Sequence record: PQ850604.1 | Reading direction: 5' to 3' (one strand) | Source: Escherichia phage Haito_Bas83 | Length of the DNA: 44,876 nt | Part shown: one piece after another, positions 1-44,876 of the stretch | Numbering within the stretch: position 1 is the first letter of the stretch | Layout of the letters: each line of letters starts with the position of its first letter | The notes under the pieces: model-generated | Told to the model about the DNA's origin: nothing | Seen by the model: only the letters and a program-made list of their open reading frames with translations | Database searches by the model: none | Program-made: the position numbers and the translations under genes

Positions 1-552
1 ATGGCAGAAATCAAAGTTAAGGGCCGTCGCGCCAAACTGGACGGACGAGTAGCAGTTACCCCGCGCCGTAAACCAGGCGAGCAAACAGAACACACCAATC
101 TTGGACCTGAGATCGAATACGGCAAGCGTCGTAAAGGCGGCAAATGTGGACGCCCGACCGACTACCGCACCGTGTATTGTGACCAGCTTCGCCGCTATTT
201 TGCCGATGCCGTAGCCTGGCAGATCAACTACTCCGACAAGGGCGCTGCGCAAGTCATCCCTCACAACAAGATGCCGACCCTCGGTCGCTTTGCCGCGGAT
301 ATTGGCGTTGGCATCGCTTGCCTGTACCGCTGGGCGCGCGCACATGAGGAGTTCGCCGAGGCGATGGCTGACGCTATGGAGTTGCAGAAAACTTTCCTGA
401 TGGAAGCTGGCGGTGTGACCATCGCGGCGGGCTTCGCTACGTTCCTGCTTAAAGCCAACCACGGCATTCGGGACGATGCTCCGCTGGATGACGACGAAGA
501 TGATAACGGCGACGTCGTTGTCGAACCTACCGGCAAAGGCCAGGGCGAATAA
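1..552 (+). CDS. terminase small subunit (putative)
   Basis: 183-aa ORF whose stop overlaps the ATG of the large terminase; acidic C-terminal tail (DDDEDDNGD); position and size typical of TerS. ATG sits at window position 1, so the 5' end may be cut. Confidence 0.55.
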   Translation: MAEIKVKGRRAKLDGRVAVTPRRKPGEQTEHTNLGPEIEYGKRRKGGKCGRPTDYRTVYCDQLRRYFADAVAWQINYSDKGAAQVIPHNKMPTLGRFAADIGVGIACLYRWARAHEEFAEAMADAMELQKTFLMEAGGVTIAAGFATFLLKANHGIRDDAPLDDDEDDNGDVVVEPTGKGQGE

Positions 553-1937
553 TGCGTAACTATGCGGCAGAACACCGCGCACTCGAACGCTCGATCGCAA
601 AGCGCAACCGACCGCCACGCCCTACGCGCGTTGCGCAGGCCGTTCGCCTGTATCAGCCTGATTGCCTACCGCACCAGGTGGAATTACTGCGCGACACGAA
701 GACCAAAATACTCGGCCTTTGTTCCGGCTTCGGTGGCGGCAAGTCATGGGTAGCGGCGCGTAAGGTAATCCAGCTTCTCACACTTAACCCTGGTCATGAT
801 GGCATCGTGACAGAACCGACTATTCCACTCCTGGTTAAAATCATGTACCCGGAGCTTGAGAAGGCTTTCGACGAGGCTGGATTCCGGTGGAAGTTCAACA
901 AGCAAGATAAAATTTACAGCGTGCTGGTGAAAGGCAAATGGACGCGCGTTATTTGTGAGTCAATGGAGAACTACACCCGCCTGATCGGGGTTAACGCCGC
1001 GTGGATTGTTGCCGATGAGTTCGACACCACGAAGCAAGACGTCGCAATGGCGGCTTACCACAAATTGCTTGGTCGTCTGCGTGCGGGTCTGGTGCGCCAG
1101 TTCGTCATCGTGTCCACGCCTGAAGGCTTCCGGGCGATGTACCAGATTTTCGAAGTGGAGAAGGATAGCCAAAAACGTTTAATCAGGGCGAAGACTACCG
1201 ACAACCACCACTTACCGGCAGACTTTATAGACACGCTGCGAAGCCAGTACCCGGCAAACCTGATTGATGCATACCTTAACGGCCTGTTTGTCAACCTTAC
1301 GTCTGGCGCGGTCTACAAGATGTTTAATCGCGAGGAGAACGCCAGCACCGAGGAAGTGCAACCGGATGACACGCTGATTATCGGTATGGACTTTAACGTC
1401 ACGAAAATGGCGGCGGTTGTGTACGTCAGACGGCAGCGCACTACCGAGAGCAAGGAGTTCCGCGACGAGATTCACGCAGTGGATGAATTTGTGGACCTGT
1501 TTGATACCCCGGCTATGATTGAGGCGATCGAAGAGCGCTACCCGGAACATTGTGCTGCCGGTCGGGTAGTCGTTTACCCGGATAGCAGTGGCAAGTCGCG
1601 TAAGACTGTTAACGCGTCGTCGTCCGATATCGCGCAACTGGAAGACGCTGGCTTCGAGGTGGAATATGACAGCGTTAACCCGCCAGTAAAAGATAGATTG
1701 ATCGCGATGAATACGATGATGTGCAACTCGAAGGGCGTGCGCCAGTATTTTGTCAACCTGGATAAATGCCCTACACTAGCGAAATGTCTGGAACAGCAGG
1801 TTTATGACCTGAAGAAAGGCGAGCCGGATAAAACCGCCGGTGTGGACCACATGAACGATGCCGCGGGCTATCCGATTGCGCACCTGTTCCCAGTGATTCG
1901 TCCAATCGCCGTTGTTCCAACCGTAGACTTCTACTAA
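552..1937 (+). CDS. terminase large subunit
   Basis: Walker A GLCSGFGGGKS and Walker B-like WIVADEFD in the N-terminal ATPase half; 461 aa; directly upstream of portal. Confidence 0.85.
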   Translation: MRNYAAEHRALERSIAKRNRPPRPTRVAQAVRLYQPDCLPHQVELLRDTKTKILGLCSGFGGGKSWVAARKVIQLLTLNPGHDGIVTEPTIPLLVKIMYPELEKAFDEAGFRWKFNKQDKIYSVLVKGKWTRVICESMENYTRLIGVNAAWIVADEFDTTKQDVAMAAYHKLLGRLRAGLVRQFVIVSTPEGFRAMYQIFEVEKDSQKRLIRAKTTDNHHLPADFIDTLRSQYPANLIDAYLNGLFVNLTSGAVYKMFNREENASTEEVQPDDTLIIGMDFNVTKMAAVVYVRRQRTTESKEFRDEIHAVDEFVDLFDTPAMIEAIEERYPEHCAAGRVVVYPDSSGKSRKTVNASSSDIAQLEDAGFEVEYDSVNPPVKDRLIAMNTMMCNSKGVRQYFVNLDKCPTLAKCLEQQVYDLKKGEPDKTAGVDHMNDAAGYPIAHLFPVIRPIAVVPTVDFY

Positions 1938-1947
1938 GGAAACGACC

Positions 1948-3468
1948 ATGACCGTTAACGTTGACAACCAGCACCCACTCTATGCGCGCATCGCGCAGGA
2001 ATGGAAGATGATCCGGGATTGTGTAGCAGGGGAGCGCGCCGTGAAGGCGTGCGGCCCTTTGTACCTGCCACACCCCGCCAGCGGCGACAATACCGACCCG
2101 AAAGCACGGGCGCGATATAAGGCGTATAAGCAACGTGCTGTATTCCTGAACGCCACCGCACGTACACTTAACGCGCTGTTAGGCGTGGCCTTCGCTAAGC
2201 CGGTAAGTCTCGACCTTTCCGGGGCGATGGCTGACCTGATTGATGACGTTGACGGCAGCGGTATGCCACTGCCGCAACTACTGCGCGGTGCTATGTCGGA
2301 AGTGCTGCAATCGGGCCGCGCGGGCTTTATGGTGGACTACGACCGCCAGGCTAACTTTGATGAACTGGGTAACGTAGTGCCGCAGACCGCCGCCGAGATG
2401 GCGTCGCACCGCCCGCTTATCCGCCTGTATACGGCAGAACAGATCATCAACTGGCGGCAGACCCACGGCGTTGATACGCTAATCGTGCTGAAGGAAACGG
2501 ACGAAATCAGCACTGAAGACCCGGACGACTTTGCAAACCACGAAGTAACGATCTGGACCGAGCTTCGCATGGTCGAAGGCAAGGCGCACGCCCGCCGCTG
2601 GTTTTACAACGCGGACACGTCCGAGGTGCAAATGGACTTGCCGCGGGGATTCACCCGCACCGACCTTGTACCACTAGTGGATGCTGCCGGTAATGCGCTT
2701 ACCCAACTCCCGTTTTGCTGGTGTGGCGCGGTGGACAACAACGCAACGCCGGACGCCGCTCCGCTGGCGGATATCGCGTCCATCAACATTAAGCACTACA
2801 ACGCCGAAGCGGACGTCGCCGAGATCGCGCACATTGTGGGCCAGCCTACCCTGGTCGCCACGGGCTTGACTCAATCATGGGCGGACAAAAACCTGAAGGG
2901 CGGGATTGCTCTCGGCGCGACTAAGGGCGTTATCCTGGGCCAGAACATGGACGCTAAACTGATTCAGGCCGAGGAGCGCAACTTGTCTGTTGCACTTTGT
3001 GAGCGCCGCGAATTGCAAATGGCTAAACTGGGCGCGGCCCTGGTTGAGAAGGGGACCGCACCGAAGACGGCAACTGAAGCGGCCTACGATGCGCAGACTG
3101 ATAACAGTATCCTGTCACTTATTGCCGGTAACGTTGAGAAGGCTTTCAACCGTGCGCTGCAAATCGTCCAGCTATTCACGGGTGATACCGCGGACCAGCG
3201 CGTAACGTTGAACAAGTTCTACACCGAAATCACGGTTGATGCGCAGCTTATGACCGCAATGATGGCGGGTGTGCAGACCGGTACGGTCCGACTGGCTGAC
3301 TTTATCAAGTGGATGATGGCGCAGGGCGTTATCGACGACTCGCAAACCGTCGAGCAGGTGGAAGACGAATTGCGAAATCAGAATCCATTGCCTCAAATGT
3401 CCCCCGATGCGGTAGAATCTACCGAAGAAGACCCGGACAAGGTAACGGACAATGGCGAGAACAATTAA
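1948..3468 (+). CDS. portal protein
   Basis: 506-aa ORF after TerL with RBS AAGGAAACGACC-ATG; acidic C-terminus; canonical position. Confidence 0.7.
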   Translation: MTVNVDNQHPLYARIAQEWKMIRDCVAGERAVKACGPLYLPHPASGDNTDPKARARYKAYKQRAVFLNATARTLNALLGVAFAKPVSLDLSGAMADLIDDVDGSGMPLPQLLRGAMSEVLQSGRAGFMVDYDRQANFDELGNVVPQTAAEMASHRPLIRLYTAEQIINWRQTHGVDTLIVLKETDEISTEDPDDFANHEVTIWTELRMVEGKAHARRWFYNADTSEVQMDLPRGFTRTDLVPLVDAAGNALTQLPFCWCGAVDNNATPDAAPLADIASINIKHYNAEADVAEIAHIVGQPTLVATGLTQSWADKNLKGGIALGATKGVILGQNMDAKLIQAEERNLSVALCERRELQMAKLGAALVEKGTAPKTATEAAYDAQTDNSILSLIAGNVEKAFNRALQIVQLFTGDTADQRVTLNKFYTEITVDAQLMTAMMAGVQTGTVRLADFIKWMMAQGVIDDSQTVEQVEDELRNQNPLPQMSPDAVESTEEDPDKVTDNGENN

Positions 3469-4555
3469 TCAACATATGGCGGATCGCATGATTCGCCGTC
3501 ACATCTTCACCCAGCGCCTGAGCAATGACCAGGCGCGGCGGGTGTTGGCTATGTGGGAGAAGTTCCGGCCCACGTTACTTGGTAAGCTGACCGAGTTACT
3601 TGATGGCAAAAAGTCCATGAATAACAAGGCACTGACCACTCTGTTAACACAAATCGACAAGACCGTCAAAACGGAACTGCGCACCGAGTTTAAAGCGCTG
3701 GCTGAAAGCCTTCAGGAGTTCGCCGACACCGAGGCTGATTATCTTGCCGATACATTAACGGCAGCGATCCAGCCAGCGGTCGCCGTACCTGCGGTTGAGG
3801 TAGTTGGCGTTGTGACCGGCGCGCAGATCGCAGCGACGGCTATGAAAAACCCATTCCAGGGAAACACCATGATGCAATGGCCTGATTCACTTTCTGAGTG
3901 GACCAGGACGCAGATCGGTAATCAGGTGCGCGCTGGATTCATCCAGGGAAAGCCGACTATGGAAATTATCGCGGACGTAAGGCGCGCGCTCGGCGGTCGT
4001 AGTGCGCAGGCAATCTCAAGCGTTGTTAAGTCCGCAGTAAACCACTATGCGGCGACCGCCCGCGAATTAATGGTAAAAGCTAATGACGATATTCTCGAAG
4101 GTCGCCAATGGTTGGCTACATTGGATACACACACATCACCTATGTGCCAGCTACGCGATCGCCTGTTTTATCCAGTTGATGTTACTCCCGACACCAAAGG
4201 AAAGCGCGGCGGGAAAGTGGTGGCTGGGACACAATATGGCGCTGGTCCGGGCAAGCTGCATTATTGCTGCCGGTCTACGGAGACGTGGAAAGTCAAAGGC
4301 ATGGAAGATTGGCCCAGTGGTAAGCGTCCGGCACTGAAGGCTGACGCGGGTCGATTGCTGAGTGAGCAGGTCGACGCGCAGACTGATTTCTTCTCATGGG
4401 TACAGCGCCAGCCGCGCCATATTCTGGAGGAATTATATGGGGTGCAGCGCGCAGACCAGATTATGCGCGGCGTGAAAGTGCCGAAGATGTTCACCGATAC
4501 TGGCGAACTAATGACTATCGCACAGATTAAAAACCGGGGGTTATGGCGTGATTAA
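3452..4555 (+). CDS. head morphogenesis protein (Mu F / SPP1 gp7-like)
   Basis: 367 aa, overlaps portal end; motif RQWLATLDTHTSPMCQLRDRLF typical of the F-like minor head protein domain. Confidence 0.65.
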   Translation: MARTINQHMADRMIRRHIFTQRLSNDQARRVLAMWEKFRPTLLGKLTELLDGKKSMNNKALTTLLTQIDKTVKTELRTEFKALAESLQEFADTEADYLADTLTAAIQPAVAVPAVEVVGVVTGAQIAATAMKNPFQGNTMMQWPDSLSEWTRTQIGNQVRAGFIQGKPTMEIIADVRRALGGRSAQAISSVVKSAVNHYAATARELMVKANDDILEGRQWLATLDTHTSPMCQLRDRLFYPVDVTPDTKGKRGGKVVAGTQYGAGPGKLHYCCRSTETWKVKGMEDWPSGKRPALKADAGRLLSEQVDAQTDFFSWVQRQPRHILEELYGVQRADQIMRGVKVPKMFTDTGELMTIAQIKNRGLWRD

Positions 4556-4856
4556 ATATGCAGCGATTGGACTGGTTATCGGTCTGGCGGTTGGATTCTG
4601 GCAGGGTGATTCCTACCGCACTGGCGTTGTGGCGAAAGCGGCGCAAGAAGCGCAAGCCGAAGCCCAACGGCAGCAAACTAAGGTTGTAGAGGGGTCGGTG
4701 AAGGCTGAGCAAGCCCGCGACGTGGAATACCGGACTATCACGAAAGAGGTTGTAAAATATGTTACGCGTCCTAACCGTCCTGATTGTAGTTTTGATGCTG
4801 AGCGCGTGCGGATCAAGCAAAGCGCCATCGACGCCGCTAACCGAGTCGGTCTATAG
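4548..4856 (+). CDS. putative i-spanin (Rz-like)
   Basis: GTG start with GGGGG RBS; N-terminal TM helix YAAIGLVIGLAVGFW then charged, helix-prone periplasmic region; a lipoprotein ORF is embedded in the +1 frame. Confidence 0.45.
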   Translation: MIKYAAIGLVIGLAVGFWQGDSYRTGVVAKAAQEAQAEAQRQQTKVVEGSVKAEQARDVEYRTITKEVVKYVTRPNRPDCSFDAERVRIKQSAIDAANRVGL

Positions 4857-4989
4857 ACCGCCTTGCACCTTTGAGAATGCCTCGGCAGATCCAGACGAGG
4901 ACTTGCTTGTTGATGTTAAAAATATGGAATGCGGGGCTAAGCTGAGGGCGCAAGTGCTGGAGTTGCAGAAAATAATTCGGGGGCCGTAA
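4759..4989 (+). CDS. putative o-spanin lipoprotein (Rz1-like)
   Basis: RBS AAGAGG; signal peptide MLRVLTVLIVVLMLSAC with lipobox LSAC; short Cys-containing mature peptide; begins inside the preceding ORF in another frame. Confidence 0.45.
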   Translation: MLRVLTVLIVVLMLSACGSSKAPSTPLTESVYRPPCTFENASADPDEDLLVDVKNMECGAKLRAQVLELQKIIRGP

Positions 4990-5002
4990 TGGCCCCCTTT
5001 TT
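4979..5002. terminator. rho-independent terminator, probably bidirectional
   Basis: GGGGGCC-GTAAT-GGCCCCC followed by TTTTT on plus; the minus-strand gene stops at 5004 and also has a U-rich tract after the hairpin. Confidence 0.6.
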
Positions 5003-5003
5003 G

Positions 5004-5768
5004 TTAGCGCGGAATACCGCAAATCTCGTTTAACGTCTTCACGTCCAGCGCTACTGCCGTTGACTTCGGCTTGTCCGGGTATGGAATGAACTGTTCAACT
5101 TCAGGCCACGCCGCGATCAGCTTCTTGTCAGTATTGTGCATATCCAGCACGCCGGTAACAGTTAGTTTGAACGCGTCATACTTCGCACGCAATTCACGGC
5201 GGGCCTTGTCGTTGCGGTCCAGTCGCTTGCAGAAATCATGATCTGCCGGGTAGTCTGCGCGACCGCGCGGGAGATATATCGGCAGCGCTTTTCCATCTTC
5301 GTCCACTTCGCACACTGACGCGAGCATAATTTCCTCGTACCCCGGTACAATATCGCTGAGGTCCGGCGCGAGCTTATTCATATATTTATCTTCCCAGTAT
5401 CCGCGATGAACGCGGTATTTACGACCGTCGCCGCTCAATGACAAGGTGCGAACGTTACCGCCTGCGTTGATTTCGAAAGTGGCGTCATAAACGCTGCCGA
5501 TACCTTTCGGGCGGTCGGTGTTATAGCTATATGTCGCCTTGTTGGTATATACGCTGACGCCGTACATCTGCGACTGGTCATCGCGGATTGATACAATATA
5601 TGCGCGTAGCTCGGCGAACGTGTGAATGCCTTTTGGCATACAGTGCAACGTGATGTCGTACGCCAGGTCGCGAGAGTCCATCATGATTTTTTTGGCTTCA
5701 GTCGCGATTTCGTGGTCGCGCAGGATGTTAGCCAGAATCTGGTTTTTAATGTCTTTTGTCAGTCTCAT
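5004..5768 (-). CDS. hypothetical protein (moron gene, function unknown)
   Basis: 254-aa intact ORF on the opposite strand inside the head module, flanked by its own promoter and terminator; no motif I can assign. Confidence 0.55.
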   Translation of the reverse strand: MRLTKDIKNQILANILRDHEIATEAKKIMMDSRDLAYDITLHCMPKGIHTFAELRAYIVSIRDDQSQMYGVSVYTNKATYSYNTDRPKGIGSVYDATFEINAGGNVRTLSLSGDGRKYRVHRGYWEDKYMNKLAPDLSDIVPGYEEIMLASVCEVDEDGKALPIYLPRGRADYPADHDFCKRLDRNDKARRELRAKYDAFKLTVTGVLDMHNTDKKLIAAWPEVEQFIPYPDKPKSTAVALDVKTLNEICGIPR

Positions 5769-5807
5769 TTTTGTGTCCTCAAGGTTGGGGCTTCCGCCCC
5801 ATTTGGT

Positions 5808-6122
5808 TTAGTTAAACTTGATGTTTCCACCGGTGGAAGTTAAGCGAGCGCATACAGCTTCAACGGCATCGACGCACATTAAATCGTTAAAGGCTTCTAC
5901 CAGGGCGTTGATGAAAGATGCCGGAACCAGGCCACAAGCCGGATTTTCGAAGGTTGCGGAATTGATTGCAGCCTTTGCGGCTTCAGTAGCGTTCATGCTC
6001 TGGCACAGATTCAGCGCTTCCGCGTTACGCATTGCGTGAAAGGTAAAAGTATTGGCTACGGCAGCTTTATTGAAACGGGTCATTGCTGCGTCTACTGGAG
6101 TTGCTACGGTCATGTTATTCAT
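5808..6122 (-). CDS. hypothetical protein (moron gene)
   Basis: Start chosen at ATG 6122 (MNNMTVATP) with RBS GAAGGAAAAC; an alternative start is at 6137; co-oriented with 5004-5768. Confidence 0.45.
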   Translation of the reverse strand: MNNMTVATPVDAAMTRFNKAAVANTFTFHAMRNAEALNLCQSMNATEAAKAAINSATFENPACGLVPASFINALVEAFNDLMCVDAVEAVCARLTSTGGNIKFN

Positions 6123-6157
6123 TTTGTTTTCCTTCATATCTCTGTTGGTGTGCAACC

Positions 6158-6187
6158 AATATAATGCGACCAATACCCGGATTGCAA
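6158..6187 (-). promoter_or_regulatory. putative sigma70-type promoter for the minus-strand moron
   Basis: TTGCAA, 18-bp spacer containing ATTGGTCGCA, then TATATT on the minus strand; a second ATTGGTTGCA copy follows. Confidence 0.3.
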
Positions 6188-6194
6188 GCGAATT

Positions 6195-6222
6195 TTGCGA
6201 TTATTTTTATCGCTGATAATAT
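6195..6222 (+). promoter_or_regulatory. putative promoter for the scaffold/capsid genes
   Basis: TTGCGA-16 bp-TAATAT; a hairpin GAGCGGG-TGG-CCCGCTC (6238-6254) lies in the leader. Confidence 0.3.
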
Positions 6223-6277
6223 TAGAAGCGTGAAGTCGAGCGGGTGGCCCGCTCTGCCACAATCCCAGGGGGATAGC

Positions 6278-6982
6278 ATGAAACTTACTAAAGCAGAATA
6301 TGACGCGTTGCCGGAAAGCATGAAGGCGCTTTTTGTTGCCGACGGCGATGGGTATAAGTCAACATTTATGTCCGCTGACGAAGTACAGGCGGAAATCAAG
6401 GGTCTGAAAGACAACAACGCAAAGCTGGTGAGCGAGAAGAAAGCAGAAGCTGAACGCCGCGCCGAAGCCGAGCGCCTTGCGAAAGAGAAAGAGGACGCCG
6501 CCGCGCGCAAAAATGGCGACCTCGAAGCGATTGATAAGTCCTGGAAGGATAAGTTTGCAAAACACGAAGCAGACACATCGGGGAAAATCGAATCCTATCG
6601 CAAGCAGATCCACGACCTTACTATCGGCAGCGCGGCCAAAGACCTGGCCTCGAAGCTGTTCGGTAAGAATGCTGGCATCATGCAACGCCACGTAATGGAA
6701 CGCCTCGCGCTGGAAGACGGCGAAGACGGCAGCTTGAAAGTGCGCGTCTTGCAGGATGGCAAACCGTCCGCTCTGACTATGGACGAGCTTGAAAAAGAGT
6801 TCCGTAATAACGCCGATTTTGCATCCGTCCTAGCTGGCACGCCAGCCGGTGGCGCTCCGAGCAAACCGACACAGGTTATCGAAGATGCGAAGTCTAAAAT
6901 CACGATGGGCCATAGCTTCGGTATCACCGACCTGACGAAACAGGCAGGGGATATCATCGCTAAGATGGGCGACGACGAGTAA
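6278..6982 (+). CDS. putative scaffolding protein
   Basis: Start at MKLTKAEY with RBS GGGGGATAGC; charged, helix-rich protein immediately upstream of the major capsid gene. Confidence 0.5.
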   Translation: MKLTKAEYDALPESMKALFVADGDGYKSTFMSADEVQAEIKGLKDNNAKLVSEKKAEAERRAEAERLAKEKEDAAARKNGDLEAIDKSWKDKFAKHEADTSGKIESYRKQIHDLTIGSAAKDLASKLFGKNAGIMQRHVMERLALEDGEDGSLKVRVLQDGKPSALTMDELEKEFRNNADFASVLAGTPAGGAPSKPTQVIEDAKSKITMGHSFGITDLTKQAGDIIAKMGDDE

Positions 6983-7079
6983 GCAGATCGCCCGCGAAAG
7001 CGGGCGATTTTGCTAGCGCGTAAATCTAAGGTAACATTAACGTCACTGGGCGAATGCTCACAACTCAAAGGATTTCGAT

Positions 7080-8174
7080 ATGTCTTTAACAGTGTTCCAG
7101 CGTAAACTCGTTACCGCGGTTACGCAAATGATCCCCGACAACCTGAACGTGTTCAACGCTGCCGCTAACGGCGCTGTTGTTCTCGGTACAGGTGAAGTGC
7201 TGAAGGACGTTGTAGAAAAAATGTCCGTAGGCTTGATCGCCAACCTCGTTACTGACCGTAACGCCTACGCCCCTGTCGGTACTCCGGCAACCGCTAAAGT
7301 GCTGGCGCGTATGCTGACCAACTCGGTTAACCTCTCCGCGAAAGTGGGTCCGGTAGCTATCACCAAGGCCATGATGGCTAAGATCGAAACCAACGTTAAC
7401 AGCGTTGCGGCTGAGATTGCGGCACAGGCTACTCAAGCGATTATGCTGCATTACCTGAAGGCCGGTATTGGCGCAAGTAAAGCGGCGATCGAGAGCAACG
7501 CAGCGGCAGCATACACCCAACCGGCGCGCGTTGATGGCGTTGGCGGTCGTACCTTCCCGACCCTGGCAGACTTCCCGCTGGCGGCTTCTAAGTTCGGCGA
7601 TCAGGCGTCTTTGATTAAGTCCTGGTTTATGGACGGCGTTACCTGGGCTAACTTCATTGCGTACCAGGCGCTGCCTTCTGCGGAGCAGGTATTCGCTATC
7701 GGCGATCTGCAAGTAATGGGTGATGGCCTGGGCCGTCGTTTCATTATCTCCGATGCCGCTGCCGATGCTATGGGCGCTGGTAAGATGCTGGGTCTGGTCC
7801 CTGGCGCGGTTGCAGTTACCACCAACGGCCTCGATATGCTGGCGCAGGAAAAAGGCGGTAACGAGAACATCGAGCGCTGGTGGCAGGGTGAGTTCGACTT
7901 CAACGTGGCTGTTAAAGGCTACCGTCTGAAGGCGTCCGCTCGTACTCCGATCGAAGGCGTCCGCTCTTTTGCCCTGGGTGATATCACCACTAAGGACAAC
8001 TGGGAACTGGATCAGGGCCAGGTTGACAACGCTCCGGCAACCGTCCAGGACGTTGGCGGCGAAAGCGATACTAAAGGCCGTCGTAAGGCGCAGACCGCAC
8101 AGGCCGTGCCGACCCGTAACATCAAGGAAACGGCTGGCGTACTGGTTACGCTGACTGCAACCAGCGCGTCTTAA
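7080..8174 (+). CDS. major capsid protein
   Basis: 364-aa ORF after the scaffold; followed by a strong terminator; position and size. Confidence 0.65.
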   Translation: MSLTVFQRKLVTAVTQMIPDNLNVFNAAANGAVVLGTGEVLKDVVEKMSVGLIANLVTDRNAYAPVGTPATAKVLARMLTNSVNLSAKVGPVAITKAMMAKIETNVNSVAAEIAAQATQAIMLHYLKAGIGASKAAIESNAAAAYTQPARVDGVGGRTFPTLADFPLAASKFGDQASLIKSWFMDGVTWANFIAYQALPSAEQVFAIGDLQVMGDGLGRRFIISDAAADAMGAGKMLGLVPGAVAVTTNGLDMLAQEKGGNENIERWWQGEFDFNVAVKGYRLKASARTPIEGVRSFALGDITTKDNWELDQGQVDNAPATVQDVGGESDTKGRRKAQTAQAVPTRNIKETAGVLVTLTATSAS

Positions 8175-8191
8175 TCGGCGCACATCCCAAA

Positions 8192-8217
8192 GGGGCGGGC
8201 TTATGCCCGCCTTTTTT
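8192..8217 (+). terminator. rho-independent terminator after capsid gene
   Basis: GGGGCGGGC-TTAT-GCCCGCC plus TTTTTT. Confidence 0.65.
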
Positions 8218-8232
8218 ATAGGAGCGAATAAA

Positions 8233-8733
8233 ATGTATGGCGACCCGCAAACCTTTACTGATTATGCCGCTGCGCGAGGCGTTGAAATTACGCTGGGCGA
8301 TGCAACGCGACACCTTACCATCGTTAATGACTTCCTCAACGGCCTCAACTGGATCGGCGAACAAGCAGACCAGACCGGAATCGACGCATGGCCCCGCATT
8401 AATTACCCGTCAGACGGTAAGCCGGTGCGAGACACGCTCACTGAAGTTGTGGCGGTAGTGCCTGCCGGGCAAATCGTAGACTTCGCATCAATCCCCGTTG
8501 CCGTTGAGCAAGCCGTTTACCGGCTGGCGATGCTGGTGGCGGACGATATTGATATTTCGCCGATCGGCGGTGGCAAGGAGACTATCCGCGAAACGGTTGG
8601 CCCGATTACGATGGAATATGACCCCGCTACAATTGGCGGATACGTGGCGTTCCCGTGGTGGGATGGCTTGCTGGGCTACTGGGTGAACGTAGACGGCAAC
8701 GCTTCAGGTAACTTTGACGTATACAGGGGCTAA
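8233..8733 (+). CDS. head completion / head-tail connector protein (putative)
   Basis: Start at MYGDPQ with RBS GGAGCG; position between capsid and tail genes. Confidence 0.35.
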   Translation: MYGDPQTFTDYAAARGVEITLGDATRHLTIVNDFLNGLNWIGEQADQTGIDAWPRINYPSDGKPVRDTLTEVVAVVPAGQIVDFASIPVAVEQAVYRLAMLVADDIDISPIGGGKETIRETVGPITMEYDPATIGGYVAFPWWDGLLGYWVNVDGNASGNFDVYRG

Positions 8734-8735
8734 TA

Positions 8736-8849
8736 TGAATCCGGCTGTTATTGCAGCGTTGCTGGCAGCGCTGGCGACGAAAGAGAAAGAGGAAGAACCC
8801 GTACCGCCGGAAGCACCGGCGCAGGAGGAAGACGATGGCGGGCTTTGAC
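8736..8849 (+). CDS. small hypothetical protein (37 aa)
   Basis: Short ORF MNPAVIAALLAALATKEK... between connector genes; not in the track (<60 aa). Confidence 0.2.
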
Positions 8850-9188
8850 TACGCGGGCTTAAAGCGGAAAGTTAATCCGCTGATTAAAAAATTCGGCATG
8901 ACAGTTACCGTGACGCGTCCTGGATCTGTTGACCGCGTTAACGGCGACGAAGTGGTAATCCCGCCGACCTCGTTTGATATCATCGGACTGCGTGAGGAGT
9001 ACAAGCCGCGCGAGATCGACGGTACTCGGGTCATTGCCGGTGATGTTAAATTCTTATGCCAGGCGGTGGCGCAAGTGCAGGTAGGCGATCTGGTTAACCT
9101 GAATAACGCAGACTACCGGGTCGTTAATACTAACCCACTGCAACCGGCTGGCACTTCCATGCTGTTTCAATTACAGCTAAGGGGCTAA
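8835..9188 (+). CDS. head-tail joining protein (putative)
   Basis: Start MAGFDYAGL with RBS GGAGGAAGACG; 117 aa; connector region. Confidence 0.4.
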   Translation: MAGFDYAGLKRKVNPLIKKFGMTVTVTRPGSVDRVNGDEVVIPPTSFDIIGLREEYKPREIDGTRVIAGDVKFLCQAVAQVQVGDLVNLNNADYRVVNTNPLQPAGTSMLFQLQLRG

Positions 9189-9189
9189 C

Positions 9190-9783
9190 GTGGCTGAGGT
9201 CTACTCGTTCGCCGCTACCATTGCAACATGGGTAGATAAGACGAAGGAGAACAACGACAAGGCGGTGCGGGCGACCGGTATGCAAATACTCGGACGCCTG
9301 ATTGAGATCTCCCCGGTGGGCGACCCCCGCCGGTGGAAGATTAACAAGGCTTATGCGATGGCCCGCCAGCACGCGAACAAGGTGAACGCCGCACAGCGCC
9401 GCAAGAATGGCGGCAAACTGAAGCGCGGGCAGAAGAAGCACGCCAGTGTGCTAGTATCGTTCAAGACTAAAAACGGCAACGTCACGTTCCGCCAGCGTGG
9501 CTGGGCCGCGAAGAATTACACCGGCGGGCGCTTCCGGGGAAACTGGCAGGTGTCTTTCGACCGTCCGGCTGTTGGCGCTGTTGACCGGGTGGACAAGGCC
9601 GGAACGGCAACATTGGCGGCGGGGCGTGACGTGCTGGCGCATTACGATTCTGGCGAATACGGGTCGATCTGGTTTACTAACAATGTGCCATATGCGCAGC
9701 GGCTTGAGTATGGATGGAGTAAACAAGCGCCCGCGGGGATTGTTCGCGTCGTAGCGGCAGAAATCAATTCGAAGGTGAAATAA
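9190..9783 (+). CDS. HK97 gp10-like tail component protein (putative)
   Basis: GTG start after AAGGGG; C-terminal IWFTNNVPYAQRLEYG resembles the gp10-family motif. Confidence 0.45.
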   Translation: MAEVYSFAATIATWVDKTKENNDKAVRATGMQILGRLIEISPVGDPRRWKINKAYAMARQHANKVNAAQRRKNGGKLKRGQKKHASVLVSFKTKNGNVTFRQRGWAAKNYTGGRFRGNWQVSFDRPAVGAVDRVDKAGTATLAAGRDVLAHYDSGEYGSIWFTNNVPYAQRLEYGWSKQAPAGIVRVVAAEINSKVK

Positions 9784-10205
9784 TGAGCAATACTATAATC
9801 CGCAAGGCGCTTAACAGCGTAGTTGAAGAATTATCGGTAAGCCTGAGCACTAACCAGCGCCCGATCAAGGTTAACTGGGAGAACGTGAAGGGCGACCACG
9901 CTATCGGCAATGGCGTGTACCTGGAGCCGTACTTGCTTCCGGCACCGACCCAGTTTGTTGGCATTCAGCAGAAGGGCCGGATCTACGCAGGCGTGTATCA
10001 GGTTGCCGTAGTGTTCCCCGCGGGCACTGGCACACAGTATGCGAGCGAACTGGCGGACGCCATAGCGACGTCAGACAAATGGCAGGGCGTAAAGATTACC
10101 GGCGCTACCTTCCAGCTTCAGGACGCGCCCTACACCAGTTCGGTGATTGAAGATATCGACCGCGCCCGCATCGTGGTATCGGTCCTGTATAACTGTTGCG
10201 CCTGA
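9783..10205 (+). CDS. tail terminator / tail completion protein (putative)
   Basis: 140 aa; ATG overlaps upstream stop (TAATG); immediately upstream of the major tail gene. Confidence 0.4.
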   Translation: MSNTIIRKALNSVVEELSVSLSTNQRPIKVNWENVKGDHAIGNGVYLEPYLLPAPTQFVGIQQKGRIYAGVYQVAVVFPAGTGTQYASELADAIATSDKWQGVKITGATFQLQDAPYTSSVIEDIDRARIVVSVLYNCCA

Positions 10206-10266
10206 TTTGGCGCAATTCTGCGCGTGCTGTATCATTAATCCGTATATCTAAACAGGAGCTTTCATT

Positions 10267-10992
10267 ATGGGTTATCAACTTCCTAACGGGTCTAGCGTCC
10301 AGATTGGGTCCGTACTGGGCGACGGCATCGCTGTTACGGCAGCTACCAACGCCACCGCGTCGATCTCTGACCTCGCTACCGGTTGCGTTATTACCTGCGC
10401 GGAATCTCATGGTCTGGTTGTTGGTGATGTGGTTATGTTCACTAAAACCCCGTGGGTCCGTGCGCTAAACCGCGCGTTTATCGTTGGCGCAGTGTCTACC
10501 AACGATGTGACGCTGGCGCGCTTCGACTCCTCGGACGTCACCAAATATCCTACCGGTGCTTTTGCAGTAGGCACTCCGGGTGAAGTGGTGAAGGTGTCGA
10601 GCTTTATCGACTTCCCGTTTATCACCAACGTTGCCGTGTCGGGTGGCGACCAGCAGACGACTACCTTCCAGCCGTTGCAGGTTAACACCGCGATCAGCCT
10701 GAACACCACGAAAAACCCGTTGGTCCAGACTTACACCTTCACCCACGACGAAGAAGACCCGATCCGCCCAATCCTGGAAGACCTGGACGACACGCAGAAG
10801 ACCACCGTGATCAAGTTCACTAACCCAGCGGCAGCAAGCGGCAAAGGTGAAATTCGTATTTACCCGGCTAAGGTATCTTTCCAGAAGATTCCGTCCGCTG
10901 AAGTAAACAACGTTGAAACGGTACAATCCACTCTGACCATGCAGTCTGATATGGTTATCTACCGTAAGGATCTGGTCGAGGCATTGTCTTGA
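10267..10992 (+). CDS. major tail (tube) protein
   Basis: 241-aa ORF with RBS AGGAGC; directly upstream of the chaperone G/GT pair and tape measure; followed by a terminator. Confidence 0.6.
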   Translation: MGYQLPNGSSVQIGSVLGDGIAVTAATNATASISDLATGCVITCAESHGLVVGDVVMFTKTPWVRALNRAFIVGAVSTNDVTLARFDSSDVTKYPTGAFAVGTPGEVVKVSSFIDFPFITNVAVSGGDQQTTTFQPLQVNTAISLNTTKNPLVQTYTFTHDEEDPIRPILEDLDDTQKTTVIKFTNPAAASGKGEIRIYPAKVSFQKIPSAEVNNVETVQSTLTMQSDMVIYRKDLVEALS

Positions 10993-11022
10993 TTTGGTCG
11001 CTTAAATAGCGAGTGTTAATAT

Positions 11023-11046
11023 GGGGCCAGCACGGCCCCTTTTTTA
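11023..11046 (+). terminator. rho-independent terminator after major tail gene
   Basis: GGGGCC-AGCAC-GGCCCC plus TTTTTT. Confidence 0.6.
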
Positions 11047-11061
11047 TTGGAGAATATTACA

Positions 11062-11424
11062 ATGGCTAAAGCACCACTCTTCACACTTGACCCTAAGCCG
11101 ACCTTTAAGCTGCCGATTGAGATCCCGCGCCCTGGTGAGAACGAGCCGGGCAAGATGACCTTTACCGTCCGCCACCGCCCGATCGACGAGTTTTCGCAGA
11201 CCATGCAGGACACCGAGCGCAAGCTGTCGGAATATGACGACAATGACCCGGACGGCTTTAACGTTATGGTTGAGGCCATCATGCACGTCGCTGAAGGCTG
11301 GAATCTGCCAGACCAATTTAACGCTGAGAACGTCCGCCGCCTGGTAGTCAACTACCCGCGCGCGTTCGGCGTGTTCCACACCTCGTACTATCTCGAATTG
11401 ATGGGATTGCGTGAAAAAAACTAA
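11062..11424 (+). CDS. tail assembly chaperone (G-like)
   Basis: ATG at 11062 with RBS GGAGAA (the track ORF begins at a TTG at 11047); ends at slippery site A_AAA_AAC. Confidence 0.6.
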   Translation: MAKAPLFTLDPKPTFKLPIEIPRPGENEPGKMTFTVRHRPIDEFSQTMQDTERKLSEYDDNDPDGFNVMVEAIMHVAEGWNLPDQFNAENVRRLVVNYPRAFGVFHTSYYLELMGLREKN

Positions 11425-11738
11425 TTGAGGCGGCGCGACGCTTTTATGGCCCGCCGCCACCCTCCGAAGATGTAGCCGCAAGTTTATGGGGCGCGGCCCC
11501 CGAAGATGTTTGTCCGTCTGTTGCGCTATGGCCCGACAACGCGAAGATAGTCGCAGTCTTCACAGATTGCTCTACGCAATGGCGCACCGGATTCGGTGGG
11601 GCATACGGCATCGACTACGGCGTGCTGGAATGGCTATTTAAGATGCACGGCATCGAAAACGAGCAACGTGCATTTAAAGATATCAAGCTAATGGAGCGAA
11701 TCGCGCTTGATGAAATGGCGCAACAAAACCCCGCATAA
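11062..11738 (+). CDS. tail assembly chaperone GT-like fusion via programmed -1 frameshift
   Basis: A_AAA_AAC heptamer at 11415-11421 sits 1 nt before the G stop; the -1 frame stays open for 106 codons to TAA at 11736-11738 and encodes a T-like segment (WLFKMHGIENEQRAFKDIKLMERIAL); conserved lambda-like architecture. Confidence 0.55.
11415..11421 (+). promoter_or_regulatory. -1 ribosomal frameshift slippery heptamer
   Basis: A_AAA_AAC in X_XXY_YYZ form in the zero frame of G. Confidence 0.5.
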
Positions 11739-11740
11739 TG

Positions 11741-11925
11741 AAGCGGGACGGATCGGGACGTCCCGATTTGTCCCGTTTTGTCCCGCCACCTGCAAAACTG
11801 CATACCTACTCACTTTCATTGCATAAACTAAAAGCGGGACGAGCGGGACGTCCCGATCCGTCCCGCCCCTAAATGTGCATACCTATTCAGATTTCGTGCA
11901 TAAAACAAACGGGACAGAAAGCGGG
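11741..11925. repeat. tandem ~95-bp imperfect direct repeat with palindromic CGGGACGTCCCG core
   Basis: Copy 1 at 11741-11830 and copy 2 at 11834-11920 share GCGGGAC..CGGGACGTCCCGAT..GTCCCGCC..TGCATACCTA(C/T)TCA..TGCATAAA. Confidence 0.5.
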
Positions 11926-12065
11926 ACAAACATGGGGCGGGACAAAGCGGGACAGCACCCCGTCCCCGTCAGTGCTGCCGCGGGTTTTAGCCGATCGGGA
12001 CAAGCGGGACAAACCCCAGTCTTTCAGACTAGACGGGGGTCAATGGCCCCCCTCGTCTGAGACTG
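11910..12065. repeat. composite element copy A: GCGGGACA iteron array plus conserved long hairpin
   Basis: Direct CGGGACA/GCGGGACA repeats at 11910, 11921, 11937, 11947, 11995 and 12004, and a hairpin at 12017-12065; near-identical to 39629-39786. Confidence 0.6.
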
Positions 12066-12133
12066 AATAAGGTTTGTTTGAAATTCGCTGATACAATGTC
12101 AATCGGCAACTGCATAAAAAAGGGGACTGCATA

Positions 12134-14779
12134 ATGGCAGATCAAGCAGCAGGCATCACGCTAAAGGCGGATGTTGCACAAATCAGAACGGCGAATACGG
12201 TGCTGGACTCATTCGCGCAGAAGTCCGAGAACACCGAAAACAAGGTTAAGAAATTAAACGACACACTCGGCAACACGAAAAAGGTGACGGGTGACGCCGC
12301 GGGCGGAATGGGGAAGCTGGCAACTGAATCGCAGCGCGCCGCAGATGGCATGACGAAGCAGGAGCGACTTGCCAACCGCTTAGGCATGTCGACTAAAAAC
12401 CTGGGCTTTGCCTCACGTAACGCCGCATTTCAGTTACAGGATATTGCGGTCACGCTAGAGATGGGTATGCCGGTGCACCGCGTCATGATTCAGCAGTTAC
12501 CGCAGTTAACCGGGGCATTCGGAGGACTGGGTAATACGCTGCGTTATGTTGCTGGCTTTCTCGGTCCGGTAGGGATCGGCCTTGCTGCGGTAACGGCGAC
12601 GTTAGGTGTAGGCGTGGCGATTACGTCCCGCGCAGAAAACCAGGTAGCGGCGCTGAATAAGACGCTGGCGCTATCCGGTAATATCTCTGGCCTCACCGCT
12701 AACCAGATCCTGGTGCTGTCGGAGAACGCCGAACGCATGGGCGGGTCATTCAGCAAGACGCGTGACACAATTCAGGCACTGGCGGCAGCAGGTGTGAAAG
12801 CGGGTGCTGACTTCGGCGCACTGGCGAAAGTGGTGAACGACTTCGCGAAGGTGTCTAATCAGCCGATCGCGGACGTGGTGGAGTCCATCTCCAAATTGTC
12901 CAACGACCCGGTGGGCGGATTGCGCGCACTGGCGGACAAGTATCACGTCGTTACCGAGGCGCAGATCCAGCAGGTGCAATCCCTGGTGACGACGGGCCGC
13001 GAAACCGAAGCGGTGGCGTTGGCTAACAAAACAGCCGCGGCGTCGTTCACCAGCATGACCAACGAGATCAAGTCCAACATGGGTACGCTTGAGCGGTCAA
13101 TGAACGTCGTCACATCGGCAGCCAAATCTATGTGGGATGCCATCCTGGATGTGGGCCGCGCGCAGTCCTCGAATGAGTCCGAGATGAAAGCGCGTGAATC
13201 TTTGCAGCGCATGACAACGGCCTACTATGCCGAGATGAAAGCGGTAAACGCTGCCGGTGGGGTAATGACCGAGGCGCAGAAAGCACGAATTAACATGCTT
13301 TATAGCGAACTGGTCGCCCAGGAGAAAGTAGTAGCGTCACTCACCCTGCGCAACCGTGCTGAGCGTGACAACGCAAGCGCCGCGGACAAATCAGCGAAGG
13401 CGAACGAGGAGGCCAACCGCACCGCCCGCGACCGCGCCGCGTTCGAGAAGGAATTTGCCACCAACGCGCAGAAGCGCGCCGACGAGATCGCCCGCCTCAA
13501 TTTGCTGAATAAGCGCGGTGTGATTAACGAGAAAGAACTAGCCGAGGCGGTGAAGCAGGTCAACGAGCGCTACAAAGACCCCGCACCGAAGAAGGCGGCG
13601 GCTATTCGCGTGGATGCTGGTGTCAAAATGCTGGAGGTCGCACGGAGCGAACTGGCGCAGCTTAAGGAGTCCGGCAAGCAGATCGAGGCCAATGCGACAA
13701 CGCAGACCCGCACGCAGCGCGCACAGGCCGCGTTGAATAAGCTGGTGGCGGATAATGAGCAGATGGTCACAGCAAGCAAGGAGCGCACACTAACGGCAGC
13801 AGAAAAGCAGCAGATGGCGGAGTTCGAGGCGGTTAAAGCAGTACGCGAGCAGATCGTCGAAGAAGCCAAGTTGCTGGACGCGAAAGAGAAGCAGATCAAG
13901 GCACACGCCCAGGTCGAGGCATTCATCAAGAACCAGAACGCTGAGCTAAGGGCCACCGCTGCGGGCTATGCGCTTTCCACTCGCGAAGCGGCTAACCTGC
14001 GCGAAGAATTACAGCTAATTGACCGCCTTCAGCGTGTCGGCGCTAACGATACTGATATTGACAACGCGGTGTCTAAGCTGCGCGAAGTGCAGGAAGCACA
14101 GACCGGTGCTAACGCCTCGTTGTGGGATGGCTTCAGCCGCGGGCTTAAGGATAGCGTGGATGAAATGGGTAACGGCTACACGCAGATGACGTCACTCACA
14201 AAATTCACGTTCGGCGCTATGCAGGACACGATGAACAAGTTTTTCGAGACGGGCAAGCTGAGCGCGAAGGATATGGTTAAGTCCATCCTGAGCGAATTAA
14301 TCAAGCTGGCTACCTCGCAGGCGTTCAAATCCATCGTTAGCGCTTTCGGCGGTGACGGCGGCAAAAACGGATTGTTCGGCGCTATCTTCTCGGGCCTCAC
14401 TAAGAACGCAGACGGCGGAGCGTACGCAGGAGGCAATCTAGCGGCCTATTCCGGGCAAGTGGTAAGCCAGCCTACCTTTTTCAGTTATGGCGTTCAGGCG
14501 TTCGCTAAGGGCGCTGGATTGATGGGTGAGGCCGGACCCGAGGCCATCATGCCACTGAAGCGCGGGCCGGACGGGAAACTGGGCGTTGCCGCTGCCGGTG
14601 TTGGAGGGGGTGGGATGATTGTAACGACCAACGTGAACATGGGGACCGGTAAAACGGACACCAGTGTGAGCGGACCGGACCCACGCACCGCGCAGGCGTT
14701 CGGCAAGCAAATCACCGAGTCGGTCAAGGCTGAGATCGTGAAAGCGACGAAACCGGGTGGAGTACTTTACAAACGATGA
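12134..14779 (+). CDS. tail tape measure protein
   Basis: 881-aa helix-rich ORF downstream of G/GT with a Gly-rich C-terminal region; canonical position. Confidence 0.8.
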   Translation: MADQAAGITLKADVAQIRTANTVLDSFAQKSENTENKVKKLNDTLGNTKKVTGDAAGGMGKLATESQRAADGMTKQERLANRLGMSTKNLGFASRNAAFQLQDIAVTLEMGMPVHRVMIQQLPQLTGAFGGLGNTLRYVAGFLGPVGIGLAAVTATLGVGVAITSRAENQVAALNKTLALSGNISGLTANQILVLSENAERMGGSFSKTRDTIQALAAAGVKAGADFGALAKVVNDFAKVSNQPIADVVESISKLSNDPVGGLRALADKYHVVTEAQIQQVQSLVTTGRETEAVALANKTAAASFTSMTNEIKSNMGTLERSMNVVTSAAKSMWDAILDVGRAQSSNESEMKARESLQRMTTAYYAEMKAVNAAGGVMTEAQKARINMLYSELVAQEKVVASLTLRNRAERDNASAADKSAKANEEANRTARDRAAFEKEFATNAQKRADEIARLNLLNKRGVINEKELAEAVKQVNERYKDPAPKKAAAIRVDAGVKMLEVARSELAQLKESGKQIEANATTQTRTQRAQAALNKLVADNEQMVTASKERTLTAAEKQQMAEFEAVKAVREQIVEEAKLLDAKEKQIKAHAQVEAFIKNQNAELRATAAGYALSTREAANLREELQLIDRLQRVGANDTDIDNAVSKLREVQEAQTGANASLWDGFSRGLKDSVDEMGNGYTQMTSLTKFTFGAMQDTMNKFFETGKLSAKDMVKSILSELIKLATSQAFKSIVSAFGGDGGKNGLFGAIFSGLTKNADGGAYAGGNLAAYSGQVVSQPTFFSYGVQAFAKGAGLMGEAGPEAIMPLKRGPDGKLGVAAAGVGGGGMIVTTNVNMGTGKTDTSVSGPDPRTAQAFGKQITESVKAEIVKATKPGGVLYKR

Positions 14780-14786
14780 TAAAATG

Positions 14787-14815
14787 GCCCTCACATACAA
14801 CGTGGGGGCTTTTTT
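14787..14815 (+). terminator. terminator-like hairpin abutting the next start codon
   Basis: GCCCTCAC-ATACAAC-GTGGGGGC plus TTTTTT, immediately followed by ATG 14816; the 3' arm GGGGG doubles as the RBS. Confidence 0.45.
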
Positions 14816-15415
14816 ATGGCGCAAGGTACAATCACACTAACGAACGGAAGTAAGACCGTCACGGGCGCGGGGACGGCGTTCCTGAGCGAGATCGGGAAGG
14901 TCCGCGTATTTGCCCGCATCGACGGCAACGACTACACCGGTAAAATCGCTGCATTCAACTCTGACACCGTCATCACCCTGGTGGATAACTGGGCCGGTCC
15001 GACAAAAGCCGGTGCAGCCTACGAGCTAATCGAAGCGCACGACCCGCGATCAAACGAATGGCCCTATTACTGGCACATGCAATTGCAGGGCGGCGGCGAC
15101 GTGCAATTGGCTTTCCGGTCGGAGGAATTGCAATTCGGTAACGGCTATGGTCAGAACATCGCAGACGGCCCGAACGCCGAGACGAAACAGTTCCCCGTGC
15201 AATTCATCGGACTGACTACGGACAAGTGGTGTGACCCTAAACTGGTGTACAACTTCCTTCGCGGGCACTTCGTCAAGCCGTTTGTCGTCACCGCGCCGGA
15301 TGGCGAAACAGGTTTATTCGTGGTCGAGCGTTCGAGCTTGTCGTACACTGACAACGGACACTACACGGCAACTGTATCAGCCACCCTTAAGACTGCTATT
15401 GGATTCGTAAGATGA
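14816..15415 (+). CDS. minor tail protein (lambda M position; distal tail protein candidate)
   Basis: 199 aa, first gene after the tape measure; N-terminus MAQGTITLTNGSKTVTGAGTAF matches the N-terminus of the side fiber at 22292. Confidence 0.45.
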   Translation: MAQGTITLTNGSKTVTGAGTAFLSEIGKVRVFARIDGNDYTGKIAAFNSDTVITLVDNWAGPTKAGAAYELIEAHDPRSNEWPYYWHMQLQGGGDVQLAFRSEELQFGNGYGQNIADGPNAETKQFPVQFIGLTTDKWCDPKLVYNFLRGHFVKPFVVTAPDGETGLFVVERSSLSYTDNGHYTATVSATLKTAIGFVR

Positions 15416-16200
15416 ATAAACTATATCGCGAGGCGACGCGCTTTGACCCATCGGGCCGCGTTCGCCTGATTCACATTGACGCGCAGGACGTGGAGCCGGG
15501 CGACGGCGCGATCGGCGCGGGCCACCACTATTTTCATTACTGCTTTATTCCGCATACTGCCGAAGATATTGCTGCCGCTGGTGGAGACGAGGACAAGCTG
15601 AAGCCAAAATCTATCTTCTTTGGCGGGCAGGAGTTCGAATTTTGGCCCTTCGATTTGTCCGGCCTCAACTTCTCCACATCAACGGCAGCAGAACCGCAGC
15701 TAACTATCGTCGATATTGGCGGGATTATTACCCGGCTATCGCTGAATCACGACCAGCTACTTGGCGCGAAGGTTGAAATCATAGACACGTTTGCTAAGTT
15801 CCTGGACAACGGGCCAGATCCAGACCCAACGCAAAAACGTGTACAGGAGTTTTACATCGACTCCCAGGTGGGCCGAAATCCGGGCAAACAAATCACCTTC
15901 GCATTATCCTCGCCCGCGGATATGGAGGGGCAAGTAGTCCCGCGCCGCCAAATCATGAACATGTGCGAATGGGCGCTCAATGGGAAGTACGCCAGCGGGG
16001 ACGGGTGCACGTGGAACCTTGCACAGCCAGGCATCAAGTATTATGACGAGCGCGGTAATGAAGTCATCGCGATGGATATGGACCGGTGCGGCGGCTGTTT
16101 GTCCGACTGTTATCTTCGATTTGGACAAGGGCTTGCAGATCCGAAAGCGGCGGTACTGGACTACGGCGGCTTTCCGGGGTCCAGATTAATTAAGGGGTAG
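15412..16200 (+). CDS. minor tail protein L-like
   Basis: 262 aa; C-terminal cysteine cluster CGGCLSDC consistent with the Fe-S site of lambda gpL-family proteins; gene order M-L-K-I-J. Confidence 0.6.
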   Translation: MNKLYREATRFDPSGRVRLIHIDAQDVEPGDGAIGAGHHYFHYCFIPHTAEDIAAAGGDEDKLKPKSIFFGGQEFEFWPFDLSGLNFSTSTAAEPQLTIVDIGGIITRLSLNHDQLLGAKVEIIDTFAKFLDNGPDPDPTQKRVQEFYIDSQVGRNPGKQITFALSSPADMEGQVVPRRQIMNMCEWALNGKYASGDGCTWNLAQPGIKYYDERGNEVIAMDMDRCGGCLSDCYLRFGQGLADPKAAVLDYGGFPGSRLIKG

Positions 16201-16202
16201 TC

Positions 16203-16943
16203 ATGTTAACGAAAAAGGTTAAGAGCGATATCGCCGCACACGTTGCGGCATGTCTGCCTGAAGAAGCGTGCGGCCTGGTCGTCATGGTGGGCCGTAAGCA
16301 AGTATTTATCCCGTGCCTGAACGTGTTCGAAGACCCGACCGGCGCGCGATCGCGTAAGGACGCGTTTACAATTAGTGATATGGCATGGATGGGCGCCGAG
16401 GATATTGGCGACGTCGTGCGCGTAGTCCACTCACATCCAGGTCAGCGGGAGTTAACCCCATCATTGGGCGACGTTAACGGATGCAACGGCAGCGGCATAG
16501 TGTGGACCATTACTAACGAGTACGGCGACTTTATCGAGATCGACCCTGAAGACCCACCACTGGTAGGTCGCCGATTTGTTCTCGGAATTACGGATTGCTA
16601 TGGCCTCGTCATGGACTGGCACAAAAAGCAGGGCGTGAATCTGCCTGACTTCCGCGTGCCGTACAACTGGTGGGAGATGGGCGAAAGCCTGTACATGGAT
16701 AACTGGTATGATGCGGGATTCAGGGAGTGCGCGGAGAATACGCCGGGGGCAATGGTCATCATGCAGATTAGCGCACCAGTGCCAAACCATGCTGGGATCT
16801 TCCTTCCGGGCAACCAACTACTACACCATATCTACGGCAGCCTGTCGAGCGTGGTCCCCTTCCGGGCAGGATTTTTCCGCGACAATGTGGTTAAATGGGT
16901 ACGTCATAAAGACTTACCTGGGGAAATCACAGAATGGCAATGA
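16203..16943 (+). CDS. tail assembly protein K-like (MPN/JAMM + NlpC/P60)
   Basis: HSHPGQRELTPSLGD JAMM-like motif and a downstream Cys/His region (DCYGLV, HAGIF); position before I and J. Confidence 0.65.
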   Translation: MLTKKVKSDIAAHVAACLPEEACGLVVMVGRKQVFIPCLNVFEDPTGARSRKDAFTISDMAWMGAEDIGDVVRVVHSHPGQRELTPSLGDVNGCNGSGIVWTITNEYGDFIEIDPEDPPLVGRRFVLGITDCYGLVMDWHKKQGVNLPDFRVPYNWWEMGESLYMDNWYDAGFRECAENTPGAMVIMQISAPVPNHAGIFLPGNQLLHHIYGSLSSVVPFRAGFFRDNVVKWVRHKDLPGEITEWQ

Positions 16944-17551
16944 CCACATTTAAATTGTACGGCGTCTTAGGACGTCGTTTTGGTAAAGTGCATAAGCTGG
17001 ACTGCTTCACACCTGGCGAGGGTATCACCGGCCTATGCGTGAAGTTGCCAGGCTTACAGGACTTTCTAATGTCGGCCCACCTGGAAAACATGATGTTCAA
17101 GGTGCGCAAGGGTAATCACACAATGACCGGCTACGACGAGTTGGGTGAGTTCCACGGCGACCGCGTAGTTACCATCGCGCCGGTTATGACTGGTGCTAAA
17201 AGCGGACTTGGACAATTGCTGGCTGGCGTAGCTATCGTGGTGGCGTCGTTCTACACTGGCGGGCTTGCCGCTGCCGCTTTCGGGGCTTCCGCTGCGACCG
17301 CCGCCGCTATCGGAACGGCGACGTTTTCGTTCGGTATGTCGCTTGCGCTGGGCGGCGCTATGCAATTGCTGTCACCGCAACCGAAAGGATTGCAGACACG
17401 GCAGGACGTGGATAACAAGGCGTCGTATGCGTTCGGCGGGCCGGTAAACACGACCGCGCAAGGCACAGCACTTGGTGTATTATGGGGAGAGCGTGAGATC
17501 GGCGGCGCTATTATTTCAGCCGGAATTGTAACCGAGGATTTGAACGAATGA
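16934..17551 (+). CDS. tail assembly protein I-like
   Basis: 205 aa with a Gly/Ala-rich hydrophobic segment; overlaps K and J as in lambda. Confidence 0.55.
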   Translation: MAMTTFKLYGVLGRRFGKVHKLDCFTPGEGITGLCVKLPGLQDFLMSAHLENMMFKVRKGNHTMTGYDELGEFHGDRVVTIAPVMTGAKSGLGQLLAGVAIVVASFYTGGLAAAAFGASAATAAAIGTATFSFGMSLALGGAMQLLSPQPKGLQTRQDVDNKASYAFGGPVNTTAQGTALGVLWGEREIGGAIISAGIVTEDLNE

Positions 17552-20500
17552 CGATTATCTACGACGTCACGGGCCATAAAGGCGGCGGTGGCAAACAGCA
17601 CACCCCACAGGAGACGCCTGATAGCCTGCATTCGCTGGCTAAAATCCGCATCTTGCTCGCACTGGGCGAGGGCGAATTTGAAGGCATTCCCGACCCTAAC
17701 GAATTACGGCAGCGTGTATACCTGGACGGCACACCGATCCAGAACGCCGACCTGTCGGATAACTTCCCCGGCGCGCGCGTGGAGTTCCGCCCCGGCACGC
17801 AGCACCAGGATGTGATTCACGGTTTTTCAGCGGTGGAAAGCGAGCAAACAGTAGGCGTAAAACTGGAACAGGGACAGCCGTGGGTCCGCCAGATTTCGGA
17901 CACCAGTCTGGACGCGGTGCGTATTCGAATCGGTATTCCGGCCCTGTACACTAACGAAGATAATGGCGACCTGGTGGGCGGGCGCATCGACTATAAAATC
18001 GTTGTGTATACCGATAACGCCGATCCGCGCGAGTTTACATTCGCTGCCGTTGGTAAAACAATGTCGCTGTACGAGCGGGACCACCGCATCGAATTACCGC
18101 CGAACGTTAACACCGGCTGGCGCGTGGAGGTGCACCGCACAACGGCAGACTCCACATCGGCGAAAGTGGTCAACGATATCCAGGTACAATCCATTACTGA
18201 GATTATCGACGCCCGCCTGCGTTACCCGCTAACCGCGCTGTTGTTCGTGGAGTTCGATGCTAAGGCGTTCCAGAACATCCCGCGTGTGTCCATCAAGTGC
18301 AAAGGCCGCAAAGTGCTAGTACCGAACAACTATGACCCCGTGAATCATACCTATTCTGGTAACTGGGACGGCACATTTAAACGCGCCTGGACGGATAACC
18401 CGGCATGGCACTGGTACGATATTTGTATTACTGAGCGCTTCGGCCTCGGTCGTCGTGTCAAGCCACAAATGCTAAACCGTTACGCGCTCTACCAGATTGC
18501 GCAGCGCTGCGATCAGATGGTCAGTGACGGCAACGGCGGACAAGAAATCCGCTTTAAGAATGATATGTACATTCAGTCGCAGACCGACGCCTGGACCGTG
18601 CTGAAGGATTTAGCGGCAATCTTTGCCGGTATGACCTGGTGGGGCAACCAGATGTTGAATATCGTCAGTGACCAGCCGGTCGCCGCGGTATCGCATACTA
18701 TCACCAACGCCTCGGTTATTGATGGTCGATTCGACTACGCATCGGGGAGCCAGAAAACTCGGTATTCCACGTTCTCGGTAGCCTACGGCAACCCGAAAAA
18801 CCATTACGAGGACGCCATCGCAACGGGCCAGCGTGTCGAACTGGTGCGCCGCCATAAGATTAACCGCCTTGATATCACGGCGATCGGCTGTACGCGTGAA
18901 TCTGAAGCGCAACGCCGCGGGCACTGGGCGCTAATCTCCAACCAGCTTGACCAACAAGTTAGCTTCAAGGTTGGCATGGAGGGGTTATTCTTTATTCCGG
19001 GGAGCGTAGTTGCGATCGCAGATACTAACATTTCTGGCGGCTTCGAGACACGCGGCGGACGTCTGTTGTCTGACCCGGGCACGCGCACCGTGCTGAACAC
19101 AGACAGCGAAATCACGTTCCGCCCTGGTGATAAATTCCTGGTGCGCACCAATAGCGGTAATGTGGAGACTCGCGAGATTGCCAGCGTCAACGGCAACCAG
19201 GTCACACTAAAAACCGCACTGGACGCCGACCCTATTCCAGACCAGCCGTTTTGCGTGGATGGCGATGATATCCAGTTGCAGAAGTTCCGCATCACCGACC
19301 TGGAATATGACGACGCTACCAGCACTTTTTCGGTGCGCGGGATTGAGTACAACGATAGCAAATATGATGCCGTTGATAATGGCGCGCGTCTTGATCCGGG
19401 TATATTCACGCAAGTGCCAGACGGCGTAATGAAGGGACCGGAATCCGTGACCATCACCCCGTCGCAGATTTCATCACAAGGCCAGCTAATCACTAACGTG
19501 GATATTGTATTCCCACCGGTGAAGGATGCCGTTGTGTACGAAATCCAGTGGCGACGTACCAGCTTGCAGAATCTGGAAGTACAGTGGGGCAACGACTGGG
19601 TGAACATCCCCCGCACGGCGTCGAACGGCGCGCACATCCCGAACGTGTTTTCGGGTAACTACCAGGCACGCGTCCGCGCTATCGGTATGGGCGAGATTTC
19701 ATCCCCGTGGGTGTCATCCGCCATCACGCCGGTGGAGGGTCGTCTTGGTGGGCTTAACGCGCCTATCATCACCAACGCGATTTCGGGCCTTCACCAAATT
19801 TTGTGGAAGTGGAACCACAACAACGCCGCGACGGATATTTCGTATACCGAGCTTGAAGTGCGCAAGCTGGGAGAAACGGAATGGAAATTCCTAACCAACG
19901 TCCCATATCCTGGGTCGGACTATGCACAAACGTCGCTGGAGTTCGGGATCTATCAGCAGTTGCGCGCGCGTGTAGCGGATAAAATCGGCAACCTGTCAGA
20001 CTGGTCCGATCCGTTCGACGGGCAGGTGAGTGACAAAGTTGACGAGTACATGCAGGGGCTTGATGACGAGTTCTTGACTTCCGAGGACGGTAAACACTTC
20101 CAGGAAGCAATCGACACCATTCCGCAAGGCATCTATGAGTCAATGCTTACGGACGCCCAGCAGTTATTCAACGCCCGCGCCGAGTATAAAGGGATTTATG
20201 CGGAAATTACGGTGGCGTATAACGTGGCGGCGGATGCTCACGAAGCCGTAGCGCAACTGGAGACGTTGATCGGCACGCGCCTTGACGATGCGGAAGCGTC
20301 AATCCACACGTTGCAGACAGCGCAAAGCACGCATGAGCAAGCATTCGCCCAGTACCAACAAACTGTTGCCGCTAAGTTCGGGGAGCAGGAAGCTGCCATC
20401 CAGCAGGTACAAACGGCAACGGCAGACGTAGCTGGCGCGCTGGCGGAGTATAAGACCCAGGTCGCGGCACAGTTCGGACAGCAGTCCGCAGCTATCGAGC

Positions 20501-20994
20501 AGAAGATGACGTCTTCGTTTAACCATGCTGGCGGTAGCGCCACCTACAGCCTAAAAGCTGGCGTGACGTATAACGGGACTTACTATGATGCCGGTATGCA
20601 GCTTTCAGTTGTGGCGGAAGGTGGCGCGGTTAAATCCCGCATCGCGTTCAAGGCGGACCAGTTCTACATCATGCACCCGTCAAATGGGTCGCTTTCGTCC
20701 GCGTTCATCGTTGACGGCGGGCAGGTGTATATCGACACGGCACGCATCAAGAACGCGTCCATTAACTTCGCGCAGATCACGGACACGCTGCAATCCAATA
20801 ACTGGAATCCGGGTAACAGCGGCTGGCGTATCGCGAAGGATGGCGGGGCAGAGTTCAACAACGTTACGGTACGCGGCAACCTGTACGCAAATACGGGTAA
20901 CTTCGGATTCTCCGGCGGGTCAGTGACTATTGACGCAACGGGCGTCAACGTGCCATTACCTGGAGGGGGCAGGGTGAAAGTCGGAACGTGGTAA
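17548..20994 (+). CDS. central tail fiber / host specificity protein J-like
   Basis: 1148-aa ORF at the end of the M-L-K-I-J series; size and position match lambda J. Confidence 0.8.
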   Translation: MTIIYDVTGHKGGGGKQHTPQETPDSLHSLAKIRILLALGEGEFEGIPDPNELRQRVYLDGTPIQNADLSDNFPGARVEFRPGTQHQDVIHGFSAVESEQTVGVKLEQGQPWVRQISDTSLDAVRIRIGIPALYTNEDNGDLVGGRIDYKIVVYTDNADPREFTFAAVGKTMSLYERDHRIELPPNVNTGWRVEVHRTTADSTSAKVVNDIQVQSITEIIDARLRYPLTALLFVEFDAKAFQNIPRVSIKCKGRKVLVPNNYDPVNHTYSGNWDGTFKRAWTDNPAWHWYDICITERFGLGRRVKPQMLNRYALYQIAQRCDQMVSDGNGGQEIRFKNDMYIQSQTDAWTVLKDLAAIFAGMTWWGNQMLNIVSDQPVAAVSHTITNASVIDGRFDYASGSQKTRYSTFSVAYGNPKNHYEDAIATGQRVELVRRHKINRLDITAIGCTRESEAQRRGHWALISNQLDQQVSFKVGMEGLFFIPGSVVAIADTNISGGFETRGGRLLSDPGTRTVLNTDSEITFRPGDKFLVRTNSGNVETREIASVNGNQVTLKTALDADPIPDQPFCVDGDDIQLQKFRITDLEYDDATSTFSVRGIEYNDSKYDAVDNGARLDPGIFTQVPDGVMKGPESVTITPSQISSQGQLITNVDIVFPPVKDAVVYEIQWRRTSLQNLEVQWGNDWVNIPRTASNGAHIPNVFSGNYQARVRAIGMGEISSPWVSSAITPVEGRLGGLNAPIITNAISGLHQILWKWNHNNAATDISYTELEVRKLGETEWKFLTNVPYPGSDYAQTSLEFGIYQQLRARVADKIGNLSDWSDPFDGQVSDKVDEYMQGLDDEFLTSEDGKHFQEAIDTIPQGIYESMLTDAQQLFNARAEYKGIYAEITVAYNVAADAHEAVAQLETLIGTRLDDAEASIHTLQTAQSTHEQAFAQYQQTVAAKFGEQEAAIQQVQTATADVAGALAEYKTQVAAQFGQQSAAIEQKMTSSFNHAGGSATYSLKAGVTYNGTYYDAGMQLSVVAEGGAVKSRIAFKADQFYIMHPSNGSLSSAFIVDGGQVYIDTARIKNASINFAQITDTLQSNNWNPGNSGWRIAKDGGAEFNNVTVRGNLYANTGNFGFSGGSVTIDATGVNVPLPGGGRVKVGTW

Positions 20995-21002
20995 ATGCGA
21001 AG

Positions 21003-21024
21003 GGGCCAGATGGCCCCTTTTTTA
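21003..21024. terminator. rho-independent terminator after J
   Basis: GGGGCC-AGAT-GGCCCC plus TTTTTT; the convergent minus-strand gene ends at 21022. Confidence 0.6.
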
Positions 21025-21987
21025 ATAGATGTTAGGGATGACTAATAGCGGGGTGGGTACGGCAATATTTTTGCCCGGCATTTGGAATTGCTGCCGTGAG
21101 TAGTTGCCAATAACGCGGTTTTTAGCGATGCGCACATTATTACCCGCCATTCGTATCCCGTTCATGCGCACATGGTTATAGCCTCCGTTGTTCTCAATGA
21201 GCGCACCGGTATATGAAAGCTGGATCAGACTATTACCGATGTGCTGGTCGCCGCCACCGATATTAATCGTTCGGTCGTAGACAAACGGCTTGTTTACCGT
21301 CGAGAACGTGACCTGCCCCTGGTTGTTAGTCATGGTGATACCGGTCCCCGGTGAGGGCGGCGTATTGTTGAATATGACCAGGTCCATATCAACGGCAGCG
21401 CCTACGTCGTCAATCCCGCCATAGGACGCATTACGGACAATGATACTTCCGCCATCGAAGCCAACCGATACGTTGCCGTCGTCCCAGCGCGCGAACGGGA
21501 CACCGCCGACTGGTAGCGGCATACTTCCGTTTACATGCACGCGCTGCGCATATCGGCACGTCATTAGCCGTGATACGTTGGATATGGCGGTGAAGTCCGT
21601 TGAGTTAGCCACCAGTAAGCCCGCATTGCGTGACCCCACCGGCAGCACTTCCATAATCACCCCGCCCCATGTTGGAAGCCCGCTGTATGCGTTATAGGCG
21701 TCCTCACCGCGCAAGGTGATTCCGCCATCCCCGTTACGTTGTATCGACGTCACATAAAACGGGTCTGGCAAGACCAGGGTCTGGTCGAATACCTCAATCA
21801 CTTCAACCGGATTAGTTAGGGCAACGACCAGTTCGGACCCTGGTGTCAGCGGTGTGTTAATGGACAGCGTCTTGTCAGACTGACAGCGCTGATTAAAGGT
21901 AGTGCAAAACGACGGAGCGCGAAGGCCCGCGGTTATCTCCATGACAGGTCTACCGTCGTTGTAGTCGATTAATATTCCGGCACCCAT
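21022..21987 (-). CDS. putative receptor-binding protein (opposite strand, downstream of J)
   Basis: 321 aa from ATG 21987 (RBS GGGAGTGG); Gly/Asn-rich with repetitive strand-like segments; translationally coupled to the upstream lipoprotein gene; location matches separately encoded RBP loci of siphoviruses. Confidence 0.35.
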   Translation of the reverse strand: MGAGILIDYNDGRPVMEITAGLRAPSFCTTFNQRCQSDKTLSINTPLTPGSELVVALTNPVEVIEVFDQTLVLPDPFYVTSIQRNGDGGITLRGEDAYNAYSGLPTWGGVIMEVLPVGSRNAGLLVANSTDFTAISNVSRLMTCRYAQRVHVNGSMPLPVGGVPFARWDDGNVSVGFDGGSIIVRNASYGGIDDVGAAVDMDLVIFNNTPPSPGTGITMTNNQGQVTFSTVNKPFVYDRTINIGGGDQHIGNSLIQLSYTGALIENNGGYNHVRMNGIRMAGNNVRIAKNRVIGNYSRQQFQMPGKNIAVPTPLLVIPNIY

Positions 21988-21989
21988 TA

Positions 21990-22211
21990 TTACCACTCCC
22001 GTGATTTAACTGATACAGTACCGGAAAAATTGCCGTCGCTATCGGCAGACAGGCCAGTGAAGCGCATGTCAACATCTCCGGCAGGGACTTTTTGCCCGTC
22101 AACGTAACGCAACATGCAGCTTCCGTAAGCCACCGTAATGCAATCACCGTTGTTGCGTTCTACAGCACAACCGGACAAAAGGACCGCACAAATCATAATT
22201 AAAGTTTTCAT
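21990..22211 (-). CDS. small lipoprotein, superinfection-exclusion candidate (Cor/Llp-like)
   Basis: Start at 22211 with RBS AGGAG; signal peptide MKTLIMICAVLLSGC with lipobox LSGC; 73 aa; adjacent to receptor-binding genes. Confidence 0.5.
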   Translation of the reverse strand: MKTLIMICAVLLSGCAVERNNGDCITVAYGSCMLRYVDGQKVPAGDVDMRFTGLSADSDGNFSGTVSVKSREW

Positions 22212-22291
22212 GTTATCATCTCCTATATTTGGTTGAGTTTTAGTATTACACCGCTCAACCAAGAATGCAACCAATTTATGAGGATTCAGCT

Positions 22292-24070
22292 ATGGCAGCG
22301 GGTACACTATCCGTAACGAATAACAGCAAGGCGGTTGTGGGCGTCGGCACAACGCTTACCGCGCTGAAGGCTGGCGACTTCCTGTCGCTGGTAGTGGGGC
22401 AAGTCCCTTACACTGTCGCTATTGCATCCGTAGAAAGCGACACCGCGCTTACGCTGGTGCTGCCGTTCGATGGCCCAACGGCAACCGGCCTCGCATGGGA
22501 TAGCGTGGCGCGCGATACCATGTCCCTTGCAACGATGGGTGTAACCGTCCAGGCGCAGAAAGCGCTCCGTATGCTTATCGCGGACGAAAACAACTGGCGT
22601 GCAATCTTCGGCGACGCTGAGGAGATCACTGTCACGCTCCCGAACGGGCAAGTAATGCAGGGTATGTCATGGGGCTATCTGTCGCAATTGCTCAAGCAAG
22701 TTGACCCCGTAGAGATGCGCAACCTGCAACAACAAGCCGCCGCATCGGAAGCCGCCGCGCAGGGATACCGGAACGAGGCAGAAGGCTTCAAGACTGATAC
22801 GCAGGCGATCCACGACGCCACCGATCAGATTAAGACTGATACGCAGGCGATCCACGACGCCACCAACACCATCAAGACGCAGACCAACCAGATTAAGACT
22901 GATACGCAGGCCATCAAGGACGAGACTGACCAGATTAAGACGGATACTGGCGCTATTCGCGATCAGGCCAATACAGCGAAGACGGACGCGCAAGCCGCCC
23001 GTGATGCCGCGCGGGGATACCGGAACGAGGCCGAACAATTCAAGAATGAGATCGACCCGTCGAAATTGCTGGCAAAGGCCAGCAACCTTAGCGACGTTGC
23101 AGACGTTGCAGAAGCGCGCGACAACTTAGGTATCGGGCCGACGGATACACTTAATATTGGTGGCCTGGTAACGTCCGGCGGTATCTCCGCGGGTCGAAAC
23201 ACGTGGGACGGGTCAAACTGGGGTGGCCAGGCGATTAACATCTCGCTAGCCATCCTATCACCAGACGGAAACTCAACACCCGGCTTATATGTGCGCAAAA
23301 GCAACGGCGAAAACGGATATGCGACTGAATGGCTGTATTATGAGAACACGAACGCCTGGGCGACGAACGCGCGAGTTGTCAGCTATCAATTCCGTTCCCC
23401 GAAGGGGCCTATGGGTTATAGTCAGTTGTGGTCTGAAGCTGCGGTACGAGTGGACCCGTACAACGGGCAGCTTAACGCGGAAAACTATCAGTCGTTAGTC
23501 GCGGGGGCGGCTGCGACGCAAGGCCACGGATTTGCGGGCGGTGTTTCGTTCGGGCTTATGACCACCGGCAGCAACAACTGGCCCCGGGCGCAGATCTCGA
23601 TCGGCACACAGGACCGTGACGCCGCGGGGAATATGGGGCAGCAGATGCATTTTCGCTTTGATGACCAGGGGCGGATCTCTTACAACGGGCCGCAAGGCAC
23701 GGGGTCATTCCAGCAAGTGCCCGCATCGGACCGCAACCTGAAGCATGATATTGCCGATGATGCCAGCAGCACCGCCTACGACAACATCAAGGCGATGCGA
23801 TTCCGCACGTTCATATTCAACAACGACGAACAAGAACGGCAGCGCCGCGGGATTATTGCGCAGGAAGTGGAAGAAATCGACCCGCTGTATGTGAAGCACC
23901 GAGAGTATAACAACCATGAGTTAAACGGGCCATTGATGCACCAGCTTGAACTGGACACAACGCCGCTGCTACTCGACACTATGCGCGCGTTGCAGGATAC
24001 GATTAAGCAGGTGGAGGAGTTGAAGGCCGAGATCGCAGCTATGAAACAAGTGGAGGAGTTGAAGAAATAA
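22292..24070 (+). CDS. side tail fiber with C-terminal intramolecular chaperone (peptidase S74-like) domain
   Basis: Start MAAGTLSVTN with RBS GAGGA (track ORF starts 27 nt earlier); tandem 14-aa repeats (TDTQAIHDATDQIK); C-terminal ...SDRNLKHDIAD...MRFRTFIFNNDEQERQRRGIIAQEVEEIDPLYV... resembles the autocleaving chaperone domain of endosialidase and T5 L-shaped fibers. Confidence 0.7.
   Translation: MAAGTLSVTNNSKAVVGVGTTLTALKAGDFLSLVVGQVPYTVAIASVESDTALTLVLPFDGPTATGLAWDSVARDTMSLATMGVTVQAQKALRMLIADENNWRAIFGDAEEITVTLPNGQVMQGMSWGYLSQLLKQVDPVEMRNLQQQAAASEAAAQGYRNEAEGFKTDTQAIHDATDQIKTDTQAIHDATNTIKTQTNQIKTDTQAIKDETDQIKTDTGAIRDQANTAKTDAQAARDAARGYRNEAEQFKNEIDPSKLLAKASNLSDVADVAEARDNLGIGPTDTLNIGGLVTSGGISAGRNTWDGSNWGGQAINISLAILSPDGNSTPGLYVRKSNGENGYATEWLYYENTNAWATNARVVSYQFRSPKGPMGYSQLWSEAAVRVDPYNGQLNAENYQSLVAGAAATQGHGFAGGVSFGLMTTGSNNWPRAQISIGTQDRDAAGNMGQQMHFRFDDQGRISYNGPQGTGSFQQVPASDRNLKHDIADDASSTAYDNIKAMRFRTFIFNNDEQERQRRGIIAQEVEEIDPLYVKHREYNNHELNGPLMHQLELDTTPLLLDTMRALQDTIKQVEELKAEIAAMKQVEELKK
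22791..22979 (+). repeat. in-frame tandem ~42-bp repeats within the fiber gene
   Basis: AAGACTGATACGCAGGCGATCCACGACGCCACC... repeated about four times with variation. Confidence 0.6.
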
Positions 24071-24074
24071 GAGA

Positions 24075-24096
24075 GGGGCCATACGGCCCCTTTTTT
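24075..24096. terminator. rho-independent terminator after fiber gene
   Basis: GGGGCC-ATAC-GGCCCC plus TTTTTT. Confidence 0.6.
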
Positions 24097-24670
24097 AGTT
24101 TGAGTTTTCCCAGTCCATTTTACGCCGCACTAGCGGGCTTTCGTAATATTCCTTACCTTCTACTTCCACCAGGGGCCAATCGTTAACAATTACGTATGGC
24201 TCCGCAATATCCTCAATCACGCCGTGCGCGCTATGTTGCCCGAACGATACGCCCACCAGGATGACACCGGCAACTCGACGGGTTAGATACTCGCGAGCGC
24301 AACGGGCCTCGACCAGTCCTCGACGGATGCCGCTGGTGGCTTTGACCTCGTAGGTCCAGACGGCATCAATCATGTGCTCACGGAAGTCGGGGCCGGACTT
24401 AACCTTGCGTTTACCAACCATGATAATATCGCCGCGGTCGATAGTATTGGCGCTAAACAGGCCGGTACGCATAAGTAAGCCTTGCGGGATACAACTACGC
24501 CCGCCTGCCTGCCCTTCAAGGTACATGCCTGCAAACATCTCGCCCAGCACACCGACAAGTCGGCTTTGCTTGCACGCGTCAGACTTTAAGCGCCACTGGT
24601 CAAACTCGACGCTTGCTAACATTGCCGCGATGTGGAATTGTTTACCGGTTATTTCATATTCGCCATACAT
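24095..24670 (-). CDS. hypothetical protein, possible PD-(D/E)xK-type nuclease fold
   Basis: 191 aa; RBS GAGGAC; weak motif GDIIMVG...TYEVKAT only. Confidence 0.4.
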   Translation of the reverse strand: MYGEYEITGKQFHIAAMLASVEFDQWRLKSDACKQSRLVGVLGEMFAGMYLEGQAGGRSCIPQGLLMRTGLFSANTIDRGDIIMVGKRKVKSGPDFREHMIDAVWTYEVKATSGIRRGLVEARCAREYLTRRVAGVILVGVSFGQHSAHGVIEDIAEPYVIVNDWPLVEVEGKEYYESPLVRRKMDWENSN

Positions 24671-24712
24671 TGTGAAGTCCTCATTGCTGCGGGCCGAAGC
24701 CCGCTATTAGAA

Positions 24713-25234
24713 TTATTTAAGTGCGCTAGTCACCAGTGTTTTTTCCATGTTGCGGAAGTCTTCCGGCGTCATGAGAATTTTGGACCCATCCTCGCCAGTG
24801 AGCACGACCTTAGGCTGGACTTCTTGATCTACCACACCGAAATTGGCGGCGTTAACCATCTTGCCAGCAGATGACGAAGGATGCCACGCACCGGCAATGT
24901 CAAGGGGCCAACCCTTGAGGCTGTCGAATTGCGCTGCCGTTGTATCGATCTGAATCTCATCATGCACGGTCATGTGCGACTCACCCAGTAGTGCGGCATA
25001 CGCAACCAGGTCAACAATATTGTCTTCCTGGTGCTTACGGTGCTGGCGCACCAGCTTCAGGCAGATCAGGAAGGTCCAGGCTTCTTGCTCTGTAAGGTCG
25101 CGACCGGTAAGCGCGTTAAACACGGCAGCGATTTGCTTCGCGCTGCGTTCTTCTTTCGCGTTATCATAGCCGTTCTCTTTCCCGCGCTGTTCCATAGTGG
25201 TGGCGGCGTTCTTGCAGTATTCAAATGCTTTCAT
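24713..25234 (-). CDS. hypothetical protein
   Basis: Start MKAFEY with RBS AAGGAAAAC (track ORF extends further upstream); 173 aa. Confidence 0.45.
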   Translation of the reverse strand: MKAFEYCKNAATTMEQRGKENGYDNAKEERSAKQIAAVFNALTGRDLTEQEAWTFLICLKLVRQHRKHQEDNIVDLVAYAALLGESHMTVHDEIQIDTTAAQFDSLKGWPLDIAGAWHPSSSAGKMVNAANFGVVDQEVQPKVVLTGEDGSKILMTPEDFRNMEKTLVTSALK

Positions 25235-25279
25235 GATGTTTTCCTTTTTAGTGGGGGCCGGATTGCCCCCGACGAGATA

Positions 25280-25309
25280 ACTATAGTGCAACCAACCTAT
25301 TGGTTGCAA
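25280..25309 (-). promoter_or_regulatory. putative promoter containing palindromic TGCAACCAA..TTGGTTGCA
   Basis: Minus strand reads TTGCAA, 18-bp spacer, TATAGT; the palindrome at 25288-25308 occupies the spacer. Confidence 0.3.
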
Positions 25310-25767
25310 GTAAATTTTGCTACGTTTATAGAATAAATTTTAGGGACCAGATCGCTGCACGCCCGACGGATGGCGTCAATATTCTTAGCGCAGTCTTCAA
25401 TGATGACCAGTTCGGACACGTTCGCATAGCATACAAGGTTGAATACGGCGCTCGCCTTAAACACCGGCGGCGGGGTGTCGTCCAACATTTCGCGCAAGAA
25501 CAGCCGACCAGACGGGAATATTTTCAACTGTTCGGCGGTAGTCTCCCAGCACGCATAATGCCGGTTAGACAGATACGCGATCTCGAAGCCTTGCTCTTTG
25601 TACATGCGCAGCAACGGCAGCATGTCCATGTTAAGGTCTTCGCGTACGTGTGCTTTGTGCCACTTCGCCCAAAAGGTTGATTTGGTTTTTATGCCAGGCA
25701 CCAGGTCAGCACGCGCATCACTTGAACCATTAATAACGCCATCCAGATCACAAATCAGTAGTTTCAT
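25297..25767 (-). CDS. HAD-superfamily phosphatase-like protein (putative)
   Basis: N-terminal MKLLICDLDGV matches HAD motif I (DxDxV); 156 aa. Confidence 0.4.
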   Translation of the reverse strand: MKLLICDLDGVINGSSDARADLVPGIKTKSTFWAKWHKAHVREDLNMDMLPLLRMYKEQGFEIAYLSNRHYACWETTAEQLKIFPSGRLFLREMLDDTPPPVFKASAVFNLVCYANVSELVIIEDCAKNIDAIRRACSDLVPKIYSINVAKFTCNQ

Positions 25768-25988
25768 TTTAAGCTCTCAATAAGGGTGTAACGGGCGCTT
25801 CGCGCAGTAAAGGAGTTGCACACGAAATGGCAACGCTGAGTCATGACAAGCCAACCGGTGAGGTCAAGGCCCAGGATGTATTCGGGGCGAGACGCGCGCA
25901 CCACACGATTGCGTCGCGGATCAATACCGTAGTCTTTTTGCATTTGGTCTACTACCGCGGGGTCGCGGTCAACGATTAAGATATTCAA
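25764..25988 (-). CDS. hypothetical protein
   Basis: 74-aa ORF whose start and stop overlap the neighbouring genes. Confidence 0.35.
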   Translation of the reverse strand: MNILIVDRDPAVVDQMQKDYGIDPRRNRVVRASRPEYILGLDLTGWLVMTQRCHFVCNSFTARSARYTLIESLK

Positions 25989-26454
25989 GGAGTTCTCCTT
26001 CGCTCATTATTTCAATTTGTGCGCTGCCGATGGGTGGCGCTTCGTCAAATATTATCAATTGCTGGCACTTGTTATTGCTCGGCCCAACTTCGCCGGTCAC
26101 AGCATGGATGAATCGCACACGCCAGTCCAGAAGAATTATCATGTTGGCAGTCTTCCGGGCCAGCCTCGCCCACTTCGTCGACGTGTCCTGATTCAGTAGC
26201 ATGACCGTATGGCGACCGTGCGCAGCGCACTCGACCCACGGCAGCGGATCGGAATACGGCGGATTGCACCACTTCCACCCTTTCAACTCTGACCAGTCCG
26301 CCTCAAGCGCGCTATGCTCTGCCGTGAAGTAGCGCGGTAACAGGTGATTGGTGTCGCTTGCCGCCATATCGTAACGAAATCGGTACTTACGGCGCAGCGG
26401 TTTAAATAATGCTGGCGGCGTGCGCCAGCTATCCTTTTGCTCACTCTTCTGCAT
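25969..26454 (-). CDS. DNA N6-adenine methyltransferase (phage Dam-like)
   Basis: SWRTPP near the N-terminus and the catalytic WCNPPYS motif; 161 aa, the small phage Dam type. Confidence 0.65.
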   Translation of the reverse strand: MQKSEQKDSWRTPPALFKPLRRKYRFRYDMAASDTNHLLPRYFTAEHSALEADWSELKGWKWCNPPYSDPLPWVECAAHGRHTVMLLNQDTSTKWARLARKTANMIILLDWRVRFIHAVTGEVGPSNNKCQQLIIFDEAPPIGSAQIEIMSEGELLEYLNR

Positions 26455-26905
26455 GGTCGGTGTCTATCGCGTAAAGGGCAATCTTGTCCCCTTTCTTTAG
26501 GATTCGCTGCAATCGCTGCGTCTCCGACACCCCCAAAGGGCGCGCGTCCGGGTAGAAGTTGCCGTTTGTTGGGTGTCTCCACGCGACCAGCACCAGGTCT
26601 TTACGGGCGACCGCAGACTGGCGGCCCTTCGGACGCACGTACGCCTCGGCACGTTTGCAATGCTCACGCAGACCTTCAGCCGTCATGCGATTAAGCACCG
26701 CGGTGGTTTTGTATCCGGTGCGCTGCATAATCCCCATCAGTTCGAACAGCAGTTCGAAGCGCTCCTCTAACTCCTTGCGCACCTTCTCCTCACCTTCATA
26801 GCTCGCAAGGTAGGTGTCTGCCAGCGCGTTCGCGCGTTCGGCCTGTTCGCGGGCTTCGAGGCACTGCGCGGCCCAGTAATTTTTCTCTTCTTGTAAAATT
26901 TTCAT
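26441..26905 (-). CDS. hypothetical protein
   Basis: 154 aa; charged, helix-rich N-terminal half. Confidence 0.4.
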   Translation of the reverse strand: MKILQEEKNYWAAQCLEAREQAERANALADTYLASYEGEEKVRKELEERFELLFELMGIMQRTGYKTTAVLNRMTAEGLREHCKRAEAYVRPKGRQSAVARKDLVLVAWRHPTNGNFYPDARPLGVSETQRLQRILKKGDKIALYAIDTDHAEE

Positions 26906-27148
26906 TTATTTAAGCTCCGTAGTGCGGATTTCATCGCGTGGGATAAATTTGCCGTCCATCTCTACCCAGCAAACACCGTAGCGCCATTGGGTATTACGGC
27001 CTGTTTGCTCGGCGTACACGGTCTGGCATTCGTAGCGGTCGACGTAGTAAATAGCCGTAGAAGGGATACCAATACAACCGGCAAACATGAGGGTTAGTAT
27101 TACCCAAAATCGAAGGTCGCCATCGTAGTCGAAAAACAATGATTTCAT
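26906..27148 (-). CDS. small membrane protein (putative)
   Basis: Start MKSLFF with RBS GGAGAC; hydrophobic segment WVILTLMFAGCIGIP. Confidence 0.35.
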   Translation of the reverse strand: MKSLFFDYDGDLRFWVILTLMFAGCIGIPSTAIYYVDRYECQTVYAEQTGRNTQWRYGVCWVEMDGKFIPRDEIRTTELK

Positions 27149-27228
27149 CGTAATGTCTCCAGGTATTAAAAAGGGCGTCCAACCGGACACCCTTAAGATA
27201 ATGCAACCAATCTAATTACGCAACCAAT

Positions 27229-27552
27229 TTATTCATAAAAATTTGGGTCGCGCGCTACGTCTACCAGATACAAGTTGCTCATGCGGTTGCCGTAGTGCCC
27301 TGGCGTGCGCTGGCGGCACACAACGGCGAAGCCTGGAGGGATTGTATTGCCAGTCTCGATAATCCACGCCACGCGCGCGCCAGACAGCGTCTTGCCGTTG
27401 CATTCGATACGAGTACCGCCATCAGCGGTGTTAAGGTTGCCAATCTTGCAGCCGGTGGACTTCAGACGGATGACGCCGGTTTTGCTGTCGTAGGTGAATA
27501 ACTGGTTAGTCATTGCAACCGAGAAGTCGATGGCTTCGAATGTAGTATTCAT
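27229..27552 (-). CDS. hypothetical protein, possibly a degenerate HNH-like endonuclease
   Basis: 107 aa; NGKTLSGARVAWIIETGN...GHYGNRMSNLYLVD loosely resembles phage HNH_3-type domains, but the canonical His is not evident. Confidence 0.3.
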   Translation of the reverse strand: MNTTFEAIDFSVAMTNQLFTYDSKTGVIRLKSTGCKIGNLNTADGGTRIECNGKTLSGARVAWIIETGNTIPPGFAVVCRQRTPGHYGNRMSNLYLVDVARDPNFYE

Positions 27553-28244
27553 TTTAAATTTTCCTCATTGACTGCTATTGCGAAGCCGCGCGGAGTGAGC
27601 GACCGGATTAATTTGGTGCGGGCAGATTTGCCACCGAGGCGACTATACTGCTTCGAGTACCCTTTTTCAACGAATACCGGCTTTTTCTCCGGCATACGAA
27701 AGCCATTGCCGGTCCATAAACAGGTCAGCTTTGGATATGAATCGCGGTCGTTGATGTATTCCGGGAACAACGGATGTACGTCATCCTCCGGCAGATAGCC
27801 GCCATACTCCCACGGATCAAACGAGTGGTCTGGCTTGCGCCACTGGGTGGATAGCACACTGCGCGGATTCTCAATCATATATGGCACTTCAAAGAAGTCA
27901 CCCAGGTAAGCGGCAATCTTCGCGGTGCGCACTGCCTTAAGCTGAAAGGCGGGGTCTTTCGCACGCTTGCACGGGAAAGCTGTCGCACCGCTCACCGCCA
28001 GATCCGTACACGGCGGAAACGCGTAGATAATATCCGGCGTGCCGAAATCGCCATTCATCGCGCGGTCCACGAAGTCCAGATCGATAAACTCGTTACGATA
28101 GCGGATACCGCGACCATAAATACGGTAGTCAAGGTAAGACCCGTGATCGGCTTCCGAGTAGTTGAAACAGTAGCATTTATGCCCCATCTCGGCAGCGCGC
28201 TCTATCATCAAGCCGCTGCCGTCAAATAATGACCAGATAATCAC
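27549..28244 (-). CDS. compact C5-cytosine methyltransferase-like protein
   Basis: Motif I-like LFDGSG, PC motif FPPCTD and ENV-like ENPRS in the right order; only 231 aa, so target-recognition regions are short or absent. Confidence 0.45.
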   Translation of the reverse strand: MIIWSLFDGSGLMIERAAEMGHKCYCFNYSEADHGSYLDYRIYGRGIRYRNEFIDLDFVDRAMNGDFGTPDIIYAFPPCTDLAVSGATAFPCKRAKDPAFQLKAVRTAKIAAYLGDFFEVPYMIENPRSVLSTQWRKPDHSFDPWEYGGYLPEDDVHPLFPEYINDRDSYPKLTCLWTGNGFRMPEKKPVFVEKGYSKQYSRLGGKSARTKLIRSLTPRGFAIAVNEENLK

Positions 28245-29665
28245 TTGCGCACCTTCTTAGCTTTCATGTATTCCATCAAGTCGTCCTGGATGTCGCGCTT
28301 ACCATCGCGGCGGTCCGCCACCAGTTCGTCCAGTGTCCCGCGTGCCTGGATAATATAGACGAATACCGGTCGAGGGTGCCCGGCTTGCATCTGGCGAACT
28401 GGCCCGATACGCTCCACGATCTGCGCAAAGTGCTCATAGTTCCACGTATCCGAGAAGATAGCCAGGTGATGACCGCCGTCCTGCAAGTTGAGGCCATGAC
28501 CAGCCGATGCCGGGTGTGCGAACATGATGGGAATCTCGCCCCTGTTCCACGCTTCCATATCCTTATTGCCCTGCTTACCCTTACCCATCGCAACGCCGTG
28601 GGGAAACTTCTTCTTCAGACGTGCCAGGTCGTGCTTATACTGGTACGCAACGAGCAACGGCGCACCGTTCAACTCCTCTACGATACTTTCCAGCGCGTCC
28701 AGCTTGGCGTCGTGAATCTTCTCCCACTCGTCGGTCCGTTCGCCATCCTCGTCCACCTTATACACGGCCCCTGAAGCAAGCTGGAGGCACTTGATGGTCT
28801 TCGCCGCAGCGTTCGCCGCCTCAACTGTTCCGCTTTCCAGTTCGGCAAATAGCTCACTCTCAAACTGGTCATAAATCTTGCGGGCTTTCTTCGGCAGGTC
28901 CACGACAACCGGCGTGTAGATTGGCTTGTCACATCCGAAGTATTCAGCCGCGTCCACGGTAAGGGATACATCGGACAGGCGCTGTTGGATCTCCTTCTCG
29001 GAGTTCTTTAGCGGGGCGTGCTGCATAGTGAAGCTGCCTGGCTTAACAGGCTTGCTAATAAACCAGCGATCGGTGAATGCCTTATAGCTACTGCCGAGGC
29101 GTTCGCCACCGTCGACAAACCACGTCTGACCCCATAAGTCTTTTAGCCCGTTTGGCGCTGGTGTGCCGGTAAGGTTAATCCAGCGCTTGACGTGTTTATG
29201 TGCAATCGCTGCCAGTGCGCGGGCGCGCTTGCTCCCCTGCTTGCTACGATAGCCTTTCAGCTTAGTCGATTCATCGGCAACAACGACCGTAAAAGGCCAC
29301 TCGTCGCCGCAATACTCGACAAGCCACTCAACAACATCGTAGTTGACACAAACCACGTTAGCGTTGCTCTCAAGCGCCGCAATGCGGTCCTTCTCTGGCC
29401 CGGTGCCGTCTACTACAAGCAGGGCGGGGAATCTCCATTTTTCTTGTTCCGGGGGCCACGTGCCGGACGCAACGCGCAGCGGGGCCAGCACCAGTACGCG
29501 GTCCTCCTGGTTGGACAGGATGCCAGTCTGGAACATTTTGTTTAGCGCCCACATAGTCGCGCCAGTTTTACCGGACCCCATTGTCGCCCAAATATTGCAG
29601 CGCTCATGCTTGAGAATAAACGCGGTTATCAATTTCTGATATTCGCGACGTCGGAATCGTGCCAT
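28241..29665 (-). CDS. superfamily-2 ATP-dependent helicase (SNF2/DEAD-like)
   Basis: Start at MARFRRREYQ; Walker A ATMGSGKTG and DExx box VVVADESTK. Confidence 0.7.
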   Translation of the reverse strand: MARFRRREYQKLITAFILKHERCNIWATMGSGKTGATMWALNKMFQTGILSNQEDRVLVLAPLRVASGTWPPEQEKWRFPALLVVDGTGPEKDRIAALESNANVVCVNYDVVEWLVEYCGDEWPFTVVVADESTKLKGYRSKQGSKRARALAAIAHKHVKRWINLTGTPAPNGLKDLWGQTWFVDGGERLGSSYKAFTDRWFISKPVKPGSFTMQHAPLKNSEKEIQQRLSDVSLTVDAAEYFGCDKPIYTPVVVDLPKKARKIYDQFESELFAELESGTVEAANAAAKTIKCLQLASGAVYKVDEDGERTDEWEKIHDAKLDALESIVEELNGAPLLVAYQYKHDLARLKKKFPHGVAMGKGKQGNKDMEAWNRGEIPIMFAHPASAGHGLNLQDGGHHLAIFSDTWNYEHFAQIVERIGPVRQMQAGHPRPVFVYIIQARGTLDELVADRRDGKRDIQDDLMEYMKAKKVRK

Positions 29666-29669
29666 ATCT

Positions 29670-29888
29670 TTATTCCGCCTTTTTCCAGACTTCGGTTTCA
29701 CTGTTCCAATTCCTCTTTGTGGCGTCGTAGTTGGTGGCGTGTCCAATGTGCACACCGGTCGCGCGGAAGCTCTTAAACTTCTGCCAGCACACTGTCAACG
29801 GCAGCGGGTAATTCATGCCTGCGATAAACCATACGCGATCGCCAGGTTTGCACTCGCCCAGCTTGGTGAGTCGGTAATGTTCTTTCAT
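29670..29888 (-). CDS. hypothetical protein
   Basis: 72 aa from MKEHYRL, 7 nt after a GGAGG RBS. Confidence 0.35.
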   Translation of the reverse strand: MKEHYRLTKLGECKPGDRVWFIAGMNYPLPLTVCWQKFKSFRATGVHIGHATNYDATKRNWNSETEVWKKAE

Positions 29889-29930
29889 CGTCATGCCTCC
29901 AAAAATGGCGGGACAAGCCCGCCGTATTGA

Positions 29931-30104
29931 TTATTCTTGTTCTGCGCGATAGCGGCGCTGCCGATCACGTTCTTTCTTATTGCGGCACGATTTGCACTCG
30001 GCCCGATGCCCGTCTGGACTGCGCGCAGTCTTTCCGGTGTATTTGTGGAACTGGGATAGCGGCTTGATGCAGCCGCAGTTACTGCAACGTTTTTCTTCAA
30101 TCAT
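29931..30104 (-). CDS. small zinc-ribbon protein (putative)
   Basis: Start MIEEKRC with GAGGA RBS; CSNCGC...CKSC cysteine pairs; basic C-terminus. Confidence 0.4.
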   Translation of the reverse strand: MIEEKRCSNCGCIKPLSQFHKYTGKTARSPDGHRAECKSCRNKKERDRQRRYRAEQE

Positions 30105-30144
30105 TTCTAAAATCCTCGATAGGGCTAACCGGCACACTATACCG

Positions 30145-30423
30145 CTACGCGACCAATTCAGCAACCAATAAATCGCAGTCGGCTATGTTGTCAATAACGC
30201 GAACGTCAGCACCGCGGCGGGCCATTCGCTCATGTTCTCGCACCTGGTGCGGCTTCGGTTTTCCGCCGGGGCGCTTCACTTCGACGAATACTATGATGCC
30301 GTTGATGATAATAATCAGGTCGGGCGCACCTGCGCGCCCCTCCCATGCCAGTTTACGGCAGAATCCGCCGACCTCTTTCACCCGTCGCATCAGGTGGCTT
30401 TGTATCTTGCCTTCGGGTGTCAT
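30145..30423 (-). CDS. VRR-NUC domain nuclease
   Basis: 92 aa; GAPDLIIII...VFVEVKRPGGKPKPHQ matches the PD-(D/E)xK pattern of VRR-NUC. Confidence 0.6.
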   Translation of the reverse strand: MTPEGKIQSHLMRRVKEVGGFCRKLAWEGRAGAPDLIIIINGIIVFVEVKRPGGKPKPHQVREHERMARRGADVRVIDNIADCDLLVAELVA

Positions 30424-30611
30424 TTGGTTTGCAACTCCACGTTACGCAGACGGAGGTCTACCGGTATGTCCGATCGACCGGTTAGCGCCAGCGCCAGGTT
30501 TTCAGGCGTGACAAGTGCCGTAATGGTCTTGCCACGTTCCAGTCTAATGACGATTCGAATCTCGTCATCGTCCGTCGCGCCAGCGCGCATTATGCTTAAT
30601 TCTGCTTTCAT
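30420..30611 (-). CDS. hypothetical protein
   Basis: 63 aa from MKAELSIM; stop overlaps the VRR-NUC start; starts 4 nt after the polymerase stop. Confidence 0.35.
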   Translation of the reverse strand: MKAELSIMRAGATDDDEIRIVIRLERGKTITALVTPENLALALTGRSDIPVDLRLRNVELQTK

Positions 30612-30615
30612 AATC

Positions 30616-32907
30616 TTACTTCCTGTACCGATACATGATGTCGCCTTCGGCGGCAAGTGGGAAACCTTTCGCCCATATAGGCAGGTCACACATCAGCGCG
30701 CAAAGCTCCTCGGTCGTGTAATCGTCGGTGTCCGGCACTTCGGTGATCAATTCATCGTGCACTGACAGGACGATTTCATAGCCCGCAGCTTCAACACCAG
30801 GCATGGACCATGCGAGAATATCGCGGCACAACGCCTGTACTATGTTCTCCGTAAGTTTGCCGCCGTAGGTGTACTGGAATCCCCACTGGCGCGTCGTCTG
30901 ATTCTCGCCCTGGTATTTGATGCGAGTGCTGGTGCGCTTCTTGCCGGTGTCTTCGTCAATCTCGGTAGTGACAGACAGCGCGATGCCCGGATAGCTCATG
31001 ATGCGCCCCGACGGCAACTCAACCTTCAGCCACCAGCCCGCCGCGTTCGGGTCGTCGCGCTCCTCGTCGAATGTTGGGTCGTGCTTCGCCTTCGTGCGCA
31101 CAATCTTGAGCGCTTTCTTGCCATCCGGGCGAACGTTCGCGCCAGCCCAGTATGCCTTACCCGGATTGCGTATTGCACATAACACCGCTTCCTCAAGCTC
31201 GGCCCAAAAGGCTACGGTCTTCGGGTGAGACTCGCGCCACATCCTTTTGATCGCGTCGCAGGTCAACCACACGTTTTTAGGCAGTATGTAAGTCGGGCGC
31301 TCGTCTTTCTTGCCGGGCTTCGGCGGGCGCTTCGCTTCGTTGATGCGGGCAAACTCATAACCGCGTTTAGCCGCCGCCCAAATATGATCGGGGAATGTTC
31401 CCTTCATGACGTCAGCCATTGCGTACAGGTCGAGGCCCAGGTTTTTAGCAAACTGCAAGAACGCCGCGACGCCGCCACCATAGCCCAGTCCCAATTCACA
31501 CGCCTTACCAATCTGGCGTAGGTCTTTGCGGTTGGCTTTGATGTAGTCCGGGTCAAGGCCAAACATCTTACCGGCAGTTTCACAATAGATATCGCGTCCG
31601 GCCTTAAACACCATAAGCGCGGTTTTCTCGCCAGCGATCCAGGCAAGGCCACGCCCTTCCACGTTGGAGTAGTCCGCTACAACAAACTTCTTGCCCTTAG
31701 CCGGGATAATGCACCCGCGAACGGTCGAGGCGGTTAGCTTCGATATGTCATACGCCCAGTGCGCGGTCCCGCGTAACAGGGAGTTGATGCCGTTGGTGAG
31801 CATGTGCGACCGTACCCAAAACGAGACGTCGCTCTCACCTTCGCGGCGCTTAATCTTCCCTTCGTGGTCATCACTGTACTCGCCACGTGCCAGGTTTTGA
31901 GGCTGAAAGCCTTTACCGGCCCAGCGTAGTGTGCGCTTTGCCCCACCATACTGAAGACAACCACGGCGGCGACCATCGGCAGAAAGACCATTGACGAGCG
32001 GATTGTATTTAGTCGATGCCGTTGATGACGCGCCGAGGCGCATTTCAATAAGCACTTTGCCCTCGTCGGGGAAGTCTGGATCTTCCAGTAGGTCATTCAG
32101 CGTGGATTTCTGCGCGTTGTGAATGGTGAACGCCGGGGCGATATCGCGCAGGATTGGCAGGAAGTCATTGCCGGTCAGCTTACCGCCGAACAGTTCCCAG
32201 GCTTCTTCCTTCAATTCCTCTTTATGCACCTGCACCGCCTTGATCGCGGCGTTCGCTAGGTCAACATCCACATAGAAACCGCGGTCGTTAATCAACTGGT
32301 CGATAAGCAGGATTTCGTCTTCCTTCGGGGAGTTGCCCCAGTCCGGTATTCGCCAGTAGACTTCACGCATTGCGATAATATCCAGCGCGGCATAGCGCAG
32401 GAATTTAGCCCATTCTTCAGGGTGAGTCTCGCGCGTGTAGCGGCGGATTTTGTAGGTCTTAGGGGTCGGCTTACAAAATCGCTTAATCAGCGCCTTGCCT
32501 GCCTTATCCTTCGCGTGCTCTGCGTCAACGCCCAGCACCTGGCATTGCATATCGAGGCCACCCGGCAGCGCGTGACGAAAGGCCATAATCATCGTATCTT
32601 CGATCTGGCTTACCGGCAGGTCGATGCCCCACTTTTCACGGATAACCAGGCGGTCAAACAGGAGGCCGTTAGCCATCACTATTTTTGCTTTCTTGCGGGT
32701 TACCTGGCGTAGCGCCTTGCGCAGTTCACGCGGCATCGTGGGGGATTCAGTGGCGTCCCATGTCTGCACGCGGCCCTCGTCGATGGCGTAGGTGCAAATC
32801 ATAATCTCGGTGGATGGGTGTTCTGCATAGGCATACGCACCTGCTTTCTTCAGGTCCACCCCGCTATATGTCTCGGTGTCAAGAAACAGGCGTTCGAAGT
32901 CTTTCAT
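30616..32907 (-). CDS. DNA polymerase, family A, with 3'-5' exonuclease domain
   Basis: Exo I FLDTETYS; Pol motif A DYSNVEGR; motif B RQIGKACELGLGYGGG; motif C VLSVHDELI; 763 aa. Confidence 0.85.
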   Translation of the reverse strand: MKDFERLFLDTETYSGVDLKKAGAYAYAEHPSTEIMICTYAIDEGRVQTWDATESPTMPRELRKALRQVTRKKAKIVMANGLLFDRLVIREKWGIDLPVSQIEDTMIMAFRHALPGGLDMQCQVLGVDAEHAKDKAGKALIKRFCKPTPKTYKIRRYTRETHPEEWAKFLRYAALDIIAMREVYWRIPDWGNSPKEDEILLIDQLINDRGFYVDVDLANAAIKAVQVHKEELKEEAWELFGGKLTGNDFLPILRDIAPAFTIHNAQKSTLNDLLEDPDFPDEGKVLIEMRLGASSTASTKYNPLVNGLSADGRRRGCLQYGGAKRTLRWAGKGFQPQNLARGEYSDDHEGKIKRREGESDVSFWVRSHMLTNGINSLLRGTAHWAYDISKLTASTVRGCIIPAKGKKFVVADYSNVEGRGLAWIAGEKTALMVFKAGRDIYCETAGKMFGLDPDYIKANRKDLRQIGKACELGLGYGGGVAAFLQFAKNLGLDLYAMADVMKGTFPDHIWAAAKRGYEFARINEAKRPPKPGKKDERPTYILPKNVWLTCDAIKRMWRESHPKTVAFWAELEEAVLCAIRNPGKAYWAGANVRPDGKKALKIVRTKAKHDPTFDEERDDPNAAGWWLKVELPSGRIMSYPGIALSVTTEIDEDTGKKRTSTRIKYQGENQTTRQWGFQYTYGGKLTENIVQALCRDILAWSMPGVEAAGYEIVLSVHDELITEVPDTDDYTTEELCALMCDLPIWAKGFPLAAEGDIMYRYRK

Positions 32908-33074
32908 TGCTTTATCCTCACTACTGCGTCAGCGCTGCCGATCATGGAGAAGATACCATCCGACAAGGCAATCTCTTCGCCGTTGTTGCGAATCTCGGCA
33001 ACGGTAAAATACTCGCCCAGCAATTTGGACCATACACGCATTCCGACTTTTACTTCACTGGCTTTAATACGCAT
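32904..33074 (-). CDS. small hypothetical protein (56 aa)
   Basis: ORF MRIKASEVKVGMRVW... whose TGA overlaps the polymerase ATG (ATGA); not in the track. Confidence 0.35.
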   Translation of the reverse strand: MRIKASEVKVGMRVWSKLLGEYFTVAEIRNNGEEIALSDGIFSMIGSADAVVRIKQ

Positions 33075-33085
33075 TTTTCATTGTC

Positions 33086-33113
33086 CTAATAAAAAGCCCG
33101 CAATAAGCGGGCT
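33086..33113 (-). terminator. rho-independent terminator (minus strand) after the SSB-like gene
   Basis: Minus strand reads AAGCCCGC-TTATT-GCGGGCTT followed by TTTTT. Confidence 0.5.
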
Positions 33114-33132
33114 TGAATAGTGGGCTTTGCCC

Positions 33133-33924
33133 TTAACGGCGGCGACGTTTACGTGGTGCTTCGTCTTCGTCGTCGTCGTCGTCCTCATCTTCGTCATCGC
33201 GGGACTTGCGACGCTTGCGAGGTTTTTCGTCTTCCTCGTCTTCGTCATCGTCATCACGACGCTTGGATTTCTTGGACTTGCGCGGCTTATCATCTTCGTC
33301 ATCGTCATCACGACGTTTGGACTTCTTAGCCTTGCGCGGTGCTTCATCTTCGTCATCGTCGTCCAGGTCGTCATCGGAACAAGAAGACCCGCCGCCACCG
33401 AAGGAGTCACCATCGTCACGGAAGCGAAGACCCATCAAACCCGCACCTAGACCTTTGCCGTTGGTGTTGTTCCACGCCCAAATATCCAGGGACACGTTGC
33501 AATAACAACCGGAATAGATTTCCTGGCCTTCGATCTCGTCGCCGTTGATGGTAAGGCCCTGTTCGGTCTGCTTCTCGCCCAGTGACGTTTGGATGTTAGG
33601 CTGTTTGAACGATTTGGCGTTGATGTACAACATGCCTTCAAATTCTTCGGTTACTTCGTCGCGCTCGTCACCGTCACGAACTGCGCATTCCTTAGAATCC
33701 TGGGCGTAGTGGCGGTCCATCCACTTATCGGCGTTCTTCTCGGATTTCAGCTTGTCGGTAAGCACTGCGCGCGCTGCCGCTTCCACTTTGTCCACCTGCG
33801 GATCTTCTTTATCAAGAAGAATCACGGCACGGTATGCCGGTTTTTGTCCATCCTGTTTAGGGGTATCACGTTCCCAAATTTTCAGGAAGCATACACGTAC
33901 ATTTTTCAGGTTGACTTTAGCCAT
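33133..33924 (-). CDS. ssDNA-binding / annealing protein-like (DUF2815-like, tentative) with repetitive charged C-terminal tail
   Basis: Start MAKVNLKNVRVCF with GAGGA RBS; C-terminal ~100 aa are alternating acidic/basic repeats (DDDDEDEAPRKAKKSKRR x3); adjacent to a Cas4-like nuclease. Confidence 0.4.
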   Translation of the reverse strand: MAKVNLKNVRVCFLKIWERDTPKQDGQKPAYRAVILLDKEDPQVDKVEAAARAVLTDKLKSEKNADKWMDRHYAQDSKECAVRDGDERDEVTEEFEGMLYINAKSFKQPNIQTSLGEKQTEQGLTINGDEIEGQEIYSGCYCNVSLDIWAWNNTNGKGLGAGLMGLRFRDDGDSFGGGGSSCSDDDLDDDDEDEAPRKAKKSKRRDDDDEDDKPRKSKKSKRRDDDDEDEEDEKPRKRRKSRDDEDEDDDDDEDEAPRKRRRR

Positions 33925-34014
33925 TTTCCAATTCCTCATTTTCACATTTATCGGGGTTATTGTGAGCCACCCCGTTCGGCTTGGTTGCTAATTTACTTGG
34001 TTGCGCCTAAGCGG

Positions 34015-34257
34015 TCAAGCACTTTTATTAAAAAGATTTCGTGTCACGTAGTTGGTGGCGTTCTCGATCCAGCTTAACGGCGGGCGGTCGATGTGCTTCT
34101 CAACCCAGTCGACGGCGACGTCGCTATATCCGTCGTCCAGCCAGCGGGACGGATGGCGAATCATCCAGGCCACCATTAACACGCCTTGCACGCAATGCAG
34201 GATAAATCCCAGCGCGCCGAGCATAATCATCAATACGAATGCGAATACCTTATTCAT
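34015..34257 (-). CDS. small membrane protein (putative)
   Basis: 80 aa; N-terminal hydrophobic helix FAFVLMIMLGALGFIL. Confidence 0.4.
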   Translation of the reverse strand: MNKVFAFVLMIMLGALGFILHCVQGVLMVAWMIRHPSRWLDDGYSDVAVDWVEKHIDRPPLSWIENATNYVTRNLFNKSA

Positions 34258-35650
34258 TGCTTAAGTCCTCGTCAGTAGCTTCAGACCACGCGGGGCGCGG
34301 GTCGTCGATTGGTGCTAACACCGGTTTAGCTGGTGCGCGCGTGATTTTATCACACAATTTCGCCCACACTTTCGGTTTCTCGTCCTTCAATACCTTCTCG
34401 GCATCAGTAGGACTGAGCAATGTTTCTTTATACATCACGTCGCGCTTGATCCGGGCCTTAGTGAAGACTTCAATCACTTCGCTCTCGTCCGCCCACTTGC
34501 GATTACCTTCCTTACCGGCAACCATCTTGAGGCCCAGCGATTCGCCATCGCCCGCCATTACGGCCTTGAATACCGCGGACTCGATAGCCTTGATGTGCTG
34601 GCGCATTGCGTCAAGACCTTCATATGCCTTGCGCAGCTCCGCCGCGCTCATAGCGCCTGGTGCTTCTTCTTCTTTCTTGCCACGCTTCGCACGTCGTGCC
34701 GCTTTCCGGGCTTCGCGATCGGTAGCCTTCGGTGCTTCGTCCGCCAGGTCGTCGTCTGTTGCCGTTGGTGGGGTCATCGTGTCGATGGCGGCCTTAGCGC
34801 GGGCACTACACTGATCCGCAAATCTACACCACTGACAGGCATCAACGCTCGGTCGGAAGTCGGCACGGGTAAGTCCCTTCTTGCCGCGGGAATACGCGTC
34901 CAGTGCGTCAATAGCACGCTTGGATGCAAACTTCGCGAATATCTCCAGCGCTTCCACGGTAATATCCCACTCCGACGCCCCGCCGCAATACGGCTGGAAG
35001 ATTACCAGGCGAACGGTTGTAATGTCGTACATGGTTTGCAGCTTGCGCAGCAGGCCCAGCGCGTACAACATAAGCTGTTTGTTTTCTTTCGCCTCGACCT
35101 TATGTCGCCCGGTCTTCAGGTCGCCAACAATCAGCATGTACGTGCCGTCGGTCTTCTTCATGACCATTACCATATCGGCAGTTCCGAACGTCTTCACCTT
35201 GTTGCCGTCTATCTCGAAGCCCGGATGCAAGATGCGGGTGAGATCGGCGCGCATTTCAAGCTGTACAAACTCCGCCACTTCAAGGAGCGGTCGCCAGTGG
35301 TCGATGTACGCGTCGCACTGTTTCACCATGTCGTCGTTAACCAGCACGCCGCCTTTCGGTGCTTTCGGGTGCGCCTTTACCGGCCCCTTACCTTCGTTCT
35401 CAACGTAACACCCTTTGTACGTCTTCGCGGATAGCTTCTTCTCTCCGGCAATGATGCGGTTTAGCACGACTTCTGATACGGTGTGCATACTCGTACCGTT
35501 AATCGCAGCTTGCCCGGATTCGTTCGGGATACCTTTTTCGACTACCATGGCGGCGGGGCACCCCATCCATTTTTTAGATCCCGATGGCCCGAGTAATGAG
35601 TGTTCGGTATTACTGCCAGATTGTGTTTTGCGCTTTGGTTTAATAGCCAT
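34250..35650 (-). CDS. PD-(D/E)xK exonuclease with Cas4-like cysteine cluster (DUF2800-like)
   Basis: IVGDLKTGRHKVEAKENKQLMLYALGL core and C-terminal CQWCRFADQC; 466 aa. Confidence 0.5.
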   Translation of the reverse strand: MAIKPKRKTQSGSNTEHSLLGPSGSKKWMGCPAAMVVEKGIPNESGQAAINGTSMHTVSEVVLNRIIAGEKKLSAKTYKGCYVENEGKGPVKAHPKAPKGGVLVNDDMVKQCDAYIDHWRPLLEVAEFVQLEMRADLTRILHPGFEIDGNKVKTFGTADMVMVMKKTDGTYMLIVGDLKTGRHKVEAKENKQLMLYALGLLRKLQTMYDITTVRLVIFQPYCGGASEWDITVEALEIFAKFASKRAIDALDAYSRGKKGLTRADFRPSVDACQWCRFADQCSARAKAAIDTMTPPTATDDDLADEAPKATDREARKAARRAKRGKKEEEAPGAMSAAELRKAYEGLDAMRQHIKAIESAVFKAVMAGDGESLGLKMVAGKEGNRKWADESEVIEVFTKARIKRDVMYKETLLSPTDAEKVLKDEKPKVWAKLCDKITRAPAKPVLAPIDDPRPAWSEATDEDLSNE

Positions 35651-35829
35651 TATTCAACCCTTGTAAACTGGACAATTACATATTTCACATTAGCCAGACC
35701 TGCTTTTTCTACGCGGCGCTTAACTTCATTTTGTGCGTCCACGAAGCAATTGCTCGCGTTAGTGTTTTCCACAATAAAAGAAGTGTGGTCGTCTAAGTCG
35801 TGGCATGTTGCCAGCACGAAGAATTTCAT
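35650..35829 (-). CDS. small hypothetical protein
   Basis: 59 aa from MKFFVLATCHD with RBS GGGAGA; start overlaps the upstream stop (TAATG). Confidence 0.3.
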   Translation of the reverse strand: MKFFVLATCHDLDDHTSFIVENTNASNCFVDAQNEVKRRVEKAGLANVKYVIVQFTRVE

Positions 35830-36080
35830 TATTTCGTCTCCCAACGGTCAATTACTTTTTCCTCCGACGATACTGCAAAGCGAACATATTCTAGATTGGA
35901 GTCCGCCCAAATATAAAAGTCGGGATTAGTAAAGGTGGTGCGCTTAATTTGCGCGGGGTTATCGCGGCGTTTATCTATCACGGCAACGCGTGATTTAAAG
36001 TTGCCGATACGTTCGAATAGCCAATAATAAGGGCGCTGGTCGCGTGAATCCACCGCCTCGATTAGCGTGAAACGTGCCAT
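35829..36080 (-). CDS. hypothetical protein
   Basis: 83-aa ORF in the early operon. Confidence 0.4.
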   Translation of the reverse strand: MARFTLIEAVDSRDQRPYYWLFERIGNFKSRVAVIDKRRDNPAQIKRTTFTNPDFYIWADSNLEYVRFAVSSEEKVIDRWETK

Positions 36081-36128
36081 TGTCTCGTCCTCTAAAAATA
36101 GGCCCGCAGATTAGCGGGCCGGATAATA

Positions 36129-36650
36129 TTAATCTTCTAATTCGAAATACGTTTCTACGATTTCTTTTAAATCTTTATGGAAGTCTTCGACGTCGTCATC
36201 TTCCAGCTTGGCGACGGATTTAATTTCGAACGCTTCCAGCAGATCATCAAATTCGTCGTTTGCGTCGTCGTCATCGCCGCCTGCGATAATCGCGGCATAC
36301 TGCTTGATTTCGTCGCGCATCTCTTTCAGAGGATCGGCTTCTTTCTTGCCTTTACCTTTCGCCGGTGCTTTTTTAGACTTCGCAGGTGCTTCTTCCTCGT
36401 CCGCGTCGTCGTCTTCTTCTTCTACGGCTTCTTTCTTAGCCTTGCCCTTTGCAGGCGCTTTTTTGGACTTCGCCGGTGCTTCATCTTCAGCGTCGTCATC
36501 TTCGACTACTTCTTCTTTTGCCTTGCTCTTAGCCGGGGCTTTCTTCGCTTCCTGTTTACCAACGGCAGCGCCAGCAGTTTCGTAATGCTTAGCGATGGTT
36601 TCCAGTGCTACTACGCCGCGAGTGATCAGGTTTACGATTTGCTCAAACAT
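36129..36650 (-). CDS. lysine-rich repeat protein with acidic C-terminus (first gene of leftward early operon)
   Basis: RBS GGAGAT; three copies of (D/E)EAPAKSKKAPAKGK(A/G)KKE repeats; C-terminal DDDDANDEFDDLLEAF. Confidence 0.5.
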   Translation of the reverse strand: MFEQIVNLITRGVVALETIAKHYETAGAAVGKQEAKKAPAKSKAKEEVVEDDDAEDEAPAKSKKAPAKGKAKKEAVEEEDDDADEEEAPAKSKKAPAKGKGKKEADPLKEMRDEIKQYAAIIAGGDDDDANDEFDDLLEAFEIKSVAKLEDDDVEDFHKDLKEIVETYFELED

Positions 36651-36710
36651 GGTATATCTCCGATTGGTTAATTTAAGTGTTCGGTGCGGTATGCCCCGTC
36701 AACGAGGTGA

Positions 36711-36740
36711 ATAATAGGTTGGTTGCAGGTGGGGTGTCAA
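36711..36740 (-). promoter_or_regulatory. putative leftward early promoter
   Basis: Minus strand reads GTTGACACCCC (-35 TTGACA), 18-bp spacer containing TGCAACCAAC, then TATTAT. Confidence 0.4.
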
Positions 36741-36751
36741 CAACTAATTTC

Positions 36752-36810
36752 AAAAAAAAAGCGCCGAAGCAAAATGCGACGGCGCTAACCAATAAGAGAC
36801 AATGAGACGG
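36752..36810 (-). ncRNA. candidate small RNA or attenuator (promoter-like TTGAAA-N17-AATAAT plus terminator)
   Basis: Minus strand: TTGAAA (36844-36839), -10-like at 36817-36822, then ~55 nt ending in hairpin GCGCCG-13 nt loop-CGGCGC plus nine T. Confidence 0.25.
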
Positions 36811-36857
36811 GGATTATTATTACACGCGTGCGCGCCCGTTTCAATATACAAAAGGAG

Positions 36858-36886
36858 TTGACACCCCGCAATTTTAGGTGTAGTTT
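36858..36886 (+). promoter_or_regulatory. putative rightward early promoter
   Basis: GTTGACACCCC (-35 TTGACA), 17-bp spacer, TAGTTT; an inverted copy of the same 11-mer lies at 36731-36741. Confidence 0.4.
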
Positions 36887-36917
36887 CGTTGGTCATTAAC
36901 CAATAGGAGACAGAACA

Positions 36918-37247
36918 ATGCATATCAACGACGCAATCGAAATGTTAACTAAGACCGTTAGTTGTGAGACAAGCCGGTCCTGGGCTTATACCGATGCCGT
37001 TGGTGCGGCGTTATTTGAAATCGAACGCCTGCGCAGTGTCGAAAAAGAATTGCGCGCCAAGCTGGAATTACTCAACGGTACGGCAGCAAGCAAGCTGCAA
37101 AAACACAATGAAGAAATGGAAGAATACAAAAAGCAGGTTATCCGTTTACGCGACGAGGGCAAGTCCTGGGCGATGATTGCCGAGTTGACCGGAATTAATC
37201 AGAGCACCGTGCGCTCCTGGGTACGCAATAATAAAACTTCTAAGTAA
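36918..37247 (+). CDS. HTH DNA-binding protein (putative transcriptional regulator)
   Basis: 109 aa; helix-rich with C-terminal HTH-like KSWAMIAELTGINQSTVRSW; first gene of the rightward operon. Confidence 0.5.
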   Translation: MHINDAIEMLTKTVSCETSRSWAYTDAVGAALFEIERLRSVEKELRAKLELLNGTAASKLQKHNEEMEEYKKQVIRLRDEGKSWAMIAELTGINQSTVRSWVRNNKTSK

Positions 37248-37257
37248 GGCAACGGCA

Positions 37258-39522
37258 ATGAGCTTAATTAAATTCGCAGTAACAAGACCCGCTAAAAAAG
37301 GCGAAAAAGCCAGGGCGGAAAACTTCGAGATGACCACTGATGAGTTTTTCGAATTTATCAATGATGCGAAAGAAATCTCCTCGGTGCACATCAACAAGAC
37401 TGAAGATAAAGCCGAGTATGCGCGCCGCAAGCGTAAGGCCGATGGCATCGTGGCCTATACCAATGATGGGTTACGCCGCAAGACCAGTGCGGTCGACCGC
37501 TCGATCCTGTTCTTCGATATTGACCGCACCGACACCCGCACATTACGCCGCTGCCGTAAAGCGTTCACCGACGCTGGTCTGGAGCATGTATTCCACACCA
37601 CGACCGGCGACCGTCACCCACTGAAAGGCGGCACACGTTGCGCCCGTTTCCTGGTGCTCACTGACAAGCCTGTACCGGCTGAAGACCTGGGCCGCGTCCA
37701 GTATGCGCTATTAGACCAACTGGGCCTGTCAGATGTGGACTTCGACGATTGTACAAAAGACACCAACCGCCTTATGTACCTGCCTCACCAGCAGTCTGTC
37801 ATAAAGTGCCATTACGGCAAGCGCGCCCGTGTCCGTCGTCTGCTTCGCCTGGCTGACAAGCTGGGAGTTGAGAAAGAGGAAGTGCGCCGCGAACTGACCC
37901 AGGGTGATGACGGCGTGGCGGACGGCATTCTGGATTGGTGCTTCCAGGCTGGCTTTGAACCGCTGTCATCCGGTCGCGGTTATGAAGTGCCTTGCCCGAA
38001 CGAGCACCTGCATAGTGGCGAAGGGTCGACGGCTATCATGGTTAAGGATGGCGAGATCCGTTTCAAGTGTATGCACACCGGCAACGAGTGCTGTTCCGAA
38101 CTGAACAAACACCAGCACCTGGCGCTGCGTCTGATCGGCATTCCGGACCACCTGAACGTCGAACCTCACAACATGTCACGCAAGCAAATCGCCGCCATCC
38201 TTCCGGGACTGGACGACGAGGAAGTGGAATCGTGCTATGAGCATATTGTTGATGCGGTCGGAGACGGCGACGAGTACGGCGAATGCACCGACGCTGACCT
38301 GGACAACGAGCCGGTCGCACTATTCAGTAAGCACGACCCGATCATCGAAGGCCTGGTCAACTTCAAATCGACCTGGTATATGGCTGGTGAGTCGAACATT
38401 GGTAAGTCGTTCTACGTGCTGGGCCAGATGGGTGCTGTTGCCGCAGGTATTCCGTTCGGCGGTGCGAAGGTTGTCCAGTCGCATTGCTTCTATTTCGATG
38501 CGGAAGGCGGCGAAGCCTCAAACCAGCGTAAGGAAGCATTGCAGATTAAATATGAGCACGACCTCGACAAGCTGCACATTATCGATCTGCAATCACGCGG
38601 CTGGGATATCACCAGCAAGTCCGGCTTGCGCGAAGTTATCAGCTTTATCAACCGCACCGCTAACGGGGAGCCGGTTGGCCTGGTGGCCTTCGACTCACTA
38701 AACCAGACTGTAGCGCTGCGGTCCGCTGATGCCAAACCATTCGACGAGAACAACGCCAGCGATATGGGCGAAGTTGTCAAAGCGCTGAAGTCCATTGCGG
38801 AAAATACAGGCGGCAGTGCGGGCGTCATCCATCACCCGGCTAAGGGTGCAAACGGCAGCAGATCCCCACGCGGGTCCGGCGCGCTTCATGGTGCTGTCGA
38901 TTCTGCGTTCTTCCTGGAACAGCCGGACGACAACCAGCCAGGCCAGCTTAACCTGTATCACGAAAAATCACGTAACGGCATCAAGCAAGCTCCGCGCGGC
39001 TTCGTCCTGCTCAAGTGCAAGGTCAAGGTGGATCTCCGCAAGTCTGATGCGTTCGAAGCACACCAGTCCACCAGCACCGGACCAGACTTTGGTGATGTTG
39101 TTGCCGGTTGGGACGTCAAGCCGATCGCATCCACGCCACGTGACGAGACTCTCTACCTCGTACCGGTCGCCCTGGCACCGTTCGCTATCGAACAGGCGAA
39201 GGCAGCAGGCAAGGCAGCAGTTAAGGAAGAGAACACCGCCGGACCGCGCAACGAAAAAGAGAAGGTGCTTTATGCGGCACTGGAAAAACTGATGGAAGAT
39301 AACCCGGACCATACTGGATTCAGTAAATCGGCAATTGTCCGCCAGGCTGGACTTGCGAAAGGTGGCACATCGACGAAGGCAATCGACGATATGGTGGAGC
39401 GCGGAGTGCTCGGATTTTATACAGATCCACACACTGGGGCCATCTACGGGTCGTCGAATCTGGTCATCAAATCGGATATACCCATCACGCTTTCGGCGAC
39501 CGATGACGACCTGAAAGATTAA
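37258..39522 (+). CDS. DNA primase / RecA-fold replicative helicase (primase-helicase) with C-terminal winged-helix-like region
   Basis: Walker A GESNIGKS and Walker B-like GLVAFDSL; Cys/His cluster CPNEHLHSGEGS...CMHTGNEC; 754 aa; iteron region immediately downstream. Confidence 0.6.
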   Translation: MSLIKFAVTRPAKKGEKARAENFEMTTDEFFEFINDAKEISSVHINKTEDKAEYARRKRKADGIVAYTNDGLRRKTSAVDRSILFFDIDRTDTRTLRRCRKAFTDAGLEHVFHTTTGDRHPLKGGTRCARFLVLTDKPVPAEDLGRVQYALLDQLGLSDVDFDDCTKDTNRLMYLPHQQSVIKCHYGKRARVRRLLRLADKLGVEKEEVRRELTQGDDGVADGILDWCFQAGFEPLSSGRGYEVPCPNEHLHSGEGSTAIMVKDGEIRFKCMHTGNECCSELNKHQHLALRLIGIPDHLNVEPHNMSRKQIAAILPGLDDEEVESCYEHIVDAVGDGDEYGECTDADLDNEPVALFSKHDPIIEGLVNFKSTWYMAGESNIGKSFYVLGQMGAVAAGIPFGGAKVVQSHCFYFDAEGGEASNQRKEALQIKYEHDLDKLHIIDLQSRGWDITSKSGLREVISFINRTANGEPVGLVAFDSLNQTVALRSADAKPFDENNASDMGEVVKALKSIAENTGGSAGVIHHPAKGANGSRSPRGSGALHGAVDSAFFLEQPDDNQPGQLNLYHEKSRNGIKQAPRGFVLLKCKVKVDLRKSDAFEAHQSTSTGPDFGDVVAGWDVKPIASTPRDETLYLVPVALAPFAIEQAKAAGKAAVKEENTAGPRNEKEKVLYAALEKLMEDNPDHTGFSKSAIVRQAGLAKGGTSTKAIDDMVERGVLGFYTDPHTGAIYGSSNLVIKSDIPITLSATDDDLKD

Positions 39523-39628
39523 ATTTTGCGCGCATTGGTTGCCAAATTGAGTGTTTTTAGCTGGTCGCATTGGTTGCCGTGTAGTGTAAATATAGTGAAT
39601 AGTTATGCAGTTTTATTGCATAAAATAA

Positions 39629-39786
39629 GCGGGACAAAAAGCGGGACAGACAGGGGGCGGGACAAAGCGGGACAGCACCCCTTGTCCCGCCCGGATGGCG
39701 CGGCTTTCAGAGGAGCGGGACAGGCGGGACAAACCCCAGTCTTTCAGACTAGACGGGGGTCAGTTGGCCCCCCTCGTCTGAGACTG
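39629..39786. repeat. composite element copy B: GCGGGACA iteron array plus conserved long hairpin
   Basis: GCGGGACA at 39629, 39641, 39657, 39667, 39715 and 39724, inverted TGTCCCGC at 39683, hairpin at 39737-39786; near-identical to 11910-12065. Confidence 0.6.
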
Positions 39787-39945
39787 CATAAAATCCGGGA
39801 TTGCATAATGTACGGCAGCATGACGTGAATTGCGGTCGTCGACGAACTAGGCAACCAATGCGAGTTGTATTATGGGTGGTGAAAAATGCAGTTTGCAGTT
39901 ACAGCAGATAGCGATCAACTTTTTCATACGCATGATTAATATTGG

Positions 39946-39974
39946 TTGCATTCAGCCTGGCACCCTGCTAGATT
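39946..39974 (+). promoter_or_regulatory. putative promoter upstream of the 40005 gene block
   Basis: TTGCAT (inside ATTGGTTGCA), 17-bp spacer, TAGATT, followed by a second ATTGGTTGCA. Confidence 0.35.
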
Positions 39975-40004
39975 GGTTGCACCCCAACGAGAGGACCAAA
40001 CAAA

Positions 40005-40175
40005 ATGAAATTTCCAGTAACCATCAAAGACGGTAAATCAACTATCACCTTCACAAGCAACGACCAGGGCACCTATGAAAGCGGGGCGACTTGCATGTCT
40101 ACCCTGGACGATGTGATGATTCGTGTTAATTCCGGTAAAGCCTCGATTGTTGACGACAACACTAAGAAGGACTGA
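40005..40175 (+). CDS. small hypothetical protein (56 aa)
   Basis: RBS GAGGA; MKFPVTIKDGKSTITF...; not in the track (<60 aa). Confidence 0.35.
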   Translation: MKFPVTIKDGKSTITFTSNDQGTYESGATCMSTLDDVMIRVNSGKASIVDDNTKKD

Positions 40176-40178
40176 ACA

Positions 40179-40484
40179 ATGAGAGCATTAATCTGGAAAT
40201 ACTCACGGGCCATAGCGAAGCTGGACGAAGCGAAAAACACAAACGGCAACGTAGACTATGCGCGCCAGTTTGCGGCACGGGCACACCAACACATCATGAG
40301 TGCGCTCGACGATATGGACGCCAGCATGGATGACCTGGGTCCGCTGCGTAAGGCTATCCATGAATACGCGCTGGCATTCTCCCGTGAGCGCCTGGCCTAT
40401 CGCTTCGGTATCGGGGATAAGGCAGTGTCAAACGTCGCCCGGATTAAAGCACAGCGCGAACTATTCGCCCAGCTTGCGAAATAA
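40179..40484 (+). CDS. hypothetical protein
   Basis: 101-aa ORF closely following the previous gene. Confidence 0.45.
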   Translation: MRALIWKYSRAIAKLDEAKNTNGNVDYARQFAARAHQHIMSALDDMDASMDDLGPLRKAIHEYALAFSRERLAYRFGIGDKAVSNVARIKAQRELFAQLAK

Positions 40485-40493
40485 GGGGCCAAA

Positions 40494-40763
40494 ATGGGCC
40501 GTAGCCGAGCTAAACAGCTTTCTTGGCATATTCCCCTGCATTGCATACGAATATGGGCTAAGAACGCGATTGAGGGCGATTCCGTGTACTGGTGCTATCG
40601 CGATGACGTGAAGCCACTTACGCAGACCCGCTACTTGCACCAGTTCGCAGCACAACACGATTTCAGGGTGCGGACTTCCTTGCAACCAATGGGGATACGT
40701 ATTACATTACGCCGGAAGCCCGCCGTTGAGCGGGTAGGCAAACACTGGAGACTGAGCAAATGA
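40494..40763 (+). CDS. hypothetical protein
   Basis: 89-aa basic protein; RBS AAGGGG. Confidence 0.4.
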   Translation: MGRSRAKQLSWHIPLHCIRIWAKNAIEGDSVYWCYRDDVKPLTQTRYLHQFAAQHDFRVRTSLQPMGIRITLRRKPAVERVGKHWRLSK

Positions 40764-40893
40764 TGATAGGCGGATTCTCGCAGGAGTTTATCTACCTGCA
40801 TATGTGCGTACTTGACTACGAACAACACGGCATCGCTACGGTATGCGATGGCGACTATAAGACTGTTGACGAGATTGAGGAGACTGAGCAATG
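40759..40893 (+). CDS. small hypothetical protein (44 aa)
   Basis: ATG overlaps the upstream stop and its own stop overlaps the next ATG (ATGA). Confidence 0.25.
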
Positions 40894-41418
40894 AAATTAC
40901 TATTCCGCCGTAAGCGCGATGGATACATCATGAAGCCGATCCAGACCATGGCTAAATACGTGCGATTGCGCCACGTTCACAGCGGCATTGAGTGTATGAC
41001 GACTAAGGCAAATCTGCCGGAGGGGTACGACGTACTCACACATGATATTGAGCGCGGCGATGTGCTGCGTGATATTCGCCACGGCACTTGCTGGGTCGTC
41101 GAGTATGTCGGTCGGCACGGCTTGCGTATGCAATCCCGCGCGGATGGCGTAGTCGGGATGACTTACTTCGGGCTAATCCACTATGAGCGCGTGGGGCGCA
41201 AGTACAGCCTCCTCAAGTCGCAGCCGCATGAGCGCGCTACTTACGACGCGACCCAGGTGCAATCTAAAATACGCCGTGCTGCGCACGAAATCGTCAATCG
41301 CTTCGATGCCGTGGCGAATGCACAGCGCCATGCGCAGGAATTCGGTGTGGGATTTATCCGTGTCGAACCAGACGGCAGCATGAAGGCCATCGACCCGCGC
41401 TCGGTGATTCTGAAATGA
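40891..41418 (+). CDS. hypothetical protein
   Basis: 175 aa; RBS GAGGAG; no motif I recognise. Confidence 0.45.
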   Translation: MKLLFRRKRDGYIMKPIQTMAKYVRLRHVHSGIECMTTKANLPEGYDVLTHDIERGDVLRDIRHGTCWVVEYVGRHGLRMQSRADGVVGMTYFGLIHYERVGRKYSLLKSQPHERATYDATQVQSKIRRAAHEIVNRFDAVANAQRHAQEFGVGFIRVEPDGSMKAIDPRSVILK

Positions 41419-41561
41419 GCGCGACTATCCGTGATATGCTCATGCATAACCGCTTTGAGATAGGCGGGCGAGTGTTCTGCAATTACTTCGTGGCGCGTGC
41501 TTGGGCGCGCCATATTGGACAACCAGAGGGGGCAATACAATGCTATACATCCTCGCGATAA
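41415..41561 (+). CDS. small hypothetical protein (48 aa)
   Basis: ATG overlaps the upstream TGA; coding status uncertain. Confidence 0.2.
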   Translation: MSATIRDMLMHNRFEIGGRVFCNYFVARAWARHIGQPEGAIQCYTSSR

Positions 41562-41641
41562 TGTGCGGCGGCAGTCTTGCGGCCCTGGTCTTGTTGGCTG
41601 GGATTATCGGCCTGATTAAATACTTATGGTGCAAATTATGA
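41540..41641 (+). CDS. small membrane peptide (33 aa)
   Basis: RBS GAGGGGG; hydrophobic MLYILAIMCGGSLAALVLLAGIIGLIKYLW. Confidence 0.3.
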   Translation: MLYILAIMCGGSLAALVLLAGIIGLIKYLWCKL

Positions 41642-41925
41642 TACACGATCTGATATTTTGGTTTGGTTTGGGGTGTGCGTCGCTCTTTGCTATGGTGCTG
41701 GCGCTGCTGATTTGGATATTCCTGGTATGGCCCGCGGTGGAAGCAGCCAGCATTACCCGCATGACGTTCAAGATATACAAGCGCCGCGGCATATCGGAAC
41801 ACCCGACCAGGTTGCGCATGTGGTGGCTTTGGTATCTGGATATGATTGGCGGTCGAAGGTTTGAGGCCATCCGGTCATCCGGGTGGGAATGGAAAGGCGT
41901 CGGCAAGTGGTCCATTTTCGATTAA
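41638..41925 (+). CDS. membrane protein (putative)
   Basis: ATG overlaps the upstream stop (ATGA); one or two TM helices; Trp-rich. Confidence 0.4.
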   Translation: MIHDLIFWFGLGCASLFAMVLALLIWIFLVWPAVEAASITRMTFKIYKRRGISEHPTRLRMWWLWYLDMIGGRRFEAIRSSGWEWKGVGKWSIFD

Positions 41926-41942
41926 ATATGCAGTCGTGATAT

Positions 41943-41977
41943 AGTCCCAGTGAGCTAAAACTTACTGGGACTTTTTT
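41943..41977 (+). terminator. terminator hairpin immediately upstream of the lysis genes
   Basis: AGTCCCAGT-12 nt loop-ACTGGGACT plus TTTTTT, directly followed by ATG 41978. Confidence 0.5.
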
Positions 41978-42268
41978 ATGGATAAGCTAAACGAGTGGTT
42001 ATTCGCCCTCGCGTGTCTTGCAGGTGGCTTCGTTGGCGCTCGCATTCACGGTGAGGCAACGAAAGGGCCGCTAAATTTTGTGTTGTTTATCGTGGTCGGC
42101 TTCTTGTGCGCCGTGTTTGGGGCACCAGCTATTGCCGAGTGGTTTAATCTAACCGGACCGAGAACTGTCGCCGGTCTTGGCTTCGTAACGGCAATCTTCT
42201 GGATGCCGGTCGCCGCCAGAATCCGTGAAGCAATCTCCTCGTTCCGTCTGCCGGGGAATGCAAAATGA
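41978..42268 (+). CDS. holin (putative, three TM segments)
   Basis: 96 aa with three hydrophobic segments and a charged C-terminus; immediately upstream of the endolysin. Confidence 0.5.
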   Translation: MDKLNEWLFALACLAGGFVGARIHGEATKGPLNFVLFIVVGFLCAVFGAPAIAEWFNLTGPRTVAGLGFVTAIFWMPVAARIREAISSFRLPGNAK

Positions 42269-42504
42269 TTATCGCCATCCTGTTATTAGTGATCGGGGCT
42301 TCGTCGCTGTATAACGTATACGCGCCATCCGTCCAGGATGGCATTTGCGGACGGGTGCTCTACCTGCTTACAGCAATGACCTGTATTATTGGCCTGATGC
42401 AAACGGGGGACGTATCGAATACAGTCTGGTCCGTGCTAATCTGGCTATTCGCATTACGCACACTGCGTAATGCTGTTTTAAATGGGGTAAAACATGCGAT
42501 TTAG
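42265..42504 (+). CDS. second small membrane protein of lysis cassette (holin/antiholin-like)
   Basis: 79 aa, two hydrophobic helices; overlaps both neighbours. Confidence 0.4.
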   Translation: MIIAILLLVIGASSLYNVYAPSVQDGICGRVLYLLTAMTCIIGLMQTGDVSNTVWSVLIWLFALRTLRNAVLNGVKHAI

Positions 42505-42985
42505 CGACAACGGTCTAAGATTTACGGCAGCGTGGGAGTCGTTCAGCCCAGTGCCGTATTTCGCGACTAAGAAGGAGCAGGCCCGCGGCTTGTACACCTG
42601 GGGCTACGGTCATACTGGCACTAATCCGCCACAGAGCATTACCCGCGTGGAAGCGCTGGAGCTACTCAAGCGTGATGTGGCGTATGCCGAGAACTGGGTG
42701 AACAAGTACGCACACCCGAGCATCAATCAGGCGCAATTCGACGCGCTGGTGGATCTGGTAATCAATGCCGGTCAAGGTCCGATCGTACCGGATAACATTG
42801 CCAATGACTTCGATGACGCGGTGCGCATGGGTGATTGGGCCAAAGTCCGTGCTACGCTGCCGCAGTTCCGCAAGCAAGGCGGTGAAGTGCTCAAGGGCCT
42901 GGTACGTCGTGCAATCGGCAGACAGGCGCTATTCGATGGTAAGCAGTGGGACGTTGCCGAGAAAATCGGTCGTAACGCGGCATAA
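42494..42985 (+). CDS. endolysin (phage lysozyme family)
   Basis: 163 aa; N-terminal region FTAAWESFSPVPY...GLYTWGYGHTG resembles lysozyme-like endolysins. Confidence 0.7.
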   Translation: MRFSDNGLRFTAAWESFSPVPYFATKKEQARGLYTWGYGHTGTNPPQSITRVEALELLKRDVAYAENWVNKYAHPSINQAQFDALVDLVINAGQGPIVPDNIANDFDDAVRMGDWAKVRATLPQFRKQGGEVLKGLVRRAIGRQALFDGKQWDVAEKIGRNAA

Positions 42986-43001
42986 TAAGAGGAAACACAG
43001 T

Positions 43002-43169
43002 ATGTTAAAAAGTATTCTTGATCATAACGCGGACGCGCTTGCCGCACTGGCTAAAACGGAAGACCCAGGCGCGCGCGCCATTATCGCGGACACTATCAGT
43101 CATGCGGGTGTCTTTGACGCGAAGCTGCCAAGCCCGCCACCGCCGGAAGAACCAGACCCAGCGGCATAA
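43002..43169 (+). CDS. small hypothetical protein (55 aa)
   Basis: RBS AAGAGGAAACACAGT-ATG; Pro-rich acidic C-terminus; the longer track ORF 42765-43169 overlaps the endolysin and is rejected. Confidence 0.35.
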   Translation: MLKSILDHNADALAALAKTEDPGARAIIADTISHAGVFDAKLPSPPPPEEPDPAA

Positions 43170-43175
43170 ACACGA

Positions 43176-43201
43176 AGCCCGGTTAATTCCGGGCTTTTTA
43201 T
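43176..43201 (+). terminator. rho-independent terminator
   Basis: AAGCCCGG-TTAATT-CCGGGCTT plus TTTTT. Confidence 0.6.
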
Positions 43202-43205
43202 TGCT

Positions 43206-43235
43206 TGACTTGCAACCAACATAAGGGCCATACTG
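43206..43235 (+). promoter_or_regulatory. putative promoter with two TGCAACCAA motifs
   Basis: TTGACT, 18-bp spacer containing TGCAACCAAC, CATACT, followed by TGCAACCAAT. Confidence 0.3.
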
Positions 43236-43407
43236 CAACCAATCAACGAGAAGGAGTAACACACTATGACACGCAATGATATTTATGTACTGGCAATCTG
43301 GTCCGCCGCCGCATTCATCGGTATGGTTATTTGCGAATTGCTATAGCCCGCCGCCATAGGGACCGTGGTATATTGTCCACGGACCCATAATCAGGAAGTA
43401 AATTAAT

Positions 43408-44550
43408 ATGCACCCTCAAACTAAAATTACCGACGAGCAATTGATCGCTGAATTGCAATCTGGCACTACCTCGAAAGATATTGCGAAGAAATACGGCATT
43501 GCCCTACGCAATGTCTATATGCGCAAAGCCCGCCTGTCGAAGAAAGGCATTGGTCACGGTAACGATGCCGTAATCCGTAAGCGCGTTGCCGATGGCTTCG
43601 GCGTTAAGCGCGTATCCGCCCTGGTGCGTGGCAATGGCGAAGAGGTCATGTCCTGGGTCATCACCGAGCAAGACAAGGAGCGCCAGCTTGAAGCAATGCG
43701 CGCCGTTGTCGAGGGCATGAATAGCGAAATCACACCGGCAGCACCAGTGAGCGCTCCGCCAGTCCCGATCCAGGCGCTTGACCTGCTTAACCTGTATACC
43801 GTGTCGGACTTCCACCTGGGAATGTTGGCGTGGGGCGAGGAGACTGGCGAGGACTGGGATATGGCAATCGCTGAAGACCTGTTCTACCGCTGGTTTGTCG
43901 AAGCCTTCGCCCGCGCACCGGACGCTGGCACTGCCGTAATCAATATTCTCGGTGATATGGCGCATTTTGACAGCCTCGACGCCGTCACGCCAGCCAGCGG
44001 TCACGTACTGGACGCAGATACCCGCTACCAGAAACTGGTCCGCTACATGATTCGCATGGTGCGCAACGTGGTTGAACTGGCGCTGCAAAAACACCATAAG
44101 GTCAAACTGTTAATCGTCCAGGGTAATCATGATGAGTCCGGTATGATTTGGCTGGCTGAGATGTTCAATACCCTGTACGAGAACGAGCCACGCGTTGATG
44201 TGGACACGTCCCCGGACGTTTACAAAATGGTGCAGCACGGTAAAACAACGCTGTTCTTCCACCACGGACACAAAGCACGCTTTGACGCCATCGAACCGGT
44301 CATGATTTCTAAATTCAGACAGGCTTTCGGGTCCAGTGAGTACAGCTACGCGCACGTGGGCCACTTGCACCACCAGAAGATTGTTGAATCCCGCAACATG
44401 ATTGTTGAACAGCACCGGACCCTTGCCGCGAAAGACGCATATGCGAGCCGCGGCGGTTGGATGTCTGGTCGCAGTGCTAACGTCATCACCTATAGCGCCA
44501 ACTACGGCGAAGTAGCGCGCTTAACCATTAGCCCGGAAATGTTGAAATGA
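43408..44550 (+). CDS. calcineurin-like metallophosphoesterase with N-terminal HTH domain
   Basis: Phosphoesterase motifs in order: SDFHLG, ILGDMAHFD, VQGNHDE, FFHHGH, AHVGHLHH; N-terminal TSKDIAKKYGIALRNVYMRKARL is HTH-like. Confidence 0.6.
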   Translation: MHPQTKITDEQLIAELQSGTTSKDIAKKYGIALRNVYMRKARLSKKGIGHGNDAVIRKRVADGFGVKRVSALVRGNGEEVMSWVITEQDKERQLEAMRAVVEGMNSEITPAAPVSAPPVPIQALDLLNLYTVSDFHLGMLAWGEETGEDWDMAIAEDLFYRWFVEAFARAPDAGTAVINILGDMAHFDSLDAVTPASGHVLDADTRYQKLVRYMIRMVRNVVELALQKHHKVKLLIVQGNHDESGMIWLAEMFNTLYENEPRVDVDTSPDVYKMVQHGKTTLFFHHGHKARFDAIEPVMISKFRQAFGSSEYSYAHVGHLHHQKIVESRNMIVEQHRTLAAKDAYASRGGWMSGRSANVITYSANYGEVARLTISPEMLK

Positions 44551-44759
44551 TTAGACAAGTATTCATGAGCACGCAGGCCACCCGCCTGAAAGAGCTACGC
44601 AAGCAACTCGAAGGATTGCGCCGATTCGAACGAACGGCAGCGGCAATAGGCATGTCTATCAGTGAGCGGATCGAGATACTATCGCAAATACGCTACACAG
44701 AAGGCGCTATAAGCGAAGTAGAAAGCATGTTGACCAGATACTACGGTCGCGCCGTTTAA
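44547..44759 (+). CDS. hypothetical protein
   Basis: 70 aa, helical; ATG overlaps the upstream stop; followed by a terminator. Confidence 0.4.
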   Translation: MIRQVFMSTQATRLKELRKQLEGLRRFERTAAAIGMSISERIEILSQIRYTEGAISEVESMLTRYYGRAV

Positions 44760-44766
44760 CCCTCCC

Positions 44767-44792
44767 AGCCCGCCGATTTGGTGGGCTTTTTT
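44767..44792 (+). terminator. rho-independent terminator
   Basis: AGCCCGCC-GATTT-GGTGGGCT (one G-U pair) plus TTTTTT. Confidence 0.55.
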
Positions 44793-44801
44793 GTGCCTGT
44801 T

Positions 44802-44810
44802 ATAATCCCC
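44802..44810 (+). promoter_or_regulatory. extended -10 element (TGTTATAAT)
   Basis: TGnTATAAT match just after the terminator at the window end; could drive the terminase genes if the genome continues into position 1. Confidence 0.3.
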
Positions 44811-44876
44811 CTTAGATGGCTGGGCCGTCTCCTATGTTGCCGATGGTCGGCGCATATGCATAAAAGGGCTTATATC

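Follow-up and report, generated by a model that had tools for sequence, protein, structure and literature searches.

Predicted overlapped spanin genes of the Jersey family beside the head genes of Escherichia phage Haito_Bas83

We present here a candidate two-component spanin in Escherichia phage Haito_Bas83 (sequence record PQ850604.1), encoded by two overlapping plus-strand open reading frames (ORFs) at positions 4548 to 4856 and 4759 to 4989. The window, meaning the whole stretch of DNA analyzed, is 44,876 nucleotides long. The two ORFs very probably encode the i-spanin and o-spanin of a Dhillonvirus, belonging to the overlapped "Jersey" spanin family, a reading to which we give a probability of about 0.93. 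The assignment of function rests on homology and gene architecture. With it, the predicted lysis gene set of the phage would be complete: holin, holin, endolysin, i-spanin, and o-spanin. For this phage group, both the pair and its location among the head genes are on record already, so that the assignment, while correct, is ordinary.

Over positions 3400 to 6200, the sequence shares 99.9% identity with Escherichia phage RuthEpting_Bas85 (PQ850624.1). The GenBank entry for that phage is a circular sequence of 44,889 bp whose coordinates coincide with those of the window at this end, and the window therefore amounts to very nearly a complete genome. Bas85 was placed in the genus Dhillonvirus in the BASEL completion paper (PMC11990801). 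The 44,889-bp record exceeds the window by 13 bp. The two agree in coordinates to at least position 6200, and the lysis cassette begins at 41978 in the window and at 41991 in the record, a shift of 13 that points to a small indel between 6200 and 41978. The analysis directly observed how the ORFs are laid out, their sorting signals, the families to which they belong, their conservation, and their genomic surroundings, all described below.

The i-spanin gene (4548 to 4856, plus strand) starts with GTG and encodes 102 aa with the N terminus MIKYAAIGLVIGLAVGFWQG; it was identified from the ORF and its sequence, a match to phrog_2536, and orthology to HK578_005. The sole hydrophobic segment of the protein, residues ~4 to 19 (YAAIGLVIGLAVGFWQ), is an N-terminal transmembrane (TM) anchor. 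This segment is Gly rich, and the Kyte-Doolittle score over 19 residues peaks at 1.52, at residue 1, which is borderline and just below the usual TM cutoff of 1.6. The curated i-spanin of phage HK578 has the same N terminus. Lys3 lies N-terminal of the TM segment, and a charged domain of 80 aa lies C-terminal of it. Borderline hydropathy aside, this is the layout of an i-spanin, a small type II protein with a single N-terminal TM segment and a periplasmic C-terminal domain. The periplasmic domain contains the conserved motif ITKEVVKYVTRPNRPDCSFDAERVRIKQ and a lone cysteine, Cys80 (nucleotides 4785 to 4787), which is invariant in the alignment together with V68, K70, Y71, P75, R77, and F82. A low-confidence single-sequence AlphaFold2 model (mean pLDDT, 57) consists of a helix at residues 5 to 72, a break at 73 to 83 around the conserved PNRPDC motif, and a second helix at 84 to 99. 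For the short Jersey subfamily, Kongari et al. (2018; PMC6139136) predicted a pair of helices joined by a linker that contains one beta element. The model agrees with that two-helix-plus-linker description, an agreement given little weight at this pLDDT. The coiled-coil table in the supplement of the same paper lists the HK578 i-spanin without a predicted coiled coil.

The o-spanin gene (4759 to 4989, plus strand) starts with ATG and encodes 76 aa; it was identified from the ORF and its sequence, matches to phrog_5672 and phrog_1267, and the alignment. The N terminus of the product is MLRVLTVLIVVLMLSAC, also written MLRVLTVLIVVLMLSACGSS. A signal peptide of residues 1 to 16, read from the sequence, runs through the lipobox as MLRVLTVLIVVLM-LSAC-G. 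The lipobox LSAC occupies residues 14 to 17 (nucleotides 4798 to 4809), and the +2 residue is Gly, not the Asp of inner-membrane retention, so that the protein has the SPII signal expected of an o-spanin. The predicted mature protein is 60 aa long and contains 6 prolines. Besides the lipidated cysteine, it has Cys36 and Cys58; the residues invariant in the alignment are C17, C36, D46, E47, and C58.

Two-component spanin genes are embedded, overlapped, or separated, with the o-spanin gene in the +1 frame or immediately downstream; those described here are of the overlapped type, sharing 98 nt, and the o-spanin is read in the +1 frame with respect to the i-spanin. The TM-protein ORF and the +1-frame lipoprotein ORF that had been described from the letters alone are thus both present. 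An SD-like GGGGG run (4536 to 4540, plus strand) precedes the i-spanin GTG at 4548 within the start region 4536 to 4555. An SD-like AGAGG (4745 to 4749, plus strand) lies 9 nt 5′ of the o-spanin ATG, within the i-spanin coding sequence; both signals were read from the sequence.

The arrangement of a TM protein and a lipoprotein ORF in the +1 frame was found in 9 of 9 relatives, at amino acid identities down to 33% for the i-spanin and 26% for the o-spanin, and tblastn hits to the i-spanin came from 610 phage records and those to the o-spanin from 642, of which 580 reached ≥80% coverage. The nine relatives and the large number of records argue that the arrangement is not due to chance. The notion that the lipoprotein ORF is a chance open frame, with the 102-aa protein alone being real, draws on several GenBank records that annotate only one of the two genes, but it is hardly credible against the number of o-spanin records, an SD sequence of the ORF's own, the 133 of its 231 nt that lie beyond the i-spanin stop, and an ORF, signal peptide, lipobox, and two further cysteines that are kept at 26 to 47% o-spanin identity.

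Both products match spanin families, as the sequence-only reading had proposed should be checked: the 102-aa protein matches phrog_2536, "Rz-like spanin" (E value, 5.7e-34), and the 76-aa protein matches phrog_5672 (E value, 1.2e-25) and phrog_1267 (E value, 2.5e-12), both also Rz-like spanin, and the HK578 orthologues are curated as spanins. In Pfam-A, no family reaches the cutoff for either protein, the best for the i-spanin being DUF6919 at 15.9 bits, with nothing for the o-spanin. The overlapped Jersey family of Kongari et al. (PMC6139136) includes the i- and o-spanins of HK578, SSL-2009a, EP23, JL1, EK99P-1, and SO-1. The shorter subfamily, EP23 to SO-1, is described there as having two helices joined by a linker, an extreme C terminus that is variable and unstructured, and conserved o-spanin cysteines. 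Both proteins of the present pair are similar to a listed member through HK578 (89% identity for the i-spanin and 80% for the o-spanin). Identities are 42% and 47%, respectively, to the pair of Jerseyvirus Shelanagig and 36% and 45% to a Kagunavirus pair. Seven aligned homologues share the i-spanin residue C80 and the o-spanin residues C17, C36, and C58; C80, C36, and C58 are invariant across the Dhillonvirus, Jerseyvirus, Kagunavirus, Klebsiella phage, and Vibrio phage homologues. They match the conserved cysteines reported for the Jersey family (PMC6139136).

The supplement of PMC6139136 gives HK578_005 as 109 aa, with the start MIKYAAIG and a GGGGG SD sequence, an o-spanin of 76 aa, and an overlap of 119 nt. 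The pair described here has the same start codon, SD sequence, +1 overlap, cysteines, and position after the head-morphogenesis gene. Its i-spanin is 102 rather than 109 aa long, and its overlap is 98 rather than 119 nt, because point substitutions have brought about an earlier stop in the variable extreme C terminus. An alignment of the 442-nt spanin locus from six Dhillonviruses is free of indels, with ~31% of its sites variable. We considered whether the 102-aa form is a truncated pseudogene of the 109-aa form and rejected this, since KarlBarth and LM40P1 have i-spanins of the same length, the locus lacks indels, and the C terminus is documented as variable. Both products had been called short for spanins; they are indeed small, but they fall within the range that has been published, which includes overlapped i-spanins of 84 to 91 aa and o-spanins of 65 to 67 aa (tables of PMC6139136), and small size is documented for the short Jersey subfamily.

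The lysis cassette lies at 41978 to 42985 on the plus strand and was identified by profile matches. It consists of a holin gene (41978 to 42268; phrog_2359), a second holin gene (42265 to 42504; phrog_2508), and an endolysin gene (42494 to 42985; PF00959 lysozyme, without an N-terminal TM segment), all on the plus strand. These holins and this endolysin are the proteins with which the spanin pair would act. Neither in the cassette nor after it was a spanin found, in keeping with the sequence-only reading, and a genome-wide scan of ORFs with a lipobox gave no second spanin-like pair. Two ORFs near the cassette were considered as hidden spanins and rejected: that at 42765 to 43169 lacks a TM segment and a lipobox and coincides with no candidate of the lipobox scan, and a small annotated ORF at ~43102 to 43224 likewise lacks both features. 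As nothing spanin-like occurs elsewhere, 4548 to 4989 is the only spanin candidate in the genome. The proposal that an overlapped Rz/Rz1-type pair completes a cassette lacking spanins is supported by the family matches, the homologues in other lysis cassettes described below, and the HK578 curation.

Immediately upstream of the holins are two small membrane-protein ORFs on the plus strand, at 41501 to 41641 (46 aa) and 41626 to 41925 (99 aa; phrog_2531), and a strong terminator-like hairpin (41943 to 41972) separates them from the holins. The lipobox scan produced one other good candidate, at 21990 to 22211 on the minus strand, encoding a putative 73-aa lipoprotein (MKTLIMICAVLLSGC) that matches phrog_4281 and, weakly and at its N terminus, the Cor superinfection-exclusion family. 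It has no paired spanin-type TM ORF, adjoins 21022 to 21996 (minus strand) and a tail-fiber gene at 22265 to 24070 (plus strand), and lies upstream of a gene for a 324-aa phrog_1265 protein ("membrane protein," moron category). This region, next to the genes for receptor binding, may form a module for exclusion or receptor masking.

The spanin pair lies beside the head genes, as had been noted: portal and MuF-like head-morphogenesis genes are upstream, and scaffold and major capsid genes follow downstream after two minus-strand ORFs. These two genes, at 5004 to 5768 (phrog_1965) and 5808 to 6137/6173 (phrog_24635), are flanked by hairpins and stand between the spanin pair and the scaffold gene. 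The slot varies among Dhillonviruses, with one gene in KarlBarth and a different 140-aa gene in HK578, and looks like a hotspot for morons or accessory genes.

A distance of ~37 kb from the lysis cassette had been stated for the pair. That figure is correct on the linearized window only; the separation arises because a circular record was linearized, and on the circular map, the i-spanin start is ~6.4 kb from the endolysin stop, with the pair downstream on the same strand. An exonuclease gene, terS, terL, the portal gene, and the MuF-like gene lie between them. The placement had also been considered unusual, which does not hold. The pair is located between the MuF-like and the scaffold and major capsid genes in the Dhillonvirus phages HK578, YD-2008.s, JLBYU60, and KarlBarth, and the same placement occurs in Jerseyvirus Shelanagig and Kagunavirus fKuEco01; the position is therefore conserved across the three genera, and the spanins of T4 are also located away from its holin and endolysin genes. 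The literature searched for spanin placement (Dhillonvirus and Jerseyvirus papers and the Shelanagig announcement) yielded routine annotation statements only. Spanins outside lysis cassettes are a documented, lineage-wide arrangement and not an anomaly.

Homologues of the pair are also found in lysis cassettes. In Klebsiella phage 2 LV-2017, the lysozyme gene is followed directly by a homologous spanin pair, and in Vibrio phage pYD38-A, the order is endolysin, holin, and spanin; the context in these phages ties the family to lysis. The head-module position and apparent cotranscription with the terminase, portal, and MuF genes might suggest that both products are head assembly or virion components, but this is very improbable given a TM anchor and a lipobox that are unsuited to cytoplasmic capsid assembly, homologues in lysis cassettes far from head genes, and the result for homology to virion components, which the sequence-only reading had named as grounds for abandoning the spanin assignment: no structural-protein family was matched in PHROG or Pfam.

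Phage lipoproteins with exclusion functions exist. It is accordingly conceivable, if improbable, that a pair located outside the lysis cassette has another envelope function, namely, superinfection exclusion or receptor masking like that of Cor or T5 Llp, and that the outer membrane is disrupted by a disruptin-type peptide or not at all. Both products, however, match spanin families and not those of Cor or Llp, homologous pairs lie directly 3′ of the endolysin gene in other phages, and a separate Cor-like lipoprotein candidate is already present beside the tail-fiber genes, at 21990 to 22211. The obligatory combination of a TM protein and a +1-frame lipoprotein is, moreover, the signature of spanins (PMC6139136). 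The spanin reading is preferred to both of these alternatives.

The i-spanin GTG overlaps the final 8 nt of the head-morphogenesis gene (stop codon, 4553 to 4555), an overlap compatible with translational coupling of the i-spanin to that gene. A terminator-like, GC-rich hairpin with a T run (4979 to 5002, plus strand, with the hairpin itself listed at 4979 to 4997; a consensus match only) overlaps the o-spanin stop codon and reads as a hairpin on the minus strand too, and HK578 has annotated terminators at the equivalent place. The other plus-strand terminator-like hairpins, likewise consensus matches only, are at 41943 to 41972, 43174 to 43197, and 44767 to 44787, and a consensus scan of positions 1 to 4600 found none on the plus strand. 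The hairpin at 4979 to 5002 is therefore the apparent end, as judged by consensus matches, of a plus-strand unit comprising terS, terL, the portal gene, the MuF-like gene, and the i- and o-spanin genes. The distribution of these hairpins, with none in 1 to 4600, suggests that the spanins end the packaging/portal unit and are not part of the lysis transcript. Their expression would then come with the terminase-portal-head morphogenesis unit, as its final genes, and not from the lysis cassette. Whether the conserved placement is functional rather than historical, with spanin dosage or timing tied to head assembly and uncoupled from holin and endolysin expression, is a further matter, and we regard a functional role as unlikely. 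In its favor are the position of the pair as the last cistrons, the start overlapping the MuF-like stop, and the terminator-like hairpins between the pair and the holin-endolysin cassette. If true, it would represent a regulatory layout unlike that of lysis-cassette spanins, common to Dhillonvirus and Guernseyvirinae.

The model for the mechanism is lambda Rz/Rz1, as summarized in PMC6139136, and from it and the features above, we infer topology, complex formation, disulfides, and the membrane-disruption step. The TM helix of the i-spanin would anchor the protein in the inner membrane, with a periplasmic domain that is probably mostly helical. The o-spanin would be processed at its lipobox and acquire a lipid on Cys17; lacking Asp at +2, it would be sorted to the outer membrane. 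By analogy, the C-terminal regions of the two proteins would bind to each other, and the resulting complex would span the periplasm. The conserved cysteines may form intermolecular disulfides, giving disulfide-linked dimers; at least one periplasmic cysteine, as homotypic intermolecular disulfides require, is present, and the disulfides themselves are predicted. The holins and endolysin encoded at 41978 to 42985 would first destroy the peptidoglycan, and the spanin complex would then disrupt the outer membrane, probably by fusion with the inner membrane, as the last step of lysis.

Annotation of the pair differs among records. The RuthEpting_Bas85 record labels 4548 to 4856 as Bas85_0005, "hypothetical protein," and 4759 to 4989 as Bas85_0006, "Rz-like spanin"; on the reading given here, Bas85_0005 encodes the i-spanin that pairs with the annotated product of Bas85_0006. 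Among the sister BASEL phages, KarlBarth and PaulFeyerabend have "i-spanin" and "o-spanin" at identical coordinates, with the PaulFeyerabend product annotated as o-spanin being 100% identical to the 76-aa protein, and TheodorHerzl has both spanin labels at the i-spanin position. One relative's annotation labels the i-spanin "exported protein," many Dhillonvirus records annotate one spanin gene or neither, and the HK578 RefSeq record lacks an o-spanin coding sequence. The value of the present assignment is mainly one of annotation hygiene, together with the reminder that distances on a linearized circular genome mislead. The Jersey family has representatives in more than 600 phage records, and the literature searched yielded no published complementation or knockout experiment on any Jersey-family or Dhillonvirus spanin.

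The pair resembles lambda Rz/Rz1 in combining an inner-membrane type II protein with an outer-membrane lipoprotein encoded in the +1 frame, in its periplasmic cysteines and small proline-containing o-spanin, and, by analogy, in its presumed action as a third lysis step after holin and endolysin. It differs in that the genes are overlapped, not fully embedded, and are not beside those of the holin and endolysin. Lambda Rz is also longer, at 153 aa versus 102 aa for the i-spanin. No Pfam Rz or Rz1 family was matched, and hence there is no detectable sequence relationship to the lambda proteins. PseT.3 and PseT.2 of T4 are similarly small (117 and 83 aa [PMC6139136]) and form a two-component spanin whose genes, like those described here, are at a distance from those for the holin (t) and endolysin (e), showing that spanin genes need not be linked to a lysis cassette; they differ in being separated, not overlapped, and in belonging to another sequence family. 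More distant homologues are the overlapped pairs in Klebsiella phage 2 LV-2017 and Vibrio phage pYD38-A, which are 33 to 38% identical in the i-spanin and 26 to 35% identical in the o-spanin and share the VVKYV..P.R..C.F motif and the invariant cysteines. Those pairs are located in canonical lysis cassettes, whereas the pair in Haito_Bas83 appears to end a packaging/portal operon.

Follow-up and report, generated by a model that had tools for sequence, protein, structure and literature searches.

The minus-strand gene pair that runs against the late genes of Escherichia phage Haito_Bas83 is probably an autonomous accessory transcription unit with a plug-in slot, in which nmad5 is the usual resident and a second gene, here called ORF B, is an independent cargo. 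The window, i.e., the whole 44,876-nucleotide (nt) stretch analyzed (PQ850604.1), is a Dhillonvirus genome and shares 99.8% identity with Escherichia phage RuthEpting_Bas85. Both open reading frames (ORFs) are intact, with the longest ORF B frame spanning positions 5808 to 6173, and both genes are under purifying selection (dN/dS of 0.14 for nmad5 and 0.10 for ORF B). The pair is bracketed by a conserved sigma-70-like promoter and a bidirectional terminator and lies antiparallel to the late genes (Table 1). This agrees with the initial annotation, which had described a self-contained unit made of a promoter, two intact minus-strand genes of 254 and 104 amino acids (aa), and a shared bidirectional terminator. 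As we picture it, the unit would separate the late region into its two halves and would consist, in order, of a conserved promoter of the host type, the variable cargo position, a boundary hairpin, nmad5, and the bidirectional terminator. It would be transcribed by the host RNA polymerase. Nothing in this locus is a new kind of system.

Table 1. Positions of the genes and sequence elements of the nmad5/ORF B unit in the window
Feature	Position	Strand	Evidence or remark
Bidirectional intrinsic terminator	4979-5002	both strands	Hairpin prediction; same element annotated in HK578
nmad5, 254 aa, Pfam Nmad5 (PF18757), phrog_1965	5004-5768	-	Pfam E 2e-56, full model covered
Lys216 codon AAG	5121-5123	-	Tmn-escape residue (K->E) of SMA8/SMS22
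nmad5 Shine-Dalgarno GAGGA	5776-5780	-	7 nt 5' of ATG
Moron proper: leader with AAGGA Shine-Dalgarno, ORF B, and hairpin, 363 bp	5781-6143	-	Comparison with empty-slot Dhillonviruses
GC-rich tetraloop hairpin UGGGGC-GGAA-GCCCCA, no U-tract	5786-5801	-	-12.9 kcal/mol, z -2.4
ORF B, 104 aa, phrog_24635, cargo gene	5808-6122	-	PHROGs match E 8e-64, full length
Sigma-70-like promoter TTGCAA-18-TATATT	6187-6158	-	Consensus match 9/12; conservation across Dhillonvirus genomes

The promoter-like element upstream of ORF B, also noted initially, is present, but its match to the consensus alone is not above chance (1 site versus 2.0 ± 1.1 in shuffled sequences), so it is conservation that backs it as a promoter. 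Across 17 Dhillonvirus genomes, TTGC and TATATTGGTTGCACACCAAC vary little or not at all, and the whole genus keeps the −10 box and the downstream GGTTGCACACCAAC, even where the slot is empty or, as in HK578, nmad5 itself is missing. Sequence identity in the 141-nt intergenic region amounts to 93.5%, while the dS of nmad5 is approximately 0.54. At the other end of the unit, the terminator hairpin (positions 4979 to 4997; stem GGGGGCC/GGCCCCC) is predicted on both strands, with free energies of −18.3 and −17.3 kcal/mol and z scores of −3.0 and −3.7, and is followed by a U-tract on the plus strand and by GAAUUAUUUU on the minus strand. The predicted terminator is positioned 3′ of the stop codons of both convergent genes (o-spanin, 4989; nmad5, 5004 to 5006) and would end the transcripts of the upstream late genes as well as that of nmad5. 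The activity and timing of the promoter and the efficiency of the terminator are likewise predictions. The tetraloop hairpin coincides with the 3′ end of the cargo cassette, is common to three different cargo genes, and probably serves as the cassette boundary. An Rfam scan of positions 4700 to 6400 returned no family at the gathering score.

According to the initial annotation, neither protein had an assignable motif. This does not hold for the 254-aa protein, which matches the Nmad5 model with 191.7 bits against a gathering cutoff of 27 (residues 1 to 253 aligned with model positions 1 to 206 of 206), while it stands for ORF B, for which no Pfam match was found. Similarly, the description of the locus as undescribed applies to ORF B, known only from the unannotated family phrog_24635, but not to nmad5, a PF18757 member that was studied experimentally in 2025 (PMC11846954). 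The AlphaFold2 model of Nmad5 reached a pLDDT of 89.6. All signature residues of the family are present, namely, the N-terminal R-L-T and the C-terminal T..KL...WPE and LN...G.P. Among 102 Nmad5 family sequences, W221, P222, L246, and N247 are conserved at 97 to 99%, and the conserved residues are mainly W, P, L, G, N, and T. The dN/dS of nmad5 is lower at the termini (0.03 to 0.07) than overall, and the signature is kept across phages with hosts from E. coli to Pseudomonas and Vibrio. The family comprises 976 cluster representatives at an E value of ≤0.001; the search for related loci was run with a 10-sequence alignment.

Full-length nmad5 was found in approximately 147 phage records, and its GAGGA Shine-Dalgarno sequence is kept with or without a preceding cargo gene. 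The gene has been lost in HK578, where a 5-codon scar is left, and in Teewinot; further losses were observed in P0041/P0042 and in the fusion protein P0053. The best explanation is that nmad5 is the ancestral resident of the unit. As it is under purifying selection yet dispensable in the laboratory and repeatedly lost, nmad5 appears to be a conditionally useful host-interaction gene.

The start codon of ORF B is most likely the ATG at position 6122, which gives the 104-aa product. This ATG is preceded by the AAGGA Shine-Dalgarno sequence 7 nt upstream and corresponds to the start of 17 of 17 ORF B homologues. In one locus (L017), where the same leader precedes a different cargo gene, the upstream ATG lies in another reading frame than that gene. 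The GenBank call of 109 aa (start at 6137) is therefore probably over-extended. ORF B encodes an acidic protein (pI 5.1) that is predicted to be helical, with an NPACGLVP motif, H29, C63, D85, and C91 as invariant features. Comparison with Pfam, NCBIfam, PADLOC, and PDB sequences yielded nothing significant, and the only match, over the full length, was to phrog_24635, a family without annotated function. Likewise, a fold search with ORF B gave no match, and the PADLOC-DB defence models contained no family for ORF B or Nmad5 at an E value of ≤1. The homology searches recommended alongside the initial annotation were thereby run and identified Nmad5 and phrog_24635, with no structural-protein matches. 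For phrog_24635, the distribution, the invariant residues, and the predicted helical fold are new.

In Haito_Bas83, the 363-bp ORF B stretch replaces 3 nt (AAC) of empty-slot phages such as PaulFeyerabend, SM_S22, Ioannina, and others. The comparison of presence and absence among relatives, also recommended initially, located ORF B in 60 phage records and in approximately 40% of Dhillonviruses; it is absent from about 60%. Across the genus, the same position between shared flanks is either empty or holds ORF B, a 135-aa gene, a beta-clamp-like gene, or a 53-aa gene, and the cassette junctions are common to different cargo genes. One locus (L014) retains a remnant of the ORF B 3′ end behind the clamp-like cargo. 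Cargo genes appear to be swapped through recombination, for which the common leader and the common hairpin junction would provide the two ends. The clamp-like gene and Nmad5 were also considered as a conserved pair, which was rejected because they stand side by side in part of the Dhillonviruses but nowhere among the other loci.

The unit had initially been regarded as a moron, a class of elements in lambdoid phages reportedly defined by Hendrix and colleagues. ORF B resembles lambdoid morons in being inserted between elements that are adjacent in relatives (363 bp versus 3 bp), in its deviant base composition (48.6% GC for ORF B and 51.9% for nmad5 versus 54.4% for the genome), in being bounded by a stem-loop, and in being shared with unrelated phages. 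Unlike in lambdoid morons, however, the promoter and terminator in Haito_Bas83 are resident features outside the insert. Both were present in every Dhillonvirus examined and belong to the whole genus, not to the inserted cassette. In its insertion and base composition, ORF B, a precise insertion, fits the term; the unit as a whole, present throughout the genus, does not count as inserted. ORF B would rely on the resident promoter and its trailing hairpin has no U-tract, whereas the unit itself has a promoter and a terminator. Because the site takes alternative cargoes with shared flanks, it is more like a fixed exchange slot than the product of a one-off insertion.

We tentatively suggest that Dhillonviruses keep a dedicated cassette-exchange site, bordered by a fixed promoter and leader and, at its other end, by the tetraloop hairpin junction, at which small host-interaction genes would be swapped; that ORF B is a new, hairpin-borne anti-defence or host-takeover protein spreading among unrelated phage families; and that Nmad5 is a non-enzymatic effector that binds a conserved cellular target through a conserved patch of its N and C termini, with K216 in this binding surface. 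As a whole, this scheme is possible rather than probable. The slot upstream of nmad5 offers a compact natural collection of small genes that are candidates for host interaction (ORF B and the 135-aa, beta-clamp-like, and 53-aa genes), which are predicted to share one expression context and are suited to side-by-side tests and phage engineering.

Experimental results on nmad5 are available for the Dhillonvirus phages SMA8 and SMS22 (Yamashita et al., Commun Biol, 2025, PMC11846954). Deletion mutants were viable and retained Tmn sensitivity, the substitution K216E (K296E in other numbering) arose in two phages and was sufficient for escape from Tmn, and cloning of nmad5 failed, apparently through toxicity (PMC11846954). 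The nmad5 genes of SMA8 and SMS22 occupy the same position by the scaffold and capsid genes as that of Haito_Bas83, and they encode 254-aa proteins with 87 to 92% identity to it. Lys216 is shared, while the slots differ, with ORF B between the promoter and nmad5 in Haito_Bas83 and an empty slot in SM_S22. The published 334-aa SMS22 Nmad5, on which the K296 numbering is based, results from extending the same 254-aa ORF too far at the N terminus. K216 sits in the family signature T213-x2-K216-L217-x3-W221-P222-E223. The connection to host defence suspected in the initial annotation is thus borne out at this locus by the K216E escape from Tmn (PMC11846954). Phage SM_A2 carries ORF B yet is Tmn sensitive; at least Tmn is therefore not the target of ORF B. 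Other published immune triggers of Dhillonviruses, i.e., Ksap1 (KpAvs2), the portal (RAZR), SSB (Retron-Eco8), and the DNA polymerase (Borvo), were considered as content of the locus and map elsewhere.

Nmad5 is probably non-enzymatic and not base modifying; its more likely mode of action is binding to a conserved target of the host or the phage. The binding surface would be made up of N-terminal R2-L3-T4, the T213..K216-L217..W221-P222-E223 turn, and the C-terminal L246-N247..G251 helix, which may form a single conserved patch, as judged from sequence conservation and secondary-structure calls. Binding to a target would account both for the toxicity in E. coli and for the defeat of Tmn by the specific charge reversal of K216E within the patch rather than by deletion. 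Alternatively, Nmad5 could be an enzyme or an essential accessory factor for base modification of phage DNA, with Tmn sensing the modified DNA, which we consider unlikely. The Pfam name Nmad5 itself speaks for this and reportedly rests on a prediction by Iyer et al. in 2013. In Yuavirus phages (SN1, LKO4), the Nmad5 gene adjoins genes for aGPT-Pplase1, a kinase, a radical-SAM enzyme, and a PLP enzyme, and the modification reading is preferred by the authors of the Tmn study (PMC11846954). The Nmad5 proteins of Yuavirus/M6-like Pseudomonas phages (SN1_019, LKO4 gp18) are of the same Pfam family and keep the C-terminal signature, with 38% identity over the last 80 residues (E value of 3e-11); they are shorter (approximately 186 aa) and lack the beta-domain insertions of the Dhillonvirus proteins. 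Their neighborhood of aGPT-Pplase, kinase, radical-SAM, PLP, and thymidylate-synthase-like genes has no counterpart in the Haito_Bas83 genome. When eight LKO4 cluster proteins were compared with the window, only Nmad5 matched, the other LKO4 genes giving tblastn E values above 0.2; 5-hmdU DNA kinase, aGPT-Pplase, and dUMP hydroxymethylase of the 5-HMUDK/aGPT-Pplase cluster were not found in the window with LKO4 queries (tblastn). Bas85 likewise has no annotated hypermodification gene other than Nmad5, and the genome is without a modification pathway. Also opposed to this reading, the steps in phage M6 from 5-hmdU DNA to 5-NedU were assigned to four proteins, gp51 to gp54, none of which is Nmad5 (PMC8989533), and deletion of nmad5 did not alter Tmn sensitivity (PMC11846954). 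Most Nmad5 contexts are in phages without a hypermodification pathway; lambdoid, Guernseyvirinae, and Vibrio phages have family members in their early operons, and Dhillonviruses are sensitive to restriction-modification systems. No enzyme fold was detected in a fold search with the Nmad5 model, and a PDB profile search with the Nmad5 alignment gave nothing below an E value of 0.2. Nmad5 may be a new enzyme fold despite the absent fold matches, and the conserved polar residues R2, T4, N14, T213, K216, E223, and N247 could form an active site.

The genomic surroundings of Nmad5 elsewhere raise another, improbable explanation, that it is a replication or recombination accessory factor (an SSAP and exonuclease modulator or a host-nuclease inhibitor) with an indirect link to Tmn. 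In other phages, Nmad5 heads early operons and directly precedes RecT/YqaJ, Erf/SSB/exonuclease, a DUF2800 exonuclease together with a gp2.5-like protein and PolA, or replication protein O. The conservation of its signature from E. coli to Pseudomonas and Vibrio hosts further suggests a conserved target. However, an early-operon neighborhood is weak evidence, the Dhillonvirus nmad5 lies far from the replication/recombination module, and neither Gam, Abc, nor any other known nuclease inhibitor came up as similar in the fold search. The initial annotation had also treated the two genes as one system, and a cooperating pair, for instance a toxin and its modulator or an anti-defence or exclusion module of two components, would fit genes that are adjacent, codirectional, and placed under a common promoter and terminator; the failed cloning of nmad5, apparently through toxicity, makes a neutralizing partner conceivable. 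This reading is quite improbable and is largely refuted by the distribution of the genes, which is independent of each other rather than one of obligate co-occurrence: nmad5 is unaccompanied by ORF B in 11 of 17 Dhillonvirus loci and at every one of the approximately 35 non-Dhillonvirus Nmad5 loci examined, ORF B homologues are present without a nearby nmad5 in three unrelated phage groups, and unrelated genes occupy the ORF B position in other phages. The position between the head morphogenesis and scaffold genes might point to two conserved head-assembly or structural proteins encoded on the opposite strand, a reading to which we give hardly any weight. It is for practical purposes refuted, and the unit is accessory, as initially held, since nmad5 deletion mutants are viable (PMC11846954), nmad5 is naturally missing in HK578 and Teewinot, and ORF B is missing from most relatives. 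In addition, homologues reside in early/replication regions of other phages, and neither protein matched a structural protein.

Nmad5 is a widespread family whose name implies DNA modification and whose only experimental handle is an unexplained gain-of-function escape from Tmn. The location of the escape residue in the signature patch, the absence of a modification pathway, and the mostly early-operon setting of the family direct follow-up of Tmn towards binding partners rather than modified bases.

ORF B would be a horizontally mobile small gene that travels with its trailing hairpin and acts independently of nmad5, presumably in host interaction. Beyond Dhillonvirus, the Pantoea Dibbivirus AAM37, Ackermannviridae, and a contig with a gene for an adenylosuccinate-synthase-family protein have homologues, and a GC tetraloop hairpin is present 3′ of the homologue in each of these groups. 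In contig L003, the homologue is preceded by a TATAAT box and a hairpin. A conserved partner of ORF B was considered and rejected, as the genes of 183 and 184 aa that follow it in ZQ1 and L003 show no relationship with one another. The L003 neighbor has, as judged by eye, a hydrophobic, signal-peptide-like start.

The two minus-strand ORFs nmad5 and the smaller ORF B, flanked on one side by head-morphogenesis and spanin genes and on the other by the scaffold gene, are intact, as the initial annotation had it; both are listed as hypothetical in Escherichia phage RuthEpting_Bas85 (PQ850624.1), the annotation from which this placement is taken and whose genome is 99.8% identical over 2.2 kb around the locus. 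The same 2.2-kb region matches 158 phage records, nearly all Dhillonvirus. The best-supported start of ORF B is at 6122, giving 104 aa; an AAGGA Shine-Dalgarno sequence lies 7 nt upstream, and all 17 homologues start at the matching position. At L017, a locus with the same leader, the upstream ATG does not share the reading frame of the next gene. Judging from the sequences, both genes are under purifying selection, with median dN/dS values of 0.14 for nmad5 (14 genomes) and 0.10 for ORF B (5 genomes).

Coordinates of features at the nmad5 locus and of other minus-strand genes in the genome
Feature	Position	Strand	Basis or description
nmad5	5004-5768	-	intact ORF, 254 aa
ORF B	5808-6173 (longest frame)	-	intact ORF
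Promoter-like site TTGCAA-18-TATATT	6187-6158	-	consensus match and conservation
Bidirectional terminator hairpin	4979-4997	both	-18.3 / -17.3 kcal/mol, z -3.0 / -3.7
Direct repeat ATTGGTCGCA / ATTGGTTGCA	6151-6174	-	flanks and overlaps -10 box of nmad5-unit promoter; genus-wide
Candidate divergent promoter, scaffold and late genes	6195-6222	+	TTGCGA-16-TGaTAATAT, extended -10
Conserved stem-loop GAGCGGG-UGG-CCCGCUC	6238-6254	+	-15.8 kcal/mol; presumed 5' leader of scaffold gene
Second minus-strand gene pair	21029-22218	-	inside tail module
Small ORF	25770-25949	-	between DNA methyltransferase gene and gene annotated polynucleotide kinase

The genes nmad5 and ORF B are not a pair, and the two-gene system originally proposed was not borne out. 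Full-length nmad5 occurs in approximately 147 records of the phage collection and ORF B (at least 80% identity) in 60. ORF B is present in 6 of 17 Dhillonvirus loci, absent from the other 11, and was found in none of approximately 35 more distant Nmad5 loci. Aligned against phages without ORF B, 363 bp (6143-5781) comprising a leader, ORF B and a hairpin (5786-5801) substitute for 3 bases, bounded by the promoter and by the GAGGA Shine-Dalgarno sequence of nmad5, both of them conserved. This slot is empty at 7 loci and elsewhere holds a 135-aa gene with no family match (L017, L021 and the type species HK578; 7 E. coli phage records), a 170-aa beta-clamp-domain-like gene (phrog_3007; L014) or a 53-aa gene (L019; 4 records). 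Homologues of the 135-aa gene occur at 51 to 57% identity in Serratia and Erwinia phages, and in CHD5UKE2 the clamp-like gene is located downstream from nmad5. ORF B and the 135-aa gene share a 5' leader (…CACCAAC-AGAGATATGAAGGAAAAC…ATG), and both share a 3' junction (TTTAACTAAACCAAAYGGGGCGRAAGCCCC…GAGGACACAAAAATG) with the clamp-like gene, behind which the last codons of ORF B persist in L014. This remnant points to replacement of cargo by recombination inside the shared flanks. The hairpin at 5786-5801 lacks a U-tract on the transcribed strand and may be a cassette boundary and possibly an RNA-stabilizing or attenuating element. The moron idea holds for ORF B and is right in spirit for the whole locus. 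To our knowledge, this is the first account of the multistate cargo slot and its shared flanks. Escherichia phage P-GXEC-L2P5 (PQ843332.1, 88.6 kb) carries the ORF B and 53-aa states approximately 49 kb apart; at twice the usual genome length, this record probably joins two Dhillonvirus genomes.

ORF B matched only phrog_24635, a PHROG of unknown function, with no match in Pfam, NCBIfam, PADLOC or PDB sequences. It belongs to a small family, 18 clusters in a set of 5.8 billion proteins, in which H29, C63, D85 and C91 are invariant and NPACGLVP is invariant or almost so; the GC content of ORF B is 48.6%, compared with 54.4% for the genome. Three other settings carry homologues at 52 to 73% identity but not nmad5: Pantoea Dibbivirus AAM37, Ackermannviridae (ZQ1, SW16-7 and others) and a phage contig of 47 kb (L003), which at 73% holds the nearest homologue outside Dhillonvirus. 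A GC-rich tetraloop hairpin follows the homologue in all three, and the L003 junction resembles that of Dhillonvirus. ORF B would be independent mobile cargo, probably another host-interaction factor. A role against the host defense system Tmn was ruled out, because SM_A2 carries ORF B yet is Tmn sensitive. Contig L003 carries further genes for an adenylosuccinate-synthase-family protein and for an HD/YfbR-like phosphohydrolase (1344-3287 and 6001-6309), a set typical of 2-aminoadenine (Z-base) genomes.

The claims of a promoter-like element at 6158-6187 and of a shared bidirectional terminator both stood. The promoter consensus match alone was not above chance (one site versus 2.0 ± 1.1 in shuffled sequences), and the site is credited because it is conserved across 17 Dhillonvirus genomes, in which TTGC and TATATTGGTTGCACACCAAC are invariant or almost so and the 141-nt intergenic region is 93.5% identical, against a synonymous divergence of approximately 0.54 in the adjacent gene. 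The hairpin scores as a terminator on either strand, immediately 3' of both convergent stop codons. The unit would be an accessory transcript driven by the host polymerase (the Bas85 annotation lists no RNA polymerase gene) and insulated from the late genes by the terminator; we infer its timing, its targets and the role of the hairpin at 5786-5801. The direct repeat could be an operator for a regulator. The candidate divergent promoter stands back to back with the minus-strand promoter, their -35 boxes 7 bp apart; it scores 8/12, hence its absence from the scan report, in a region invariant in the 17 genomes. At the base of the stem in the stem-loop, 5 genomes have a compensatory change from G-C to A-U, and other genomes have a change that keeps pairing (G.U) on plus-strand RNA only; each suggests that the late transcript has a functional RNA element here.

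The second result of this work is the reassessment of Nmad5 as probably nonenzymatic. The initial annotation had put the cassette forward as a candidate undescribed accessory system. ORF B is an uncharacterized PHROG; the 254-aa protein belongs over its full length to the Pfam family Nmad5, "nucleotide modification associated domain 5" (E = 2e-56), and to phrog_1965, and its gene has published phenotypes. The evidence here argues against a nucleotide-modification role. Among eight proteins of the hypermodification region of the Yuavirus LKO4, only the Nmad5 homologue matched the Haito_Bas83 genome (E = 3e-11), with no match for the other seven (all E > 0.2). Phage M6 converts 5-hmdU DNA into 5-NedU in steps assigned to gp54, gp51, gp53 and gp52, none of them Nmad5 (PMC8989533). 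Among the family contexts examined, Nmad5 adjoins modification genes in Yuavirus only. In lambdoid phages it is part of the pL early operon and precedes Erf/SSB/exonuclease or RecT/YqaJ. In Guernseyvirinae-like phages it heads the early operon, ahead of genes for a DUF2800 exonuclease, a gp2.5-like protein and PolA, and in Vibrio phages it adjoins replication protein O or sits among small early genes. Dhillonviruses have been described as moderately sensitive to restriction-modification systems.

Across 102 diverse family members, the best-conserved residues are R2, L3, G104, G113, T213, L217, W221, P222, E223, P229, L246, N247, G251 and P253. As a sequence pattern, these suggest an interaction surface rather than a group of catalytic residues; a new active site is nevertheless possible. 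DSSP assigned residues 2 and 213 as isolated bridges, a hint that the conserved N-terminal end may pack against the T213-E223 motif. Both ends are strongly constrained (dN/dS of 0.07 at the N-terminus and 0.03 at the C-terminus, versus 0.35 for variable residues 38-75). Yamashita et al. (2025) found that Tmn selection yielded an identical substitution twice, K216E in Dhillonvirus SMA8 and K296E in Dhillonvirus SMS22; reversion restored sensitivity, introduction conferred resistance, the nmad5 deletion phage was viable and remained Tmn sensitive, and cloning failed, apparently owing to toxicity (PMC11846954). The numbering differs by 80 because the SM_S22 gene is annotated as 334 aa (PP627283.1 5005-6009); its 80 additional N-terminal residues extend across the promoter to where the reading frame is antisense to the scaffold gene, and are probably an over-extension artifact. 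Lys216 is present in Haito_Bas83 (codon AAG, 5121-5123) and kept in 65% of the 102 members. The nmad5 product would be a nonenzymatic effector binding a conserved target, which fits both the toxicity and a signature conserved across hosts, and K216E would be a specific gain or change of function in its binding surface, as deletion does not phenocopy it and the change arose twice.

The nmad5 gene is intact in all 14 genomes compared but has been lost elsewhere. The genus type HK578 is without it: the promoter, cargo gene, hairpin and Shine-Dalgarno sequence are kept, nmad5 is reduced to its first five codons, and the gene was not found in the portion searched (3300-43741). At the deletion scar (NC_019724.1 ~5020-5080), the Shine-Dalgarno sequence and ATGAGACTGACGAAA (MRLTK) are fused directly to the bidirectional terminator. 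Only residues 1-54 remain in Teewinot, and two metagenomic proteins (P0041 and P0042) are C-terminally truncated. P0053, 87 aa long, joins ORF B residues 1-46 in frame to Nmad5 residues 214-254 and resembles the product of a natural deletion between the two genes at a short NAT/NTD microhomology; as its source is a single 8.8-kb Logan contig, an assembly artifact is possible. Selection in most lineages together with repeated loss is typical of an accessory gene that is useful under some conditions, and nmad5 is the usual resident of the slot unit, yet dispensable.

Other minus-strand genes were also observed. The first gene of the pair in the tail module is a membrane protein or moron in the Bas85 annotation, and the HK578 counterparts are annotated as similar to phage RTP rtp44 and as a putative lipoprotein; the pair may serve receptor blocking or superinfection exclusion. 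The small ORF at 25770-25949 corresponds in position to ksap1, which triggers KpAvs2 in Dhillonvirus SECphi18 and is described as having a methyltransferase gene on one side and a phosphatase gene on the other (PMC11564622).

Follow-up and report, generated by a model that had tools for sequence, protein, structure and literature searches.

A 10-base word embedded in sigma-70-type promoters of a Dhillonvirus genome as the putative operator of a phage-encoded regulator

The genome of Escherichia phage Haito_Bas83 (PQ850604.1) carries a non-random, intergenic and promoter-embedded motif, the 10-base asymmetric word ATTGGTTGCA, which has no conserved flanks. Its occurrence in about 12 host-type promoters, together with its strict genus-wide conservation, suggests that a regulator encoded by the phage most likely binds it. 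The fuller reading from sequence, that the motif is an operator overlying about 12 sigma-70 promoters of the non-structural units of Dhillonviruses, is favoured with a confidence slightly better than even. The regulator most likely controls the early/middle gene programme and is most likely not yet described; no description of the motif, of Dhillonvirus promoters or of Dhillonvirus transcription control was found in the literature searched. From gene content, we infer that the motif-bearing units form an early regulon. The motif provides a map of about 12 promoters, points to a regulon for which a single candidate regulator stands out, and defines a putative 10-bp operator that would be usable for annotating relatives, for engineering these phages and as an orthogonal genetic part.

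The window, i.e. the whole stretch of 44,876 nucleotides analysed, is a complete Dhillonvirus genome of an HK578/SO-1-like coliphage and displays 98% identity with phage Bas85. In collections such as BASEL, and among therapy and biocontrol isolates, few coliphages are commoner than Dhillonviruses; these phages are virulent, and their known hosts are all Enterobacterales. No integrase or lysogeny gene is present among the annotations of Bas85, SO-1 and SSL-2009a, and no Rfam covariance model matched the window at gathering thresholds.

At up to one mismatch, 18 copies of ATTGGTTGCA were recorded in the whole genome as compared to 3.42 expected, and none of 100 shuffled controls reached 18 copies. 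The 9-mer TTGGTTGCA, the count of which had been proposed as a check in the preliminary description, was observed 11 times against 0.48 expected. An unbiased genome k-mer scan with a third-order Markov model as background also ranked the motif as both the top 9-mer and the top 10-mer by over-representation. Exact 8-mer cores fall in non-coding DNA, which makes up 6.8% of the genome, in 15 of 19 cases (binomial P = 1e-14), in line with the earlier statement that almost all copies are non-coding, and two of the four 'coding' cores lie within the last codons of genes. Exact or one-mismatch copies start at 6151, 6165, 22266, 25287, 25299, 27202, 27219 and 30160 in the left part, and at 36718, 39534, 39569, 39850, 39941, 39972, 43211 and 43234 in the right part. 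Copies starting at 30148, 33980 and 33996 have two mismatches, with TTGGTTGC or TTGGTCGC as an unchanged core, and degenerate copies are located at 22254-22263 (CTCAACCAAG) and 22229-22237 (TTGGTTGAG). The sites listed previously thus exist, some with coordinates one base off; copies absent from that list are 40681 (exact, conserved, intragenic) and 16809 (coding). Similarity among the copies stops at 10 bp.

In alignments of 10 loci, the motif columns exhibit 96.2% identity as compared to 84.5% for other non-coding columns (Mann-Whitney P = 1e-12); to judge by these alignments, the motif is clearly under purifying selection. It is retained in metagenomic relatives that are only about 71% identical, and the spacing of pairs is kept locus by locus while the spacer sequence changes. 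In relative L003, the flanks in the region of 22253 have been swapped for different sequence with two exact copies kept, and the copy at 40681 is invariant also where the neighbouring coding sequence has diverged. Some likeness among promoters is to be expected, since TTGCA is close to a -35 hexamer and a -10 hexamer can be completed by ATT or T; the copies could be remnants of promoter duplication or an accident of composition, with no dedicated function. This explanation is hardly credible, as chance is rejected by the shuffles and the Markov models, and the ATTGG half, which has no sigma-70 recognition role, is nevertheless as conserved as the TTGCA half. The maintenance of the motif in both orientations and after flank replacement argues against it as well.

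A host transcription factor or nucleoid protein that binds the motif and is exploited by the phage is very improbable. Enterobacterales hosts could have such a factor in common, with nothing positive otherwise, whereas we know of no E. coli regulator with the motif consensus, and Jerseyvirus-like phages, which infect the same hosts and possess a similar, related replication module, are devoid of the motif. When bacterial genomes were scanned for direct pairs, none of the 120 matches listed fell in Enterobacteriaceae. Those listed were scattered single matches in unrelated taxa, uninformative on a host regulon; the matches listed from the corresponding scan of IMG/VR were mostly unrelated 27-nt coding tandem repeats, uninformative on other phage groups.

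Promoters were assigned by consensus matches to sigma-70-type hexamers. The leftward promoter 6187 to 6158 (TTGCAA-N18-TATATT) contains an exact ATTGGTTGCA on the minus strand (6151..6160), conserved in relative L006, the ATT of which is the 3' end of the -10 TATATT, and a second minus-strand copy, ATTGGTCGCA (6165..6174), in spacer positions 8-17. The leftward promoter 22270 to 22243 (TTGCAT-N16-TAATAC) takes its candidate -35, TTGCAT, from the exact minus-strand copy at 22266..22275. The inverted pair TGCAACCAAC-CT-ATTGGTTGCA (25287..25308) belongs to promoter 25309 to 25280 (TTGCAA-N18-TATAGT), whose -35 TTGCAA comes from the right copy while the left copy occupies spacer positions 8-17. 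The minus-strand direct pair at 27202..27228, 17 bp from start to start, lies in promoter 27223 to 27195, where the upstream copy is the -35 TTGCGT and the downstream copy stands in the spacer, ending 1 nt before a -10 that reads TATCTT here and TATATT in relatives. A further minus-strand direct pair, 12 bp apart (30148..30169), supplies the -35 TTGCTG of promoter 30164 to 30136 (TTGCTG-N17-TATAGT) from its upstream copy, with the other copy in the spacer and a -10 identical across 10 relatives. The plus-strand direct pair at 33980..34005, 16 bp apart, runs against transcription from promoter 34018 to 33990 (TTGACC-N17-TAAATT); one copy occupies spacer positions 8-17 and the other begins immediately past the -10.

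The leftward early promoter P_L (36711..36740, minus strand, TTGACA-N18-TATTAT) matches the consensus at 11 of 12 bases and carries its motif copy (36718-36727) in spacer positions 8-17, a 7+10+1 geometry also found in the distant relatives L021 and L025. Facing rightward on the plus strand is P_R, the promoter of a gene for a helix-turn-helix (HTH) protein (TTGACA-N17-TAGTTT, within 36858..36904), downstream of which stands the invariant, degenerate inverted pair TTGGTCATTAACCAAT (36889-36904). At the place of this pair, L021 and L025 have an exact TGCAACCAAT and L023 a one-mismatch copy, so that in all three the HTH gene has a motif copy downstream of its -10 and upstream of its start codon. 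The plus-strand direct pair at 39941..39981, 31 bp apart, is found in promoter 39946-39974, its first copy being the -35 TTGCAT and its second overlapping the -10 TAGATT/TATATT; across relatives the spacer length is fixed at 17 and the spacer sequence is variable. The intragenic plus-strand copy TGCAACCAAT (40681-40690) would form the -35 of a candidate internal promoter, TTGCAA-N17-TACATT (40680..40708). Just past a terminator, the plus-strand promoter 43205..43243 (TTGACT-N18-CATACT) has one copy directly past the -35 (43211-43220) and one overlapping the last -10 base (43234-43243). The motif marks the transcription units of non-structural genes (replication, nucleotide metabolism, accessory), and the promoter upstream of the long structural operon is of the extended -10 type, without the motif.

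A promoter scan placed P_L, 34018, 25309 and 43205 exactly at motif sites, its genome-wide number of promoter-like sites being not above chance. In a stricter scan (at least 9 of 12 consensus bases), 9 of 19 motif sites overlapped a promoter-like match, as compared to 7.9% of other non-coding positions. The registers relative to -10-like hexamers are discrete, with hexamer offsets of -3, +11 and +28 on the same strand, the offset-28 peak comprising 13 of 61 sites, and of +9 on the other strand. When the sites are read against the gene table, their orientation with respect to the gene strand is mixed (11 versus 9). Pairs stand 12-35 bp apart and occur in both orientations, as reported previously; across pair spacings of 9-35 bp there is no helical phasing, and cooperative binding is therefore not evident. 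An inverted pair exists at only one of about 10 loci (25287-25308), and the 10-mer, having no internal two-fold symmetry, fails the test for a dyad-symmetric operator of the lambda/LexA type.

The motif also fails the test for a core sigma-70 element of fixed position and orientation; its mixed orientation and at least four registers indicate that it behaves as an operator overlying promoters, not as an element that RNA polymerase itself recognises. The preliminary description had offered 'promoter signature or operator', of which the operator-like part stands and a strict signature does not. Its statement that TTGCxx serves as the -35 holds at 27223, 30164, 39946 and 22270, and the second copy was likewise found beside or over the -10 in sigma-70-like promoters. 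As a general rule, a fixed -35 element was rejected, since on reading the site flanks a -10-like hexamer lies 16-18 bp downstream in only about 6 of 20 copies, and so was a discriminator or start region right after the -10, which is true of only about 7 of 19. When the consensus sequences of sigma-54, CytR, IHF, DnaA, lambda CII and GntR-type regulators were compared by eye, none matched the conserved ATTGG half. Several promoters have the motif as their sole -35-like hexamer, which fits activation too.

It is conceivable, though rather unlikely, that the motif is a positive element: a phage factor, possibly the sigma-region-4-like HTH protein, would bind it and bring in or reprogramme host RNA polymerase where the -35 is poor. 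The motif would then be a middle-promoter signature like the T4 MotA box or the lambda CII sites, and consensus early promoters could be repressed by the very same protein. At 27223, 30164, 39946, 22270, 25309 and 40680, the TTGCxx of the motif (3-4 of 6 matches) is the only -35-like hexamer, and a conserved -10 follows 16-18 bp downstream at all six; the offset-28 peak and the similarity of the HTH protein to Sigma70_r4_2 point the same way. However, a protein bound to the further copy that these promoters have, in the spacer or covering the -10/+1, should hinder polymerase, and the two orientations, the number of registers and the scarcity of correctly spaced -10-like hexamers speak against a positive element, as does the lack of any MotA or AsiA family in Pfam scans of 20 unassigned phage proteins.

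All promoter-assigned copies lie within the RNA polymerase footprint, be it at the -35, in the spacer beside the -10 or spanning the -10/+1, and the majority of promoters have two, which suggests that binding would mainly occlude polymerase. Under the favoured operator reading, host polymerase would first fire the strong consensus promoters P_L and P_R; the regulator would then build up and turn down early/middle promoters, one HTH domain binding each 10-bp asymmetric site. That the regulator is mainly a repressor, and with it the sign of regulation, we purely infer. The HTH protein may also feed back on its own promoter via the weaker sites at 36889-36904.

A role of the sites in replication, recombination or module exchange instead of transcription, either as iteron-like sites bound by the helicase-primase or by some origin-binding protein, or as boundaries of recombination, is improbable. 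It would accord with the position of the HTH gene directly upstream of the helicase-primase gene, with the clustering of site orientation by region independent of gene direction, and with the 2-3 copies of the ATTGGTTGCC subtype that flank repeat region B, a repeat region in the SO-1 record. Between the helicase-primase gene and this GGGACA repeat region, two plus-strand copies of subtype (G)CGCATTGGTTGCC stand 35 bp apart (39534..39578), three in some relatives. A single minus-strand ATTGGTTGCC (39850..39859) is invariant in 14 relatives; no clear promoter was found by consensus match at the copies beside the region (39534, 39569, 39850). However, only 39534-39859 adjoins the repeat region; the copies are spread over at least 10 loci across 37 kb and not gathered at one origin, and with unphased spacings the motif fails the iteron test. 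The discrete registers within promoter hexamers and the end of similarity at 10 bp, unlike the expectation for recombination modules, also disfavour such a role.

The likeliest candidate binder of the motif, as judged from sequence comparison, is the HTH protein (36918..37247, plus strand, 109 amino acids), already put forward for binding assays in the preliminary description; its co-occurrence with the motif, its invariance and the autoregulation-like sites are all compatible with such a role. It is the only recognisable sequence-specific DNA-binding protein of the genome, and its gene is predicted to be the first transcribed from P_R. The N-terminus of the protein is variable; residues 22-79 are predicted to form a long helix and residues 84-108 a C-terminal HTH, with Pfam matches to HTH_23, HTH_28 and Sigma70_r4_2 (E = 4e-6 for the last). 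Residues 47-106 are near-invariant among relatives with differing N-termini, paralleling the invariant motif; no altered recognition helix was found in relatives, the HTH being invariant in 24 of 24 homologues found and at all loci. Motif density is 3.8-13 sites per 10 kb in 7 of 7 genomes with the HTH protein as compared to 0.2-0.7 in 2 of 2 Jersey-like genomes without it, a co-occurrence confounded by common descent.

A more speculative and unlikely extension is that the HTH protein is the bifunctional global switch of a virulent siphophage, repressing early and activating middle promoters. On this view the protein would read ATTGG+TTGCA as an extended -35-like word: consensus early promoters with the word in the spacer or at the -10 would be silenced, and at middle promoters that have no other -35 the protein would replace sigma-70 region 4 or help it. 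Its lineage-variable N-terminal domain could contact host polymerase. Sigma appropriation or temporal control of this mode would be new for this phage type, and if the regulator both represses and activates, temporal control by small sigma-4-like proteins would gain a new case, from a phage depending wholly on host RNA polymerase.

Among known systems, P1 C1 operators and L5 gp71 operators/stoperators are asymmetric sites of 10-17 bp, many in number, dispersed genome-wide and some of them paired. The Dhillonvirus motif is likewise asymmetric, multi-copy and dispersed in intergenic and promoter DNA, with pairs in either orientation, and in both cases one HTH domain per site would be expected. 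P1 C1 and L5 gp71 are, however, repressors that confer immunity in temperate phages. Dhillonviruses are virulent, with no integrase or lysogeny gene annotated in Bas85, SO-1 or SSL-2009a; L5 stoperators are oriented with transcription while the orientation here is mixed, and neither operators nor repressors have sequence similarity to the motif or the candidate. In T4, also virulent, the MotA box lies at about -30 in one orientation and serves sigma appropriation with MotA and AsiA. Both are short asymmetric words that replace or overlap the -35 of host-polymerase promoters, and the motif may be likened to the box in marking a temporal class, but the latter has a single position and orientation and the former at least four registers, both orientations and usually two copies per promoter. 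The sites of phi29 p4 and lambda CI/CII overlap the -35 or -10, these regulators being able to repress one promoter and activate another, and CII recognises TTGC repeats at the -35 (TTGC-N6-TTGC). They are cases of phage HTH regulators over core promoter elements, as proposed here, but their sites are dyad-symmetric or fixed direct repeats, in contrast to a single 10-mer with variable pair spacing.

Serine-recombinase/Hin-type C-terminal HTH domains bind as monomers to asymmetric half-sites of 12-13 bp, variably spaced in res sites. In the predicted fold of the candidate protein, a small three-helix HTH likewise comes after a long helix, but the protein has no catalytic domain. A Foldseek search with the AF2 model returned E-values of about 1, which suggests that the resolvase-type match reflects an HTH of generic type. 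Superposition of the HTH part gives about 1 Å rmsd on the IstA HTH and ~1 Å on a resolvase HTH in one short match (2r0q_D), whereas long resolvase alignments (105-129 columns) fit poorly (8-17 Å). The single significant match in a PDB sequence search, 8vd6, has five near-identical HTH-like repeats, was deposited as 'CAP REPEAT' and is taken to be a designed protein, hence uninformative. Beyond generic HTH domains, the structure and sequence searches matched nothing; the protein's public 'transposase/resolvase' annotations are likewise based on the HTH alone.

In its 44,876 bp, the window comprises the complete genome of a Dhillonvirus, a virulent E. coli siphophage of the HK578/SO-1-like type; 173 phage records match it, and its identity to Escherichia phage RuthEpting_Bas85 (Bas85) is 98%. 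The Bas85 annotation, carried over to the window coordinates, places the plus-strand genes (HTH, helicase-primase, small genes, lysis, exonuclease, and terminase through tail) from 36918 to the window end and then at 1-20994. The minus-strand genes for replication, recombination and nucleotide metabolism extend from 36650 down to 24095, and the regions 5004-6137 and 21022-22211 are small insertions on the minus strand. The recurrence of ATTGGTTGCA noticed in the preliminary description stands against shuffled controls, as 18 copies at ≤1 mismatch are present in the window as compared to 3.42 expected, and none of 100 shuffles reaches 18; TTGGTTGCA occurs in 11 copies as compared to 0.48 expected. 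An unbiased scan of all 8-10-mers under a third-order Markov model returned the motif as the top 9-mer and 10-mer, and an origin of the motif by chance is the less likely explanation. Its mostly non-coding placement was also borne out: 15 of the 19 exact TTGGTTGC cores lie in non-coding DNA, itself 6.8% of the genome (binomial P = 1e-14), and two of the remaining four fall in the last codons of genes. All the sites listed in that description exist, some shifted by one base, while two copies had been overlooked, an exact one at 40681 and one in coding sequence at 16809. The sequence logo of 82 sites from four genomes displays an asymmetric 10-bp word, A-TTGGTTGC-A, with no conserved flanks.

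A consensus scan places sigma-70-like promoters exactly on motif sites at 36740→36711 (minus strand; TTGACA-N18-TATTAT, 11/12 consensus), which is P_L of the divergent early pair P_L/P_R, at 34018→33990 (minus; TTGACC-N17-TAAATT), at 25309→25280 (minus; TTGCAA-N18-TATAGT) and at 43205-43234 (plus; TTGACT-N18-CATACT). Conserved hexamers and spacer lengths in alignments provide further candidate promoters on the minus strand at 27223→27195 (TTGCGT-N17-TATCTT), 30164→30136 (TTGCTG-N17-TATAGT) and 6187→6158 (TTGCAA-N18-TATATT), and on the plus strand at 39946-39974 (TTGCAT-N17-TAGATT) and 40680-40708 (TTGCAA-N17-TACATT); a weaker candidate from the alignments lies at 22270→22243 (minus; TTGCAT-N16-TAATAC). 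In a stricter scan, 9 of 19 motif sites (5 of 10 loci) overlap a site of at least 9/12 consensus, against a background of 7.9% of non-coding positions away from the motif and 2.7% genome-wide. The number of promoter-like matches of the consensus scan over the whole genome is not above chance; hence, the promoter argument is based on the coincidence with the motif together with conservation, and not on the scan by itself.

No ATTGGTTGCA copy is found at 44767-44806, where a terminator (44767-44787) and, immediately behind it, an extended -10 TGTTATAAT (44798-44806) stand ahead of the terminase genes and the long structural operon; the motif thus marks the non-structural transcription units. The extended -10 is a candidate for a late promoter of another class. 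Copies in the divergent regions 6138-6277 and 22212-22291 are also upstream of scaffold and tail-fibre genes, and clear rightward promoters could not be assigned there.

The preliminary description had regarded the motif as a phage-specific promoter signature or as an operator for a phage or host regulator. Coincidence with sigma-70-like promoters supports the former idea in part; a fixed promoter element, however, is ruled out by the mixed orientation with respect to the downstream genes (11 vs 9, in our own reading of the sites against the gene table) and by the several discrete offsets. When the offsets of -10-like hexamers were analysed for 61 sites in four diverged genomes, they were found to cluster at discrete distances from the motif: the hexamer overlaps the 5' ATT of the motif (TAnATTGGTTGCA) at 18 sites, follows the motif by one base at 8, lies 17 bp after TTGCAx at 13, with the motif as the -35, and stands on the opposite strand directly before GCAACCAAT at 11. 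The spacer of P_L reads TTGACA-N7-TGCAACCAAC-N1-TATTAT, and this 7+10+1 register is retained in the distant relatives L021 and L025, along with a second overlapping copy. Most promoters hold two copies, and all promoter-assigned copies lie within the polymerase footprint.

Since all the assigned copies overlap core promoter elements, repression is the simplest way in which the motif would act. An activating or dual role is the chief alternative: the motif supplies the only -35-like hexamer of six promoters, and the HTH of the candidate binding protein resembles sigma region 4. Pure activation is disfavoured by the second copy that the same promoters hold within the spacer or across the -10. 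Binding of the motif by a host factor and a role in replication or recombination are considered less likely.

Ten motif-bearing intergenic loci were aligned with SO-1, SSL-2009a, LM40P1 (80% identical) and 14 IMG/VR Dhillonvirus pieces. Identity to the window is 96.2% in motif columns as compared to 84.5% in other non-coding columns (Mann-Whitney P = 1e-12), which indicates selection on the motif. Unrelated sequence has taken the place of the region ahead of the tail-fibre gene in LM40P1, yet it still contains two exact copies, and the intragenic copy at 40681 is invariant although the flanking codons have diverged. Pair spacing is kept locus by locus while the spacer sequence drifts, as in the 17-bp spacer between TTGCAT and TAKATT at 39946-39974. 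In metagenomic relatives whose match to Dhillonviruses covers half their length at only ~71% identity, the equivalent intergenic positions still hold copies, 8-13 of them per 6-20 kb. Counts of the motif do not exceed background in two Jerseyvirus-like phages whose replication module is related.

When the unassigned phage proteins were scanned against Pfam and PHROG, one was recognisable as a DNA-binding protein with sequence specificity, namely the 109-aa protein encoded at 36918-37247 (plus strand), whose residues 65-105 match HTH_23, HTH_28 and Sigma70_r4_2; its 'transposase/resolvase' label in public annotations is based on the HTH alone. Its gene is the first behind the strong promoter P_R (36858-36886, plus; TTGACA-N17-TAGTTT). 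In the AlphaFold model (pLDDT 84.5), a short helix precedes one of 58 residues, and the HTH forms the C-terminal part; all its Foldseek matches are generic HTH domains (IstA, resolvase, LuxR/GerE), at E-values of about 1. Residues 47-106 hardly vary among 24 homologues, and the N-terminal 45 residues vary by lineage. Motif density is 3.8-13 sites per 10 kb in all seven genomes with the protein, as compared to 0.2-0.7 per 10 kb in two related genomes that lack it. A motif copy is present between the -10 and the HTH start codon in L021 and L025 (exact TGCAACCAAT) and in a further relative, L023 (CGCAACCAAT), while Dhillonvirus proper has at the same position an invariant degenerate inverted pair, TTGGTCATTAACCAAT, a pattern as would be expected for autoregulation. 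This evidence, which makes the HTH protein a candidate binder of the motif, is circumstantial, as protein and motif share descent and no relative with a changed recognition helix was found.

The best-supported interpretation of these sequence comparisons is that the copies are dispersed asymmetric operators for a phage-encoded regulator. Host polymerase would fire the early promoters first, and the HTH protein would accumulate and then turn the regulon down. The closest analogues in mode of working are the dispersed asymmetric operators bound by C1 of phage P1 and by gp71 of mycobacteriophage L5, together with the MotA box of T4, a temporal signature of a virulent phage. The motif belongs to neither class, differing from P1 C1 and L5 gp71 in lysogenic immunity and site polarity, and from the MotA box in fixed position and MotA/AsiA. 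Neither the motif nor Dhillonvirus promoters are mentioned in the literature searched, including genome papers on YD-2008.s, vB_EcoS-B2, SH6, BASEL and anti-Tmn, and the annotated records examined (Bas85, SO-1, SSL-2009a) have no regulatory features at motif sites. It is a real, conserved regulatory motif of a familiar kind, apparently undescribed.

Other elements were recorded around the early promoters. Annotations conflict at 36129-36650, for which SO-1 and SSL-2009a give a minus-strand gene and Bas85 an overlapping plus-strand ORF (CDS 36191-36682). The minus-strand product (PHROG 3127), kept in L021 and L023, is somewhat histone H1-like, with Lys/Ala/Pro-rich 'APAKSKKAPAKGK' repeats alternating with acidic runs. 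A strong intrinsic terminator (36101-36120, minus; GGCCCGC...GCGGGCC + TATTTTT) lies immediately behind the first leftward early gene, ahead of the ribosome-binding site that follows, a position which suggests that the leftward operon is controlled by attenuation or antitermination. In alignment, most other Dhillonviruses have a ~190-bp insertion between 36681 and 36682, absent from the window, Bas85-like genomes and the comparison sequences L003 and L018; in SO-1 it shows no tRNA and no significant Rfam match.

A candidate small RNA of ~58 nt (36752-36844, minus), with no Rfam match, lies between the divergent early promoters. Its promoter would be TTGAAA-N17-AATAAT with TG (36844→36816), and behind an unstructured 5' part come a hairpin (36761-36785), whose pairing is maintained by different sequences in L003/L018 and L021, and a U9 tract. 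In the window, the 5' part (UGUCUCUUAUUGGUUA) and the ribosome-binding region of the HTH mRNA (36897-36912) are complementary, one G-U pair included; the complementarity is lower in relatives. The word TAACCAAT-N-(G/A)GAGA recurs at 36663-36672 (minus-strand reading), 36786-36801 and 36897-36912. Two of these copies shortly precede the start codons of the two first early genes, and the other is within the candidate small RNA locus; a function as a weak operator or as a leader element at the RNA level is possible.

Two GGGACA(A/G) repeat arrays (11778-12030 and 39629-39740; GCGGGACAAA, 7 copies vs 0.11 expected) share a longer identical stretch (ACCCCAGTCTTTCAGACTAGACGGGGGTCA), and their equivalents are annotated as repeat regions A and B in the SO-1 GenBank record. 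They may possibly serve as an origin, and the HTH protein could equally bind these repeats. The motif scan of the IMG/VR viral collection was dominated by long 27-nt-period arrays containing GCAACCAAT in unrelated contigs (L032 11280-11585, L040 10131-10490 and others); they are taken to be putative coding repeats, which would read ...AATNTG..., and the resemblance to the motif is by chance. The 8-mers ACGGCAGC (31 vs 3.3 expected), CGCTGCCG and CAACGGCA are strongly over-represented in the whole window; the ACGGCA core tracks gene orientation (plus-gene blocks 50:16, minus-gene blocks 14:20), which makes codon or dipeptide usage the likely explanation, and ACGGCAGC itself retains a plus-strand bias of 25:6. 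In the Jersey-like phage EM1 a different word is over-represented, ATAGTACC(C)/GGGTACTAT (8-mer, 10 copies vs 1.1 expected in the whole genome), which may be an analogous promoter-associated motif of that lineage.

Follow-up and report, generated by a model that had tools for sequence, protein, structure and literature searches.

A probable -1 ribosomal frameshift joins the tail assembly chaperone to a DUF1799 domain in a Dhillonvirus phage

The tail assembly chaperone gene of Escherichia phage Haito_Bas83 (PQ850604.1) very probably gives rise to a second, longer protein, GT, through a -1 ribosomal slip on the heptamer A_AAA_AAC at 11415-11421. Positions refer to the whole 44,876-nucleotide stretch of DNA that was analysed, here called the window, and the features of the locus are collected in Table 1. 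A programmed -1 frameshift joining the chaperone G to a downstream extension had been proposed in a first-pass annotation of this DNA, and that interpretation is supported by codon phase, domain content, coding selection and conservation of the heptamer, all of them properties of the sequence. We envisage G as the abundant chaperone, with a minority of ribosomes slipping back by one nucleotide on A_AAA_AAC, where tRNA-Lys would re-pair from AAA to AAA and tRNA-Asn from AAC to AAA. The slip could occur while both tRNAs occupy the P and A sites or, alternatively, after translocation, with tRNA-Asn in the P site and TAA in the A site. Translation would then resume with CTA ATT GAG... in the -1 frame and run to the TAA at 11736-11738, yielding a 225-residue GT product made up of the whole G domain and a 105-residue DUF1799 'T' domain. 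If the two proteins act as lambda gpG and gpGT do, the tape measure protein would be coated by G and the G part of GT and the major tail protein would be recruited by the T part, with both G and GT absent from the final virion. The stop codon that abuts the heptamer and a G:C-rich stem-loop just downstream probably tune a low slip frequency. Production of the fusion, the G:GT ratio, the tRNA-site mechanism and the roles of the stop and the stem-loop are what we infer from these patterns.

Its nearest relatives place the phage in the genus Dhillonvirus. With 1.9 kb around the slip site as the query, 158 phage records matched, of which the closest was Escherichia phage RuthEpting_Bas85 (99.8% identity) and nearly all others were Dhillonvirus (HK578-like) siphophages at 85-99% identity. 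G and T lie in the tail morphogenesis block, where minor tail proteins come after the tape measure gene. The two ORFs overlap and lie between the major tail and tape measure genes, and the profile matches of these two neighbours (Table 1) bear out the position that had first been assigned from the letters alone. Such a G/GT arrangement is conserved in long-tailed phages (Xu, Hendrix & Duda 2004, as cited in later papers). Between the major tail gene and G, a consensus terminator scan picked out a terminator-like hairpin at 11023-11046 (+), GGGGCC-AGCAC-GGCCCC followed by a T-run (TTTTTTATT), and this element may lower chaperone expression relative to that of the tube protein.

Table 1. Features of the tail chaperone locus, in window coordinates
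Feature	Position	Strand	Evidence or remark
Tail terminator gene	9783-10205		
Major tail (tube) protein gene	10267-10992	+	Pfam Phage_tail_3 2.7e-32; phrog_584 8.5e-74
Gene G, 120 aa	11062-11424	+	Phage_TAC_4 3.7e-23, full length; phrog_569 8.3e-40
Predicted GT fusion, 225 aa	11062-11738	+	G residues 1-120 (11062-11421) plus 105 residues read from 11421
Slippery heptamer A_AAA_AAC	11415-11421	+	In G phase, X_XXY_YYZ; inside 7-A run 11414-11420
T ORF, -1 frame	11415-11738	+	DUF1799 domain; stop TAA 11736-11738; 107 codons counted from the heptamer
G stop codon TAA	11422-11424	+	Directly 3' of the heptamer
Candidate stimulatory stem-loop	11429-11458	+	GGCGGCG 11429-11435 pairs with CGCCGCC 11452-11458
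Tape measure protein gene	12134-14779	+	TMP_2 6e-44; Tape_meas_lam_C 2e-13; phrog_24 6.9e-180

G opens with the ATG at 11062, with GGAG upstream at 11050-11053, and matches Pfam PF08748 Phage_TAC_4 at 82.5 bits (cut-off 21.1), residues 1-120 aligning to profile positions 1-124 of 124. On the strength of this full-length match G is a tail assembly (tape measure) chaperone. Its 3' end reads ...CGT GAA AAA AAC TAA, with AAA at 11416-11418 and AAC at 11419-11421; the final codon of the heptamer is thus the last sense codon of G and the stop directly abuts it. The heptamer had been placed near the G stop at first pass, with coordinates and a description that proved correct within counting convention. 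Both frames are open over the seven nucleotides of the heptamer alone. The heptamer itself is unchanged in 21 Dhillonvirus sequences, and the stretch 11408-11435 is invariant across Dhillonviruses, the middle base of the stop excepted. On the opposite strand an ORF of 145 aa (11044-11481, -) spans the whole of gene G and is longer than G; it could mislead length-based gene pickers, and nothing points to it being a real gene. The greedy gene picker behind a census of heptamers in the window chose this antisense ORF instead of G, and the census serves as a rough null only.

In the -1 frame a TGA at 11412-11414 is followed by an open stretch from 11415 to 11735, which leaves 105 new codons after the slip; the count in Table 1 includes the two Lys codons, and the 106 open codons originally reported up to the TAA at 11736-11738 agree with it within counting convention. 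The approximately 700 bp between G and the tape measure gene hold no long ORF in the six-frame list, so that T is indeed missed by that track. Profile searches with the -1 frame translation had been suggested at the outset as a check; T matches Pfam PF08809 DUF1799 at 1.1e-20 (74 bits, cut-off 26) over profile positions 1-80 of 80 and phrog_680 at 1.8e-30. A further profile, phrog_17368, spans both proteins: of its 213 positions, the N-terminal half matches G and the C-terminal half T. Neither the G half nor the T half has a model in NCBIfam. The predicted junction, constructed from the sequence, reads ...LREKN-LIEAARRFY..., and a word-indexed protein search with the 225-aa fusion returned two G homologues (from the distant relatives L023 and L025) and zero fused proteins.

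An AlphaFold2 model of the 105 post-slip residues, built on an alignment of 66 library homologues, reached a pLDDT of 92 and a pTM of 0.80, with a confident helix from residue 2, just past the junction. Its top matches in BFVD are annotated tape measure chaperones, namely those of Serratia phage Scapp (236 aa), Klebsiella phage Solomon (210 aa) and Enterobacter phage F20, followed by more distant matches in Caulobacter phage CcrColossus and Acinetobacter phage Loki. The model aligns only with the C-terminal part of the long targets, as would be the case for one half of a fusion. Homology of the T domain to lambda gpT was considered and rejected: the Phage_tail_T profile gave no match to T at E<=1, and hhalign of a 21-sequence T profile against gpT returned a probability of 0.9%. 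The extension had been described as 'T-like' at first pass, a label that holds for its position and inferred role and fails for sequence homology; since no relationship to gpT is detectable, the term should be understood as equivalent position and presumed role only.

To see the junction across a wider family, a back-translated pattern search was run from the T alignment, which gave 80 viral contigs with T identities of 31-97%. Together with three metagenomic loci and the window these make 84 loci, falling into 26 clusters at 70% identity. G ends in A_AAA_AAC in 15 of the 26 clusters and in G_GGA_AAC in the other 11, so that a slippery heptamer in the correct phase is conserved in 84/84 loci and 26/26 clusters, and a stop codon (TGA, TAA or TAG, depending on the locus) follows directly in every one of the 84. 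Both heptamers are canonical tandem-slip sites, and their common element is A_AAC plus the stop. T lies in the -1 frame relative to G in all loci but L069 (IMGVR_UViG_3300003324_000039), where GGGAAAC TGA is present and the upstream G-type frame is disrupted; an indel introduced during assembly of this short metagenomic contig is the probable cause. No consistent motif of the kind expected for an upstream SD-like stimulator, as in dnaX, was found in the upstream sequences of the 26 clusters.

These comparisons bear directly on whether the frame is changed by the ribosome or by RNA polymerase. Were the polymerase to add one A on the 7-A run at 11414-11420, the junction would read ...REKK-LIE... 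and no ribosomal slip would be needed. The homopolymer does stand right at the junction in the window and its closest relatives, but E. coli RNA polymerase as a rule slips efficiently only on runs longer than seven A. Slippage is known to occur on poly-A (PMC5009743); however, the same G/T architecture is found in the 11 clusters with G_GGA_AAC, which have only three A, and in 8 more clusters with six A. What is conserved is the X_XXA_AAC codon phase and the stop, features relevant to ribosomes and not to RNA polymerase. Because many lineages have only three A at the site, homopolymer slippage is not the conserved mechanism; as the source of the fusion we consider it improbable, while a minor contribution from the 7-A run of the window is possible.

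Ribosomal slippage at the heptamer predicts a T peptide that begins at the slip site, and the question of whether T might instead have its own start was approached through its codons. The first ATG, GTG or TTG in the -1 frame is the GTG at 11622, codon 70 of 107 with 38 codons remaining, which upholds the original statement that the ORF has no start of its own. The first canonical start of the T frame varies from codon 3 to codon 72 among 26 lineages, and the codon after the junction Leu is ATT, ATA, ATC, ACC, ACT, AAA, AAG, AGA, AGG or GAG according to lineage; there is therefore no conserved initiation codon, and T sits in a shifted frame without a conserved translation start in these 26 lineages. 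A substitution test was then applied to 21 distinct Dhillonvirus sequences, 91-100% identical, over the region 11424-11621 that precedes any canonical start. Variable sites fall at -1-frame codon positions 1/2/3 in the numbers 10/1/39 (chi-square p=5e-11), and the ratio of synonymous to non-synonymous codon variants is 49:17 in the T frame as against 9:57 and 3:63 in the other frames. Over the same region the 21 sequences contain no stops in the -1 frame and 2-7 in the others. Judged by this pattern, the -1 frame is under purifying protein-coding selection from the first codon past the slip site. Metagenomic relatives with a G of only 58% identity keep the T peptide from its first residues (LIEA..R.YGPPPPSE), at 64-69% identity overall. 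Three independent lines, the substitution pattern, the distant relatives and the lack of a conserved start, thus point to T being translated from the slip site on.

A separate T protein, initiated internally, at a non-canonical codon or by reinitiation after termination at the TAA, for instance at ATT 11424, appears quite unlikely on this evidence. It is true that the Sodalis phage SO-1 record gives the T region an ATT start, annotating a distinct gp16 that begins at the position of ATT 11424, and that stand-alone DUF1799 ORFs have been called in many genomes. However, such called proteins begin at many different points of the domain; canonical starts are absent before codon 70 here and scattered elsewhere, with no conserved start-like codon after the Leu, and the peptide upstream of these starts is conserved, under purifying selection and, in its N-terminal stretch, modelled as a confident helix. 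There is next to no chance that a sequencing error or a recent frameshift mutation has split what was one chaperone gene, or that the ORF is open by chance. Homopolymer runs are prone to sequencing errors, and a random 106-codon open frame has P ~0.026 given the stop-codon frequency of the window. But over 150 Dhillonvirus genomes that were sequenced independently share this configuration, as do 26 divergent clusters, between which two different heptamers are used; T has strong domain matches and coding selection, and no natural in-frame G-T fusion was seen in the best 150 of 1070 representative T-domain clusters (38-150 aa long). On these counts the explanation is effectively refuted.

Downstream of the heptamer lies a likely stimulatory hairpin. 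The candidate consists of a 7-bp G:C stem with a 16-nt loop, begins 7 nt past the heptamer and folds at -17.1 kcal/mol. For its composition this energy is unremarkable against shuffles (z=-0.04 over 59 nt, z=-1.16 over 50 nt). The stem is paired in 11/11 sequences, three distant lineages among them; a single C-G pair has become U-G, and compensatory covariation is absent from the 11. It also overlaps conserved Ala and Pro codons. Four-fold degenerate sites are identical in four divergent lineages at 2/2 positions within the stem versus 2/21 elsewhere (Fisher p ~0.02). In the wider set, the 50 nt after the stop fold more stably than dinucleotide shuffles in the 26 clusters (mean z=-1.46, p=6e-4), while control segments inside G and T give a mean z of about -0.1 in the same test; about one third of the relative clusters are without notable downstream structure. 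No Rfam family matches at or near the slip site. The search for a downstream structure had been another of the checks originally proposed: a conserved 7-bp stem is present, its 7-nt spacing falling within the 5-9 nt of stimulated -1 frameshift cassettes, but its folding energy is little better than that of shuffles and covariation is lacking.

The position of the stop codon deserves separate attention. The T-frame Leu codon that overlies it is CTG or CTA in 26/26 clusters, compared with 46% of other Leu codons in T, and three Arg residues at T position 2 are all encoded by AGR, compared with 86% CGN among other Arg codons. From this bias towards CT[AG] and AGR it follows that G is selected to terminate exactly at the end of the heptamer. 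The pattern fits a stop codon that forms part of the slip signal, for example through slippage while the release factor is awaited. In E. coli A_AAA_AAC is only modestly shifty, much less so than A_AAA_AAG (PMC5009743), and for that reason slip efficiency at the present site may be very low. A weak slip site, adjusted by modulators, would suit a fusion product needed in small amounts. More speculatively, the abutting stop might be obligatory for recoding in DUF1799-type chaperones, with tRNA-Asn in the P site, a slow stop in the A site and a termination-coupled -1 shift. We hold this stronger proposal to be doubtful, but if true it would explain why all lineages use a heptamer of low shiftiness in E. 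coli (AAC, not AAG) and why G never runs one codon past it. The invariant abutting stop is the one mildly novel point of this case, and it raises a modest mechanistic question, namely whether the stop is or is not part of the signal.

Several further observations concern the non-coding DNA around the locus. The ~395-bp interval from the T stop to the tape measure start (11739-12133) contains 15 copies of CGGGAC/GTCCCG, many about 10 bp apart; palindromes (CGGGACGTCCCG) and a perfect inverted repeat of 23 nt occur there as well. A second copy of the right half of this interval (11868-12070), 85-90% identical, lies at 39590-39790; in it CGGGAC occurs another seven times, and it includes a long hairpin that is conserved, CAGTCTTTCAGACTAGACGGGGG...CCCCCCTCGTCTGAGACTG. 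The two repeat regions are named 'region A' and 'region B' in the SO-1 record. A distant relative, L025, has the same repeat layout at 3690-3885 with a different motif, GGTGCCA/TGGCACC. The arrays suggest putative binding sites for a phage-specific DNA-binding protein. Elsewhere in the window, in-phase T_TTA_AAA and A_AAT_TTA occur at 27552-27561 (-), at the very end of the gene 27549-28244 (-), and are followed in the -1 frame by a 107-aa ORF at 27229-27552. The downstream ORF has its own ATG, which overlaps the stop, and the two are for that reason most likely an ordinary overlapping gene pair.

The predicted fusion is missing from the public records of the genus that we consulted. None of nine Dhillonvirus records examined contains a joined GT CDS, and among the features under the T region in ~60 Dhillonvirus GenBank/RefSeq records there is no chaperone fusion; the region is left empty, filled with truncated 'hypothetical' or 'DUF1799' fragments, or covered by spurious ORFs in other frames. 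Several of the records also mislabel G as 'tail length tape measure protein'. In the Bas85 record, Bas85_0018 to Bas85_0020 (window 11486-11641, 11738-11872 and 11873-12070, +) are short 'hypothetical proteins' in the wrong frame over T or in the repeat array, probably artefacts of gene calling in the space that an unannotated frameshift leaves open. A literature search turned up no account of the frameshift specific to Dhillonvirus or HK578. Annotating GT as a joined CDS would put right an essential tail-assembly gene in Dhillonvirus, a genus in wide use in E. coli phage collections such as BASEL, and the rule of a heptamer with an immediate stop, seen in 26/26 divergent clusters, is usable for automatic annotation. 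The scientific gain is small because G/GT frameshifting is well established, and the main value lies in annotation quality.

The closest functional parallel is the -1 frameshift of lambda gpG/gpGT, reportedly described by Levin, Hendrix and Casjens in 1993 and by Xu, Hendrix and Duda in 2004, 2013 and 2014. The two systems share the order of major tail gene, G, T in the -1 frame and tape measure gene, a T without a start codon and an X_XXY_YYZ heptamer near the 3' end of G, and by analogy an abundant G with a rare GT would be expected here. They differ in that lambda has G_GGA_AAG five codons before the G stop, whereas here A_AAA_AAC is abutted by the stop, and in the Pfam families of the G and T domains (here Phage_TAC_4 and DUF1799). 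In lambda the G:GT ratio is ~30:1 (PMC5009743).

Nearer in sequence are T1-like phages of the Drexlerviridae (Henu8, Devorator, Stevie and Serratia phage Scapp), which have the same T domain family at 30-40% identity by tblastn; the T model matches the folds of Scapp, Solomon and F20 with TM 0.77-0.82. Henu8 and Devorator carry the same A_AAA_AAC TAA at the end of the first chaperone gene, although these phages belong to another family and have a different G sequence and genome. A 'conserved translational frameshift' has been stated for the T1-like phage Stevie (PMC4319613). Some T1-like records annotate fused products (Scapp, 236 aa), whereas no inspected Dhillonvirus record does. Webervirus relatives, also T1-like, have GCA AAA GTT TAA in place of the canonical heptamer: in Klebsiella phage vB_KpnS-VAC10 (L110, 555-570) the chaperone ends in this sequence with T in the -1 frame, the junction is without an X_XXY_YYZ heptamer and the T-frame Leu codon TTA overlaps the stop. 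This may be a variant slip site (A_AAA_G).

More distant systems show the same signals. Chaperone heptamers AAAAAAC (phiCbK) and GGGAAAC (Colossus) have been described in phiCbK-like Caulobacter phages (PMC3556154), so that their pre-tape measure chaperone gp93/gp94 has the same two heptamers as the Dhillonvirus-related loci, and in Acinetobacter phage Loki AAAAAAC is adjacent to the stop (PMC5313236). Proteins of Colossus and Loki (gp12/gp13) are fold matches of the T model at ranks 12 and 20, but they are much more distant (18% identity; Foldseek E 0.14 and 0.62), and hosts and genome types differ. E. coli dnaX, where an SD-like element precedes A_AAA_AAG and a hairpin follows it, resembles the present site in its A-rich heptamer, partly decoded by tRNA-Lys, and in a G:C-rich hairpin that may act as a stimulator from a few nucleotides downstream. 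The last codon is AAG in dnaX and AAC (Asn) here, where there is no clear upstream SD-like element, and the dnaX shift leads to a shorter product, whereas the slip proposed here would add 105 residues.

Follow-up and report, generated by a model that had tools for sequence, protein, structure and literature searches.

A probable replication origin downstream of the primase-helicase gene of Dhillonvirus phages and its paralogue ahead of the tape-measure gene

Dhillonvirus genomes carry two copies of a repeat-and-hairpin element, of which the one downstream of the primase-helicase gene (copy B, ~39596–39819) is probably a replication origin and the one ahead of the tape-measure gene (copy A, ~11743–12134) a paralogous second origin-like site that would bind the same protein. 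This reading is based on sequence comparison and starts from a window of 44,876 nucleotides, the nearly complete genome of the Dhillonvirus Escherichia phage Haito_Bas83 (PQ850604.1); coordinates below refer to its plus strand unless noted otherwise, and palindromic clusters and hairpins are given without a strand. We read the element as an origin rather than an operator because six phased direct repeats combined with a winged helix attached to a helicase are an origin signature. An earlier note on this DNA had offered three roles: replication origins whose iterons bind an initiator, an RNA structure with a regulatory or antitermination function, and a site of recombination or packaging. Of these, the comparison among phages favours the first, and nothing supports packaging. 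Most likely the system is of a familiar kind, in a phage group without a described origin: our literature search turned up no paper that describes one for Dhillonvirus or Guernseyvirinae.

Two copies of one element

An ungapped repeat search paired 11875–12052 with 39595–39772 at 83%, and a MAFFT alignment of 11875–12065 against 39595–39786 gave a mean column identity of 83%. The iteron GCGGGACA occurs 14 times in the whole window, against 2.17 ± 1.39 expected (no shuffle reached 14), and 12 of these 14 matches fall inside the two regions. Both copy B and the core of copy A contain six direct CGGGAC cores at roughly helical spacing, with identical start-to-start distances in the two copies (12, 16 and 10, then 9 for the proximal pair). 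These counts and spacings bear out the direct repeat array that the earlier note had described in each copy. Its exact 28-nt block (GGGGCGGGACAAAGCGGGACAGCACCCC) is likewise common to both regions, as are the near-identical hairpins (12017–12065 and 39737–39786), whose stems are the same while the loops differ (TCAATGG in one, TCAGTTGG in the other).

Copy B had been placed directly 3′ of the primase-helicase gene, and it does start ~75 bp past the stop codon at 39522. This gene (37258–39522) encodes a 754-aa protein with a primase-like N-terminal part, a RepA/DnaB-class RecA-fold helicase core, a predicted C-terminal winged helix and an acidic tail, DDDLKD. Copy B is flanked by a second dispersed motif, TTGGTTGC, two examples of which lie upstream of it (39535–39577) and belong to a dispersed, promoter-associated family. 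The element then opens with a box pair (39596–39623), consisting of the 14-bp palindromic TGAATAGTTATGCA and a TGCATAA 21 bp downstream. This pair lies in the most AT-rich patch, is conserved in lineages whose iterons differ, and is a candidate unwinding or host-factor site. It is followed by four direct GCGGGACA iterons (39629–39674), an inverted iteron on the minus strand within the GC-rich spacer (39683–39690), two hairpin-proximal direct iterons (39715–39731) and an imperfect hairpin or inverted repeat of 50 nt built around a G-run/C-run core (39737–39786; −28.9 kcal/mol when folded with RNA parameters). The distal boxes (39785–39819) comprise two TGCATAA and ACGGCAGC, which fits the ACACGGCARCA box that relatives carry.

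Copy A is located where the note had put it, with the tail chaperone region on one side and the tape-measure gene (ATG at 12134) on the other. The extent first given for it describes the core correctly, but the region starts earlier, at ~11743, where two palindromic CGGGAC clusters each precede a box pair. The first cluster (11743–11786; two direct and three inverted cores) precedes the boxes TGCATACCTACTCA and TGCATAA (11799–11826); the second (11834–11866; two direct and two inverted cores) precedes TGCATACCTATTCA and TGCATAA (11876–11903), which are collinear with the box pair of copy B. Four direct iterons (11909–11954), the first of them ACGGGACA, are followed by two hairpin-proximal ones (11995–12011) and a 49-nt hairpin with the same stems as in B (12017–12065). 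Between this hairpin and the tape-measure gene lies TGATACAAT (12089–12097), an extended −10-like sequence that is invariant in all Dhillonvirus A copies, sits ~37 bp upstream of the ATG and may act as a promoter. Finally, ATCGGCAAC and two TGCATAA boxes flank the tape-measure ribosome-binding site (12102–12134). Each TGCATAA box is one half of a larger palindromic box of 14 bp, TGMATANNTATKCA. Of the positions reported earlier for them, 12111, 12128 and 39785 stand, and 39801 was one base off (true start 39802).

Presence in close relatives had been named as a test of the element, and both copies occur in all 14–15 Dhillonvirus contigs that we examined, as well as in the 68% clade. The number of direct cores is constant over 14 genomes; the 14 Dhillonvirus B copies have six direct and usually one inverted core, two of them lacking an exact inverted copy. 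Copies A and B share clade-specific derived features and therefore appear to evolve in concert, and copy A is, by sequence, a clade-specific paralogue with additional palindromic iteron clusters. The GenBank record of Sodalis phage SO-1 already annotates both as repeat_regions, 'region A' and 'region B'. A scan of IMG/VR for CGGGAC arrays returned mostly unrelated high-GC matches and exposed the second copy in the 68% clade; a search of the phage collection found no cultured relative of this clade.

The earlier statement that no coding sequence explains the element is correct. Open frames across it have no Pfam match and are not conserved, their stop-to-stop extents differing among genomes, and the element copies differ by single-base lengths. 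Base composition shows a patch of only ~40 bp with 72% AT at 39580–39620 and one with 68% AT at 12060–12100. The Dhillonvirus inter-iteron spacer is GC-rich (30–33% AT). Cumulative GC and AT skew has extrema only at the gene-orientation switches (~24.1 kb and 36–37 kb), GC skew following only the direction of transcription, and is uninformative on origins. DnaA boxes (TTATNCACA, at most one mismatch) are not enriched, with 30 matches against 27 expected and none in the core of copy B. The GC-rich spacer, the small size of the AT-rich patch and the lack of DnaA box enrichment count against an origin.

Relatives with other iterons and the primase-helicase C-terminus

The architecture of copy B is common to Dhillonvirus and Guernseyvirinae-like phages. 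Phages whose primase-helicases are only 37–49% identical still share one succession of parts: a pair of AT-rich palindromic boxes, a run of four direct iterons, one or more inverted copies, a spacer, two further direct iterons, the hairpin and the distal boxes. The element begins no more than ~100 bp past the primase-helicase stop codon. The iterons themselves differ among lineages: GCGGGACA, ACTCGCAA, GGGGGAGA, CGGACAA, TCCGACA, AGGGATA and GGGGATGA. A further set of relatives with a primase-helicase of the same family (L021-L024 and L027) has terminators and convergent genes after this gene, with only irregular repeats 1.5–2 kb away. No plasmid in PLSDB uses the module as a replicon; the sole full-length match (34% identity) is a 44-kb E. 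coli record, CP088689.1, whose size and identity suggest that a Kagunavirus-like phage genome was probably entered there as a plasmid. The relatives lacking the element after the gene and the missing plasmid replicon count against the origin reading.

The hairpin changes along with the iteron cassette. Within Dhillonvirus its stems are almost invariant and its loops variable, two B copies having a single stem-side change. A hairpin (−21 to −35 kcal/mol) is present in every lineage, although its sequence differs from one to the next. In the ACTCGCAA clade, 4 of 29 hairpin pairs are changed on both sides and none is broken, and between the two copies of the 68% clade AGACG/CGTCT becomes GGACG/CGTCC. 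By these comparisons, the pairing of the hairpin is under selection and is kept through compensatory changes.

The part of the primase-helicase that changes with the iterons is its C-terminus, the last ~100 residues (39220–39522), which fold prediction and covariation lead us to propose as the iteron-reading winged helix and specificity module. The topology predicted by AF2 is helix-helix-helix-strand-strand, and the fold matches are all winged-helix DNA binders, with weak E-values (0.035–0.4); searching PDB sequences with the protein and a profile gave a marginal RepA match only. Nine protein pairs with different iterons are 95–99% identical in residues 1–654 and 44–47% identical in the last ~100. 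Over this segment, pairs with the same iteron share 77% identity on average (minimum 58%), against 37% (maximum 62%) for pairs with different iterons, a covariation that co-inheritance by linkage could also explain, the domain being physically adjacent to the iterons. Nucleotide identity falls at the same domain boundary and, in informative pairs, does not recover downstream of the element. The idea, raised in the earlier note, of iteron binding by the C-terminal domain of the primase is strengthened by a predicted winged helix that changes with iteron type, subject to this linkage caveat.

Other candidate readers fared less well. The 109-aa HTH protein, also proposed earlier as a binder, is disfavoured, its equivalent in relatives being identical across three iteron types. 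In detail, relatives with GGGGGAGA and with CGGACAA iterons encode one and the same small HTH protein in this upstream position, as do relatives with TCCGACAA, GGGGATGA and CGGACAA, and it was rejected as the reader because identical proteins go with different iterons. The downstream genes were rejected because they vary among genomes sharing one iteron, as between the window and L047.

Some boxes of the element are independent of lineage, and a host factor is one candidate for reading them. The ArgR operator consists of two TGAATwwwwATTCA-type palindromes with a centre-to-centre spacing of 21 bp. In GRNsp27, whose iteron is GGGGGAGA, the sequences TGAATAGTTATTCA and TGAATAGTTATTCG lie 21 bp apart with 1 and 2 mismatches to this consensus, of which PMC12219000 gives one example. 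The window has one such box with 2 mismatches and a half-site, and genome-wide counts are not enriched.

Other readings and a possible mechanism

It is unlikely that the element serves transcription control, with the iterons as operators for a phage DNA-binding protein, possibly the primase-helicase as its own regulator, and the hairpin as a terminator, attenuator or RNase III processing site. Copy B would then mark the point where the early primase operon gives way to the downstream genes, and copy A would sit ahead of the tape-measure and tail genes. In favour of this reading, promoter-like TTGGTTGC motifs occur on both sides of B, and the invariant, extended −10-like TGATACAAT lies between the A hairpin and the tape-measure ATG. 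Guernseyvirinae-like relatives have a sigma-70 promoter close to consensus ~100 bp downstream of the hairpin, a weak U-rich tract, TTATTCATT, comes after the hairpin in relatives, and canonical terminators fill the spot in relatives that lack the element right after the primase gene. However, the early promoter region (36650–36920), where an autoregulator would be expected to bind, contains no CGGGAC site. Neither Dhillonvirus hairpin was recognized as an intrinsic terminator by a terminator scan; the bases that follow are AATAAGG in A and CATAAAA in B, with no T-run, unlike the real terminators of the phage (GGGGCC..GGCCCC followed by a T6 run; family D8). Promoter and terminator scans of the A and B cores were empty apart from terminator-like matches that are only CGGGAC palindromes, the promoter scan being a two-hexamer search that cannot detect an extended −10-like sequence such as TGATACAAT.

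An improbable reading is that both loci give rise to a structured non-coding RNA, either a small RNA or leader that binds or sequesters an RNA-binding protein through its hairpin and its repeated motifs with GGA, or an antitermination element acting on RNA polymerase. The hairpin could act in RNA equally well. Its pairing is preserved by compensatory changes, the transcribed strand carries both copies, several lineage iterons contain GGA, and copy B folds far better than shuffled sequences (z = −5.8). Copy A, however, reaches only z = −2.7, and the TCCGACA and ACTCGCAA lineages have no GGA on the sense strand. Judged by G-U pairs and by plus- and minus-strand energies, there is no consistent strand preference, and often it is the complement that folds more stably. 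The whole window has no Rfam match (Rfam 15, gathering score), scans show no promoter upstream of the core, and covariation with a winged-helix domain argues for recognition of double-stranded DNA. Very improbable is a site for recombination, inversion-free exchange or terminase recognition, or a mobile cassette, for although A and B exchange sequence, as their shared derived characters indicate, and the element lies at mosaic junctions in relatives, the small terminase gene (1–552) is remote from both copies, recombination between direct repeats 27.7 kb apart would remove essential genes, the positions of the copies are fixed in all genomes examined, and the element has no associated recombinase or transposase.

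Under the origin reading, initiation could proceed as follows. The C-terminal winged helix of the primase-helicase would bind the short direct iterons (six in B), as covariation and the predicted fold suggest, and the bound protomers, by analogy with SaPI Rep and P4 alpha, would assemble the RepA/DnaB-class helicase on DNA, no loader protein of its own being needed. More speculatively, unwinding might begin in the AT-rich boxes beside the iterons or be aided by extrusion of the 50-nt inverted repeat, and the exposed hairpin might act as a loading or priming signal, like the ssi hairpins of RSF1010 oriV for RepB′. The lineage-independent boxes (two TGAATAGTTATKCA at 21-bp phasing, TTATTCA..ATGCA and ACACGGCARCA) would be read by something conserved, perhaps a host protein or a conserved part of the replisome. 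Copy A, with more sites including the palindromic clusters, may be a second origin or a cis-acting enhancer like P4 crr; alternatively, it may be a bound roadblock that stalls forks and leads to concatemer synthesis, as proposed for SPP1 oriR.

We put forward a broader proposal only tentatively: that an SF4 RecA-fold primase-helicase recognizes its own origin and loads itself there through an exchangeable winged-helix cassette, which moves with six iterons and a co-evolving hairpin and in Dhillonvirus also acts at a reinforced late-region site that programmes fork arrest or second initiation. To our knowledge, the self-loading initiator-helicases described so far (SaPI Rep, P4 alpha, pRN1 ORF904 and viral SF3 helicases) are all AAA+/SF3. 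If true, an SF4-class self-loader that uses a hairpin signal, perhaps with help from the ArgR protein of the host, would represent a solution distinct from these.

Significance and comparison with known replication systems

Dhillonviruses and Guernseyvirinae (Jersey-, Cornell- and Kaguna-like) are among the most frequently isolated siphoviruses of E. coli and Salmonella and are in wide use in phage therapy and in studies of defence systems. A defined origin and initiator would allow minimal replicons and origin-swap engineering and would help to interpret defences that target replication. The exchangeable winged-helix and iteron cassette would offer at least seven matched protein/DNA specificities for the reading of 7–8 bp sites by winged helices, and with copy A in the tail gene cluster, the SPP1-type proposal that a second origin serves as a fork trap could be tested in a phage of E. 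coli.

Among systems with related features, satellite phage P4 carries its cis-acting repeats in two separate places, ori and crr, a few kb from each other, whereas the copies described here are 17–28 kb apart. Its alpha protein combines primase, helicase and a C-terminal winged helix that binds octamer origin repeats (PMC4234260, PMC2777425), but as a Toprim primase with an SF3 helicase, and the repeats are unrelated. The IncQ plasmid RSF1010 combines iterons with ssi stem-loops in its oriV (PMC4234260, PMC2777425), and a priming signal of this kind is a speculative analogy for the phage hairpin. In RSF1010, however, the three activities reside in three proteins (RepC for the iterons, RepA helicase, RepB′ primase, with ssiA and ssiB), and the iterons are 20–22 bp long. 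In the archaeal plasmid pRN1, the primase-helicase gene is followed downstream by an origin in the form of a stem-loop (PMC4234260, PMC2777425). The gene order is alike, with a small repressor gene, the gene for a prim/pol-helicase-winged helix protein (ORF904) and then an essential stem-loop origin of ~100 nt, but pRN1 lacks iterons and its helicase is SF3.

Bacillus phage SPP1 resembles our phage as a lytic siphovirus of ~44 kb whose genome contains a pair of similar, origin-like repeat regions. One is next to or inside the early replication genes, and the other is a non-coding segment that interrupts the late morphogenesis genes. Its oriL lies in an early gene and its oriR in the late region, gp38 binds both, and the role proposed for oriR is to arrest forks and set off the change from theta replication to concatemer synthesis (PMC6316719, PMC3485210). 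The two differ in that gp38 is a separate initiator working with the loader gp39 and the DnaB-type helicase gp40, oriL is inside gene 38, no hairpin has been described, and the SPP1 regions have no sequence similarity to the element.

The pathogenicity islands of Staphylococcus aureus (SaPI) and other PICI provide a further parallel. The C-terminal winged helix of SaPI Rep reads 6–12 iterons immediately downstream of rep, and in SaPI5 primase and Rep are fused (PMC9371898). SaPI Rep belongs to SF3/AAA+, whereas the helicase here is of the RecA-fold RepA/DnaB class; SaPI origins have an AT-rich centre where the Dhillonvirus spacer is GC-rich, and they lack both a conserved long hairpin and a distant second copy. 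In the SaPI/PICI Rep-ori systems, including PriRep5 of SaPI5, as proposed here, a winged-helix helicase reads short iterons (5–6 nt) downstream of its own reading frame. The SaPI iterons also form two sets, some of them oppositely oriented, the helicase loads itself, and specificity varies among islands (PMC9371898).

Genomic setting of the two repeat elements

The window represents an almost complete Dhillonvirus genome. Its gene layout, taken from the annotation of Escherichia phage RuthEpting_Bas85, comprises rightward late genes from terminase to tail fibre (1-24070), leftward replication genes (polymerase, gp2.5-like SSB, exonuclease and helicase; 24095-36650) and, from 36918, a rightward block with a 109-aa HTH protein, a 754-aa primase-helicase, small ORFs and lysis genes. 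Canonical terminators (GGGGCC-loop-GGCCCC followed by T5-6) stand at the ends of gene blocks (4974-5003, 11017-11046, 20996-21025 and 24068-24097). Further repeats lie within genes: tandem 42-nt and 21-nt repeats (22748-22984) in the 601-aa tail-fibre gene are translated into a recurring KTDTQAIHDATDQI-type segment, heptad or coiled-coil, and GTC/GTCGTC-rich families (plus strand; 33142-33363 and 36184-36513) inside minus-strand genes underlie low-complexity repeats, Asp/Glu-rich and Lys/Ala-rich, of the gp2.5-like SSB region and of a 173-aa protein (36129-36650; PHROG 3127, function unknown).

Element B (~39596-39819) lies 3' of the primase-helicase gene (37258-39522, plus strand) and element A (~11743-12134) before the tape-measure ATG at 12134. 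Both regions are 99% identical to those of Bas85 and match about 150 related phage records. The two copies, which align at 83%, and their exact 28-nt block are located as an earlier note had claimed, and its description of identical hairpin stems with different loops was borne out; the TGCATAA boxes were also correctly positioned, apart from one that was off by one base. GCGGGACA occurs 14 times in the window (2.2 expected), with 12 of these inside regions A and B. Region A extends further than first reported, with two palindromic CGGGAC clusters from 11743, each followed by a box pair. Its CGGGAC iteron cores number 10 direct and 5 inverted, and those of B 6 direct and 1 inverted. Both elements were found in every Dhillonvirus contig retrieved (14-15 contigs), with highly variable loops and almost invariant stems (a single stem-side change in two B copies). 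The repeat itself is no new sighting, since the GenBank record of Sodalis phage SO-1 annotates two repeat regions, 'region A' and 'region B', that resemble each other and whose role is worded 'possible ...'; our literature search found no paper analysing it.

In public annotations, 'hypothetical protein' CDSs span the elements, as in PQ850624.1 (11744-12067 and 39539-39841, roughly window 11737-12060 and 39526-39828). Frames across the elements are not conserved between genomes, a Pfam scan of the window ORFs 11873-12070 and 39526-39828 gave no match, and the annotated CDSs are probably spurious. A six-codon mini-ORF (ATG TAC GGC AGC ATG ACG TGA; 39808-39828), which begins in copy B's second TGCATAA box, is not conserved either, as most other Dhillonviruses have TTGCAAAATACACGG at that place.

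Conserved scaffold, variable iterons and hairpin

We compared loci whose primase-helicases are 37-98% identical to that of the window. Most of them share a common order directly 3' of the gene: the 14-bp palindromic box TGAATAGTTATKCA twice, 21 bp apart; 3-4 short direct repeats; 1-2 inverted copies of the repeat; a spacer; two further direct repeats; an imperfect hairpin of 45-65 nt with a G-run/C-run core; the boxes TTATTCA..ATGCA and ACACGGCARCA; and, in Guernseyvirinae-like phages, a near-consensus sigma-70 promoter. The outer boxes are constant across lineages, unlike the repeat unit, which is GCGGGACA in Dhillonvirus and the clade with 68% primase identity, ACTCGCAA in the 49% clade, GGGGGAGA in Salmonella phage GRNsp27 and relatives, and CGGACAA, TCCGACA, AGGGATA or GGGGATGA in other lineages. 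That the scaffold is conserved and the repeat particular to each lineage implies a sequence-specific reader co-evolving with the repeat. In one relative (loci L028/L079, ~6440-6490), a tandem (TGGCAGCA)x6 array comes after the conserved ACACGGCAGCA box, with the sigma-70 promoter just 3' of the array. The TGAATAGTTATKCA pair, 21 bp centre to centre (window 39596-39623; 18065-18099 in the GRNsp27 locus, L046), resembles the ARG boxes of ArgR (TGAATwwwwATTCA), with 1 and 2 mismatches in GRNsp27 and, in the window, a half-site next to a single box carrying 2 mismatches; we note it as a lead to a possible host-factor (ArgR) site.

In GRNsp27, the interval from chaperone to tape-measure gene lacks a copy, and the 49% clade yields only one hairpin match per contig; in the 68% clade, a second copy lies directly upstream of the tape-measure homologue. 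Some derived features are common to the A and B copies of one clade and missing from the copies at the corresponding positions in other clades, which indicates that the two are homogenised by gene conversion or jointly selected to fit a single reader. The extended -10-like sequence TGATACAAT (12089-12097), ~37 bp 5' of the tape-measure ATG, does not vary among the Dhillonvirus A regions and may serve the distal tail genes as an internal promoter.

A second motif, TTGGTTGC, occurs 19 times in the window (2.1 expected; 6152, 16810, 22267, 25288/25300, 27203/27220, 30161, 33981/33997, 36719, 39535, 39570, 39851, 39942, 39973, 40682, 43212/43235), almost always intergenic and often paired 12-35 bp apart; five copies flank element B, and TTGGCTG stands at equivalent places in Guernseyvirinae-like relatives. 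In several cases (e.g. 30161, 39942, 27220), TTGCAx is followed 17 bp on by a -10-like hexamer, a spacing that makes the motif a probable sign of phage promoters or of an activator site. That the elements themselves constitute a transcription-control region seems unlikely.

Every lineage carries the hairpin, with a different sequence in each. Between the two haplotypes found in the ACTCGCAA clade, four base pairs are changed on both sides and none is broken, and the 68% clade has AGACG/CGTCT after the primase gene versus GGACG/CGTCC in the tape-measure copy; these two-sided changes argue that hairpin symmetry is under selection. No T-run accompanies the element hairpin, in contrast to the genome's real terminators, and the stems partly resemble inverted versions of the local iteron. 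Neither strand folds consistently better. We read the hairpin as probably acting in DNA, as a structure or site linked to the iterons, but it may also act in RNA. For the elements as a whole, RNA and recombination readings are each less credible than transcription control.

Candidate readers of the iterons

The 109-aa HTH protein, proposed earlier as a possible reader, is disfavoured by relatives in which an identical small HTH protein, encoded at the same place just 5' of the primase-helicase gene, accompanies different iterons. One such XRE-type protein occurs with both GGGGGAGA and CGGACAA, and another with TCCGACAA, GGGGATGA and CGGACAA; the Dhillonvirus protein at this place is HTH_23-type and non-homologous to these. 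Downstream genes were likewise rejected, as the window and a relative's locus (L047) share iterons and not downstream genes.

The other candidate of the earlier note, the primase C-terminal domain, fared better in that the last ~100 residues of the primase-helicase track iteron type. The proteins of L046 (GGGGGAGA) and L075 (CGGACAA) are 85-100% identical over alignment columns 1-660 and 44-51% beyond, and those of L084 (TCCGACAA) and L082 (CGGACAA) fall from 95-100% to 44-50%. Among 190 pairs from 20 loci, identity of the domain averaged 77% (minimum 58%) with the same iteron and 37% (maximum 62%) with different iterons, and nine pairs combine bodies 95-99% identical with tails 44-47% identical. 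However, the domain lies next to the iterons, and informative pairs do not return to high identity downstream of the element, so linkage alone could produce the association.

The C-terminus of all primase-helicase homologues is an acidic tail (such as DDDLKD or EDDLEN; window 39502-39519), which, alongside the PolA-type polymerase, gp2.5-like SSB and exonuclease, suggests a T7-like replisome with the tail contacting the polymerase. A full-length homologue (34% identity) was also found in a 44-kb E. coli 'plasmid' (PLSDB record CP088689.1, hit H126), which, by its size and this identity, is probably the genome of a Kagunavirus-like phage submitted under a plasmid label.

The elements as candidate replication origins

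On balance, we favour element B as an origin and element A as a second origin-like site, a reading that we hold to be somewhat probable because phased short iterons directly 3' of a primase-helicase gene, a putative winged helix that is attached to the helicase and covaries with them, and a neighbouring hairpin under selection together fit the logic of several known systems. The case is weakened by statistically weak winged-helix fold matches of the C-terminal domain, by some relatives in which the gene is followed by terminators and by no more than irregular repeats, and by the lack of a clear unwinding element between the iterons, of DnaA-box enrichment and of an informative skew.

The combination matches the logic of SaPI Rep, including the fused PriRep5 (PMC9371898), and of P4 alpha (PMC4234260, PMC2777425). 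Iterons are paired with hairpin priming signals in RSF1010, and a stem-loop origin lies downstream of the primase-helicase gene in pRN1 (both PMC4234260). Unlike these known systems, the present one has a RecA-fold (SF4-class) helicase, a GC-rich spacer and an obligatory hairpin. Element A, if it binds the protein that reads B, would find its counterpart in SPP1 oriR, the late-region member of two similar sites recognised by one protein; the role proposed for oriR is to stall replication forks and launch concatemeric synthesis (PMC6316719, PMC3485210).

Follow-up and report, generated by a model that had tools for sequence, protein, structure and literature searches.

The window analysed here is a 44,876-nucleotide stretch of DNA from Escherichia phage Haito_Bas83 (PQ850604.1), a Dhillonvirus with 99.5% identity to Escherichia phage Bas85. 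Its tail assembly chaperone gene, which contains a −1 frameshift at A_AAA_AAC (11415-11421) and ends with a TAA stop codon at 11736-11738, is separated from the tape measure gene by a block of repeats termed region A (Table 1). Region A is a partial copy of a second element, region B, which begins at the stop codon of the helicase-primase gene. The two regions have in common an iteron array, two further direct iterons and a long imperfect hairpin, and are ~86% identical over a 195-bp core. The core of region B has no palindromic clusters upstream of it. In region A, the core is preceded by two tandem units, and as stated in the first-pass annotation of this DNA, these units are found only in copy A and the two composite elements therefore differ.

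Table 1. Features of region A, region B and their neighbouring genes in the window
Feature	Position	Strand	Description
Tail assembly chaperone G/GT gene	11062-11738	+	Phage_TAC_4 domain, DUF1799 extension; left boundary of region A
Region A	11739-12133		Between tail chaperone and tape measure genes; units form the upstream extension
Unit 1 hexamer cluster	11743-11786	none	CGGGAC at 11744, 11754 (+) and 11760, 11770, 11780 (−); >><<<; 34% AT
Unit 1 box pair	11797-11835	+	TGCATACCTACTCA (11799-11812) and TGCATAAACTAAAA (11820-11833); starts 21 bp apart; ARG matrix 7.1 / −1.2 bits
Unit 2 hexamer cluster	11834-11866	none	CGGGAC at 11835, 11844 (+) and 11850, 11860 (−); >><<; 21% AT
Unit 2 box pair	11874-11912	+	TGCATACCTATTCA (11876-11889) and TGCATAAAACAAAC (11897-11910); starts 21 bp apart; ARG matrix 9.5 / −13.9 bits
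Core iteron array, common to region B	11910-11967	+	Direct CGGGAC at 11910, 11922, 11938, 11948; degenerate inverted GTCCCC at 11962
Two further direct CGGGAC iterons of the common core	11996-12010	+	
Long imperfect hairpin, common to region B	12017-12065	+	Fold z −3.3 and −4.4
Extended −10-like TGATACAAT	12089-12097	+	37 nt upstream of tape measure gene start; consensus resemblance only
Tape measure protein gene	12134-14779	+	Right boundary of region A
HTH_23 protein gene (109 aa)	36918-37247	+	Upstream of helicase-primase gene, in replication operon
Helicase-primase gene	37258-39522	+	AEP prim-pol ~1-200, Cys/His (zinc-type) motif, RepA-like AAA_25 357-531, C-terminal winged helix ~662-740
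Region B	39523-40004		Starts at helicase-primase stop codon
Region B box pair	39594-39632	+	TGAATAGTTATGCA, then TGCATAAAATAAGC 21 bp on; ARG matrix 15.3 / −5.7 bits
Region B core	39630-39786	+	CGGGAC at 39630, 39642, 39658, 39668, inverted at 39684, then at 39716, 39725; hairpin 39737-39786

Each unit opens with a GC-rich cluster of four to five CGGGAC hexamers in head-to-head order (>><<) and continues with two AT-rich boxes that lie 21 bp apart. The sequence features named in the first-pass annotation were all found where it had placed them, including GCGGGAC (starts at 11743, 11834 and 11843), the inverted GTCCCG copies that form the minus-strand hexamers of Table 1, and, in the box segments, TGCATACCTA(C/T)TCA (11799 and 11876) and TGCATAA (11820 and 11897). 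The two palindromes, the 16-nt ATCGGGACGTCCCGAT (11752-11767) and CGGGACGTCCCG (11844-11855), lie inside the hexamer clusters of units 1 and 2, respectively, and their cores are made of the same hexamer that builds the downstream iterons, a relationship that had also been noted. The cluster of unit 1 contains one more inverted hexamer than the pattern seen at this position in most relatives (>><<). As single-stranded DNA this cluster folds at −15 kcal/mol (z −3.7), and the cluster of unit 2 at −14.7 kcal/mol (z −4.2). In addition, an inverted repeat of 23 nt, without a mismatch, connects the two units (11743-11765 with 11844-11866).

The tandem repeat itself is real, although its period is 77-91 bp with indels between the copies, and not the ~95 bp first proposed: the hexamer clusters recur after 90-91 bp and the box segments after 77 bp, and unit 1 is longer than unit 2 by one GTCCCG and its spacer. 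Alignment of the units gives 69 matches in 76 ungapped columns, plus 28 gap columns, with a score of 31 compared to −72 ± 12 (maximum −19) in 2000 shuffles. When all adjacent 93/87-nt windows of the genome were scanned (mean −61, sd 14), only the unit locus and a coding repeat at 36.3 kb were outliers. Tandem Repeats Finder at a minimum score of 30 did not call the unit repeat, which was assessed by the gapped alignment and genome-wide control in its place. The array that follows the units (11910-11968) amounts to another copy of the hexamer cluster, the third and a fuller one. In total, region A carries 15 hexamers (within 11744-12010) and region B seven; GCGGGAC occurs 24 times in the window compared to 8.8 expected, and 16 of these 24 copies are within the two regions. 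Coding readings of the open reading frames at 11738-11872 and 11873-12070 were rejected, where the ATG at 11738 reads TAACG in six relatives and indels of 1, 10 and 11 nt among relatives shift the frame. The two units are non-coding.

Iteron origins contain several short, mostly direct repeats that recur roughly once per helical turn; an AT-rich segment lies next to these, and the initiator gene is adjacent. The hexamers of region A start 9-16 bp apart in the clusters and array and 6 bp apart at the head-to-head junctions, with larger gaps between clusters, which agrees with this spacing. The segments at 11787-11833 and 11867-11909 are 64-65% AT, compared to 46% for the genome and 78% for the equivalent part of region B, and they interleave with the GC-rich clusters (21-34% AT) in an origin-like manner. 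Region B adjoins the gene of the putative initiator, whereas region A lies ~17 kb from the helicase-primase gene across the window ends, if the DNA is circular, or ~25.5 kb in the other direction. GC skew tracks the direction of transcription, with no feature at 11.7 kb, and located no origin. A search of a plasmid collection and of complete E. coli genomes found no related sequence.

The hexamer clusters may instead work at the level of RNA or transcription. As terminators or attenuators they would cut read-through from the chaperone genes, and the tape measure and distal tail genes would be transcribed anew from the promoter-like TGATACAAT. Five terminator-like sites are called in 10900-12300, where 1.9 are expected, and four of these overlap or adjoin the clusters, on both strands; the palindrome of unit 1 is also labelled a “putative transcriptional terminator” in the vB_EcoS_WFI record. 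However, the T-runs fall within the repeat array and not behind a closed stem (calls at 11754-11775 on the plus strand and at 11855-11835, 11765-11744 and 11749-11728 on the minus strand, with tails that belong to the array), and region B gives no terminator call with the same hexamers. Downstream, the −10-like core CTGATACAAT is invariant in 15 of 15 sequences, in favour of this reading. This site was not called by a promoter scan that requires a −35 element, and a scan for sigma-70 promoters returned nothing canonical in region B and a single weak site upstream of region A. Transcription signals also bracket oriR of the Bacillus phage SPP1 (PMC6316719). No Rfam family matched the clusters: with the covariance models of Rfam 15, two miRNA models were the only ones to match, and at 21-22 bits they fell short of their gathering scores (77-180). 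In addition, the stems consist of the very hexamer that co-varies with a protein domain in relatives, as described below, and termination could coexist with initiator binding and need not replace it. We consider it improbable that terminators are what the clusters are for.

The protein most likely to bind the hexamers is the helicase-primase, through its C-terminal winged helix. The N-terminus of this protein has an AEP prim-pol fold (6zp9, E 1.3e-5), the helicase domain matches Pfam AAA_25, a RepA-like family, and the C-terminus (nt ~39241-39477) is predicted to form a winged helix with pLDDT of 75-89. All top Foldseek matches of the C-terminus are winged-helix DNA binders, with weak E-values, the best being 0.013. 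A PDB sequence search and NCBIfam returned no matches to the helicase-primase, and a protein search with the C-terminal 175 amino acids alone found nothing, while the full-length query succeeded. In relatives, the helicase-primase gene is directly followed by the same layout of a box pair, iterons and a hairpin, and the hexamer is lineage-specific (CGGGACA, GTGGCA, GGGGAGA, CCGACA, CGGACAA or AGGGATA). Two relatives with different hexamers (L079 and L088) are 98% identical in the helicase, 91% in the linker and 42% in the winged helix; for two with a common iteron (L079 and L080) the same values are 96, 95 and 99%. Divergence of the winged helix accompanies that of the hexamer, and the remainder of the helicase-primase stays 96-98% identical. 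The C-terminus of the primase was one of two candidate binders named in the first-pass annotation, and it is strongly favoured by this co-variation, which points to the helicase-primase as the iteron-binding initiator.

The other candidate, the 109-aa HTH protein, fared differently. Its HTH region is invariant between phages with CGGGAC and phages with GTGGCA iterons (L055), and GRNsp27, with its origin laid out in the same way, does not encode the protein, so that it does not appear to be the determinant of iteron specificity. These observations also bear on whether a dimeric transcription factor, for instance this HTH protein, uses the palindromes as operators to control late gene expression and not replication. 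Dimeric regulators typically use palindromic half-sites, the HTH gene is located in the replication operon, and in iteron plasmids inverted half-iterons act as operators for Rep dimers. However, a different motif, ATTGGTTGC, tracks the HTH protein among relatives and is absent from region A, and we find an operator role very hard to credit. The palindromes had been read in the first-pass annotation as dimeric binding sites for the factor that binds the downstream iterons; a >><< arrangement is an equally good candidate for a head-to-head loading or double-hexamer site of a helicase that has its own origin-binding domain.

The second half of each unit, the TGCATACCTAYTCA...TGCATAAA segment, was not recognised in the first-pass annotation as a module of its own. 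The box pair is kept across lineages that differ in their iterons, and it is a separate and older module. The pair in unit 2 aligns with that of region B, and the pair in unit 1 is a diverged copy of the region B pair. TGMAT-N16-TGMAT occurs three times in the window (11799, 11876 and 39596), all within regions A and B, compared to 0.46 expected. The 21-bp distance between box starts is that of ArgR operators, in which two 18-bp boxes are separated by 3 bp (PMC6640053, PMC4381063), and the ARG box consensus of E. coli operators is TNTGAATWWWWATTCANW (PMC4865122). We scored the boxes with an ARG position weight matrix that was built from only 16 boxes, taken from eight MG1655 operators, and scored against itself. 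With this matrix, pairs in real operators score 25.7-41.1 bits and homologous pairs in Cornell-like relatives 17.7-25.8 bits, while 1 Mb of random sequence contains no match of at least 15 bits. The first box of region B is the best ARG-like box of the window. The pair resembles an ArgR operator strongly in relatives and weakly in the window.

It has to be asked, then, whether the box pairs of the units are working ArgR operators that recruit the host arginine repressor to bend the DNA. Their spacing is canonical, TGMAT-N4-ATKCA falls inside the natural ARG box repertoire of the eight MG1655 operators, and the Cornell-like pairs score higher than anything in the random sequence. The unit boxes themselves score below the range of real operators (Table 1) and have C at central positions 9 and 10, and near P1 loxP an ARG-like box with a 16/18 match was not bound by ArgR (PMC2409434). 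Together with the small, self-scored matrix, this makes functional ArgR operators in the units quite unlikely.

Comparison with related phages, proposed in the first-pass annotation as a check, showed that the units keep their architecture in each of the 14 Dhillonvirus loci studied and in about 149 of the 158 matching phage records. The gap between the chaperone and tape measure genes is 357-394 nt in the 14 Dhillonvirus loci, with 11-14 hexamers. Among 30 phages at a greater distance, it is −1 to 13 nt in 29 and 51 nt in the remaining one (L030). The eiAU table implies an 871-bp gap at this junction. A sister lineage (L135) has one unit and the core, while Dhillonvirus has two units. This distribution shows region A as an insertion between the two genes that took place in the ancestor of Dhillonvirus and the sister lineage, with a later tandem duplication of the unit in Dhillonvirus. 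Orthologous copies (A with A and B with B) have an identity of 0.88, higher than the 0.82-0.84 between the A and B paralogues, and the copies have therefore been kept independently. The arm of the hairpin occurs twice in each Dhillonvirus contig, except for two contigs with a truncation or mismatch. Across the genus the arms hardly vary, in contrast to a hypervariable loop, and the sister lineage shows one compensatory A>G / T>C change. Cornell-like relatives have one element only, and region A is therefore not a general requirement of this type of replication. The helicase-primase loci of Kagunavirus and Jerseyvirus (L051-L053) contain no comparable iteron cluster or box pair, which confines the layout to the branch of Dhillonvirus and the Cornell-like phages.

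The units may also be an evolutionary leftover, in which a fragment of the origin was copied into the chaperone-tape measure junction, and slippage, or recombination among the repeats, then amplified part of it. In that case the units would be neutral, with selection acting only on the core, the hairpin or the tape measure promoter. The core segment (11910-12072) is 92% identical to relatives and the unit segment (11741-11909) 77%, which is about equal to the third codon positions of the flanking genes (70-82%); constraint is therefore seen for the architecture of the units only and not for their sequence. Single hexamers are missing in several relatives, and in unit 2 of six relatives an inverted AGCACCCC spacer takes the place of the inner left hexamer. 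Unit number varies between the sister lineage and Dhillonvirus, an extra hexamer is present in the window, L014 and L018, and the same junction has taken up an unrelated minus-strand open reading frame in the sister lineage. Neutral drift is harder to reconcile with the retention of the >><< and box architecture in 14 of 14 Dhillonvirus loci and the sister lineage despite ~20% divergence, and with the second boxes (TGCATAAA), which are 92-93% conserved. In addition, ~170 bp of dead DNA in the packed late operon of a headful-packaging lytic phage should be deleted. A leftover is the most serious of these alternatives and is, in our view, unlikely.

We judge it reasonably probable that the units form an accessory array for initiator binding within a second origin-like site, and that they can be compared to SPP1 oriR or the crr region of phage P4. 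Each unit would repeat the left half of the replication origin of the phage, with >><< initiator-binding hexamers about one helical turn apart and then AT-rich boxes, and region A would be a second, origin-derived element placed between tail genes. The origin reading draws among other things on the presence of the hexamer in the element directly 3′ of the helicase-primase gene and on the co-variation of winged helix and hexamer. The sequence comparisons show this co-variation as well as the anatomy, conservation and insertion history of the element; initiator binding and an effect on replication are what we infer. The winged helix of the AEP-primase/RepA-like helicase is proposed to bind the hexamers, and the palindromic pairs could seat two protein assemblies in opposite orientations. 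With 15 hexamers compared to seven in region B, and with palindromic pairs, region A would therefore be a high-occupancy site for the initiator. It likely acts in cis during replication, either as a second loading site or origin, or as a distal site that, being tightly bound, assists or diverts replication begun at region B, as has been proposed for SPP1 oriR, through fork stalling, or is known for P4 crr. A pac or partition site was dropped by inference: the terminase is of the P22/Sf6 type, for which pac is expected in the small terminase gene, and there are no par genes.

A bolder extension combines both modules. ArgR could serve as a host architectural factor at the origin of Cornell-like Guernseyvirinae, Dhillonvirus and intermediates, with origin specificity provided by a swappable winged helix, and region A could be an amplified distal initiator trap, fork barrier or second loading site that controls the switch from circles to concatemers. 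This is speculative and rather unlikely as a whole; if true, it would tie phage replication to the arginine status of the host and provide an E. coli counterpart of SPP1 oriR. ArgR at a phage origin is a possibility raised by the ARG-box-like pair and was not described in the literature searched.

Dhillonviruses, which include HK578, SO-1, the BASEL phages Bas84 and Bas85 and many therapeutic-candidate coliphages, are without a mapped origin. A literature search for origins or iterons of HK578, SO-1 and Dhillonvirus returned no analysis of these regions and no Dhillonvirus binding or replication data. The model proposed here, in which the helicase-primase is the putative initiator through a modular winged helix, CGGGAC hexamers are its sites and the tail-operon element is the amplified one of two, is cheap to test. 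It also bears on defence systems that respond to origin hairpins or to the initiation of replication, as OLD escapers of HK578 map to the helicase-primase operon (bioRxiv 10.64898/2026.07.10.737580). The co-variation of winged helix and iteron could be used as a specificity code for engineering orthogonal phage replicons. If region A is a fork barrier or second origin, it would be a tractable E. coli phage counterpart of SPP1 oriR, and this would account for a 395-bp non-coding block being tolerated at the one point where tail genes usually abut.

Several known systems combine similar elements. The origins of R6K, pPS10 and F and the >><< cores of SV40 and papillomavirus contain helically phased direct repeats beside an AT-rich segment, and the palindromes of such plasmids and viruses are inverted recognition units at which dimers bind or head-to-head double hexamers nucleate. 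The proteins of these systems are not homologous to the one here, and the palindromes described here are only in the distal copy and not in the initiator promoter. In phage P4, crr lies kilobases from ori, contains two ~120 bp direct repeats that carry ori iterons, and is needed in cis. Region A is likewise distal, with tandem repeats that each carry origin iterons. The P4 alpha protein combines primase and helicase, and its C-terminal winged helix is the origin-binding domain (PMC2777425). The primase of alpha is of the DnaG type and its helicase belongs to SF3, in contrast to the AEP prim-pol and AAA_25 domains found here, so the helicase-primase of the window is not of the alpha family and only the winged-helix fold class is common to both. 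Another such system is pRN1, which encodes an AEP primase/helicase/C-terminal winged-helix protein with an essential origin stem-loop directly 3′ of the gene; this stem-loop is conserved, varies in its loop and sequence, and has similar counterparts in some bacteriophages (PMC4234260). In both cases a multidomain prim-pol/helicase/winged-helix gene is followed by a stem-loop, but pRN1 has an SF3 helicase, no identified iterons and a single origin, whereas in the window the hairpin comes after iterons and a box pair, and there are two copies of the element.

Both loci already carry a repeat-region annotation in GenBank GQ502199 (Sodalis phage SO-1), under the names “region A” and “region B”, with direct, inverted and palindromic repeats, mutual similarity and a “possible ...” function. 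This is annotation only, and the part of its note that could be read does not mention the tandem units, the link to the winged helix or the insertion history. A parallel for two such regions is SPP1, a lytic, headful-packaging Bacillus siphovirus of ~44 kb in which two distant origin-like regions, oriL and oriR, contain the same direct repeats as well as an AT-rich segment and are bound by one origin-binding protein; fork stalling at oriR has been proposed to trigger the theta-to-sigma (concatemer) switch (PMC6316719, PMC3485210). SPP1 differs in that its initiator gp38 binds the origin as a protein of its own and acts together with a loader and a DnaB-type helicase, whereas here the winged helix is fused to an AEP primase and a RepA-like helicase, so that the domain content (AEP prim-pol, AAA_25 and winged helix) departs from that of gp38-40, compared by their published description. 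Furthermore, oriR lies near head genes with morons and region A at the chaperone-tape measure junction, and tandem palindromic >><< clusters are not described for oriR in reviews (PMC6316719, PMC3485210). The window nevertheless has in common with SPP1 a layout of two distant regions that share repeats (PMC6316719), and in both phages one element is in or beside the (here putative) initiator gene while the other breaks a conserved order of late morphogenesis genes.

The 395-bp non-coding stretch between the tail chaperone and tape measure genes, region A, holds the tandem repeat. A nucleotide search with 801 bp around the repeat matched 158 phage records, nearly all from Dhillonvirus, with Escherichia phage RuthEpting_Bas85 the best match (99.5%). 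In the GenBank record of Sodalis phage SO-1 the equivalent stretch is already marked "region A" and the stretch 3′ of the helicase-primase gene "region B"; the region A note, as excerpted, mentions direct, inverted and palindromic repeats, similarity in sequence to region B, and "possible ...". The repeats themselves had been noticed by the SO-1 annotators, and a literature search found no paper analysing either region.

The motifs named in the first-pass annotation all lie where it placed them, and its repeat holds up against shuffled controls: units 1 and 2, the two copies at the upstream end of region A, give an alignment of 76 ungapped columns, 69 of them identities, plus 28 gap columns, which scores 31 versus -72 ± 12 for shuffles. 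The proposed period of ~95 bp needs revision, as the offset is 90-91 bp between the hexamer clusters and 77 bp between the box segments, two values that differ because unit 1 has one extra GTCCCG. Tandem Repeats Finder did not call the two-unit repeat. An adjacent-window scan of the whole genome singled out just two loci, the present one and a coding repeat at 36.3 kb.

Each unit joins a GC-rich, head-to-head cluster of CGGGAC hexamers to a segment of 64-65% AT. Hexamers within clusters are spaced 9-10 bp apart, with a 6-bp junction that gives the palindrome CGGGACGTCCCG, while the AT segment carries two boxes whose starts lie exactly 21 bp apart. 3′ of unit 2 follows the core, common to region B, with four direct hexamers and a degenerate inverted copy, then a spacer, two further hexamers and a hairpin. 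The array after unit 2 is in effect a third cluster copy, giving region A the layout cluster-box-cluster-box-cluster. As first annotated, the units are confined to region A: region B holds a single box pair and a single array, without upstream palindromic clusters, and 7 hexamers versus 15 in region A (nine from the units). Other motifs recur in both regions, among them TGCATAA, with 8 of the window's 13 sites. The (A/T)CGGCA(G/A)C motif, at a similar distance 3′ of the hairpin in each, also occurs in relatives whose iterons differ, ~45-60 nt downstream of their hairpins (for example TCGGCAAC, ACGGCAGCA and CACGGCAGCA) and could be a priming or start site. In region A the tape measure gene starts at the final ATG of CTGCATAAAA-N7/8-TGCATAATG; in region B that ATG opens just a 6-codon ORF.

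Coordinates of features in the window and, where a locus is named, in relatives
Feature	Position	Detail
Intrinsic terminator (strong)	11023-11039	GGGGCC-AGCAC-GGCCCC then T6; directly 3′ of major tail protein gene, upstream of chaperone genes
Tail assembly chaperone, left of region A	11062-11424	Phage_TAC_4 domain
Chaperone -1 frameshift	11415-11421	A_AAA_AAC
Chaperone DUF1799 extension	end at 11738	
Region A	11739-12133	
Unit 1 hexamer cluster (starts)	11744, 11754 / 11760, 11770, 11780	>><<<
Unit 1 boxes		TGCATACCTACTCA + TGCATAAAC
Unit 2 hexamer cluster (starts)	11835, 11844 / 11850, 11860	>><<
Unit 2 boxes		TGCATACCTATTCA + TGCATAAAA
Core hairpin, region A	12017-12065	~49 nt
(A/T)CGGCA(G/A)C	12105-12112; 39813-39821	regions A; B
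CTGCATAAAA-N7/8-TGCATAATG	12111-12136; 39785-39810	regions A; B
Tape measure gene, right of region A	12134-14779	
Coding tandem repeats	36335-36503; 33239-33360; 22788-22878	periods 90, 54, 42 bp; first inside minus-strand ORF 36129-36650
HTH_23 protein	36918-37247	109 aa
ATTGGTTGC sites	6152/6166, 25288/25299, 27203/27220, 30149/30161, 33980/33996, 39534/39569, 39851, 39941/39972, 40682, 43212/43235	
ARG-like pair, L050	18063-18101	
ARG-like pairs, L084, L088, L089, L090		~30-70 nt 3′ of helicase-primase stop
Minus-strand ORF, L135 (IMGVR_UViG_3300045988_050407)	1812-2192	126 aa, between chaperone gene and region A

Helicase-primase relatives of 43-69% identity have the same layout directly 3′ of the gene, in the order box pair, direct iterons, one or two inverted iterons, spacer, two iterons and hairpin. 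The layout of region B and these relatives resembles that of pRN1, where an origin with a conserved stem-loop 3′ of a multifunctional primase-helicase gene was shown experimentally, in a paper that noted a similar arrangement for some phages (PMC4234260). The hexamer is lineage-specific: CGGGACA in Dhillonvirus and L054/L071, GTGGCA in L055, GGGGAGA in GRNsp27, L079 and L080, CCGACA in L084, CGGACAA in L088 and L089, and AGGGATA in L090 (L-numbers and GRNsp27 denote loci of relatives).

The helicase-primase comprises an N-terminal AEP prim-pol fold (model pLDDT 86; best PDB match S-2L PrimPol 6zp9, E 1.3e-5), a Cys/His (zinc-type) motif, an AAA_25 RepA-like helicase and a C-terminal domain of ~80 residues, predicted to form a helix-helix-helix-beta hairpin (pLDDT 75-89). 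Every PDB match of this last domain is a DNA binder of the winged-helix type (MarR family, ScpB, histone H1, ORC), none reaching E 0.001. Decisive for the hexamer reader is the co-variation of the winged helix with the iteron. Identities across helicase part, linker and winged helix are 98, 91 and 42% between L079 (GGGGAGA) and L088 (CGGACAA), 96, 79 and 51% between L079 and L084 (CCGACA), and 96, 95 and 99% between L079 and L080, which have a common iteron. Both the primase C-terminus and the HTH_23 protein had been put forward as binders, and the co-variation favours the former. The HTH region of the latter does not vary between phages whose iteron is CGGGAC and those with GTGGCA, and GRNsp27 has no homologue; reading the palindromes as operators for this protein is disfavoured. 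These comparisons point to the winged helix of the helicase-primase as the likely reader of the CGGGAC hexamers.

In L079, L080, L084, L088 and L090 the winged-helix module (the last ~95 codons) has apparently been swapped together with the downstream iterons, the rest being 96-98% identical, which looks like cassette-style exchange of origin specificity. A separate motif, ATTGGTTGC, recurs in the window, mostly paired 11-35 bp apart (23 matches with at most one mismatch versus 13 expected). Copies lie on both sides of the region B core but none in region A of the window. The motif also adjoins region B in L054, L055 and L071 and region A in L135; L071 and L135 come from a single additional phage with a region B close to that of L054. 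The HTH of the HTH_23 protein is invariant between L054 and L055, the two motif-bearing lineages compared, so protein and motif may be a regulator/operator pair. GRNsp27, without the protein, has TGTTGGCTG in place of the motif.

The box pair is kept across lineages with differing iterons and winged helices (for example TGAATAGTTATGCA-GAAAAAG-TGAATAGTTATGC in L084, L088 and L090), and its reader would therefore be a factor distinct from the winged helix. The window has three occurrences of TGMAT-N16-TGMAT, all in regions A and B, versus 0.46 expected. Its 18+3+18 design and half-sites match the E. coli ArgR operator (consensus TNTGAATWWWWATTCANW, PMC4865122; design, PMC6640053, PMC4381063). 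On an ARG position weight matrix derived from eight MG1655 arg and car promoters, using the best box pair in each, real ArgR operators score 25.7-41.1 bits, pairs of Cornell-like phages 17.7-25.8, the first box of region B 15.3, and the unit boxes 7.1 and 9.5, with poor second boxes; 1 Mb of random sequence gave no match of at least 15. The Cornell-like scores suggest ArgR as a possible host factor at a phage origin. As a lead, ArgR is reasonable for the ancestral origin and weak for the units. A 16/18 match to the ARG consensus near P1 loxP does not bind ArgR (PMC2409434). In Cornell-like Salmonella and metagenomic phages, a near-canonical ARG pair, TGTGAATAGTTATGCAGA-AAA-AGTGAATAGTTATGC, lies between the helicase-primase gene and the iterons.

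Of 30 more distant phages that encode a homologous chaperone, 29 have a gap of -1 to 13 nt to the tape measure gene and one, L030, has 51 nt; in Dhillonvirus the gap is 357-394 nt, with 11-14 hexamers, at all 14 loci. Region A is also present in a sister lineage (contig 050407; helicase-primase ~68% identical, chaperone 59%), where it consists of one >>><< cluster, one box pair, the core and the hairpin, the last with a compensatory A>G / T>C change. GRNsp27 has one element only. The tight junctions of the distant phages and the single-unit region A of the sister lineage indicate that an origin-derived element with an upstream palindromic cluster entered the chaperone-tape measure junction before the two lineages split, and that the unit was duplicated later, in Dhillonvirus. 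The sister-lineage region A sits behind an unrelated minus-strand ORF, which marks the junction as a probable insertion hot spot in this phage group. In Edwardsiella phage eiAU, the published gene table leaves 871 bp between the tape measure gene (15288-17990) and a gp16-like chaperone ORF (18862-19188) (PMC3025963); the cause may be another insertion at this junction or a start called in the wrong place.

Similarity is higher between orthologous copies (0.88 for A-A and for B-B) than between paralogous ones (A-B, 0.82-0.84), and therefore regions A and B have been maintained separately. Identity to relatives is 92% in the region A core and 77% in the unit segment, against 70-82% at third codon positions of neighbouring genes. 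From this comparison selection is evident on the core and hairpin, and in the units the architecture alone is visibly conserved. The synonymous-like divergence of the units fits a rival reading, that they are a neutral relic of duplication. Another rival reading takes the palindromic clusters as part of a transcription terminator and promoter module: four of the five terminator-like sites of a scan lie on or adjoin the clusters, TGATACAAT at 12089 is invariant, and the WFI record annotates a terminator at the cluster site. These two readings and that of HTH operators are not all mutually exclusive.

We favour the units as a putative accessory cis-acting replication site, on the strength of the paired hexamers and of precedents in SPP1 and P4; they may act as a second origin, fork barrier or enhancer, in no ranked order. 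The units supply nine hexamers as head-to-head pairs alternating with AT-rich segments. Such a site could seat oppositely oriented assemblies of a helicase with its own origin-binding domain, and the amplified hexamer site would also hold the initiator tightly. The crr of P4 has two direct repeats with origin iterons and is needed in cis, a second precedent for region A beside the closest functional one, SPP1, a phage of similar size and packaging type. SPP1 has oriL within its initiator gene and oriR among the genes of the late morphogenesis cluster; gp38 binds the two, and a proposed role of oriR is to trigger the theta-to-sigma switch by stalling forks (PMC6316719, PMC3485210).

New here are the make-up of a unit, the history of insertion and later duplication, the likely assignment of the winged helix as specificity determinant, the probable exclusion of the HTH protein as iteron binder, and the finding that a conserved box pair resembles ARG boxes. 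Iteron origins with an accessory copy at a distance are already known as a kind of element; compared with the known examples, Haito_Bas83 differs in its proteins and in the >><< tandem layout.
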